A stretch of DNA of 63,734 nucleotides, filler included, from Kipferlia bialata (lineage: Eukaryota), in assembly GCA_003568945.1 (NCBI GenBank). It is 9 parts of 7 records of this genome, joined end to end, with 100 filler letters (N's around TTAATTAATTAA, not from the genome) between each part and the next. Parts side by side here need not be neighbours in the genome. Positions count along the whole stretch, not along the records: positions 1 to 11,053 come from BDIP01001302.1; positions 11,154 to 22,198 come from BDIP01001304.1; positions 22,299 to 26,509 come from BDIP01001305.1; positions 26,610 to 29,459 come from BDIP01001305.1; positions 29,560 to 40,600 come from BDIP01001306.1; positions 40,701 to 42,682 come from BDIP01001307.1; positions 42,783 to 48,144 come from BDIP01001307.1; positions 48,245 to 59,277 come from BDIP01001308.1; 1 more part is not named here. One strand, given 5' to 3'. Below the pieces are notes generated by a model. It was not told the origin of the DNA. It saw only the letters and a program-made list of their open reading frames with translations, and did not search any database. Positions 1 to 63,734 of this stretch are shown here, in pieces. Position numbers and translations under genes: made by a program. Every line of letters begins with the position of its first letter. The stretch's first letter is position 1.

Positions 1-759
1 GACTAGCATGGCTCAGACTGGATGTGGTGGTGATATCATGAGCGTGTGCGGTAGCTATGGAGCACTGTATATCTTCACACAAGATAGTATCACCACAGTG
101 TCTATAGACGCTCTAATTGTGCCAGCTCAGTATACTGTCCATTTCCATGCTCGTATGTCTTTCTGACAGGCTATGTACCATTCACTTTGGATGACATCCT
201 CCGCATGGTAGTTGGATCAGTCAGTGAGCCTTCGCTTTCCGAGTGTTACAAGACATACATGCTTGAGTTCTTATCCACTCAGGTTCACTGTGTGTCTCTA
301 GAGATACCGACTCCTCGGGTTATGCAGTGTCCGTCACTCACTGTCGTTGGAGATAAGGCCTATGGTGTTGCATCGTCCATCCTCTACCCTATGGTGTCAT
401 ACTCTGTGGCCTCAGGTTGGCAGACCATATGTGACTTATCAGTGCTGCCAGACACTTCAATCGACCACACAATGATCACAGTGGGTTTTTACGTTGTCAT
501 GTGTACAGAGTATGTGCCACACGAAGAGAACTCTTGCAATCAAAGGCAAATGAGTCATATTATGACACAATATCTGGTGAGATAACAGAAGAGTTTGACG
601 AGACCCATTGATGCTAAACTGGGGATCTTTTCACCCTTACTAGCTGTTTGGTCTACAGACCACCGAATGCTACACTACAGAGACTCTGCACTTGTGTACC
701 CCTACCCTAAGATGAGGTGGGGTATTATCCCACCTGGCGAGGTGGTGACTCATGAGTGA
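1..759 (+). pseudogene. Kelch-like beta-propeller family member, 5'-partial, apparently frameshifted
   Basis: Frame 1 (187-585) gives SLTVVGDKAY...SGWQTICDL...TMITVGFYVVM. The family motif YDTISGE is at 561-581 in another frame. The C-terminal LVYPYPKMRWG..HE* (661-759) is back in frame 1. The same motifs occur in the intact paralogs at 22746-23829 and 24264-25307. Confidence 0.5.
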
Positions 760-1241
760 GGGAAGACAAGAGAAAGTGAGAAGGAGTGTTTTGGTACCAT
801 AGAGCATGAGTGTACAATGACGGGGCCACAAGATCTGGGCATAGAAGAGAGCACAAAGTAGGGCTATGATAGCCGAACCAAATATCGCCTATGTCTTCTA
901 TTCTGATATTCAGAATTCTTGAAACCCTATTCTTGTGAATGAGGTACTCAGAGTACCGTACTCTGTTGAAAGTTTTGGCTGGTCCACTCCCTGTCACACA
1001 CAGCCCCTGTGAATACTGTATCTGTTCACAGCTACTTGTATCTCTTTATCCATAGCACTATGCGAGAGTTGCCAACGGCTAAGAAGAACTGTAGACTTGG
1101 AACCTTGCAGGCCTTGTGAAACCTGTAAATATATACTTGAGATGCAGAAACCCTATTATGTGAAACCCCAGAAGACTCTCACACTCTCTAGTAACGGCAC
1201 TTTCAAGCTTGCCCAGTTCTCCACCGCAACCTCCTCTCATC

Positions 1242-2725
1242 ATGGATCCTGTCTTAGCACCTCGCTGGTTTAGGATCCTAACAACGTATGATGCCTCCTC
1301 ACGATGGGATCGGGAGGAGAGTCTACTGTACAGCGTGGGTCACAACACTGTGTTAGCTGTATGCTCTACCCCTGACAGCGAGAGGTAAGTGGGGAAAGTG
1401 TAACAGGATGTATGTCTCAGAATTTGGATCTGTGTCAGTATCTGACCAAGTATCTACATTCTTTTATCTCTTCTGCAATCATAGTCTCAAGTCACATCCC
1501 TGTGTCTCAATTAGAGACTGTCTCACACCAGAACATGTATTTACAAATCCAACTGACAGTGATACTGATGGTGAAAGTGATATGTAGTGCGTCTGCAATG
1601 ACTCTCACACAAGGCTCTATCTAATCTGATTCAAGTCCGACTGGACCGTGGAGGAGACAGAAGTGCCAACCCCAGACTGGAAGAGAGGGGTGGACTCCAC
1701 TTCACCGGGATCTCTTCACCACACTCGTAAGACCCTTACAAGTGTACAGTATGCTCCCTCGACCTTTGGGGTAGTATATGCATTGGTCACTACTGTAGAC
1801 ATTGTGTGCGATGTGGTAAACAGTCGTGATTTACGTGCCGCCCGTACCGATGTGTGGGTACTGCACCTTGACACCTTAGAGTGGAGAGAGATTCCACACG
1901 GAGAGGGAGAGCGAGAGAGAGAGGGAGAGTCGTGGCCTTCTGCTCGTGTCGACTGTCTGTTAGGGTGTGTACCTGGAGGTCTACTTGTAGCTGGTGGTCA
2001 GAGTAGGGATACTAGACTCCCTTTCCCTTTCGAGTGCGAAGGGCTAATGTAAGGGTGGTCTAGGCAGTATACCTTCCTCACCGATATCTGGGTGCTGGAT
2101 ACCAACAGAGAGAAGTGGACTCAGCTGGACCACCCATACCAAGAGAGACAGCCCTCACTTGATGACCTACCCCTTCCCAGAGTCGTTGCGCTCGGAGACT
2201 CTCTGTACCAGGTTGACGATGGCCGTCTCCTCAGAGTGTCCATAAGAGATGGAATAGCCACCAGAAACACTCTCTACTATAAGTTATAGTAACTATAACA
2301 CATCTGCGTCTGTCGCTCTTGGAGATCGCTACATCTGTACGTCACGAGAGACAAGGGAGTGCGAAGAGCCCTCTTCAGAAGATGACTTCCAGCCAAGCTT
2401 CGGTTTGTATGATACAGTCTTTGACCAGTGTACTGATGTGCAGTGTCTCAACCTCCCAGAGTCGCTCCAGAGCGACGACTGCTGCGTCTCGGTGTACAAC
2501 GCCTGCATGGTTAACCCCACGACCATGGTGTTTATGTACAACTACCACCTTGTACTCGCAGATGTGGACAGTGACGTGCTACTAGAGGACATCATTGTAC
2601 GTATCAGAGAGGGTGCAGCACAACGCTTTGTAGACGTGGCGAGAGAGAGTGTGGAGGATAGTTTCCCTGATGACAGTGAGAGTGAGATAGAGAGTGATAA
2701 GTGGAGACATGTCACCGACATTTGA
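1242..2725 (+). pseudogene. Kelch-like beta-propeller gene with in-frame TAA and a frameshift
   Basis: ATG 1242; GTAAGT donor 1385; CTGACAG acceptor 1559. Kelch-type blocks TDVWVLHLDTLEWREI, WPSAR, LLVAGG, TDIWVLDTNREKWTQL. In-frame TAA at 2050-2052 and a frame change near 2284 before VALGDRYI...GLYDTV. Confidence 0.55.
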
Positions 2726-3123
2726 AATTGATATATCCCACCTGGGGGTGTGGTGACTTCAACGTGAGACGTAGCAGAAGCAAGAGAGTAGGAGATAGAT
2801 AGTCCCAGGTGATCCAGGGAGAGATGGCAAGACATAAGGTCGTAAGAGGACGTGAGTCCCTGCAGTGGATAGGGAGAAATGGAAAACGGAAACAGGAGGA
2901 GGATGATAATATCACCTCCTATAGTGGACATATACAGGGTTGTGACCATACAGTCTTAGAGTTAGACACCCATCGGCATCATCCAGACACAAAACTAAAT
3001 ACATCTATTTCAGAACACGACCGCCGTCCAACATTGTGACACAGTAGAACGTACTCTCTCTCTCTCTCTCTTCCTTTGGTGACGTCCTCTTGGGGAACAT
3101 GCAGGCATGCTCTCCCATTTCTC

Positions 3124-3155
<32 letters not shown>

Positions 3156-3159
<4 letters not shown>

Positions 3160-6100
3160 AGCAGAGTGTCACAGCTACTGGCCAGGAGTGATGTGACGTA
3201 GGTACCAGTCTGGTCCTGGGGACAGGGCCTGTTGGAGGAAGGGAGCTCTCCACTGGGGTAAGAAGCATATGTACACAATTGAGACATAGAGGGAGAGAGA
3301 GAGAGAGAGAGAGAGAGTCTGTTGGAGGAGGGCAGATCTCCACTGGGGTAAAAAGCATATGTACACAATTGAGACATAGAGGGAGAGAGAGAGAGAGAGT
3401 GAGTGTGTGTCGTACGAGGGGAGCTCTCCGTTGGAGTCAGACAGCATACACTGAAAGAGAATAGAGAATAGTAGAAATGGAAATTGTCATCCTGACTGGA
3501 TGTAACTATTACATGTCAATCTCATGAATTCTAGTGGTCTATACAAGCACATCAAATAATATTTATTATGAATATATTGATATTGATATAGTATATACAT
3601 ATACTCACTTGTCATTCAGGATGATCTCCCTGAGCTGTCTGCCGGACTTGGTCAGCTCCTAGGATGTTAATAAGGGTGTAGAGAGAGAGAGAGAGAGATG
3701 AGAGTACGTGGGAAATGGAGAAATAGAGAGAGAGAGAGAATATTACTATATTGTTGATTATAGACTATCGTATAGGAATGCACAGGATATATAGAATACT
3801 TAGAATATACAATATACTACTATACCTCGACCATGTTGTTGATGATCATCTCTGACAGGCCATTGCCCCTAAGATCGAGGGACTGGACTAAGGGTGAGTG
3901 TCAATACATACACATGTACACATGTATACATACATACATATATACACATATCCATACCATTGGGCATGTGCTTCAGAAGTCTGGCCAGTCTAGACCCAGT
4001 GTGGGACAGGTCATGGCCGGCTGGGGTTAGTAATACATACAATATGTATGTATTGATGTACATAGTACGATCGTATACACCACATAACACATACCGAGGT
4101 CCACTGAGGTGACGTGCTTGAAGCTCTTCCCCTCTGCCTCTCCCGCTCCCTCAGTTGGCTCACACAGAGAGGACACGTACTTGTACATGGACACAAAGCC
4201 AGTTGATCCTGAGTATTAGATAGAAATGAATATACATATATATACATAGAGAGAGAGAGAGAGAGAGAGAGGACACGTACTTGTACATGGAGACAAAGCC
4301 AGTGGAGCCTGATAATTAAATAGATATTATACATTAGACTTACAATTACACATACATAAGTACCTAGCTTGTGGTCTGTGAATGACAGGGTGGACTATAC
4401 ACACACTACTGTATACATCCTTATACATATGTATATACAGGTGCATATAAATGTAAGTACCTAGCTTGTTGTCTGTGCCTGTGAATGACAGTGTGGACTG
4501 GGAGGGGTCAGAGGCACAGGAGTCAACGATAGACTGGGGTGAGTGACCAATTTATATACACATATTCTATTATATATATGTAGAACCTTCCACCATGCCT
4601 CTGTGTGCTGTGCTACCATACCATGCATAAATATTGCATATATAGCATACACCCACTTACATATGCATACACATACCATATGTAACTAATACTATACAGT
4701 ATGTGTAGTACCTTCCACCATGCCTCTGTGTGCTCTGTCTTGGGCAGAGAGGGTACTCTGGACACAGCCATGGACTCCCTGGGTGTTAGAGGGTATGTAT
4801 TCACTAGATAATATATTCATAGATATACCATAATACCCTATTACATACTAGTTATCAACCAACAGAAACAGACACGGACTGACCCTGACTGGCAAAGATA
4901 TCCAACATAGAACACACATACATATTGACCAGCGTACCTCAGAGTGTGGAATATTGGCATTGGTATGTCTGTGACATCTGTAAAACTAACGTATAATAAG
5001 GAGACTCGCGTACATATCTTATGCAAACTCGCGTACCTCAGTGTGCCCAGGCTTGGTACTGGTCTGTCTGTGACATCTGTGGAGAGGGAGGAGAGGGCGG
5101 GGGAGACACCGCCTTATGGTAAGATAAAGGTGGGAGAGGGGGGGAGAGAGAGGGCAGGGGAGACACCGCCTATTGATCAGAGAAAGAAGGGGGTGGGGGG
5201 GCAGAGCAGAAGAGAACAAGAAGTGATACTGCAACACCCATAGTAACTACTGGAAATACTGGGCAATAATAATATTATAAGTAAACAATATTTGCACCTA
5301 TAACATTCCGGTACCCCCCCTCCCTCTGCAGGATGGATGCCCAGGTGGAGATGCGTATAGTGCATAGCATACATATAGATGATAGTACATAATTATATAT
5401 ATATCAATAAATAATATACCTATAACGTTCCGGTACCCCTCCTCCCTCTGTAGGATGGATGCCCAGGTGGAGCTCATCTTGGCAGAGATGTACTGGGGGT
5501 CAATAGAAACATGACTATATTCATATACTAATGGTGGAGCAAAAGAGAACATATGCAAGTTATACAATTATTGTAGTGAATTAACAGGTTGGGCTCATCT
5601 TGGCAGCGATGTACTGGGAGGTCAATAAATACCATTCAATACAATACAGTAGAAGAAGAGATCTCCCTCCCCCCCATCCCCACTTTCTCTATCTATATAC
5701 ACTATACCTTCTCTTGTCAGATCCTCTGTCTCTCTCTCTCTAAATATATTTGTATATCCATATATACACACACACATATATATATATCGATATAATACCT
5801 TCTCTATGACACCCTCTAGAGTGTGTACCAGCCTATCCACGCTGGGTCTGTCACAGGGGGTGCGCTGGAGTGAGTATACATGTAAATTAACGATCTATTA
5901 TACATATACATTATAATATATATGTGTTTTTGCATGAATAAATGATTAGGATACTGGGGGTGCGCTGGAGTGAGTGATTATATATTATGTACTAGTGACT
6001 ATACCTGCACTGCAGTGACTATACCTGCACTGTAGTGACTATACCTGCACTGCAGTGACGTATATGTGTAGGTATATATATACATACATATATACGGTTA

Positions 6101-6726
6101 TTGAAAAAGTATAAAGAGTAGAAATATATCAAATATAGTACGGTAAATGATCACTTGTACAGGACACATAACCACATACTTACCTGCAATATACAGTTGA
6201 TAAGGCGAGTATATATATTGAATATATAGTAGTATATATATAGTATATATCAAGAGTAGTATATATATAGTATATATCAAATATAGACTGAATATATAAC
6301 AGTGTATACTTACCTGCAGCATAGAGTTGATCAGGTCAGGTAGGCCTGGGATGTCGGTATCCTCGCTGGAGACGGTGCTAATGGTGAGATTTGAGAAGAG
6401 AAGAAATTATTAGAATGAGAAGAATGAAAAGAAACTCAGGGTGTCCAGGGAAAGAGTCCTTTCTCTAGTTATGCTATGACTTATCGCAATACAGAATCAT
6501 ATAATTTAACCAACCAACTGCATGACGACCAGTCCCTCGACAGTAATATGTATTCTACTAATCATATACTAATTCTTTTATGCATTCAGTATATATACAT
6601 ATACGTACTTGAACTGGGCGTCCTCGGCCACCAGGCCATGGGTGAAGGAGAAGTGGTTGAAGTATCCCCCTAAGGTTGGTATTCTCTCCATAACTGCTAT
6701 ATATAGACGCGGAAGTAGAAAGAGAA

Positions 6727-6765
<39 letters not shown>

Positions 6766-7085
6766 GTATTTTGTTGATGAGTCTCTCCTAAGTTGAGTAT
6801 TCTCTCCAAAACCATCAAGATAAACAGAGAGAGAGAGAGAGCTTATGATTACCTAGATGAGGTCGGACACGATACATACCCATATTAATATACAATAGGT
6901 ACTAGATATAGTACATATACACATTATTTAGTGAATTATTGTACCTGGTGAGTTGCGTCTGATGAGGTCGGACAGGACCCAGTGCCTGGAGAGCATCTGC
7001 GGTGAAAAAAGGGTGTAGAGGCAGAGAGAAAGAAAAGAGAAAGACCCAGTGTCAGGAGCATCCCAGATGATACAAGGGTGTAGAG

Positions 7086-7123
<38 letters not shown>

Positions 7124-10100
7124 TGTACCTCGCTGAAGATCAAGCCGAGTGACCAGACATCTGCAGACTGGTCATACTCCCCAATCAGTCTGGAGTAAGG
7201 AAACAATTATACAATAATACACATAAGTATGCTGGCCCCTGTACTGTTGGCAATGTATAAACGTTACTCACATGTATACACATATATACATATATAAATA
7301 ATGTATATTGCAATAACACAATAATACACAGTATATCGTATTATAACACAAAAGTAGTATGTAGATAATAATAATATGGAATGAATGGTAAATGGAAAGT
7401 GTACCTTGCCCCTGCACTGTTGTTCCAAGGTCCATAATATATATGAAAATTGAAAGTATATAGAAACACACGCACATATATATATAAATACAATTAGTAA
7501 TACACTATATGTATGTCATACCTAGCCCCTGCACTGTTGGTACCAAGGTCCACTCCGTTCTCAAAGCACTGACGTTAATGGGATAATGTCGTATAACAAA
7601 AGGGTATATACAACAGTGTATTCTATATTAAAGCACCATGTATTCATTTCTACTGTTCAGGTGCTCTGTACTGGATGCTACCTTACATAATGGCAGAGGA
7701 TATAATACATACACTCTTTCATTGTATACTATATTATATATATGAATATACATCCATACCTCTGGTGCCCTGTACATAATGTTGCCCACTCCCAGGGAGT
7801 TGGTCTGCGGGTTCTAATGGTTAGAGAGAGAGAGAGAGAGAGAGANNNNNNNNNNNNNNNNNNNNNNNNNNNNNNNNNNNNNNNNNNNNNNNNNNNNNNN
7901 NNNNNNNNNNNNNNNNNNNNNNNNNNNNNNNNNNNNNNNNNNNNNNNNNNNNNNNNNNNNNNNNNNNNNNNNNNNNNNNNNNNNNNNNNNNNNNNNNNNN
8001 NNNNNNNNNNNNNNNNNNNNNNNNNNNNNNNNNNNNNNNNNNNNNNNNNNNNNNNNNNNNNNNNNNNNNNNNNNNNNNNNNNNNNNNNNNNNNNNNNNNN
8101 NNNNNNNNNNNNNNNNNNNNNNNNNNNNNNNNNNNNNNNNNNNNNNNNNNNNNNNNNNNNNNNNNNNNNNNNNNNNNNNNNNNNNNNNNNNNNNNNNNNN
8201 NNNNNNNNNNNNNNNNNNNNNNNNNNNNNNNNNNNNNNNNNNNNNNNNNNNNNNNNNNNNNNNNNNNNNNNNNNNNNNNNNNNNNNNNNNNNNNNNNNNN
8301 NNNNNNNNNNNNNNNNNNNNNNNNNNNNNNNNNNNNNNNNNNNNNNNNNNNNNNNNNNNNNNNNNNNNNNNNNNNNNNNNNNNNNNNNNNNNNNNNNNNN
8401 NNNNNNNNNNNNNNNNNNNNNNNNNNNNNNNNNNNNNNNNNNNNNNNNNNNNNNNNNNNNNNNNNNNNNNNNNNNNNNNNNNNNNNNNNNNNNNNNNNNN
8501 NNNNNNNNNNNNNNNNNNNNNNNNNNNNNNNNNNNNNNNNNNNNNNNNNNNNNNNNNNNNNNNNNNNNNNNNNNNNNNNNNNNNNNNNNNNNNNNNNNNN
8601 NNNNNNNNNNNNNNNNNNNNNNNNNNNNNNNNNNNNNNNNNNNNNNNNNNNNNNNNNNNNNNNNNNNNNNNNNNNNNNNNNNNNNNNNNNNNNNNNNNNN
8701 NNNNNNNNNNNNNNNNNNNNNNNNNNNNNNNNNNNNNNNNNNNNNNNNNNNNNNNNNNNNNNNNNNNNNNNNNNNNNNNNNNNNNAGAGAGAGGGAGTTG
8801 GTCTGTGCCCAGGGAGTTGGTCTGTGGGTTCTAGGGGTTAAAGAGAGAGAAAGAGAGAGCCTGAGAGAAATGACATACACCTCGCGGTTGCCCAAATACC
8901 CACTATAGTAAAAGTAAAAATATACATTGTATACATAGCATTAAATACCTCCTCGCTCATGAGCTTGCTCATATATACATTATCTCCATATGTATATGTA
9001 AATATGTATTGCATTTAGTATAGTGTAAACATATCATATATATATTGTATATACCTCTTCGCTCATGAGCTTGCTCAGTAATTGATGGATAATTCAGAAT
9101 CTTCAGATGTCTAATGTAACTATAAATATATATAAATGAAAATTAATATTGTTAAGGTGTATATACCTCCTCACTCATGAGCTTGCTCAGTCCAAAGTCC
9201 ACAATCTTGACACACACGTATGAGCCTGACATGTCTATCATGATGTTCTCGGGCTGGGGTGAGACGATATCAAAATAATAATTCAATATAGAATTTACTC
9301 TCTCCCTGTGGATCATATCGGCCTTACCATGGGTATCTATACTCTCACTCTATATATCCATGTAACCATAATCGTACATATACATACACATACCTTGATG
9401 TCCCTGTGGATCACCTTGGCCTTGGCCATGGCAGACAGGGCAAGGAGGAGCTTGGATTAAGGGTGTAGAGGGAGAGAGAGGATCTGAGGGGAAACGGGAT
9501 GGTGTACAGTAATAGTATATGTGTATCAATACCTGGTGCATGATGGTCAGCATGTGAGGAAGAGGGTTCTCCTTGGACCTGGTGTTAAAAGGGTATAGAG
9601 AGAGAGAGAGAGAAAGAGATGTGGATATCGGCATATATATCGGTATGTATGTACTGACGTAGAAGTGAGAGAACAGGCGACACAATTACGAAACGAGAGA
9701 GAGAGAATACTCACCTCATGAGGTGGACCCCTATGTGCTCCTGGAGGTGCTTGCCTGGCGTGAGCAATACACTAATAGTAGTATATATATATATATATAT
9801 TAGTGTTTCAATTGTATAAATATGTCATTACAAATATATACATACCCATGCCACAACGCAAAGACCACTACTCCACCAGATCCATGACGATGACCATCTG
9901 TCAACAAATATACCAAACTTCACATATATACACACAAAGATATCTGAAATAAGGTAGGTATCATTAGTATATTAGTATTACAGTACACAATATTGTATAC
10001 ATATAAATACCTTCCACCAGCTCCATGATGATGACCATCTGGTTGGCCTCCTCTGTGTTGCGGAAGTGACGCAGGTACCTAGGGTGAGTAGAGGCGATAT

Positions 10101-10993
10101 TTAGAGAGAGAGAGAGATGGAGAGAGAGAGGGATGTTCCCGCAGTGACGTAGATAGGGGAAGATCACAGACAAGAAAGCCTCACATTCCTGTAAACCTCA
10201 TTTCACACATATACTTCAGTACATAACTACTAAATACGAGGTGTCAACCCATTCCGCATATACTCATCTACGTACTGCCCCACTGCATGCATGTACTGCA
10301 ATATATCACATGTACTCACTTGACTACGTGGGGTGTCTCTGTGTCCCTGAGGAGAATGGCAGCCCTGACATTAAGGGTGTAGAGGGAGAGAGAGAGAGAG
10401 AGATATTAGGGGAGAAGACAAATAGGGAAAGAAGGGACAGAATGGAACAACCTTGATACTAAGGGCGGGTGTAGAAAGAAAAAGAGAGAGAGAGAGAGAG
10501 AGCCTGGATACAAGCAGTACCTGATCTCTGTCTTCAGGTCCTTCTGCCTCTGGACGTAGGCAGCCCCTGACATCAAGGGTGTAGAGGCAGAGAGGGAGAA
10601 AGAGAGAAAGAGACAGATGACACTCAGTGCCGGAGGAGAGATGAACATCTCTCTCTCTCTCTCTCTACATATATATATATACATACCAGCTGCAGTCTTC
10701 ATAAATGCCTCATAGGCGTCCTCTGAGAGCTCATCCTCAGCCACCTAGGGAGTCAGAAAGACATAAGTGAGATTAAAGGGGTAGATGGAGAGAGAGAGAG
10801 AGAAAGAGAGCTCGTCCGCAGCCACCTAGAGAGTCAGATAGACATATGTGACTCTGTACTGACCAAAGATGCATTGTAGGCATATATAAATCAATATGGC
10901 AAGTATGATCCGTACCCAGTTGGGTACTGCAGGTGTGCCGCATATCCACTGGAACTTGGCAGCCACTCTGCGTCCAGTGGCAATCTCTGTGGC
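3156..10993 (-). CDS. Ser/Thr protein kinase, multi-exon, 5'-partial, spans an N gap
   Basis: Stitched GT-AG exons give RRVAAK (subdomain II, ~10960), MVIIMELVEG, IHRDIK|PEN (9395/9253), KIVDFGLSK (~9195), GNIMYRAPE (~7765), YDQSADVWSLGLIFSE (~7130-7190), DLINSMLQ and DRPS. The last exon ends LASSCDTLL*, TAG at 3156-3158. Confidence 0.9.
5994..6059. repeat. 20-bp tandem repeat (AGTGACTATACCTGCACTGY) x3 in a kinase intron
   Basis: Directly visible. Each unit contains GCAG|GTATAG on the minus strand, like the donor of the exon at ~6313. Confidence 0.85.
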
Positions 10994-11006
10994 CTGTTAT
11001 AAGGGT

Positions 11007-11052
<46 letters not shown>

Positions 11053-11053
<1 letters not shown>

Positions 11054-11153
11054 NNNNNNNNNNNNNNNNNNNNNNNNNNNNNNNNNNNNNNNNNNNNTTA
11101 ATTAATTAANNNNNNNNNNNNNNNNNNNNNNNNNNNNNNNNNNNNNNNNNNNN
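11053..11153. other. Artificial contig linker (N-TTAATTAATTAA-N); also at ~22199, 26510, 29460, 40601, 42683, 48145, 59278
   Basis: Eight identical ~100-nt N-flanked 12-mers with stops in all six frames. Genes are truncated at these points. Confidence 0.97.
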
Positions 11154-11173
11154 ATCTATATACATATATATAC

Positions 11174-12642
11174 CTGTCTCAGGTGCTGGGCTGACACGGT
11201 GCAGATCTCCTTCCCTGAGGTCAGAAGGAGAGAGACATAGTGGGGAAATACTGCATATATACTGTATATGGTATAGTAGTATTGATTTGATAGTAGTATA
11301 GATGTATTCCTACCTGGTAACACCGTGTCCCCGTCGTCAGAGAGGACGAATACTATCTACATAGTATACTCTTTAGTATATACTTATATATATAGTGAGG
11401 AATCCCCACTTGGAAACACCGTGTCCCCGTCATCGCATATATACTGTATATGGTATAGTAGTATAGATTTGAAAGTATAGTATAGTAGTATAGTAGTATA
11501 TATGTATTCCTACCTGGTAACACCGTATCCCCGTCGTCGCATATGGCTGGGCTGGGGTTAGATCATGCAGATAGGAGTTTGATGAGTACATACACACTCA
11601 TATCTATATATAGCGGGTGGGTCATATATTACTGGGAAAAGTGCAGAGCCAAAAAAGAGAGACTTATGAATGACCTAGTATCTGTTTCTGCTAGACCATG
11701 TGTCGTTCTATATATATACAAAGGCTCCTTAGAGTAGACCAACCACACTGTTAGGATGATATATATATAGATATATATAAATGATATATATATATACATA
11801 TATTTATACCTTAGATTAGACCACCCACACTGCATGAATAGACATACGGACTCATAAACACTAGTATCTCTCAGAGTATATATATCTCGCCATATATATA
11901 TGTATATATATACACACACACACATATATATATATATACCTTAGATTAGACCACCCACACTGCATGAATGCACATACGGACTCATACACATAGGTATCTC
12001 TCAGAGTATATATATATCTCGCCATATACACACACATATATATGTATACCTCAGATTAGACCACCCACACTGCATGGTGCACACAGGGCAGGCACTCTTC
12101 AGAGTCAGCGAGATACTATCCTGCGGTTTGTATCATAATTTTTAAGTGTCTCTCACAATAATCACATATTGCTATACATCATCATTCGACCCTCTACGGC
12201 GTCCACAACCTCCCCCCCTCTCTGTCTCTACACACACACACACACACACATACATGTACATGGCTAACAAACCTCTTCCTCTCCCCCTTCTGCTGCATAT
12301 AACACCTCCACCTCCACCTCTCTCCATATATTGTTTTATATATACATATATAAATGTATATATATATACATATATGGACATCTAACCTCCTCTTCCCCTC
12401 CCTCAGTAGCGTTGAACACCTCCACCTCTACTTCTACCTCTCTCTCTCTCCATATACATACATACATATACGTATTATGAATATCTACCTCTTCCTCCCC
12501 TCCCTCTGTAGCGTTGAACACTTCGACCCCTCCCTCTCCCTCTCTCTCTCTATATATACATATGACTCACTTACCTCCTCTTCCCCACCCTCTGTGGCAT
12601 TGAACACCTCCACTTCCACCTCCACCTCCTGACTCAGCTTCA

Positions 12643-12680
<38 letters not shown>

Positions 12681-14107
12681 AATATATATTTGTATACATA
12701 CATATATATACATATATCAGTATATATATGTAGTATACCTCCTCTTCCCCTCCCTCTGTAGCATTGAACACCTCCACCTCCACCTCCACCTCTTGACTCA
12801 ACTTCATCAGGGCACCGAGAGCAACGCCTATGGCCCTATTGTTAGAATACAGTACTTATGATATTTATATATAGTACATATAGTATGTGCATTATATTGA
12901 CTCAGCTTCATCTGGGCACCGAGAGCAACGCCTATGGCCCTACCGTAAGGTAATATATGTACATTTCACATATATATATATATAATATGTTAAGCTTCAC
13001 CAGGGATCTGAGAGCAACGCCAATGGCCCTGGTGGTTAGCAAATATATACCTTCATATAATAGTGTATATATCGGATATGTATATATCGGGTTATGCTTC
13101 ATAAGGGGACTGAGAGCAACACCTATATGACTCTCTCTCTCTTCCTCACTCTCCCTATACCTTGGTATGTCGTTGGATGAGGCAGACTGAGCTAGAAACA
13201 GCCAATAGAATACTATCTGTCTCAGAGGTATATATATATATATATATGTGTGTGTTAACAGACATACTTGGGTATGTCGTTGGACGAGTCTGACTGGGCC
13301 AGGAACATGTAATAGAAAACTCTCTCACACATATATATATATATATATGTTAACAGACATACTTGGGTATATCATTAGAGGAGTCTGACTGGGCCAGGAA
13401 CATGCGGATGTCCGACATAGGCATCTCGGGCATCTTGCACTGTGGGAACTGGTTGGTCTTGGGGTTAGAGAATACTCTACACATAACACTAGTATATATA
13501 TAGATGTATATATATATATATATGCGGATGTCGGACAGAGGCAGGGAGGGCATCTTGCATTGGGGGAACTGATTGGTCTGAAGATCAGAAGTCATAATAG
13601 ATATATGTAGAATATATACATATATATGATATATATATATATATATATATACATGTCAGATAGAGGCATCTCGGGCATCTTGAGAATGAGTGTATATATG
13701 TGTGTATAGATTCATAACCAAACATTAACATATACATACAATACCTGCATGAGGAAGAATGGCACTTCCTGCACTCACAGATGTATACAGACATATTAAT
13801 ATATATATATATATATCTATATCTATACATATACAATACCTGCATCAGTGAGCAAGGTACTTCCTGCATGACGGTGTCATTGGCAGTCTTGACCATGACC
13901 CTTGGGTTACATGTCCAGATACATACAGATATACCTATATACCAATATATATGTCAATATTACTATGGGTGTCATTGGCAGTCTTGACCATGACCCTGGG
14001 CTTAGATATACAGATATATATATAATACTTCATGCACTTGGGTATCATTAGATGGAAAGGGACCATACCTCAGCACTCTCTGCGCTTCATCCATATATGT
14101 ATACATG

Positions 14108-14138
<31 letters not shown>

Positions 14139-14534
14139 ATATATAAATATCTATGCAGGTATTGTATCTCCTACCTCAGCACTGTCTGCTGGGTGACAGT
14201 CTCTGTCCCAAGCATGATCTGGGAGTGAGTGCATATAATACCTACACACATATATATTGGAATGTTTATGAGATAGATAGAGAGAGATAGTCCTATTCTA
14301 TACAGATAATGATACGCATTGTATACCTCTGTGACCGTCCCTTTACCAGACTGCAGTGCTGCCAGGAGGGTGTGCACATTCACCTTGACTCCAATGTAGT
14401 TGCCAGTCCTGGACCTAGGGTGAATATATATAATTGTCAATAGTACTATATACAATATTATTGCATAAAAGAATTGTATTCATTAGTGGACCTTGACTCC
14501 AATGTAGTTGCCTGTCCTAGACCTAAAGTGAGTA

Positions 14535-14572
<38 letters not shown>

Positions 14573-14940
14573 TATGCCTAATATATCCAAATATACGTAT
14601 TAACGAATGGACTTTGACTCCAATGGAGTTGCCAGTCCTCGACCCAGAGTGAATAGTATGTATATGTTGACAATCATAGATATATATACATGAATCTCTT
14701 AACCACAAAGTACTATTGCATATATATACTCTACCTGACTTCCATCATTGAATAGTATATATAAGTATAAGGAAACTCGGTATACTGGTGGAAACAAGTT
14801 GTATACAACTACAGTGTTATTTTTCTCCCTTACACCATTGACCAGAATTAATAATCGAATATACGTAAACTATACACAACACTACAAATAATCAATGGTA
14901 CTAGGCCTAGTAGCTGACTTCCATCATTGAGAACAGGTAG
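11174..14940 (-). CDS. HUS1: HUS1-like 9-1-1 checkpoint clamp subunit, internal part, multi-exon
   Basis: Stitched exons: LFSMMEVRSRTGNYIGVKVNVHTLLAALQSG...VMQEVPCSLMQTNQFPQCKMPEMPMSDIRMFL...ALMKLSQEVEVEV...SISLTLKS..TMQCGWSNL...ICTVSAQHLRQ. These are collinear with recalled HUS1 blocks (VTHDIPIKV..LQEPVVPDPDVSIYL; KMKNISNHLVIEA; LNLKIETELVCVTTHFKDL; EVHIDIRKLLQ). Not database-verified. Confidence 0.7.
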
Positions 14941-15326
14941 AATGAATAGTGTCTATATATATAAACACATATGTAGTATTATGTATAGAAATATAGTATT
15001 ATAGTATTANNNNNNNNNNNNNNNNNNNNNNNNNNNNNNNNNNNNNNNNNNNNNNNNNNNNNNNNNNNNNNNNNNNNNNNNNNNNNNNNNNNNNNNNNNN
15101 NNNNNNNNNNNNNNNNNNNNNNNNNNNNNNNNNNNNNNNNNNNNNNNNNNNNNNNNNNNNNNNNNNNNNNNNNNNNNNNNNNNNNNNNNNNNNNNNNNNN
15201 NNNNNNNNNNNNNNNNNNNNNNNNNNNNNNNNNNNNNNNNNNNNNNNNNNNNNNNNNNNNNNNNNNNNNNNNNNNNNNNNNNNNNNNNNNNNNNNNNNNN
15301 NNNNNNNNNNNNNNNNNNNNNNNNNN

Positions 15327-15371
<45 letters not shown>

Positions 15372-15379
<8 letters not shown>

Positions 15380-16389
15380 ACAGGAGAGAACATAGTTCAT
15401 GATCTGGTATTAGGGGTGAATGGAGAGAGAGAGAAGTGACTCATATTACATAATATACATATATATAACTTAATACTCAAATAGAATACATATAGTAATA
15501 TTCAATCATATACAATACATACCATCAACAATGCTAGGAATCTCTTTGGCCACCTTGGTCATCTATAAATACTATATATACCAATGTACTAATTGCATAT
15601 AAATGCAATATATACCAATATACTAATTGCATATAAATATACACATACCCTGCAGAGAAATGTATAAAACATTACTATATAATATTATGACAATACTATA
15701 CTTACCATTAGAAGAGCGAGGAATCTCTTTGGCTTTGATTTGGCCACCTTGGCCATATATACATTAATATTATATGTAAATAGTGAAATGAACACTCATA
15801 TATATATAGTAACTCACCATCAGAAGAGCTAAGAACCTCTTTGGCTTAGACTTTGCCACCTTGGTGAGAACAAGACCCGCAATCTGCTCATCGACCTGGG
15901 GTTAGTCCAATACAATAATAATAATGACTACAATAATGAATTACAAAGACACTGTATCAATATACAATGGCGTCATTAGAATATCAGCAAAGCACCTTGT
16001 ACTTAGCCATGGCGACACTGAGGCTGAACCCAGAATACATATATATATATATATACATAAATGAATACATGTACTAATCACTATTCTAATGATGCCATTG
16101 GATTATGAACCTTGTACTTGGCCATGGCGACACTGAGGCTGAACCCAGTATATAAATATATATATACAAATATACATGTATCACTATTCCAATGATGTCA
16201 TTAGAATAGTAGCAAAGCACCTTGTACTTGGCCATGGCGACACTGAGGCTGAAACCGGCCAGAACCAGAAGGACAGTCCCACTCATCATGCCAGAAATGA
16301 TCTGACAATAAGGGTCAAGAGGGAGAGAGAGAGATAGAGAGAGAGCCACTCATCATGCCAGAAATGATCTGAAAATAAGGGTCTAGAAG

Positions 16390-16428
<39 letters not shown>

Positions 16429-17059
16429 GATTAGTCCCACTCATCATGCCAGAAATGATCTGAAAAAATAAGGGGCTAGAGAGAGCGAGAGAGAGAAAGA
16501 GAAAGAGGGAGAGAGAGAGGTCCTATACCTCGCTTGCTGCGTCACCAGGGGCAAGAACCTCGTCGGTGTCGGAGTCCTGACATTAGGGGGCTAGAGAGAG
16601 AGAGTGAGAGGGAATCCGAGAGCGTATACTGTACGAATATTTACCGGTGAGTAAGTAGGACACATATATATTTATATATATATTACATTGTAATTATTGT
16701 AGAGTAGCGGTTAAAAGTGTACCGTTAGGACGTATGACACGCATACCACAAAGGTGATATATATACATATATATATATATATACATATATATATGTACTT
16801 CTAATGAATAGACAAACAGAAAGTAGTATATCCTAACCTTTAGGACGTATGGGACGCATACTACGAATGGTATCACTAGTGCAGTATATATGCATGAATA
16901 CCATAATACTGATATAAAGTATATACACTGTATATACCTTAAGCACGTAGGATACGCATACCACGAATGGTATGACTAGGGCTGTGACATGGAGGGGCAG
17001 GGCCTCGGCACCCCAGAGGATAGAGGCACCTAGGACAATACCTAGACAGCGCCTATGCT

Positions 17060-17094
<35 letters not shown>

Positions 17095-18443
17095 CCTCGG
17101 CACCCCAGAGGATAGAGGCACCAAGCACTATACCAAGGCAGCGCCTATGATAAAAAAAGAGAAAAAGAAAAACACCAAGTCTTGACAGCGCCTCTCTTTA
17201 CAGTATATACACATACATATATACTACCATATTGACTATAGAGCACCTAGCTGTAGCCTCCATGGCTGTCACAAACACAGAGCAGCTGACACCCACAATG
17301 AGGGCAAGGATTATGAAGATGACGTCCTGAGAATAAGGGGGTAGGGAGAGAGAGAGAGAGAGAGAGATACACCCACAATGAGGGCAAGGATCATGAAGAT
17401 GAAATCCTGATATTAAGGGGCTAGGGGGAGAGAGGGAGAGAGAGAGAGAGAGAGTAAATACCTTCAGTGTGACCGAGAAGACCTTGTGCTCCTTCTCTCT
17501 CTGCTCCTCCTTGTCGGAAGAGAGATCCAGCTGGGCCTTGGCCTGCAATAAGGGTCTAGGAGGAGAGAATAAAGGGTGTAGAGGGAGAGAGAGAGGTTCC
17601 TAACCTGGTGAGCCCCCCAGTCCACGAGGTATGGGTTCTTCTTCCAAGAGAGAGAGGACTCTACAGCAGACAGAAGACCTGAAATAAGGGTGTAGAGGGA
17701 GAGAGAGAGAGAGGACTCTACAGCAGACAGAATGCCTGGAATAAGGGTGTAGAGGGGGGGAGAGAGAGAGGGAGTGGGAGCAGAAGAAGTGTATATTGGA
17801 CTAGCGTTGTACACAGGATATACCCACCTGCCCTCTGCTCCTCCCCCTGCTCTCCCATCCTGGTGCAGTATATATACTATATACATAGTATATCTACACA
17901 TATTACATATATATTACGTATATATATATATACATGTATATACCTGCCCTCTGCTCCTCCCCCTGCTCTCCCATCCTGGTGCAGTATGCGCTGAAGGCAT
18001 CGCCTGGTATTAGTATCAGAATATATATACATTATTATATAATACCATAATATATATGTATATATATACATTATTATATAATACATTAATATCCCCCATC
18101 CTTGTGCAGTATGCACTGAAGGCATCGCCTGGGGTCAGATAATATAATAATTATAGTTACATTTCACAATAATAAATATGAATTACAATAATTGTATAAT
18201 AGTAATGATACTGGTGCAGTATACGCTGAAGGCGTCGCCTAGTGTCAGTGGCAGTATGCAGTATACATACATATGAATCAGACTGAATATTGTAGCTACT
18301 GTCCTTGTCAGCTACAAAATTGTAACCATAATCATGTAACTGATACCTAGCTCGGTGGTCAGCTCCTCGATAGTACTTGTATTTTTAGTATATATGTACT
18401 AATCACTAGTCTATTGCAAAGTATATTCAATTATATATATATC

Positions 18444-18475
<32 letters not shown>

Positions 18476-20049
18476 TATCATTATACCTAGCTCGGTGGTC
18501 AGCTCCTCAAGGCGGGAGGTGTCAGAGAAGGGCTGGTCGCGCATCTGGTATTAAGGGGCTAGAGAGAGAGAGAGAGAGAGAGAGAGAAGGGCTGGTCACG
18601 CATCTGGGATTAAGGGGCTAGGGAGAGAGAGACAGAGAGAGAGTAGGTACCTCCATGTGCAGGTTGCTGTCCAGCAGGTGACTGTGCCTGTACAATATAA
18701 CACTACTCCATATACAATATGAATACATGTATGTGTACAATACATATATATATATATATACGTGTATATAGATATATATGTCTATATACCTCCATGTGCA
18801 GGTTGCTGTCCAGCAGGTGGCTCTGCCTGTACAATATATAATACTACTCCATATACAATATGCATACTCATGTATCTATGTGTACAATATACATATATAT
18901 ATATATGTGTGTGTGTGTGTATATACATATGTATATATATACTATACTGCATTATTACCTCCATGTGCAGGTTGCTGTCCAGCAGGTGGCTGTGCAAAGA
19001 TATATATATATATGTATATATATGATAATACTCACAAATATACATAATAGTTAGGGGGCTAGAGAGAGAGAAAGAGAGAGTATAATACCTCCATGTGCAG
19101 GTTGCTGTCCAGGAGGTGACTGTGCCTGTACAATTTATAACACTACTCCATATACTATATGAATACATGTATGTGTACAATACATATATATATGTGTGTA
19201 TATACATATATATGTATATATGTACCTCCATGTGCAGGTTGCTGTCCAGCAGGTGGCTGTGCCAGTACAATATACAATACTACTCCATATACTATATGAA
19301 TACCCATGTATGTGGACAATATATAAACAATAAACATACATATATACTAAATATACATGTATATACCTCCATGTGCAGGTTGCTGTCCAGCAGGTGACTG
19401 TGCAGGTACCATATATATGTGTATATGATAATACTCACAAGTATACATAATAGTTAGGGGGCTAGAGAGAGAGAAAGAGAGAGTATATATACCTCCATGT
19501 GCAGGTTGCTGTCCAGCAGGTGACTGTGCATGCGACGGTCGGCCTTCTTGCAGATCTTGCTAAAGGTGAGAATAGAATAGATATAGAGATACGCATATAT
19601 GCAAATAGTTCGGCCTTCTTGCAGAGCTTGCTGAGTGTTAACACACATATATATACATAAATATCTATATGTCTATATGTACATACCGCAGGGCAGTGAG
19701 GTTGAGCTCTGCGTGGTCGATGAGCTCAAAGAGGTGGACCATCTCATCAAACATCCTGGGGGTAAATAAGGGTGTAGAGAAAGAGAGAGAGAGAGAGAGA
19801 GAAGATGAGGCACTCTCTTAAACACTGATAGTGTAGCAATATATATATTCACATACCTCTTCTTGAGTACTGACTCGTATGCATAATACACACATATATA
19901 TATACTATAGATAATACATATGATATATAGGGTGTATATATGTGTATATACCTCTTCTTAAGGACAGACTCGTATGCCTCTGTGTCCACATTGTCACCAG
20001 AGGATAGACGGGTGATGAGAGAGGCCACACGCTCCTCTGGATATAAGGG

Positions 20050-20083
<34 letters not shown>

Positions 20084-20834
20084 CTGCCAGCCTCAGGTGC
20101 TCGTGGTGGAACAGGTTGCAGGCATCAACCTCAGACTGGAGCAGAGTAACAAACCTTTCATAAGAAGGCCAGGTATGTATGTATAATATATAATACACAC
20201 AAATAATATATTATATGTGCAGACCATATAAACAACACATATATAAATACATATACATATCATAATGTATTGCATCATAATGTATTGCATCATATATATA
20301 TATATAGTATATACCTGGCGATGTTTGCGGCACTCCTCTCCTGCGCCAATCTCTTCTTCCTGGCCTAGAAGTGAATAAGGGGTGTAGAAGGAGAGAGTAA
20401 AAGGGTGTAGAAGGAGAAAGAAGTAAGTGATAGTGTTGGCCTAGAAGCGAATAGAGGGTGATGAAGAAGAGAAGCAATCAAACACTGTTTACTAATACAT
20501 ATGAAGTGATTAGTACTAGAATATACGATAGGGTTATTACTCGATTAAAATAGCTATCCATATACATAAATATACCTGCAGGTGCATGTGTGCATTGGAC
20601 AGAGCACGGGGTCTGCCTCTGGACCTAGTGGTAAAAGGGTGTAGAGGGAGAGAGATATAGAAATATAACACTGTATATGCGGTAAACGGGTGAAGAAGAG
20701 TAATAGGGGTGAAGAGGAGACATGGATATAGTGAACATGGAAACATACACATTCATATATTTACAATAGAATAAATACACATAAGTATACTACAAAGCGT
20801 TTACCATACCTGTCTGAGACCTCACTGGCCTCAC

Positions 20835-20876
<42 letters not shown>

Positions 20877-22063
20877 CCTCTCTGACACCTCACTGGCCTC
20901 ACGGTCCACACCGGGCACTGGGGTGAGATGAGTATATATAATGAATATTGATATATATACATGGAGATAGAGAGATAGGGAGAGAGAGAGAGAGGGAGAG
21001 ACCTCACGGTCCACACGAGGCTCTGGGGTAAGAGAATACCAATTTATATATCGAGAGAGAAGAACAGAAAACAAAGTAGTCATCATTCAATGTCATATGG
21101 ATAGTAGGGATATGGATATCGTCCAACTAGTGCTTACATACCCTCCAGTGTGTCTGTCACGACCACAGGGTCAGGAAGGGCAGACTCCTCTGGATATAAG
21201 GGTCTAGAGAGAGAGAGAGAGAGAGAGAGATGTCAGGGAGGGGACACTCCTATTGATATAAGGGTCTAGAGAGAGAGAGGGGGGGGGGCATTGAGGGAAG
21301 CGATAGGGATGGATATATGAGGAGAGGGGGATGTGAAGAAATGGGACCGGTACACAATTCATTCACATATATATATTTACCTGTGACAGCCCCCATATAC
21401 ATATAAATATATGTATATACATACTTATACTTGAATGTATATATAACTATCAATATGTATATACCACCTATACCTGTGACAGCCCTCTCAGCTATGGTTG
21501 CCAGCTCAGACAGGGGGATGTGGGGTGTATCAGCCTCAGACACCTCAGGAGAGGCAAGGGTGGACTCTGAGAATAAGGGTGTAGAGGGAGAGAGAGAGAG
21601 AGAGAGATGTGGGGGGTATCAGCCTCAGAGACCTCGGGAGAGGCAAGAGTAGACTCTGAGAATAAGGAGGATAGAGAGTGAGAGAGAGAGAGAGAGACAG
21701 AGATTGAAGCCAAATAGTGTGTAGAGGGTGGGAGGAGAGAAAGAAAGATAGGGAGGGAGACACCTAGGGGGCGACACGGGTACGACTCTAAGATGATACA
21801 GTTGTGGGGGGGGGGGTAGGAAGTGAAAGGGAGACCTTGGGAGAATACAAAGTACGCATCAGTATGATATTATATATATGTGCATATGTATACATATGTT
21901 TACCTAGTCCTCCATTGCACACATCCTCCTGGGTGATACAACACTCATATACTCATATGTATATATATATACCTACACTACAATATATATAGAGTATATA
22001 CACATACATACCTAGTCCTCCGTTGCACACATCCTGCTGGGTGATACCGGCCTTGATGATGTC
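15372..22063 (-). CDS. SPX-domain SLC13/DASS phosphate transporter (Pho87/Pho90/Pho91-like), partial at both ends
   Basis: SPX motifs RFVTLLQSEVDACNLF and AELNLTALRKICKKADR (lysine cluster). TM blocks RCLGIVLGASILWGAEALPLHVTALVIPFVV, MMSGTVLLVLAGFSLSVAMAKYKV and RFLALLMIMNYVLSCVIS match Pho87-family LLWATEAIPLFVTSLLIP / LLLGGFTIAAALSKY. Confidence 0.88.
18649..19560 (-). repeat. Interspaced array of ~38-bp exon-3'-end copies (7 units including the true exon)
   Basis: ACCTCCATGTGCAGGTTGCTGTCCAGCAGGTGRCT at 18649, 18788, 18957, 19087, 19224, 19365 and 19491. Only the last extends into the full exon KICKKADRRMHSHLLDSNLHME. Confidence 0.92.
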
Positions 22064-22086
22064 CTGGTATTAAGGGTGTAGACAGA

Positions 22087-22118
<32 letters not shown>

Positions 22119-22149
22119 TTCCACATATGTACCCATACACACAGATTGA

Positions 22150-22185
<36 letters not shown>

Positions 22186-22745
22186 AAAAAAATAAGGGNN
22201 NNNNNNNNNNNNNNNNNNNNNNNNNNNNNNNNNNNNNNNNNNTTAATTAATTAANNNNNNNNNNNNNNNNNNNNNNNNNNNNNNNNNNNNNNNNNNNNCG
22301 TCGTAGGACACTGCCAGTACCCTCCCAGGCCCTATCCCAATAGTCCAGCAAATACGTGGATACACATCATCAACACGACTGACTGGGTGGCACTTGTATA
22401 GCTGAGGCAACATAGGGGGCTTTGTGCGTAAGTTTGAAGAGGTATGTGTGTTGGTGGCCTCTCAGACCCTGAGGGTTACTGGTTAGCCAAGGGTCAGGCG
22501 TGCTGTCTAGTGGTTCAAACTGAGGGTTTCACAATGTTTTCAGATTGATGACTGTAGATTGCCCTCATATGATTACTATAGATGTCGCATTGTATGTTAA
22601 GGGAGTGACCTGCTGACACAGTGGACTGTCAAGAACCGGATATCATAGAGGCAGGGGCAATGATAGCATTTCTCTCTATTGAATACAAGATATCGATTCA
22701 GTAGTTCAGGAACTACATGTATCGTCTATTGAACAAGGAATCCAT

Positions 22746-23829
22746 CTACTCCTCTGCATGCCACACACTGCTGGGTGGGGAGAATGCCCACCTAAGGTCA
22801 GTGTGTGGGAACACCAACTCAGGGTCGATGGATATTGTCACACACGCAGCACGGTCAGCGAGAGGAACCAGTGCCTCTCCACCACTGCTCTGTAGGCATC
22901 TCCTTGGACAGAGCCACTGCCCTTGCTTCTGCACCTCTCCCCAGTCATTCCACTCGCCACTTATGGTATCGTATGCATACACAGTACCAGGGAGAGCTGG
23001 GAAGGCAACCAGGAAGCTACCATGTGACTGTGAGTAAGGACGGTAACAAATAGTAAATAGATATCAGCAGATAGATGAGAGACAACAGACAATGATAGAT
23101 TGGACTCATACTCATACAGTATATGAGTATGATAGGATTCATACACATTCAATGACAAATCCTTTCTTGTCGAGTGAAGTGAATACACGTGGTGGGTCTT
23201 ACCAAAAGGAGTGTAAGTGCCCTATCCCCCTCAATGGGACACTGTCCCTCATTTCGCCAACCCCGTCTGAAACCATACGTCCGCAGGGTGCTATTGTGGA
23301 CAATATATGCTGTATCTCCTACAACTGCAGTACATGAACGGCAATACATACTGCTATCAGGTGCGTCACCACAACGGGTCCAACTTTGTGTGTATACACT
23401 GTACACCCAAGTAGCAGTTACAGGCCTGTTGTAGGGTGAGAAGCCTCCAGTCAATATAACACACCCCTCCAGTGTTAATACCAAAGGATTGTATCTGCCG
23501 CCCAGGGTACCTCTTGATACTTGGCGTATGGTCCCACATGTTGCTAGGTCTACAGTATGGATATGGAATGTGTCGTCACAGTCCCAGGAAACGAGGTACA
23601 GGACTGAATACACGTACGCATAGGAGATCCATGTATCTGGCTCCGATACTGGTAGCACCCAGTCTACTAGGTACTCATCTGAGTCACTGGGCCGTGTAAG
23701 CAGCGTAACACTCCCGTTGCTTAGAGACTCACTGATGACTAATACCCGCCTTTCACCAATTCCAATGGTTCTTCCTATATCGAGACCCTCCAAGAGTGAC
23801 TGGGTCTTACACTGCCATAATGGCGGCAT
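22746..23829 (-). CDS. Kelch-like beta-propeller protein, 2 exons (23829-23203, 23027-22746), 302 aa
   Basis: Phase-0 intron GTAAGA...CTTACTCACAG (23202-23028) joins the two ORFs. Motifs VILTGG, TWVYSVYTQSWTRCGDAP, AVVGDTAYIV, YAYDTISGEW and DPELVFPHTDLRWA. Confidence 0.75.
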
Positions 23830-24263
23830 GATGTTGGGGGGTCTCTGTCTCTAGTAGAGAGGGCGACAGTGTGTAGCCGGTTTCTCGATGATGGTATCAC
23901 TGTAGAGTCGAGAACATGGAAGCCAGTGGTAGTCTGTTAGCAGAGTTACAACAGCGGTCGATCATTCATTGTATTAATGTATGTTAGGGGGGTAGAAGGA
24001 GCAATAGACTACTCCACGTTTGAACCTTTGTACGCTATGTTGTAACCCAAGGACAAAACAGGACCCTCATTGGTGAATTCAACAAGTATATGAATATGCG
24101 TTCTATCCGTCGTTGATTGTATGCCAATAGTGCGTGATATAAGTTAAGAGACTGGTTCCGTAACTCAATATCGTAGTGTGCCTGATACACAAACACTATT
24201 TAGTGTACAGAGCTATACATGGCTATCTACCAATTGGGTCGGAGATATGATCTCACTTACGTA

Positions 24264-25307
24264 TCACACTGAGCTATACCCCCAACGCAGAGAACAGTGG
24301 GGGTATATCATCTCCTCAGGGAAGTGGAAGAAGCTGTCTCCTCTGTTTCCTGACACAAATGCAGTATCAGGACTGATCATCACTCCGCCTTGGAATCCAT
24401 CGTTGTCTCCTGTTCCCCACACTTCCATCTCGCCAGATATGACATCAAAGGCGACAAGAGACGAGTGCTCCCTGCCGGTCTCTCTTCTCATCAGCATGTA
24501 GTGCCCAACAACGAGAGTGTCATTAGGTCCCACTACTCTCTTCGTCAGCTGCATATCAGGGAGATCTGTTTCAATGGTCCACCCCCTCCCCTCTCTGAAT
24601 GTCACATGTACATGACCCCTCACAAAGTGTGCTGTGTCCCCAATCACGCAGTGGTAGTAACCCCAAAGTGGCACGGGACTGTCAGGCAGGGATGTCCAGC
24701 TACTTTGAGGGTTAGAGGGTCGAGGGTAACTGGCAGGGAAACCAGCAGGGACACTAGCAGAGTAACTACCATTAGGGTCTAGTAGCCAAGCCTGGGTCGA
24801 CCGGTGCACGATAGTTGGCTCCGGATATGTCCACCTACTGTCAATTTTCACATGCACACCGCCTGTCACCAAGACTCGTCCATCTATGGGGACCATGGGG
24901 CCAACACGGTGCACCAGATGTGGCTTAGTGTAGTGAGGTAGGTCTGGTGGGGACGACACAGAAGAGGAAACAAGTCTTCCGTTGTAACCAAAGACACTCG
25001 AGTCAAGGTGGTACACTTCAAAGTTCCGGTCGTGGGTGATGAGTGAGCCTCTGGTAGCAGCCATGCCATCTTGGGAGGATGACATTGGATACCCAGCGTC
25101 AATGTGTGGGATTCCGTCATGTGTGCCGATCTCAACCAACATGGTGTAGTATGAGAACCCATCGTCAATGTCAACACTTCTGGATACACAGAACACGGTG
25201 TTGTAGTCCACCAATACCATGGGATGGTCTCTGAGGAAGCTGTTATTCCCCCACTGGATCTTACTCACAACCACAGACACTGACGGCTTCGAGTCGAGGT
25301 TCGTCAT
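24264..25307 (-). CDS. Kelch-like beta-propeller protein, intronless, ~347 aa
   Basis: Open frame from ATG 25307 (MTNLDSK). Motifs GRVLVTGG, AWLLDP, WTSLPDSP, VIGDTAHF, VAFDVISGE and EEMIYPHCSLRWG. Confidence 0.78.
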   Translation of the reverse strand: MTNLDSKPSVSVVVSKIQWGNNSFLRDHPMVLVDYNTVFCVSRSVDIDDGFSYYTMLVEIGTHDGIPHIDAGYPMSSSQDGMAATRGSLITHDRNFEVYHLDSSVFGYNGRLVSSSVSSPPDLPHYTKPHLVHRVGPMVPIDGRVLVTGGVHVKIDSRWTYPEPTIVHRSTQAWLLDPNGSYSASVPAGFPASYPRPSNPQSSWTSLPDSPVPLWGYYHCVIGDTAHFVRGHVHVTFREGRGWTIETDLPDMQLTKRVVGPNDTLVVGHYMLMRRETGREHSSLVAFDVISGEMEVWGTGDNDGFQGGVMISPDTAFVSGNRGDSFFHFPEEMIYPHCSLRWGYSSV

Positions 25308-51400: not shown

Positions 51401-54400
51401 CAGGGGCAGGCCTCTTGGCACCACCTCAGTGGAGGGGGTCTGCTGGGGTGAGAGCGATACTGATACAATAGACACAGATACATATACGTGTGGCCCGCCT
51501 CCACACTTGGCAACGTATCCATGCCCCCACCTTGCATACACTGCGGTGCACCCTGGCTGTGCTGGTGGTCTTGCCATACACAATGGCCTCCCCCTCACTG
51601 GCCTCCCCCCTCTCTCTTTGGATCAGGGCCTTGGGGGAGTGGGGAGGGAGGGCGGGCATGTGCTCCTGGTACCGCAGGATGGCCTAGGGTGAGAGAGGAC
51701 AGACACACCATAATATCCATCATCACCAGGGTGATGCCACTGGTGGCAATGAATACCCTACCAGCTGCACATAGAGAGTCCCGACCCACCTTCGACAGCT
51801 CCAGCTGCCCCTGCTGTGCCTCCTGCAGCTGCTGTCGGAGACTGGCCTCCACAGACGCAGTCTCCCTCTGGCGCTCCTTCTCTCTCTCCCTCTCATCCAC
51901 TAGGCCATCAATCTTGGCCTGCTATTAACATAGGATTAACAAAGAGAGAGAGAGCAACGACACTCCGAAGTCAAGTACATACAAATACTCTCAATGAGTC
52001 ATAAGTTGCCACACACGTCGAGTCCAGATACCTCGAGTCTGGCGAGTGTCTCTGCGATGCTCTGCCTCTGTGCGTAGTCTGAGTCCTCGATCTGACCCAC
52101 CGCAGCCAGCATTGCAGCATGCCTCTCGTGCTGCCTGTCCTGCTCGGAGGTCTGGTACACAACCATGTCGGTATCACCGTCAACCCTGACATGAGCTAGA
52201 GGGAAGGAGCATGCATATCACTCACCCATGCATCCTATAGACATTGGTACAGTCAGATATGATAAAGATGGACACACTTGAGGGGGGTACAGGATAGGCA
52301 GCGACTTCAGCATGCATGAACACATCCACACATACCCTGCGAGGAGCTTGTCTGTCTGGGCTATGACGTTGGACACCTGGGCGGACTCTGCCCTCTCTCT
52401 CTCGAGTACCTGCTGGACCAGAGACACGGGGTCAGCACCCACAGACACATCATGGCACCCACCCCTCCCAGAGAGAGAGGGGGCGGGGACAACAGGCACC
52501 ACTGCCTGGGGGGCAGCACCAGCATCAGCATCAGTACCACCAGCCCCAGGTGCTGACCCTGGGCTGGGGGGCATGTGCACATGGGACAGGTGGTGCATGG
52601 GGGTGGAGGGGGAGACTGGCGCACCGCTCCACTGACCAAGGGGGGCCGTCCTCTCACTGGGGGGTGCTCCATCCTTGTCCAGAAGACTGTCGCCCTCTCC
52701 CTCTCCCTCTCCCTCGGACGAGGACTCCGTGTACACCTGCGACATCCGCAGAGACCCCCCCTGGATGCCCCCACTGCTCTCTCTCTCTCTCCCTGTCTCT
52801 GTCTCTGCGGTCTGGGGCAGTCTCATGGCCTCGGGAATGGCATCGCCTGCCCTGATCCCCAGGCCCCTGGGTAGGGAGGGAGGGGTGGGTATGACGGGGA
52901 CACCGGACAGACTGACTGGGTCTGGCAGAGATCCACTAGTAACAGACCCACTGACAACAGAGGCCATAGGCACCACACCCTGCACACCCTGCACACCCTG
53001 CACAGCCGGGAGAGCCGGGACAGCAGACACCACCCCGCCCTGGGCCATACCTGGGAGACCCATACCCATCCCGAGGCCTAGGACAGGGGAGCCCTCACTG
53101 ACGAGGAGGGCGGGGTCAAGGGCACGGCTCTCACTGGCCAGCGCAGCCAGTCTCTCTGCCTCCATGTACTGCATCCCCTCTGCCGCCTCTCTCTCTGCTA
53201 TCCTCTGTGCCTCCTCCCTCCTCTCCCTCTCCATCTGGGCCAAGGCCTCTAGCTCTCTCAGCCTCTCTCTCTCTCGCTCCTCCTCCTCTGCCAGTATTCT
53301 CTCTCTCTCCCTCTCCCTCTCTCTCTCCTCCTCCTCTGCCAGTGACCCTGACACACCAGACCCACCCACACCGGTCAGACCCTCAGTCGTCGTGCCCTCC
53401 GGCACCACCAGCCACTCCTCCTGACACGTCAGTATCACTATCAGTATCAGCGTCAGTATCAGCGTCAGTGACGTCAGCAGTATAGCCACTCCCAATAACA
53501 AAGGGATCCTACACAAACACAAAGTATGATTGTCCAAAGCACCACCTGTACCACCACCCCCGTACCTTCCCCACTCTAATGCGGTCACCTACCCCTAGAG
53601 GCAACGGGCACCCGTGCTTACACCTGGCCCCATTGAGAAAGGTACCCTTCTTGCCTAGGGGTTAGGGATTGCAGTGCCATAATTGGTATGAGAGAGCGTG
53701 GGAGGGTGGGGGGAGGGTGGAGTCTTCCAGTTGTACACACGGCACAACATGGGGTAGATATGTGTGTATGTATTGGGGAGGAACCCTCCACACCCATGCA
53801 GCCACACTGTATGTCTGGCAAGATACCTACAAGGTCCTCTAACACCAGGCTCTGCAGCGGTTCATCCCAAGACACCTTGCAGTGCGTCCTAGGGTTGGAT
53901 AACAGATACTGATACTGCTACTGGGTTGGATAACAGAAGGAGGGGGGATGAGAAGTGTCACTTCAATGCGGAGGACTGAGTCAATACCATGGCTAACACT
54001 GGCTCAATATCGAAGACAGAGGACACTACCTGGACACAGTGGTCTCATCCACAAAGATGTCCACAGTCTCCCGCCCCTTCCCTGGCCGCTGTGTTTTGCG
54101 GTCCCTCTTCCCACGGCCAAACACACACTGGGGTGAGTATCAGAATTGGTACCGGTACCGGTACTAACATTGAAGTGAAGACAGAGCCAGGCCCCATATC
54201 CCAGATACCTTGTTGGGAAAGTGCCTAATCTCCGCCAGCCGCAGGGTGCCTTCCACATCTGTGGACTCGGGAGAGTCTATGCGGGCCAGGTGGATGTGCA
54301 TGACACCTACACCCCCAGAGTCAGACATCTATCTATGTCAGTGGGAGTGGCTGCCACAAGGATTCCTAGCGCCCTATGACTCTCTGAGGTGAGTAGAGGT

Positions 54401-54542
54401 GAACTAATGGTAGATACACAACTTGATGTCCAGTATAGACGGGAACTGGGTATGAGGGGAAAGGTCAACACGAAACTACATGACATACTCCTTGTCTAAT
54501 CCTGAGCTCAATGAATGCCTACTCAACACAAGAAACTCCCAT
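48407..54542 (-). CDS. Large multi-exon protein with N-terminal FHA domain and long low-complexity/coiled-coil middle; 3' end uncertain
   Basis: Exons CVFGRGKR...VDIFVDETTVSR|THCKVSWD...LVLEDL carry the FHA G-R and SxxH signature. A large exon (~52336-53420) has an E/R coil. Further in-phase exons run to ~48410. It could be more than one gene. Confidence 0.55.
49253..50373. repeat. 13-bp tandem repeat (GGGTGAGGATGRA)n on both sides of the gap, within one intron
   Basis: Units are visible at 49255-49305 and 50306-50373, flanking the N gap. Confidence 0.85.
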
Positions 54543-54891
54543 TATCTCAGGTATCTCACCTTCACTTAATCAGTCTATAGAGGTGCCTGTATGAATTCCA
54601 CAAGAGTGCATCAGCACTGCACAAGCAAAACCCTTAGTCTAAGGCGTTAGAAGATTTTTGAGCAATGTATTCAGAAATTGGGCCAATTTTCAAATTGCTA
54701 CTTGGCTACTTTGCCTAGTAAGTTCGAGTATTATGCACTAAAGTGCATTTCTGTTAAAAATGCAAATGTATTTGAAAATTGGATAACTGTCTCTTACCTT
54801 CTTACCAGGGTTGGGCCAGTTACCAAACCAGAGCTAGGTCAGGCCAACACACGGAGAGGATCCTCGCTTGCTAAGACCTGCTGAGCTTTCG

Positions 54892-57380
54892 ATGCAGAAA
54901 GGGAGGCAACAGAAGGAGGGAGGTACCAGCAGTGAGCAGTCTGGCTATCAGTGTATATATATGATGATAGTATATATCCCTAGAGATCATCCCTCTGATG
55001 CCAGCCATGCAGAGCATCCCTCTAAATGCCCTGGCTACCCCCAAGGGACATCGCTATCTGTGCGACATCTGTGGTGGCATATCCACAGTCATGTGCCCTC
55101 TGTGCAGGTATGGGATAGTAGTATTCTAGTGAATATTGTATATATATAGTGAATGTCTCTGCATCTGATCACCCTCCCTTTGTTCTTGCATCTTAGGTAT
55201 TGTGGGGAATCAGTCTTAGACTTGCTTGTCTTCACTATCCTATACATAACAGTGTCTGTTGGATGTCCCTCTCTTACGAACAGGTCCAGCTACTGCTGCC
55301 AGGAGCACTACGAGCTGGATGTCCTGGCTGTCCACCCCTCCATATGTGACACCCTTGCAGAGCTAAGGTGGGATGCTGGTTGCATGTGTGCGTCGCACTC
55401 TTGTGCCGTCCTCTCCTCCATATACCTCTTTATACCTCTTTTGACTCTCCATGTGTATATATATTTATGTTGAGTATTGTGACGTCTCTGGCACTCTGAG
55501 GACACTCCGTTACTCCTAACTGACAGGGGTGTTACTGTTGGTGTCAGATACTTGGCTGTATTAAATCACTATGTATGTACTTGCCCCTGATTAAGTATAT
55601 ATTTGTATATATATTTTGTGGTTGCCTCTGACTATCAGAAAGATCAGCGCCTCCCCCCCTCACTCTGAGAAGGATAGGGAGACACAGGATGCATACAGGC
55701 GGTACGTATACATGGCTATATATACGTACGGTGGGGTCTCCACTCCCGTGTCTCTTGCTCTCGCTCTCTCTCTCCCTGTGCCAACCCCAGCAACCTGCGT
55801 GAGAGCATCATGACTGTGGCCGAGAGGGCTGCCCTGGAGCACCTGGACGGGGGCAAGGAGAGGGCATCCACAGGTATATATGCATACATACACTAATATA
55901 TGGTGTAAGAGTGCATATATATGGTATATGGACAAGGGGAGGGCGTGGTGTAGGATATATTATATACATGTATAGATGGGCGCGGTATGGGTTGATATAG
56001 TATGTATGTACTGATATTTATCAGGCTTCGGCAGGTTGTTCACTTCTCCGCTCTCCTTGAAAGTATGTGTTCGTATGCAATGGCTGTGGGTGTGGGTATA
56101 CATGGGGACAATAGGGAGAGCCTCCAGAATGTTAAGGCGGTTATTCTGGTACCCTCTGTATACCTATAGTCTCTCACCCCCAGCTATGGTAGCTGCCCTA
56201 AGGTGTCTGAGGTTTGCGGCTGTGTCCTTCCCTGATGAGCCTCTGGCCAGTGTGAGGCCCCTCTTCCTGTTGAGTGAGGCAGCGCTACAGGTGGGGGCAG
56301 GGCTGGTGGAGAGTGGTCATGTGATGTACATATGTGATATGTATGATATATATGATATATATGATATACTACAGGTGGGGGCAGGACAGGTGGAGGGGTG
56401 TATTGAATATGATCATTGGGCAGGGCTGAATGTGGGAGATGATGCTTGTATATCTACCACCTTGTAGTTGGATAGTCAAGGATGGGTGTTGATACTTGTG
56501 TGCTCCCCGTGTTAGTAACCACACTGTATACCAACCCCTCACGCTAGGCCAATGACTTCACATCCGTGCACAAGTATGTCCTGAGTGCCAGGAGACTGTT
56601 GCAGGTGGGATGCGTGGATATATGTGATTGTTAGTTACATTTATATATGAAGGACACATACGATAGTGGGACTTGTTGTTTAGAGTCTATACACCATTGT
56701 GCATCCAGGACACCTGCTTTATGTCTAATCTATATCTATATATTTATATATCTATCCGTATATATATATATATTTCTAACACCCCAGGTTGAGAGAGAAA
56801 GAGTTGGGGATTTCTTGGTGGGTATTGTCCACGACATTCCTAGGTATGCAACTATTAGTATATTTATATACACATGCATTTCTGTGTTCATGGCGCCTGT
56901 GAATACCTTTTCGCATACCCTTGTGTCACTATTTGACCCCCTCCGCCTCCCCCTTCCTCACCCCTTCAGAACTAGGGACCTCGCAGAGCTGTGGGCCGAT
57001 CTCCACCTCCTGCTCGGCAGGTATGGTGTATATGTATAATTGTACATATTGTAGTAGTTAATTAGTGTCCTCTTCCCTCTCCACCTCTTGCTCGGCATTG
57101 GTACACTCTCTCTCTCTCTCCCTCTTGGGTTCTTGGATCAGATGTGTTTGAGGTCTCGTTGCTGGCAGTAGAGACGCTATTTGTAGCCAACTTGAGCTGT
57201 TGCCCCCCCCCCCCCCTACACCCTTATTGTCAGGGCTGCCCATGTACAAGGCAAGGCCTCCCTGGATTCCATCAACAAGGACTTCTCTCTGGCTGCGGTA
57301 CGACCTCTCTCTGTAGTTGAACCTTTAGCGTAGCAATTGAAACCCTTCTACAGCTTCCACTGACCCTAGTGTGTGATTGG

Positions 57381-57411
<31 letters not shown>

Positions 57412-58804
57412 AGTGTATGGCCCGTGTATTACTCCGGTGCATCAGTATACATGTATACATACGTAGGTATACATGTGCTCCTGACTGTCTGACCCAGTAC
57501 TGCTCTCTTTTGATATTAGTGTATATATGTATACATGTGTGTGTCATATACATTGTAAACATATGGATACCTCTTGCTCTCTGACCCAGTACTACTCCTC
57601 CCTGTCCCAGGGTGTGGAGTCACTGCAGTACGGGCACTGTCTGTACTGGACGGGTATGCTGTATGCAGACATGGGGGACACAGAGACAGCTAGGTGGGTG
57701 GATATCAAAATATACATGTATGGATGAGTATATATATAGACAGAGACAGAGACAGAGACATGGGGGACACAGAGACAGCAAGGTGGGTATAGGGTGAATA
57801 TAGTGAAGTATAGTTGAACCTGCCTCACTGACACCTCATACGAACATATATATATATATAGACAACTGACCCCAGGCGCTACTTTGGCCAGGTTGTGTCG
57901 GTGTGGGCCAAGAACTGTTGGTTCCTGATCGACAACCCCTCCATGCAGAGTGACCCCCTGCTCTAGTGCGTAGCTGCTGTCACTATGTACAATCTATGTC
58001 TATTGTGTCACTCGGTTGTCTTTGTAATCAGAGTATCTGAGTCTCAGTGATGCATATGCCCTCCCCCCCCCCCCATCTGACCCCTCAGTCATGACAATGT
58101 GGTACCCACCCTTGTACAGTGGTACGGGGAGCACCTGCCTAGCCACATGGACCACCAGAGGATACGGTACGGCACCCCATCCCATACACATATAGGGTCT
58201 ACACCTCTAGGGTCTACACATATATGGCCCCCTGTCTACACTAGCAAATACTGGTACACATCCTCTGGAGAGAGCAGCCGGGTGTGTTGTTCAGGGTCTC
58301 TTGTGAACCATGCATCAGTGTATATGTACCTCACCCCTAGCTTCGTGTCTTCCTGTGTGTTTGCCATCCTCGGTCGGTTTGACGAGGCCATCCAGGTCAT
58401 AGGGCAGGTGTGGTAGTGTATGCACATGACGTTGCAGAGACATTTGGTAGTTATAGAGTACAAGTGTATATGTGTGTATATATATAAGTGTTGGGCAGTC
58501 GGGTACTTTCCCTCATTGGACATAGTATGTACTGTTATAGTGCTATCTGCAGGCTGCTGGTCGTAGATGCAGAAACGTGACGCTGTCTCCGTATACGTAT
58601 GCTATGGACAGTTTTGATATGACACCCTCCCCCCAATTTCCTCTCCCCCTCACCGTGTAGGTTGGCGTTGCCCTGGCTGATAGGGAGGCGGCCTTACAGG
58701 CAGCGGGGCCTGGGTCAGCGATGAGTGACACCGACCCTGAGGAGCTGAGGGTGCTCACAGCCAGGATGGACATGCTCAGGGAGATGATAAACAACGCGAA
58801 TTAG
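54892..58804 (+). CDS. ZMYND12: ZMYND12 (flagellar p38-like MYND zinc finger/TPR-like protein), multi-exon
   Basis: NALATPKGHRYLCDICGG..CPLC|SSYCCQEHYELD..HPSICDTLAELR, PPHSEKDR, VAALRCLRF..PLFLLSEAAL and YYSSLSQG..YWTGMLY match recalled ZMYND12 (PLAVPKGRRLCCEVC; NSEEER; PAALQSLRF; AYLLLAEASL). TAG 58802-58804; start may be 54892 or 54998. Confidence 0.85.
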
Positions 58805-59377
58805 AGACAATCCGTGGTTGGAAGGGTGTCAACGGATGGGCACTGTTTGTAGTGTATTATGATTTGGTGTGGAATGCTGGACTCTAGTAAATATGAGTAA
58901 TCAGGTTTTGTAATGGAGCGTGTGCACCAGGAATCCGGGAATTGTGGTGCACCAGCACCCCTGCACCCTTTTGTCCCATTCACACTATCACACCATTCAT
59001 GACGTCTCTCTACTCTAGTCTAGACCCATATACCAGGACCCCTGCTTCACTCAGTGGTCGTCAAGGTGTGTGTTGTCTACTCTCTCTGTGCCATTTACAC
59101 ACACCATCCTCTCTCTCTATCCCTCTCTCTCTCTCCCCCCCCCCCCCCCCTCTCTCCTCTATCCACCCCCCTCCCCCCACCACCACAGCCTTGGGGTGGC
59201 CATTGCTCAGCCCGTTAGTCCAACGAACGGGAACAAACGTCAGAAGCGTTTCACACCGTCTTAGGGCAAATCGCCTTNNNNNNNNNNNNNNNNNNNNNNN
59301 NNNNNNNNNNNNNNNNNNNNNTTAATTAATTAANNNNNNNNNNNNNNNNNNNNNNNNNNNNNNNNNNNNNNNNNNNN

Positions 59378-59426
<49 letters not shown>

Positions 59427-59499
59427 ATATGTATAGAAATGAATTTGTAGTTATCGAGCACATACATACATATATATATAAGAGAACACAGGATAAGAC

Positions 59500-59881
59500 A
59501 GAGGGCTGGACTTGACCAGGATCTAGGGATGGTTGGGGAAGGGGAATGGGGGGATATGCAGAGGTATACTACATGTGCTACACGGATTTGGTGAATGTCT
59601 ATATATATGACTACACTGATCCCTATACAATGACCCAAGGCCACAAGACACTACAGTACACACATCACATCCATCACACTTCAACGTACGCATACACATG
59701 TAACTGGCACTGTCTATACAGTGGATATCCCTATACACACTATAAACACGATGATGCCCAACCAACCGTATTGACAGGAACACAGACTGATACACACTAC
59801 ACAGCATCACACATAGAATACAGCCACAAACACACCCACCTTGAACGTCCCCATGTCCACCTTAGACTGACTGCTTCCCAT
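59500..59881 (-). CDS. 5' exons of a putatively N-myristoylated protein (NCS-1/calcineurin-B-like start), truncated by contig end
   Basis: Exon 59881-59840 MGSSQSKVDMGTFK|GTGGGT, then CCCTAG|ILVKSSP. MGxxxS motif present; family is a guess. Confidence 0.45.
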
Positions 59882-60321
59882 CTTGGTGTGTTGGAAGCTG
59901 TTGTGTGAAGAGGTAGCTCAATCTCTGTTCATGTGATTACCTGAATCCTAAACCCTTTTGGCAAAAAGTGCTACACGATTTCTATCACTTTGGTGGTCAG
60001 AGGCCTTAATATCATGCATGTATATCATGTATATAGGGCCTCGTATGCGCTACTATCTCCAGGGAGGAAGTACCTGGACATGTTGCGACTCGTATACTGC
60101 CTCCAAGACCCGATATCTCTGGGTGTGTTCTTTGTTTGTACATATACCCATTCACTCTATGTGGTCTATTGTGTGTATACCCCCTCACTCAATGAGGAAT
60201 ACACAGAGTTTCTCCCGTCTCTCTCTACATGAGGTCTAAGAGGTCCATCGCCCTCACTCTATCATGTCCACCCCCCTCTGCTGTGGGCCATGACATGAAG
60301 TGTACAGCATATGCTCTCTCC

Positions 60322-62078
60322 CTACTCTATCATGTCTATCCCCTTGTGGTGCTGGTGTCTGAGTGTGTCCCCCAGGGCCCTGGCCTGACTGGCCCAGCCC
60401 CGAAGCTTGGCGGCCATGGCGAGGACCTGGGAATGAGAATGTATCAATATATATATCACGATGTAGTATATATAGACAATATATATATACTGATACTGGC
60501 CCACCCTCTCAGCTTGGCAGCCATGGCGAGGACCTAGGGGGTTAGTCTATAGTGTATGAATAATATTGTATATGAATATTATAGATGGAGAGACAACATC
60601 CCCGAAGCTTGGCGGCCATGGCGAGGACCTGGGGATGAGATTGTATCAATATATATATCACGATGTAAATAGACAATAGTCCCTCAGCTTGGCGGCCATG
60701 GCGAGGACCTACGTGGTTAGTCTATAGTGTATAAGAACACATATAGACAATGATACGAACATTGATACTTATAGTCTACACACCTGCTCCCTGGACATGG
60801 GGCTTGATGGATGCGAAACCAAGTACACATATATACATCATAAGTGTATGTATCATATGCATGTATGTACATACACACATCCCCTACCTGCTCCCTGGAC
60901 ATTACTCTTGGCTCTATGGATGTGACAGCCAGGGTCATGGCCACACCATCGATCATACCCTCAATCAGACCAAGCTCGAGGGCCCTGGGGGGTCAGTATG
61001 GTATATGTCAGAATATTATATCTCAGTATGGTATATCTCAGTATAGAAAATCTCTAGTATGGTATGTGACAGTATATGTATATCCCCTACCTCAGCACCG
61101 TGTGCACTGGCACTGTCTCAGACAGGGGCACACACCCCCTGTCAGAGGGGGGGAGGGCCTGGGGTAAGAAGGACACAAAGGTATCAATATATACATTTAG
61201 TATACATATACTCTTCACTTGTATACATATATATATATATAACACCCTCTGTCGGAGGGGGGAGGGTCTGGGGGTCAGGGTGCATATCCATTGATCTTCT
61301 CCATATATACATGTATAATGATACATCCAGTGTGGATAAGAGTGACAGCACAGCCATCCACTCACACTCCCTCCATACATATATGTATATATATATATGT
61401 ATGTATATGTGTTATCTTAGTACCTCCAGTGTGGACAGCAGGGACAGGACAGCCAGCTTCTCCGTGACTGCAGGTGATGCACACACTGCATCCCCATACA
61501 GTGCTGTGATGATGGGCACTGCCTGGGAGATGGAGGCAGAGTCCCCCTGGGTCAGCAGCGTGCACAGCTGGAGGGTCTGAGGCATGGCCTGGGGTCAATA
61601 TACATTAATACATATGGATATACATACACACATATATATATGTATATAAAGATAGATGAGGGGGGTGGGGGGGGCACAGCTCGAGGGTCTGAGGCATGGC
61701 CTGGGGTTAGTATGTATATACAAATATAAACATACACATATATATATATGTACATAAGAAGATAGAATGAGGGGGGGGGGGGGGCAGAGATCGAGTATCT
61801 CTGCGGTATGGCCTCGGGTCGGAATGAATAGTATTTTAGATATATATATAGGGAGAGAGAGAGACACGTGGCCTGAGGGTGGGAGTGAGTATATATACGC
61901 CATTGGTACTACACTCCTGAGTCCTAGTGTGAGCAGTGCCTGTATGCGTACAGATGCATGAGTCTCTCTTATATATACATGTATGCATATAGACCCTACA
62001 CATAATACATCCTCCCAATCCATACCTCTGTGAGGAGTGCCTGTATGGGTCCTTGGTATATATGTATATATACACTTA

Positions 62079-62110
<32 letters not shown>

Positions 62111-63669
62111 CATAACCTATGGGTAACACACATATACTTCTGTATACCTCTGTGAGGAGTGCCTGGATGGGTGGTGGGTAGAGAGAGAGGAACGACACTC
62201 TCTTGGGCATGCACAGTGCACACTGCAGGGCATAGGCAGACAGACGCACGATGCACTGCTTGTCAAAGGCAGTCACGCTCTGCCTATAGGTGAGGTATGG
62301 AGAGAGATAGAAGTGAGCAAAAAGATATATATCCATGGGAGTATAGGTAGGTGGGTGAATAGATGGTGAGTATGTATCGCAGAACGACCGGTAATACATG
62401 ACATTACCTATCTGTGAATGTAGCTGTGAACACCCCATACAGGTTGAGGTACTGGCTGTACAGACCCGGCACGCCCTGGGGTGAGGACATATATACAAAG
62501 TGTAATAGAATATGTGTCACTGATATACACAAACACCCCTATATACCTGGTGCTACATGAGTGCATCCATGTGTCCATTCTCAGTATGATATACATACAT
62601 ATATTATGAACACAATCCTCTCTCCCTATATATATACACCCACCTGATGTACCATCAGTGCCCCCATGTGACCCATCCTCAGGATGTCACTGTCCAGCTT
62701 GGGGACAATGTCCTGGGGTTGGAGTGGTATATAGTATATATGTACATACACACATATATATATATACATTGACAATAGATATATATGCTGAGTGTGTCAC
62801 TGTCCAGCTTAGGGAGAATGTCCTGGGGGGTCAGAGAGAGACAGACACATGTGTCGATACACATAGTCTCCTATATCTACCCACCTGCTTCATGAGCTCT
62901 GCCGTCTGTGCTGGCAATGTGACGTGTGTCTCCAGTATATATTACATGTATAATTAAAATACATACATATACCATATATGCCATACCTGCTTCATGAGCT
63001 CTGCTGTCTGTGCCGCCAGTGCCACGTGTGTCTCGAGTGATGCCTCTGTGGACATGGCACTGAACAGGAGGGACAGGGCCTGCTTGCCCCACTTGACAAG
63101 GGGGTCAGTCTCGGGCATGGCCTCTAAAAGTTAGAGTAAAAAGAGGTATGGATATATTAATAGAGAGAGAGAGAGAGAGAAACACTTGACAAGGGGGTCG
63201 GTCTCGGGCATGGCCTCTGAATATGAGATTAAGAATGTGAGAGGGGAAGAGAGAGAGAAGGAGGGGGGGGGGGAGTACTATACACATACCCACTATGGCC
63301 TTGACCTCGTCTGGCACAGTACAGACCCCTGTGACTGGGACCTCGGATATGTACGAGGTGCAGAGGTAGTACACAACGTGCACAGCCTGGGAGTAAGGCC
63401 AGAACGTATGGAGTACAGTACTCACTATAGATGGGTGATTGTACAGGTGGTACACAATATGCTACGTCTGTGTGGATACAATACAATATCCAGCGTGCAG
63501 TGAATAGCACATGTATAATGTAGTTGTAGAATATATAGTATACCATACCTCATGGGGTGGCAGGTACTCGAGGTATATGCTGCATGTGTTGAACAGGGGT
63601 GTTAGGACAGCTGGGTCACACAGGGTGGAGAACACAGACAGCAGCTCGTGGCTGAACTGGTACCACAGC
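60322..63669 (-). CDS. PSMD13: 26S proteasome lid subunit RPN9/PSMD13, multi-exon, 5'-partial
   Basis: N-terminal LWYQFSHELL and C-terminal PCI ALELGLIEGMIDGV..VTSIEPRVMSREQ|VLAMAAKLRGW match RPN9 LWHQLT and KALSVGLVKGSIDEV..VQPRVLDLQQI..M..RL..W. TAG at 60322. Confidence 0.85.
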
Positions 63670-63693
63670 CTGGGGTTGGTGGTGTTGGCGGGG

Positions 63694-63730
<37 letters not shown>

Positions 63731-63734
63731 GAGA

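What the first reader, a model, noticed from the sequence alone, without database searches (positions are those of the whole stretch)
3156..63200. Window-wide 'exon echo' system: introns hold serial, often synonymously recoded copies of the neighbouring exon ends
Seen: in the kinase, HUS1, SPX transporter, CTR9 and RPN9 genes (4 separate contigs), many introns contain 1-6 partial copies (15-60 nt) of the flanking exon, separated by AT/microsatellite spacers. Copies of the exon 3' end plus GT donor lie downstream of the exon; copies of branch-AG plus exon 5' end lie upstream. Where copies have diverged, changes concentrate at synonymous sites (worked examples below). Established: a non-coding duplicate should accumulate mostly amino-acid-changing substitutions. 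Inference: echoes are (a) pieces captured from diverged alleles or relatives by template-switch/unequal recombination, making introns an ordered archive of allelic variants, or (b) translated alternative exon ends. Either way the spliceosome must bypass many apparently intact decoy sites. I know of no named system like this.
Basis: partly seen in the sequence, partly recalled or inferred. Interest (0 to 1): 0.9.

Follow-up and report, generated by a model that had tools for sequence, protein, structure and literature searches.

The report
Introns storing other alleles' exon ends
In five genes of the free-living protist Kipferlia, most introns hold short, skipped copies of the neighbouring exon's end that differ from it mainly by silent changes, likely because they were copied from very different versions of the same genes, which would let one genome reveal its species' diversity.

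Summary
Confirmed, and stranger than ordinary duplication. The exons match Kipferlia bialata proteins at 100%. 127 partial exon copies lie in 62 of 84 introns of five genes (about 1 expected by chance). 117 reach the facing splice site; none reaches the far one. Short-read DNA contigs bridge copies and exons at near single-copy depth, and RNA contigs use the outermost sites. That layout is what any duplication across a splice site gives (human F7, CBS). The substitutions are not: 0-fold/4-fold divergence is 0.157, whereas dead copies simulated through the same pipeline give 0.50-0.54. The copies' own lineages give 0.17 (95% 0.11-0.28). Frameshifts and lost GT/AG show they are now dead. Likely reading: ends of diverged working alleles (silent divergence about 0.22-0.24), left by recombination that starts in exons, then multiplied by unequal exchange. 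No second isolate was found, so the source alleles are inferred. The pattern is regional (3 of 48 other introns). The scan noted this layout before in a sea urchin gene, where the silent share fitted the dead-copy null; here it does not.

The parts
3156..10993 (-). Protein kinase gene (partial), 25 exons; 20 exon-end copies in 13 of 24 introns
   Evidence: P0004 spliced exactly onto window; Pkinase E 2.8e-34; census, counts
11174..14414 (-). Hus1-like gene, 3' part; 19 copies in 6 of 7 introns (four donor-side copies at 12272-12642)
   Evidence: P0003, Hus1 E 1.2e-06
15380..22063 (-). SPX-domain transporter gene (partial); 31 copies in 16 of 19 introns
   Evidence: P0003, SPX and Na_sulph_symp
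18545..19492 (-). Largest array: six donor-side copies (18651-19404) and one acceptor-side copy (18583-18603) in one 948-nt intron, with shared far ends and recurring spacers
30259..40339 (-).
32192..33010 (-). Intron with one donor-side and four acceptor-side copies; RNA contig joins the outermost sites
   Evidence: table 7 (loose end at 32193 equals the true upstream exon)
31668..32100 (-). Intron with two donor-side copies (31977-32031: 10 of 11 changes silent) and one acceptor-side copy (31747-31781) that the public protein wrongly counts as an exon; RNA contig skips all three
   Evidence: table 8 (record 13, letters 3077 to 3078)
31330..31805 (+). Stretch bridged by one DNA contig with no differences at depth 365: exon, donor-side copy, exon, acceptor-side copy
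   Evidence: table 8 record 6; 425 and 385 for records 1 and 2
60325..63665 (-). PCI-domain (RPN9-like) gene, 10 exons in window; 12 copies in 6 of 9 introns
   Evidence: P0001, weak Rpn9_C
41864..41890 (-). Single acceptor-side copy in a DEAD-box-like gene (echo-poor contig)
   Evidence: hand model
57078..57097 (+). Single donor-side copy in a plus-strand gene, GT lost; shows the pattern is not strand-bound
   Evidence: hand model

Best explanation
The copies are real, skipped, now-dead duplicates of exon ends with their splice sites, and they likely came from other, strongly diverged working alleles of the same genes rather than from the exon beside them. Shown: the layout, the skipping at the junctions tested, and that each copy's own lineage was under protein-level selection for most of its history. 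Inferred: in a very diverse recombining population only the short exons stay alike enough to pair; a break in an exon is repaired from the other allele, synthesis runs past the splice site into that allele's unlike intron, and the ends are then joined without homology, so one allele's exon end works and the other's is pushed into the intron with its GT or branch-AG. Later unequal exchange between exon and copy multiplies the unit and refreshes it from further alleles. Copies then decay for about 0.02-0.03 substitutions per site on average. The spliceosome likely ignores them because a half exon has only one splice site, so only the true pair defines an exon.
For: 0-fold 94 of 2694 vs 4-fold 155 of 697 sites differ, ratio 0.157; one copy per group, bootstrap 0.117-0.241; dead-copy simulation 0.50-0.54, while 0.11-0.12 extra functional time per side plus 0.02-0.03 dead time reproduces 0.221/0.034. 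Copy-to-copy ratio 0.20; copy branch d4 0.148, d0 0.025, exon branch 0.066, 0.006; changes private to one copy 54 silent, 48 not. Holds for each base, at 2-fold sites (52 transitions, 16 transversions vs 61, 94 at 4-fold) and at first positions (13 of 18 silent), and in all five genes (0.09-0.31). GT, AG and 0-fold sites all about 93-97% kept while the intron just beyond GT is only about 0.45 identical (background 0.32), as expected of working alleles with unlike introns. Copy splice sites score like real ones. More than two source haplotypes: 8 of 344 4-fold comparisons have three states vs 1 of 1496 at 0-fold; in 15 of 72 pairs both copies carry their own silent change. 36 of 72 pairs share the far end within 3 nt yet still differ at 31 of 154 4-fold sites. 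K. bialata has Spo11, Dmc1, Msh2 and Pol theta and no Ku70 (PMC8516963 Supplementary Data 2 rows). Crossovers favour exons in hypervariable Schizophyllum (PMC4209137 abstract).
Against: No second isolate or allele was seen: the metagenome motif scan gave 2 unrelated loci, and the laid contigs list no other letters in 3.2 kb (contigs drop variants). The implied silent diversity (about 0.22-0.24) would match or exceed the 0.20 reported as the highest for S. commune (PMC4576712 passage). Sex has not been observed in metamonads (PMC8516963 passage). Copies with and without recognisable intron flank homology are equally diverged, and only 1 of 239 site pairs fails the four-gamete test, so direct signs of exchange are few. 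Amino-acid changes are not conservative (mean BLOSUM -0.32 vs -0.43 random). The break-repair step cannot be told from slippage followed by allele shuffling with one genome.
Confidence: 0.55

Rival explanations
1. Copies arise by slippage or sister-chromatid duplication across the splice site, identical at birth, and frequent recombination in a very diverse population later swaps the exon, the copy and their flanks among alleles. The source of the silent differences is the same (allelic diversity); only the birth step differs.
For: 27 of 117 copies keep clear intron-flank homology with the real site; shared far ends in 36 of 72 pairs; block-wise repeats in the 948-nt SPX intron.
Against: Most flanks are unlike from the third base after GT, which exchange confined to exons would not produce; no age ladder with distance; no microsatellite enrichment at far ends.
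Confidence: 0.2
2. The sources are several diverged lineages or cryptic species brought together by past hybridisation or by long asexual divergence of homologues, not standing diversity in one sexual population.
For: Per-copy third-position divergence is overdispersed (chi2 188.9, df 126; 32 copies with none vs 20.9 expected). Sex unobserved in the group.
Against: Three-state silent sites and mostly private changes (76 one-copy, 18 shared, 8 three-state) need more than two parents; no second similar gene copy seen (each protein cluster has one member; 0 of 8 laid RNA records at 90-95% likeness).
Confidence: 0.11
3. The copies are in use now, through rare splicing, template switching or DNA deletion that swaps them in for the exon end, and are kept by selection.
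For: Strong silent bias; GT 63 of 68, AG 44 of 49 kept; one stop seen where about 4.8 are expected from the random stop share.
Against: RNA contigs skip 10 copies in four introns with no other letters; 4 of 92 intact sites keep a frame; 9 of 13 indels shift frame; no listed DNA joint collapses a copy onto its exon (table 5; 6 rows not shown). Contigs cannot exclude rare forms.
Confidence: 0.06
4. Assembly artefact: haplotypes of a mixed culture chained through TA/GA repeats.
For: Only short-read contigs could be laid; the best DNA holder may be the data the window came from; some bins have no cover and no piece spans the four-copy array.
Against: One contig spans exon-copy-exon-copy with no differences at depth 365, and other junction contigs are at 292-414 vs 385-425 for records 1 and 2, not a half or a fifth; copies carry frameshifts, a stop and lost GT/AG; none covers a whole exon; far ends not enriched at microsatellites; RNA shows one exon version.
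Confidence: 0.05
5. Ordinary dead tandem duplicates, silent bias arising only because the live exon is under selection.
Against: Predicts ratio at least 0.5 and neutral private changes; observed 0.157, distinct changes 194 silent of 303 vs 0.47 at most (P 2e-9), copy branch 0.17 with largest bootstrap value 0.37.
Confidence: 0.03

Closest known systems
Human F7 intron 7 37-bp VNTR spanning the exon 7 donor (PMC1557585, abstract read)
   Same: Tandem copies of exon end plus donor downstream of the real donor; the most upstream site is used and the pseudo-sites stay silent.
   Different: One locus, pseudo-sites identical in sequence; here 62 of 84 introns in five genes, about 100-nt units with unlike spacers, both donor and acceptor sides, and copies with a history of protein-level selection.
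[quoted passage not shown]
   Same: Acceptor-side junction duplicate; the distal site is used and the upstream exon piece is spliced out; copy and exon differ at one base.
   Different: Single polymorphism, one copy; no array and no systematic silent bias.
Exon-biased crossing-over in hypervariable Schizophyllum commune (PMC4209137 abstract; PMC4576712 passages)
   Same: At high allele divergence recombination is confined to conserved exons; silent diversity 0.20 and replacement/silent ratio 0.12-0.13 resemble the values inferred here (0.22-0.24; about 0.09).
   Different: Those texts, as far as read, report crossovers and diversity, not duplicated exon ends in introns; diversity there is measured, here inferred from one genome.
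Polymerase-theta-dependent tandem duplication (PMC13031629, search listing only); one-sided invasion and Dmc1 mismatch tolerance (recalled)
   Same: Homology-primed synthesis ended by non-homologous joining leaves a tandem duplicate; K. bialata has Pol theta and Dmc1, lacks Ku70.
   Different: Not shown here; a homologue rather than sister template is inferred from the silent differences.
Intron gain by tandem genomic duplication (PMC3265369, PMC4974935, search listing only) and duplicated mutually exclusive exons (recalled)
   Same: Local tandem duplication in genes involving splice signals.
   Different: Here copies lie inside existing introns, are half exons with one splice site, and are skipped.

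Membership tests
Junction-spanning tandem duplicates (F7 IVS7 VNTR, CBS 844ins68 type) | Direct, local copies that begin in the exon and cross the splice site | tested here: met
   117 of 127 reach the facing site, 0 the far site; 79 near direct vs 1 inverted repeat
Junction-spanning tandem duplicates (F7 IVS7 VNTR, CBS 844ins68 type) | Outermost sites used, inner pseudo-sites silent | tested here: met
   RNA contigs skip 10 copies in four introns; other introns rest on public protein models; rare use not excluded
Junction-spanning tandem duplicates (F7 IVS7 VNTR, CBS 844ins68 type) | Copies identical to the exon at birth and then drifting neutrally | tested here: not met
   ratio 0.157 vs 0.50-0.54 simulated; copy branch 0.17
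Junction-spanning tandem duplicates (F7 IVS7 VNTR, CBS 844ins68 type) | Copy number varies among individuals | not testable with these tools
   no second isolate found
Duplicated mutually exclusive exons (live or decayed) | Whole exon with both splice sites, or decay leaving either end at random | tested here: not met
   0 of 127 within 6 nt of the far site; largest 82% of exon
Silent-cassette gene conversion systems (vls, pilS; recalled) | Cassettes kept in frame and copied into the expressed site | tested here: not met
   9 of 13 indels frameshifting, one stop; transfer itself not testable with one genome
Intron gain by tandem genomic duplication | A new intron is formed between two copies of coding sequence | tested here: not met
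   copies lie wholly inside GT-AG introns whose outer sites join continuous frames
Haplotype-chaining assembly artefact | Copy-specific junctions at fractional depth and whole-exon variants | tested here: not met
   junction contigs 292-414 vs 385-425, no other letters; 3.2 kb only, short-read contigs, possibly the source data
Hyperdiverse recombining species (S. commune type) | Measured silent diversity above about 0.1 among isolates | not testable with these tools
   inferred 0.22-0.24 from copies; needs isolates

The most novel reading that the evidence does not exclude
Kipferlia bialata is among the most diverse eukaryotes known and recombines so often between unlike alleles that its introns are built from displaced exon ends of other alleles; about 100 nt of intron is added per event, echo density maps recombination rate along the genome, and a single genome holds a population sample from which silent diversity (about 0.23) and replacement/silent ratio (about 0.09) can be read, giving sequence evidence of sex in a group where it has never been seen.
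Probability: 0.4. Interest if true: 0.9.

Novelty: new variant of a known kind. Interest (0 to 1): 0.72.

Why it matters
If the copies are captured alleles, one assembly yields population-genetic estimates and evidence of outcrossing in a free-living metamonad, a group in which sex has not been observed. It would add a route of intron growth (about 104 nt per copy on a base of about 127 nt) tied to Dmc1-only, Ku-less break repair. It is a natural test of splice-site choice in a reduced spliceosome (87 of 174 proteins, PMC6679479 passages): 27 of 68 copy donors and 17 of 49 copy acceptors score as well as the real site, yet the outer pair is used where tested. It also misleads gene finders: a public protein contains one copy as an exon.

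Tried and rejected
No whole genome is held, so no genome-wide census. Reads could be laid on only 3.2 kb; bins without cover there are no evidence either way; both runs are contigs of one sample, so neither is independent support and rare isoforms or alleles cannot be excluded; no listed holder is on record as RNA (X2 is a guess, but its contigs join exons across introns). Metagenome scan with an intron-end motif: 2 loci, neither related, no repeats. Age ladder by distance: none. Microsatellite-mediated junctions: no enrichment. Link between flank homology and exon-side divergence: none. Four-gamete test: 1 of 239. Gene conversion between exon and dead copy without allelic diversity was considered by reasoning only: it would push the ratio towards 1, not below 0.5. 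Base-specific mutation bias rejected. P0005 was a weak unrelated hit. Literature: ten searches showed no paper on exon-end copies in Kipferlia or on silent-biased junction copies; one search listed 25 of 33 and 25 of 66 papers, and the library lacks most subscription journals. In PMC5874029 I read passages and one section, which give 124,912 introns and do not mention such copies; its supplements were not opened.
Full report
Source. The window is nine contig pieces joined by a fixed linker. Three exon queries each found one protein, 100% identical over the matched part and named by its source as Kipferlia bialata; a fourth came from an unnamed library. This is a free-living fornicate with 124,912 introns (PMC5874029, passages and section 12 read). 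No whole genome was held.

Gene models. The four proteins splice exactly onto the window with GT-AG introns. I removed one annotated exon that RNA skips and left out the two annotated introns around the gap between the SPX and Hus1 genes. That leaves 89 exons (median 68 nt) and 84 introns in five genes, with open frames. Pfam supports kinase, SPX plus transporter and Hus1, weakly Rpn9, and nothing for 'CTR9'.

Census. 127 copies lie in 62 of 84 introns, against about 1.1 expected. 68 of 75 upstream-exon copies end at the donor position and 49 of 52 downstream-exon copies start at the acceptor position; none of 127 reaches the exon's other end. In all 19 introns with both kinds the donor-side copies come first. 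Each copy adds about 104 nt of intron (rho 0.85). In 48 hand-modelled introns of contigs 4, 6, 7 and 8 there were 6 hits, 3 of them at a splice site, so the pattern is regional.

Real DNA? On 29560-32800, DNA contigs of run X1 match with no other letters; one spans exon, copy, exon, copy (31330-31805) at depth 365, other junction contigs are at 292-414, and records 1 and 2 at 425 and 385. Chained haplotypes would give fractions. Limits: short-read contigs, possibly the window's own source data, several bins uncovered, no piece across the four-copy array.

Splicing. Contigs of X2 join 32100 to 31666, 31584 to 31397 and 30599 to 30353 directly, and two loose ends match the true upstream exons. 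Ten copies in four introns are skipped. Only 4 of 92 intact copy sites would keep a frame. Copy sites score as well as the real site in 27 of 68 donors and 17 of 49 acceptors, so position, most simply pairing of two sites across a short exon (inference), decides. This matches F7 intron 7 (abstract) and CBS 844ins68 (passages). The polarity is the geometry of any duplication across a splice site.

Substitutions. 226 of 342 mismatches are silent; 4-fold sites differ at 0.222, 0-fold at 0.035, ratio 0.157. The right null is not 1: with a constrained exon and a dead copy it is about 0.5, and simulation through the same alignment and threshold gave 0.50-0.54. Counting each change once gives 194 of 303 silent (P 2e-9 against 0.47); one copy per group gives 0.117-0.241. 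The bias sits on the copies' own branches: copy-to-copy 0.20; in 29 multi-copy groups the copy branch has d4 0.148 and d0 0.025 (ratio 0.11-0.28), the exon branch 0.066 and 0.006 (the shorter exon branch may partly reflect detection by likeness to the exon). It is frame-aware: it holds per base, at 2-fold sites and at silent first positions. So the ancestors of the copies were translated for most of the time since they parted from today's exon. Yet they are dead now: 9 of 13 indels shift the frame, one stop, GT lost in 5 of 68, AG in 5 of 49, amino-acid changes not conservative. The intron side next to the kept GT or AG is far more diverged (about 0.45 identity), clearly homologous in only 27 of 117.

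Source of the copies. Two working versions must have coexisted. Whole duplicated exons are excluded by strict polarity. A second gene copy in this genome is not seen (single-member clusters; no RNA record at 90-95% likeness). That leaves alleles or lineages. Changes are mostly private (76 one-copy, 18 shared, 8 three-state at 4-fold sites), there is no ladder by distance, and half of the pairs share a far end yet still differ silently, which suggests one founding junction refreshed by unequal exchange. The fit needs about 0.22-0.24 silent divergence between sources and 0.02-0.03 of dead time, near the 0.20 reported for Schizophyllum commune (passages), where crossovers favour exons (abstract).

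Mechanism (inferred). A break in an exon invades the other allele's exon, copies through its splice site into its unlike intron, fails to re-anneal and is end-joined, leaving the old exon end inside the intron. Fornicates lack Rad51A and Ku and use Dmc1 paralogues (PMC8516963 passages); K. bialata has Spo11, Dmc1, Msh2 and Pol theta (supplement rows; one scanned supplement could not be searched). Dmc1's tolerance of mismatches and the one-sided-invasion model are recalled, not from a call. Slippage followed by allele shuffling gives much the same picture and is the main rival. Microsatellites are not enriched at the junctions.

Against. No second isolate, no variant seen in the laid stretch, sex unobserved in the group, few direct signs of exchange (1 of 239 four-gamete pairs).

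Novelty. The layout is known from single human loci, and an earlier scan note (e1-9861148, unchecked by me beyond applying the same null here) found it in a sea urchin gene with 43 of 107 silent changes, fitting dead copies. Ten literature searches showed nothing on this density or on copies whose own lineages were selected. Verdict: a real feature, a new variant of junction-spanning duplication, most likely recording allelic hyperdiversity; interest 0.72.

Noticed in passing
window 31743-31781: Public protein P0002 counts this acceptor-side copy as an exon, giving a doubled 13-residue stretch; the RNA contig skips it.
   Followed up: yes
window 14735-15403: Public protein P0003 fuses the SPX transporter and Hus1 genes across an N gap; the bridging exons look like copies or intron, and the true Hus1 exon probably lies in the gap.
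   Followed up: partly
window 10365-21591 and 57212-57240: A shared intron 3' end, (CT)n then CTA-x-x-CCCTTA-x-x-x-x-CAG, recurs in unrelated genes (7 exact pattern matches, 0.00 by chance); branch-like motif sits a few bases from the AG in nearly all introns. Could be extended branch pairing or a family of related introns.
   Followed up: partly
window 42783-59277 (contigs 7, 8): Introns here are shorter, richer in G+C (0.45-0.49 vs 0.35-0.40) and nearly free of copies: the genome seems to have echo-rich and echo-poor domains.
   Followed up: partly
window 18545-19492: Spacers recur in blocks and contain a near-complete short intron end cut off at the branch region, then AT-rich filler of unknown origin.
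   Followed up: partly
window 49250-50375: A 13-nt tandem repeat runs into both sides of a 1000-N gap inside an intron.
   Followed up: no
window 22700-25330, 26669-28526, 41530-42623, 47454-47945: Intron-poor kelch-like frames, a SET-domain-like gene, a DEAD-box-like gene and an intronless V-ATPase c-like gene; names by eye from translations, not tested.
   Followed up: no
window 3159-3252: The frame of the kinase's last exon rests on the public model alone; its two copies show 5 of 10 silent changes in that frame.
   Followed up: partly

What the first reader, a model, noticed from the sequence alone, without database searches (positions are those of the whole stretch)
13159..13580. One HUS1 exon flanked by three allele-like recoded echoes
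True exon end: ATG TTC CTG GCC CAG TCA GAC TCC TCT AAT GAT ATA CCC AA|GT (13363-13403). The near echo (13268-13308) has 4 changes, all synonymous (TCG TCC AAC GAC). The far echo (13161-13201) reads CTG TTT CTA GCT CAG TCT GCC TCA TCC AAC GAC ATA CCA AG|GT: 9 synonymous and 3 replacement codons, no indels. The upstream acceptor echo (~13523-13578) reads TNQFPQCKMPSLPLSDIR versus TNQFPQCKMPEMPMSDIR, with 4 synonymous changes. This is the signature of purifying selection on protein.
Basis: seen in the sequence. Interest (0 to 1): 0.8.

Follow-up and report, generated by a model that had tools for sequence, protein, structure and literature searches.

The report
Introns stacked with retired exon halves
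In this intron-rich protist most introns carry roughly 105-base units holding half-copies of the neighbouring exon that differ from it mainly at silent positions, likely fragments of other working alleles left behind by recombination, so one genome may record the diversity of its whole population.

Summary
The HUS1 exon (13363-13457, minus; Kipferlia bialata by the protein name) has four echoes, not three. Across the window 123 echoes lie beside 59 of 99 curated exons, against 4 hits in 832 control pairings. They sit in units of about 105 nt and keep GT (60 of 67) or AG (46 of 49). A spliced contig skips the HUS1 echoes it can be tested on; exon and echoes have like DNA depth (327, 434, 414), against separate haplotypes. 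Divergence at 0-fold versus 4-fold sites is 0.18 (0.13-0.24); planted neutral echoes give 0.46-0.55. The echoes' own branches are also silent-biased, yet echoes carry frameshifts and lack a second splice site. So they were constrained until recently and look idle now. Best reading (0.55): retired fragments of divergent working alleles, moved beside the exon by offset recombination in a very diverse, recombining species. A toy simulation matched the numbers only in that regime. No second isolate was found, so the diversity is untested. My paper searches found no description.

The parts
13363..13457 (-). True HUS1 exon (95 nt, AG...GT)
   Evidence: In spliced contig of run X2 with 0 other letters; in P0001; inside or next to the Pfam Hus1 stretch
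13268..13309 (-). Near donor echo, 3' part of the exon, GT kept, unit 95 nt, 4 silent changes
   Evidence: DNA contig depth 434 (table 5c)
13161..13201 (-). Far donor echo, GT kept, 202 nt from the exon end, 9 silent and 3 replacement codons
   Evidence: DNA contig 12914-13217 depth 414
13522..13577 (-). Near acceptor echo, 5' part of the exon, AG kept, unit 120 nt, 4 silent and 3 replacement codons
13653..13682 (-).
13310..13362 (-). Spacer 1 (true donor to near echo); alignable with spacer 2 along its length
13202..13267 (-). Spacer 2 (near echo to far echo)
12897..13126 (-). Three acceptor echoes of the next HUS1 exon (12897-12939, 12995-13028, 13097-13126) in the same 527-nt intron
   Evidence: on DNA contigs
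11174..14414 (-). HUS1 gene, 8 exons present, 20 echoes; 5' exons missing at the N gap
15818..22063 (-). SPX-domain transporter gene, 28 echoes on 18 curated exons, six of them copies of one donor end (18651-19404)
30254..40339 (-). Unidentified 26-exon gene model with 42 echoes
   Evidence: model from open frame and GT-AG only, no RNA check
3157..10744 (-). Kinase-like gene models (named by eye), 24 exons, 16 echoes
60322..63669 (-). Unidentified 10-exon gene model with 14 echoes

Best explanation
The echoes are half-exon copies in tandem units of about 105 nt that are spliced out with the intron, and they are likely retired fragments of other working alleles of the same gene, placed beside the exon by offset recombination in a species predicted to be extremely diverse at silent sites. 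Shown: the units, their window-wide spread, kept GT/AG, skipping in the main HUS1 contig, silent-biased differences on both exon and echo branches, decay by frameshifts. Inferred: (1) alleles differing by about 25% at silent sites coexist and recombine, pairing mainly in exons because introns barely align; (2) repair or exchange starting in an exon copies one half plus some intron and rejoins out of register, leaving one intact exon and a spare half; (3) the spare half then decays at the neutral rate but is refreshed or deleted quickly, after only about 2-5% change; (4) the spliceosome skips it because it has only one splice site.
For: 0-fold 115/2564 versus 4-fold 170/685, ratio 0.18, exon bootstrap 0.13-0.24; 0.095 after strict trimming; planted neutral echoes 0.46-0.55. 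In 27 triplets, private silent/replacement changes: exon 23/2, near echo 20/17, far echo 33/18 on 193 silent and 638 replacement sites; echo-echo pN/pS 0.15. pN stays 0.035-0.055 while pS runs from 0 to over 0.5, and there is no gradient from the splice end. Replacements are more conservative than random (p=0.012). GT/AG loss of 6-10% fits the 0-fold rate, while intron flanks fall near background. Toy simulation: only high diversity plus recombination plus fast turnover gave 0.18-0.29, with pS 0.25 and pN 0.046 at best; the other five settings gave 0.44-0.79. Precedent: silent diversity 0.20 and exon-biased crossovers in Schizophyllum (abstracts, PMC4576712, PMC4209137); metamonads lack NHEJ and fornicates Rad51A (PMC8516963, section 8).
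Against: Diversity itself is unmeasured: no second isolate found. Run X1 shows no other letters in the 3.9 kb laid, so this culture looks homozygous or haploid here. The needed silent diversity (about 0.25) exceeds the 0.20 reported for Schizophyllum, and 13 of 101 echoes have pS of 0.5 or more, the far HUS1 echo being near saturation, which is deep for alleles. Upstream and downstream echoes of one exon do not share divergence (rho 0.14, n=19). No microsatellite signal at junctions (18 of 115 against 27% background). The simulation is a toy with tuned parameters. Only the HUS1 and transporter models have outside support.
Confidence: 0.55

Rival explanations
1. The donors were not standing alleles but diverged sister lineages or homeologs: past hybridisation or polyploidy, then offset exchange and loss of the second copy, left their exon halves in the introns.
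For: Heavy tail of divergence (13 of 101 echoes at pS 0.5 or more; a three-base codon change E>S); no heterozygous letters seen now. All selection statistics fit equally.
Against: pS is spread continuously from 0 (18 of 101 at zero, quartiles 0.11, 0.20, 0.38), not peaked as for one event. No second HUS1 copy was laid at 85% likeness.
Confidence: 0.2
2. Echoes are selected in place as a reservoir: they convert or collapse back into the exon often enough that protein-breaking changes in them are purged.
For: Kept GT/AG; echo acceptors near true strength, 19 of 49 as strong as their own exon's.
Against: No stronger constraint near the splice end (2.2, 2.1, 2.5%). Simulations with back-transfer but low diversity or no recombination gave 0.44-0.79.
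Confidence: 0.1
3. Echoes are translated through alternative or unusual splicing (for example an upstream half joined to a downstream half), so selection acts on them directly.
For: Codon-level constraint; upstream and downstream halves meet mid-exon more than simple nulls give (9 of 19 within 8 nt, p 0.01-0.03). Contigs drop rare forms, and the near echo lay in a skipped repeat.
Against: 0 of 72 donor echoes have a true-strength acceptor; GT at acceptor-echo ends 16 of 50 against 28% background; unit length mod 3 flat; 1 of 40 units open; 13 of 15 gapped echoes frame-shifted. Meeting is not supported after allowing for exon length (residual rho -0.35, n=16).
Confidence: 0.07
4. Assembly chimera: haplotypes or strains of a mixed culture were strung together at microsatellites.
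For: Introns are rich in (TA)n; the assembly is fragmented; X1 may be the source data; no listed contig joins the focal exon directly to its near echo.
Against: Depths alike for exon, near and far echo (327, 434, 414; eight listed contigs 310-414). Single contigs run through exon plus echo at 11179-11753, 13841-14092 and 14156-14526 with 0 other letters. Echoes are half-exons in gene order, and only one spliced version was laid.
Confidence: 0.05
5. Plain same-chromatid tandem duplications that have decayed neutrally since birth.
For: Tight unit size, median 105 nt; frameshifts; spacers 1 and 2 align.
Against: Predicts a ratio near 0.5 (0.46-0.55), observed 0.18; predicts copied flanks, yet 21 of 25 low-divergence donor echoes have flanks no better than foreign ones.
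Confidence: 0.03

Closest known systems
Internal gene duplication and intron gain by tandem genomic duplication (PMC3443670, passages)
   Same: Short tandem duplications inside genes that involve splice signals.
   Different: There an exonic duplicate makes a new intron. Here duplicates straddle existing splice sites, lengthen introns by about 105 nt each, occur in 58 of 90 introns and carry a constraint signature.
Tandem exon duplication with mutually exclusive splicing (Dscam type; recalled)
   Same: Exon variants side by side that differ mostly at silent sites.
   Different: Copies here are halves (median 47% of the exon) with one splice site and are not in the main contig.
Hyperdiverse Schizophyllum commune (PMC4576712, PMC4209137, abstracts)
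   Same: Silent diversity 0.20 and crossovers that favour exons: the regime my model needs.
   Different: Those abstracts report no intronic half-exon relics; diversity in Kipferlia is unmeasured.
Silent gene-conversion cassettes (Borrelia vlsE, chicken Ig pseudogenes; recalled)
   Same: Unexpressed partial copies that keep reading-frame features.
   Different: Those serve single variable loci; echoes sit in checkpoint, transporter and kinase-like genes alike and show frameshift decay.

Membership tests
Hus1 (9-1-1 clamp subunit) | Pfam PF04005 above the curated cut-off | tested here: met
   28.3 bits against 27, residues 439-545 of P0001; a narrow margin
Hus1 (9-1-1 clamp subunit) | PCNA-like fold | not tested
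   no fold run
Mutually exclusive tandem exons | Each copy has acceptor and donor | tested here: not met
   0 of 72 donor echoes with acceptor; GT at 16 of 50 acceptor-echo ends, background 28%
Mutually exclusive tandem exons | Copies appear in mRNA | tested here: inconclusive
   One spliced contig holds the true exons; rare forms and the near echo not testable
Intron gain by tandem genomic duplication | Duplicated exonic sites define a new intron | tested here: not met
   HUS1 echoes lie inside introns bounded by the exons' own GT-AG sites; the first origin of these introns was not tested
Neutral internal duplication | 0-fold/4-fold divergence near 0.5 | tested here: not met
   0.18 against 0.46-0.55
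Microsatellite slippage duplication | Junctions abut dinucleotide repeats | tested here: not met
   18 of 115 against 27% background; trimmed ends may be inexact
Hyperdiverse recombining species | Silent diversity of 0.1 or more among isolates | not testable with these tools
   No second isolate found
Collapsed or chimeric haplotypes | Variants at fractional depth on separate contigs | tested here: not met
   Alike depths and joint contigs; the direct join of focal exon and near echo is inferred
Recursive or nested splicing | Intermediates that use internal splice sites | not testable with these tools
   Only contigs are held; raw reads needed

The most novel reading that the evidence does not exclude
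Kipferlia renews its exons by swapping in halves from divergent alleles and parks the old halves in the introns, so its introns are an ordered fossil record of allele replacement, intron length is set by this process, and silent diversity at or above the eukaryote record can be read from one assembly.
Probability: 0.35. Interest if true: 0.88.

Novelty: new variant of a known kind. Interest (0 to 1): 0.72.

Why it matters
It would be an undescribed way of building introns, bearing on whether this lineage's many introns and their lengths are ancestral. It would give indirect evidence of recombination and extreme diversity in a free-living fornicate, a group reported to lack NHEJ and Rad51A. It offers many natural decoy splice sites of near-true strength that are skipped, a test of exon definition in a reduced spliceosome. 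It also misleads annotation: P0001 appears to use an echo as an exon.

Tried and rejected
No whole genome is held, so all statistics rest on the window. Second isolate: no relative of P0001 in metagenome contigs (161 pattern matches, none confirmed); the V-ATPase c query gave 80 listed loci of 28-54% identity, none close; none of 208 shorter candidates scored against the Hus1 part. No listed holder is on record as RNA; X2 is a guess, though its contig joins at GT-AG. A second read lay on the 26-exon gene returned nothing, so that model and wider heterozygosity stay unchecked. The self-trained gene finder was too permissive; I chose 99 exons by hand from it and checked frame and ends, leaving out exons with unclear ends and genes not curated. 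Rejected: serial ladder with error-prone recopying (near echoes have 20 private silent changes); one-event split of an old exon (meeting is weak, divergence of the halves uncorrelated); microsatellite junctions; RIP-like bias (GC>AT 169 against AT>GC 120). Earlier findings: nothing.

Full report
Setting. The window is a string of eukaryote scaffolds joined by spacers; the finding lies on 11154-22198, with an N gap at 15010-15326. A 41-residue query from the exon's frame found one protein, P0001, named by NCBI 'checkpoint protein Hus1/Mec3, partial [Kipferlia bialata]'. Pfam gives Hus1 at residues 439-545 (28.3 bits, cut-off 27), plus SPX and transporter domains. Its exons match those I chose for the HUS1 and transporter genes. 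No genome is held.

Observation. The codon counts are exact: near donor echo 4 silent; far donor echo 9 silent and 3 replacements; acceptor echo 4 silent and 3 replacements. A fourth echo lies at 13653-13682. Together 17 silent and 8 replacement changes, pN/pS 0.11, p=3e-4 against 0.5. The value 0.5 is what a copy gives if it is neutral from birth while the exon changes only at silent sites.

Is it real DNA? Two runs hold the stretch. In X1 the eight listed contigs have depth 310-414; the true exon has 327, the far echo 414, the near-echo contig 434; no other letters are listed. Contigs 11179-11753, 13841-14092 and 14156-14526 each run through exon and echo. No listed piece joins the focal exon directly to its near echo, because 13218-13357 was skipped as a repeat; that join is inferred. 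X1 may be the source data, so it is not independent, but separate haplotypes would show fractional depth.

Is it spliced out? One contig of X2 (1177 nt; RNA is a guess) runs through eight exons, with GT-AG joints where ends are given and 0 other letters on 13362-13458. One exon was laid by the tool on its echo with 2 other letters and 52 letters between, which fits the true exon 12739-12835 in a skipped region (inference). The other 2 of 3 laid records were under 90% alike. Rare forms cannot be excluded from contigs.

How wide? I curated 99 exons in 9 models, all open, with GT-AG ends except three terminal exons. Local alignment of each exon to its two flanking introns found 123 echoes on 59 exons; foreign introns gave 4 hits in 832 trials (a stricter first pass gave 113 and 1 of 520). 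58 of 90 introns hold at least one; median intron length rises from 146 nt with none to 218, 307 and 483 with one, two and three; the nearest unit has median 105 nt. Donor echoes reach the exon end in 67 of 72 cases and keep GT in 60; acceptor echoes reach the start in 49 of 51 and keep AG in 46. Echoes cover about half the exon; 1 of 41 leaves under 12 nt uncovered against 8.2 expected. Two compact genes had 0 hits in 26 exon-intron pairs.

Selection. 248 silent and 142 replacement differences; 0-fold 115 of 2564, 4-fold 170 of 685, ratio 0.18, bootstrap 0.13-0.24, p about 1e-17 against 0.5; pN/pS without HUS1 is 0.19. Strict trimming (115 of 123 kept) gives 0.095. Neutral echoes planted in the same flanks give 0.46-0.55, so the method does not cause it. 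In 27 triplets the echoes' private changes are 20 silent/17 replacement (near) and 33/18 (far) on 193 and 638 sites, that is 0.26 and 0.17 where neutrality predicts 1; the exon has 23/2. Replacements are conservative (p=0.012). pN is flat across pS classes and along the echo.

Idle now. 15 of 123 echoes are gapped, 13 out of frame, some at ragged ends; 3 stops in 1326 codons. Unit length mod 3 is flat and 1 of 40 donor units reads through. No donor echo of 72 has a true-strength acceptor at its start. Yet 71% of echo acceptors score above the tenth percentile of true ones, against 3% of other intronic AGs, so skipping likely rests on pairing of sites across short exons (inference).

Mechanism. 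The data say: long history under protein constraint, short history as neutral DNA (2-5% at 0-fold sites and at GT/AG), flanks mostly unrelated even when the exon part is close (21 of 25 donors, 14 of 20 acceptors). That is expected if echoes come from other working versions of the exon. In a toy forward model with transfer both ways, low diversity gave 0.44-0.63, high diversity without recombination 0.62-0.79, and high diversity with recombination 0.18-0.29, reaching pS 0.25 and pN 0.046 (nine settings). At the locus, near and far echo share three silent states against the exon, while the near echo shares its donor flank with the exon, and the two spacers align: the pattern of an out-of-register exchange. 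How units first form is not shown. Break repair that needs exon homology on one side would explain half-exon size, but so would selection against near-whole copies. A microsatellite junction signal was absent. Halves meet mid-exon more than simple nulls predict (p 0.01-0.03) but not after allowing for exon length.

Against. No second isolate was found. The culture shows no heterozygous letters in the stretch laid, although the species' genome paper infers diploidy from k-mers. The needed diversity is above the 0.20 of Schizophyllum, and some echoes are near saturation, which keeps hybrid or homeolog donors alive at 0.2. The lay on the 26-exon gene gave no data.

Literature. PMC5874029: parts 1-2 of 6 and term passages; 124,912 introns, no 'duplicat' in the main text; supplements not opened. 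PMC6679479, PMC13685798, PMC3443670: passages. PMC8516963: passages and section 8: metamonads lack NHEJ, fornicates lack Rad51A. PMC4209137, PMC4576712: abstracts. Searches (listings only; 15 of 33, 20 of 28, 0, 40 of 56, 0, 12 of 22, 5 of 6) showed no description of such echoes; subscription papers are not covered. Dscam, vlsE and chicken Ig comparisons are recalled.

Verdict. Real, window-wide and apparently undescribed; a new variant of internal tandem duplication whose copies bear the mark of past function. Interest 0.72.

Noticed in passing
window 14914-22063: P0001 joins an SPX-domain transporter to Hus1 across the N gap, probably a mis-annotation. The spliced contig leaves the window's sequence beyond 14940, so 14914-14940 looks like a donor echo and the true exon is missing.
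   Followed up: partly
window 18651-19404: Six donor echoes of one exon, 0-3 changes each, with two alternating spacer types: a higher-order array in a 948-nt intron.
   Followed up: partly
window 43588-46749: Two compact genes with introns of 53-159 nt have no echoes (0 of 26 pairs); echo load may track expression or region, untested.
   Followed up: partly
curated acceptors, whole window: A branch-point-like motif sits 7-10 nt before AG, followed by a C run, recalling the fused branch point and acceptor of related metamonads.
   Followed up: no
window 49256-50359: 13-nt tandem repeat on both sides of a 1000-N gap.
   Followed up: no
window 47430-48033: V-ATPase c-like gene (named by eye), minus strand, long exon, no echoes seen.
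   Followed up: partly
window 12387-12625: Several donor echoes of the acidic HUS1 exon show expansion and contraction of a 6-nt unit coding Val-Glu.
   Followed up: no

What the first reader, a model, noticed from the sequence alone, without database searches (positions are those of the whole stretch)
15521..15865. Same peptide, three codon spellings, in one transporter intron
True exon end: AAG GTG GCA AAG TCT AAG CCA AAG AGG TTC TTA GCT CTT CTG ATG|GTGAGT (15818-15862). Echo 15706-15750: AAG GTG GCC AAA TCA AAG CCA AAG AGA TTC CTC GCT CTT CTA ATG|GTAAGT, 7 nucleotide changes, all silent, including TTA>CTC. Echo 15523-15560: AGA TTC CTA GCA TTG TTG ATG|GTATGT, again silent, with an internal deletion at the GCCAAA microhomology. 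Each copy has a different valid donor. This is the clearest single example of the system.
Basis: seen in the sequence. Interest (0 to 1): 0.85.

Follow-up and report, generated by a model that had tools for sequence, protein, structure and literature searches.

The report
Introns keep other alleles' exon ends
In the free-living protist Kipferlia, many introns hold skipped, slowly decaying copies of the neighbouring exon's end that differ from the real exon mostly at silent codon positions, likely because they were picked up by recombination from very different alleles, which would make one genome a record of sex and high diversity in a group where sex has not been seen directly.

Summary
Observation confirmed: the exon end at 15818-15862 (minus strand) recurs twice in the next intron, each copy with its own GT donor; 7 of 7 changes in copy 2 are silent; copy 3 has a frameshifting 11-nt deletion. 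One DNA contig at normal depth carries all three, so this is no assembly artefact; the spliced contig uses only the first spelling. The organism is Kipferlia bialata, the gene an SPX-SLC13-type transporter. The pattern is widespread: 122 echoes at 57 of 102 modelled exons, on donor and acceptor sides. Fourfold sites differ at 0.211, non-degenerate sites at 0.033; self-copying plus neutral decay gives a ratio of 0.45 or more. Changes private to one echo are also silent-biased, yet echoes carry frameshifts and stops. Structurally these are 'mirages' (exon-intron boundary repeats of amphioxus and human F7); this scan noted similar repeats in animal genomes before. New here: their density in a protist and the silent bias on the echoes' own branches. 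Best reading (inferred, 0.55): boundary duplications refreshed by unequal exchange with diverged alleles. New variant of a known kind.

The parts
15818..15895 (-). True 78-nt exon (VDEQIAGLVLTKVAKSKPKRFLALLM) of an SPX + SLC13-type (Na_sulph_symp/CitMHS) transporter; first donor GTGAGT follows
   Evidence: Spliced contig of run X2 covers 15818-15893 with 0 other letters and joins to 16219; peptide lies in public protein P0121
15753..15817 (-). Spacer 1: used donor plus AT-rich intron start
   Evidence: sequence
15700..15752 (-). Echo 1: last 47 nt of the exon, 7 silent changes in the last 45 nt, then unused donor GTAAGT
   Evidence: on DNA contig 1
15561..15699 (-). Spacer 2, AT-rich; the 20 nt before the echo are 60% alike to those before echo 1 (background 48%)
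15517..15560 (-). Echo 2: same start point as echo 1, 11-nt frameshifting deletion between GCCAAA repeats, last 8 codons silent-only, unused donor GTATGT
15380..15516 (-). Rest of the intron with a branch point next to an AG at 15404; the exon start that follows runs into a CT repeat and the N gap and is probably itself an acceptor-side echo (inferred)
   Evidence: sequence; P0121 uses its first 8 codons
15996..16146 (-). Two donor-side echoes of the preceding exon (16111-16146, 15996-16031), skipped in the spliced contig
   Evidence: joint 15893/16219 skips 325 nt with GT-AG ends on the minus strand
16346..16459 (-). Two acceptor-side echoes (branch point, AG, exon start; 16433-16459 and 16346-16368) upstream of the used acceptor at 16301
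   Evidence: contig pieces 16529-16575 and 16219-16301 are adjacent in the spliced contig
15818..22063 (-). The 19 modelled exons of the transporter gene; most introns carry echoes, six in the intron at 18545-19492
   Evidence: open reading frame without stops, identical to the first part of P0121; echoes

Best explanation
The intron holds two unspliced, decaying tandem copies of the exon end with its donor, and their silent-only differences likely come from exon ends that were still working in other, strongly diverged alleles when recombination copied them in. Step 1 (structure shown, mechanism inferred): a short tandem duplication spanning one splice site, about 35 nt of exon plus about 70 nt of intron, seeds a unit; microhomology-mediated end joining by polymerase theta is the likely route in a cell without Ku. 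Step 2 (shown for the junctions covered by the spliced contigs): splicing takes the first donor and the last acceptor, so the unit is harmless; duplications holding both ends of an exon or intron would change the mRNA, which would cap unit size (inferred). Step 3 (inferred): during exchange between homologues, whose introns barely align, an allele's working exon end mis-pairs with the echo or takes first place, so units keep one shared far boundary but get a new silent spelling and a new intron flank. Step 4 (shown as a pattern): once out of first place a unit decays at about 0.03 changes per site and picks up frameshifts. This needs silent diversity of roughly 0.1-0.3 among recombining alleles or hybridising lineages and turnover 60-200 times the per-site mutation rate (toy model).
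For: Fourfold sites differ at 132 of 626 (0.211), non-degenerate sites at 80 of 2445 (0.033); ratio 0.155, bootstrap over 78 exon sides 0.106-0.224; unchanged without CpG sites, 123/587 against 77/2363. The same pipeline on simulated neutral copies returns 0.92, and 0.45-0.52 if the exon's silent sites also drift. Changes private to one echo: 48/333 against 27/1371; after dropping the most silent-diverged echo of each of 26 series, still 13/192 against 12/774, Fisher P 3e-4. In the finding all three copies have private silent changes. Ten clonal simulations with duplication, pop-out and conversion gave ratios 0.65-0.81; allele-fed models gave 0.28-0.60 at slow turnover and 0.15-0.33 at fast turnover. 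Decay: GT in register in 62 of 69 donor-side and AG in 43 of 46 acceptor-side echoes, 2 stops, 14 frameshifting indels of which 2 look like alignment over-run. Echoes of one series share their far end within 3 nt in 16 of 26 series (null mean 9.0, P 0.0012) and their junction flanks are alike (0.61 against 0.48, 43 pairs). K. bialata has Spo11, Msh4, Hap2 and PolQ and no Ku70 (PMC8516963 Supplementary Data 2 rows).
Against: No second allele or strain was seen: the DNA run lists no other letters, so allelic diversity is not measured and the needed value is at the top of what I recall for eukaryotes (about 0.15-0.2, recalled). The exon has fewer private silent changes (8/132) than echoes do (48/333), which exchangeable alleles do not predict without extra copying from the exon itself. 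No single toy model matched all observed figures at once. Intron flanks are almost unalignable even beside echoes identical to the exon (mean 0.54 against 0.48 background for 69 donor echoes), more than silent divergence of 0.2 would give unless AT-rich sequence turns over much faster. Divergence does not rise with distance from the exon (ranks 1-3).
Confidence: 0.55

Rival explanations
1. The echoes are under selection now as spare parts: frequent deletion between exon and echo (pop-out), or rare use in RNA, puts the echo into the coding sequence, so amino-acid changes in it are purged while silent sites drift.
For: Non-degenerate differences are rarer in the half of an echo next to the splice site (15/716) than in the far half (39/675; P 4e-4) while fourfold sites show no such trend, as expected if pop-outs use the near part most; it would also explain why the exon has fewer private silent changes than the echoes.
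Against: Per echo the gradient is weak (17 far-biased, 11 near-biased, 42 ties) and allele overwriting gives the same gradient. 12-14 frameshifts, 2 stops and lost splice sites in 122 echoes. Letting pop-outs be filtered only when they happen did not lower the ratio below 0.65; second-order selection would need population size times pop-out rate well above 1, that is still higher diversity (inference). The spliced contigs match the exon's spelling.
Confidence: 0.2
2. The donors were paralogues or homeologues (old genome or gene duplication) since lost, whose exon ends were captured by ectopic repair.
For: Also gives silent-biased, star-like differences and unalignable intron flanks.
Against: No second contig covers the copies at 85% likeness: the bins 15680-15754 and 15830-15904 have exactly contig 1's depth (a filter leaves some records out). 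Silent divergence is spread from 0 upward and overdispersed (chi-square 179 on 121 df; 26 of 122 echoes identical after trimming), not one peak. Echoes always lie beside their own exon.
Confidence: 0.12
3. Ordinary mirage minisatellites on one clonal lineage: self-duplication, neutral decay and conversion from the gene's own exon, with the silent bias due to mutation bias or to the exon's own silent evolution.
For: Tandem geometry, shared far ends and some multi-unit duplication (intron 18545-19492) fit simple array turnover; this is the published account for amphioxus mirages (PMC3087553).
Against: Predicts a ratio of 0.45 or more against 0.155 observed; the bias holds for each base and without CpG and on branches private to younger echoes.
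Confidence: 0.08
4. Assembly artefact: alleles or strains of a mixed culture laid end to end.
For: Draft assembly of short scaffolds with a gap 190 nt away that appears to join two genes; silent-only differences are what alleles show.
Against: An independently built contig of the reads spans all three copies with 0 differences at full depth and no bubbles; no repeated 30-mer could mislead it.
Confidence: 0.02

Closest known systems
'Mirage' minisatellites of amphioxus (Adh3, globins BflGb6 and BflGb9, PGBD5); PMC3087553 and PMC3902484, passages read; the original Adh3 paper not seen
   Same: [quoted passage not shown]
   Different: Reported for a handful of loci in an animal; here 56 of 95 modelled introns in a protist. 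Here the intron part of a unit barely aligns while the exon part is kept at codon level; neither main text contains the word 'synonymous' (0 hits). Their supplementary alignments were not opened and may show such a bias.
Human F7 intron 7 37-bp VNTR with 5' pseudo-sites; PMC1557585, abstract and outline read
   Same: First repeat spans the exon-intron boundary; downstream donors are functional in sequence but silent; the most upstream donor is used.
   Different: Short, near-identical units at one locus, donor side only; no codon-level signal in the abstract.
Inter-allelic exchange at human GC-rich minisatellites; PMC2674676, passages read; polarity of gains (Jeffreys et al. 1994) recalled, title seen in a reference list
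   Same: Works like it: repeat units moved between alleles of one locus, the step inferred here.
   Different: There shown by sperm typing in non-coding arrays; here inferred from codon bias, and the first unit is coding.
Internal gene duplication and intron gain by tandem duplication (Rogers 1989; Gao and Lynch 2009); not held, seen only as cited in PMC3087553
   Same: Short duplications inside genes that include splice signals.
   Different: No new intron is made here; existing introns grow by about 105 nt per unit.

Membership tests
Mirage / exon-intron boundary minisatellite | Tandem units that span an exon-intron boundary, first (or last) unit part of the real exon | tested here: met
   115 of 122 echoes are anchored at the exon's end or start (69 donor, 46 acceptor)
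Mirage / exon-intron boundary minisatellite | Most units keep GT or AG | tested here: met
   GT 62 of 69, AG 43 of 46 in register
Mirage / exon-intron boundary minisatellite | Regular splicing unaffected (outermost sites used) | tested here: met
   Spliced contigs skip the echoes at the joints listed; contigs drop rare forms
Mirage / exon-intron boundary minisatellite | Whole unit, intron part included, alike at 80% or more (concerted evolution) | tested here: not met
   30-nt intron flanks average 0.54 (donor) and 0.60 (acceptor) against 0.48 background; only a few pairs reach 0.8-0.9
Mirage / exon-intron boundary minisatellite | Copy number varies between alleles or cells | not testable with these tools
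   One sample only, no other letters
Mutually exclusive duplicated exons (Dscam type; features recalled) | Each copy is a whole exon with its own acceptor and donor | tested here: not met
   Echoes cover a median 47% of the exon, at most 87%, and carry one splice site
Mutually exclusive duplicated exons (Dscam type; features recalled) | Copies keep the frame and are found in mRNA | tested here: not met
   Frameshift in copy 3; 2 stops and 12-14 frameshifts in 122; spliced contigs match the exon's spelling
Intron gain by tandem duplication of an AGGT site | Duplicated AG|GT used as new donor and acceptor | tested here: not met
   The exon has AG|GT at the echo start, but no branch point precedes the echoes and the spliced contig reads through it to 15818
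Inter-allelic minisatellite exchange | Units traced to another allele | not testable with these tools
   No second strain held; supported only by codon bias and toy models

The most novel reading that the evidence does not exclude
Kipferlia keeps a genome-wide set of spare exon ends: intronic cassettes that DNA pop-out or repair swaps into the coding sequence often enough for selection to hold their amino-acid sequence while their codons drift, in a cell that has lost Ku and Rad51A and repairs breaks by recombination and polymerase theta.
Probability: 0.15. Interest if true: 0.9.

Novelty: new variant of a known kind. Interest (0 to 1): 0.62.

Why it matters
[quoted passage not shown] It would name a driver of intron growth (median 162 nt with no detected echo, 233, 313 and 490 nt with one, two and three) in a 51-Mb genome twice the size of Carpediemonas membranifera's. 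It shows a reduced spliceosome (87 of 174 proteins, PMC6679479) skipping intact branch-point-plus-AG decoys, a natural test of exon definition. Practically, echoes mislead gene finders: the public model P0121 takes one for an exon. It also gives a testable account of the silent bias that this scan's earlier notes saw in annelid boundary repeats.

Tried and rejected
No whole genome was held, so statistics rest on this window. No RNA holder listed on record; X2 is RNA by guess, though its contigs have GT-AG joints. No X2 contig lay on the two echoes (depth 0 in 15455-15754): contigs drop rare forms, so this is no proof of silence. An X2 piece placed on the echo at 12897-12938 has 2 other letters, the number by which that echo differs from the true exon, which lay in a stretch the tool skipped as repeat: rejected as echo use. 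No DNA joint from exon to echo was listed (list cut). A degenerate pattern for the exon end found 0 matches in metagenome contigs, and no protein closer than 68% other than K. bialata's own appeared among the 120 listed V-ATPase hits: no second strain. Single exons gave no Pfam match (0 of 7); the whole protein did. Alternative splicing through the exon's AG|GT: no branch point before the echoes. Order of decoys (all donor echoes before all acceptor echoes in 14 of 14 introns) follows from tandem geometry, so I do not count it as proof of exon definition. Unit length did not correlate with exon length. A serial 'frozen snapshot' or error-prone-copy chain was rejected because younger echoes have their own silent changes and only 2 fourfold differences are shared among echoes against 48 singletons. 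Microsatellites at the far junction are enriched only for CT repeats on the acceptor side (15 of 46 against 8% background). Literature: searches (Kipferlia with intron; with duplicat and exon; with sex and recombination) listed no paper on these repeats in Kipferlia; the genome paper has 0 hits for 'duplicat'; the library lacks most subscription journals.

Full report
Setting. The window is nine scaffolds joined by N-linkers; the finding lies in the one at 11154-22198, on the minus strand. A V-ATPase proteolipid exon at 47457-47927 is 100% identical to P0001, named Kipferlia bialata; the next listed hits are 68% or less. An exon of the finding's gene matches P0121 of K. bialata at 100%, whose first part equals my 19-exon model and carries SPX (156-203), Na_sulph_symp (304-441, above the curated cut-off) and CitMHS matches: an SPX-SLC13 transporter of the Pho87/Pho91 kind (family name recalled). 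'Transporter intron' is right.

Observation. Confirmed as written: 7 of 45 nt differ between the exon end and copy 2, in 6 codons, all silent; donors GTGAGT, GTAAGT, GTATGT. Copy 3 has an 11-nt deletion between two GCCAAA repeats that exist only in copy 2's spelling, so it is frameshifted, but its last 8 codons differ silently. All three have private silent changes, for instance TTA/CTC/CTA, CTT/CTT/TTG, CTG/CTA/TTG. Seven random changes are all silent with frequency at most 6e-5.

Is it real DNA? Contig 1 of run X1 spans 15380-16028 with no difference and no gap at depth 422, like its neighbours (380-447), and no other letters are listed. The copies share at most 15 nt exactly and no 30-mer there is repeated in the window, so the path is forced. 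X1 may be the source data, so this removes the assembler, not the need for a second sample. Contig 9 of run X2 (RNA by guess, but joined at GT-AG ends) covers 15818-15893 with no other letter, stops at the first donor, and skips the donor and acceptor echoes of the neighbouring introns; a second X2 contig does the same at 11173-14416.

How general? I modelled 102 exons of six genes chosen by eye for long introns, all without internal stops, and aligned each exon to its two flanking introns. At a score reached by 1 of 612 control pairs, and leaving out low-complexity hits, there are 122 echoes at 57 of 102 exons and in 56 of 95 introns: 69 exon ends, 46 exon starts, 7 internal. The other genes of the window were not modelled; a model-free scan finds 1.2-5.0 near repeats per kb in four scaffolds and 0-0.5 in the other five, so the pattern is patchy. 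Echoes are about 35 nt; donor-to-donor spacing has median 114 nt (quartiles 100-128), acceptor-to-acceptor 100 (89-112); none covers a whole exon. Echoes of a series share their far end (16 of 26 series within 3 nt, null 9.0) and junction flank (0.61 against 0.48), so one seed duplication is reused.

The codon signal. Differences fall at codon positions 1, 2, 3 as 61, 31, 205. Fourfold sites differ at 132/626, non-degenerate at 80/2445: ratio 0.155, bootstrap 0.106-0.224; one echo per exon side gives 0.17; removing CpG changes nothing. The pipeline returns 0.92 on neutral copies and 0.45-0.52 when the exon's silent sites drift too. The bias sits on the echoes' own branches: singletons 48/333 against 27/1371, and 13/192 against 12/774 after dropping the most silent-diverged echo of each series (P 3e-4). 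It is uneven: the kinase gene's 15 echoes give 0.60. Yet echoes decay: 2 stops among 88 changed residues, 14 frameshifting indels (2 doubtful), GT out of register or lost in 7 of 69 (one of these is a last exon) and AG lost in 3 of 46, about 0.03 per site like the non-degenerate rate. So each echo was under protein-level selection for most of the time since it split from the present exon and has been free of it for a short time.

Mechanism. On one lineage only the first unit can code, so parallel purifying selection needs parallel working copies. Ten clonal toy models, including rotation of units through first place by pop-out, gave ratios of 0.65-0.81. Models where an allele's working exon end overwrites an echo, crosses over unequally, or takes first place gave 0.28-0.60 at slow turnover and 0.15-0.33 at 30-200 events per site-mutation time with silent diversity 0.1-0.3; overwriting also reproduces the lower non-degenerate divergence near the splice site (15/716 against 39/675), but no one model matched every figure. 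K. bialata has Spo11, Msh4, Hap2 and polymerase theta and lacks Ku70 (PMC8516963, supplementary table rows); fornicates lack Rad51A and keep two Dmc1 (passages). I therefore favour end-joining duplications across one splice site, tolerated because the outermost sites are used, then refreshed from diverged homologues (0.55). Against it: no second allele is in hand, the exon has fewer private silent changes (8/132) than exchangeable alleles predict, and flanks are less alike than 20% divergence suggests. The main rival is present-day selection on echoes as pop-out spares (0.2); lost paralogues 0.12; plain self-copying 0.08; artefact 0.02.

Known relatives. It is built like amphioxus mirages (PMC3087553, PMC3902484; passages read) and the human F7 intron 7 repeat (PMC1557585, abstract): boundary-spanning units, intact but unused splice sites. 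It fails one mirage feature, whole-unit similarity, and it is not a set of mutually exclusive exons or an intron gain. It would work like inter-allelic exchange at minisatellites (PMC2674676, passages), which I could not test. Earlier notes of this scan report boundary repeats in annelid and sea urchin genes, two with silent bias; I did not check them, and they pointed me to the lancelet papers. In the K. bialata genome paper (PMC5874029: passages and one methods section) and the searches I found no description of these repeats in this species or of a codon bias in mirages; unopened supplements of the amphioxus papers and papers outside the library may bear on that.

Verdict. Real, non-random, part of a dense pattern; a new variant of a known kind. 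The structure is known; its scale in a protist and the silent bias on the copies' own branches are not in what I could read, and they make diversity and recombination in a free-living metamonad testable. Interest 0.62.

Noticed in passing
window 15010-15326 (N gap) and 11154-15009: The exons left of the gap belong to a Hus1-like gene (Pfam Hus1) with its own spliced contig at depth 38, while the transporter's contig (depth 1103) has 1053 nt left that do not lay there: the gap likely joins two genes, and public protein P0121 is a fused model.
   Followed up: partly
window 14735-14790 (-): The public model P0121 appears to use an intronic echo as an exon (YTEFPYTYIYYSMMEVR); the spliced contig has other letters upstream of the shared part.
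   Followed up: partly
window 30120-30260 and 60256-60283 (-): Echoes also follow last exons, copying the final codons and the stop, in one case with TAG read as TGA; so the copies track ends of coding stretches, not only splice sites.
   Followed up: no
window 12272-12642 (-): Four donor-side echoes of one Hus1 exon: three with 5 of 5 changed codons silent, the farthest with several residue changes (F/L, N/Y, T/A) like a more distant relative.
   Followed up: partly
window 42783-54900: Genes with short GC-rich introns and long exons (V-ATPase c subunit and others) have no echoes; echo-rich genes have AT-rich microsatellite introns and exons of 38-165 nt. Two intron regimes in one genome.
   Followed up: partly
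window-wide: Unit length is narrow (acceptor side 57-130 nt, donor side mostly 80-190 nt) with almost no short units; lower bound unexplained.
   Followed up: partly
window 18545-19492 (-): Six donor echoes whose spacers repeat in a multi-unit pattern (first and fourth spacers about 90% alike), showing block duplication of units.
   Followed up: no
window 3170-10993 (-): Protein kinase gene with a leucine-rich-repeat-like tail (labels from motifs recalled, no call); its 15 echoes show little silent bias (0.60).
   Followed up: no
spacers, e.g. window 17880-17943: Spacers are rich in short perfect palindromes of AT repeats around a CATG or CGTA core, as fold-back synthesis might leave; not tested against a null.
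   Followed up: no
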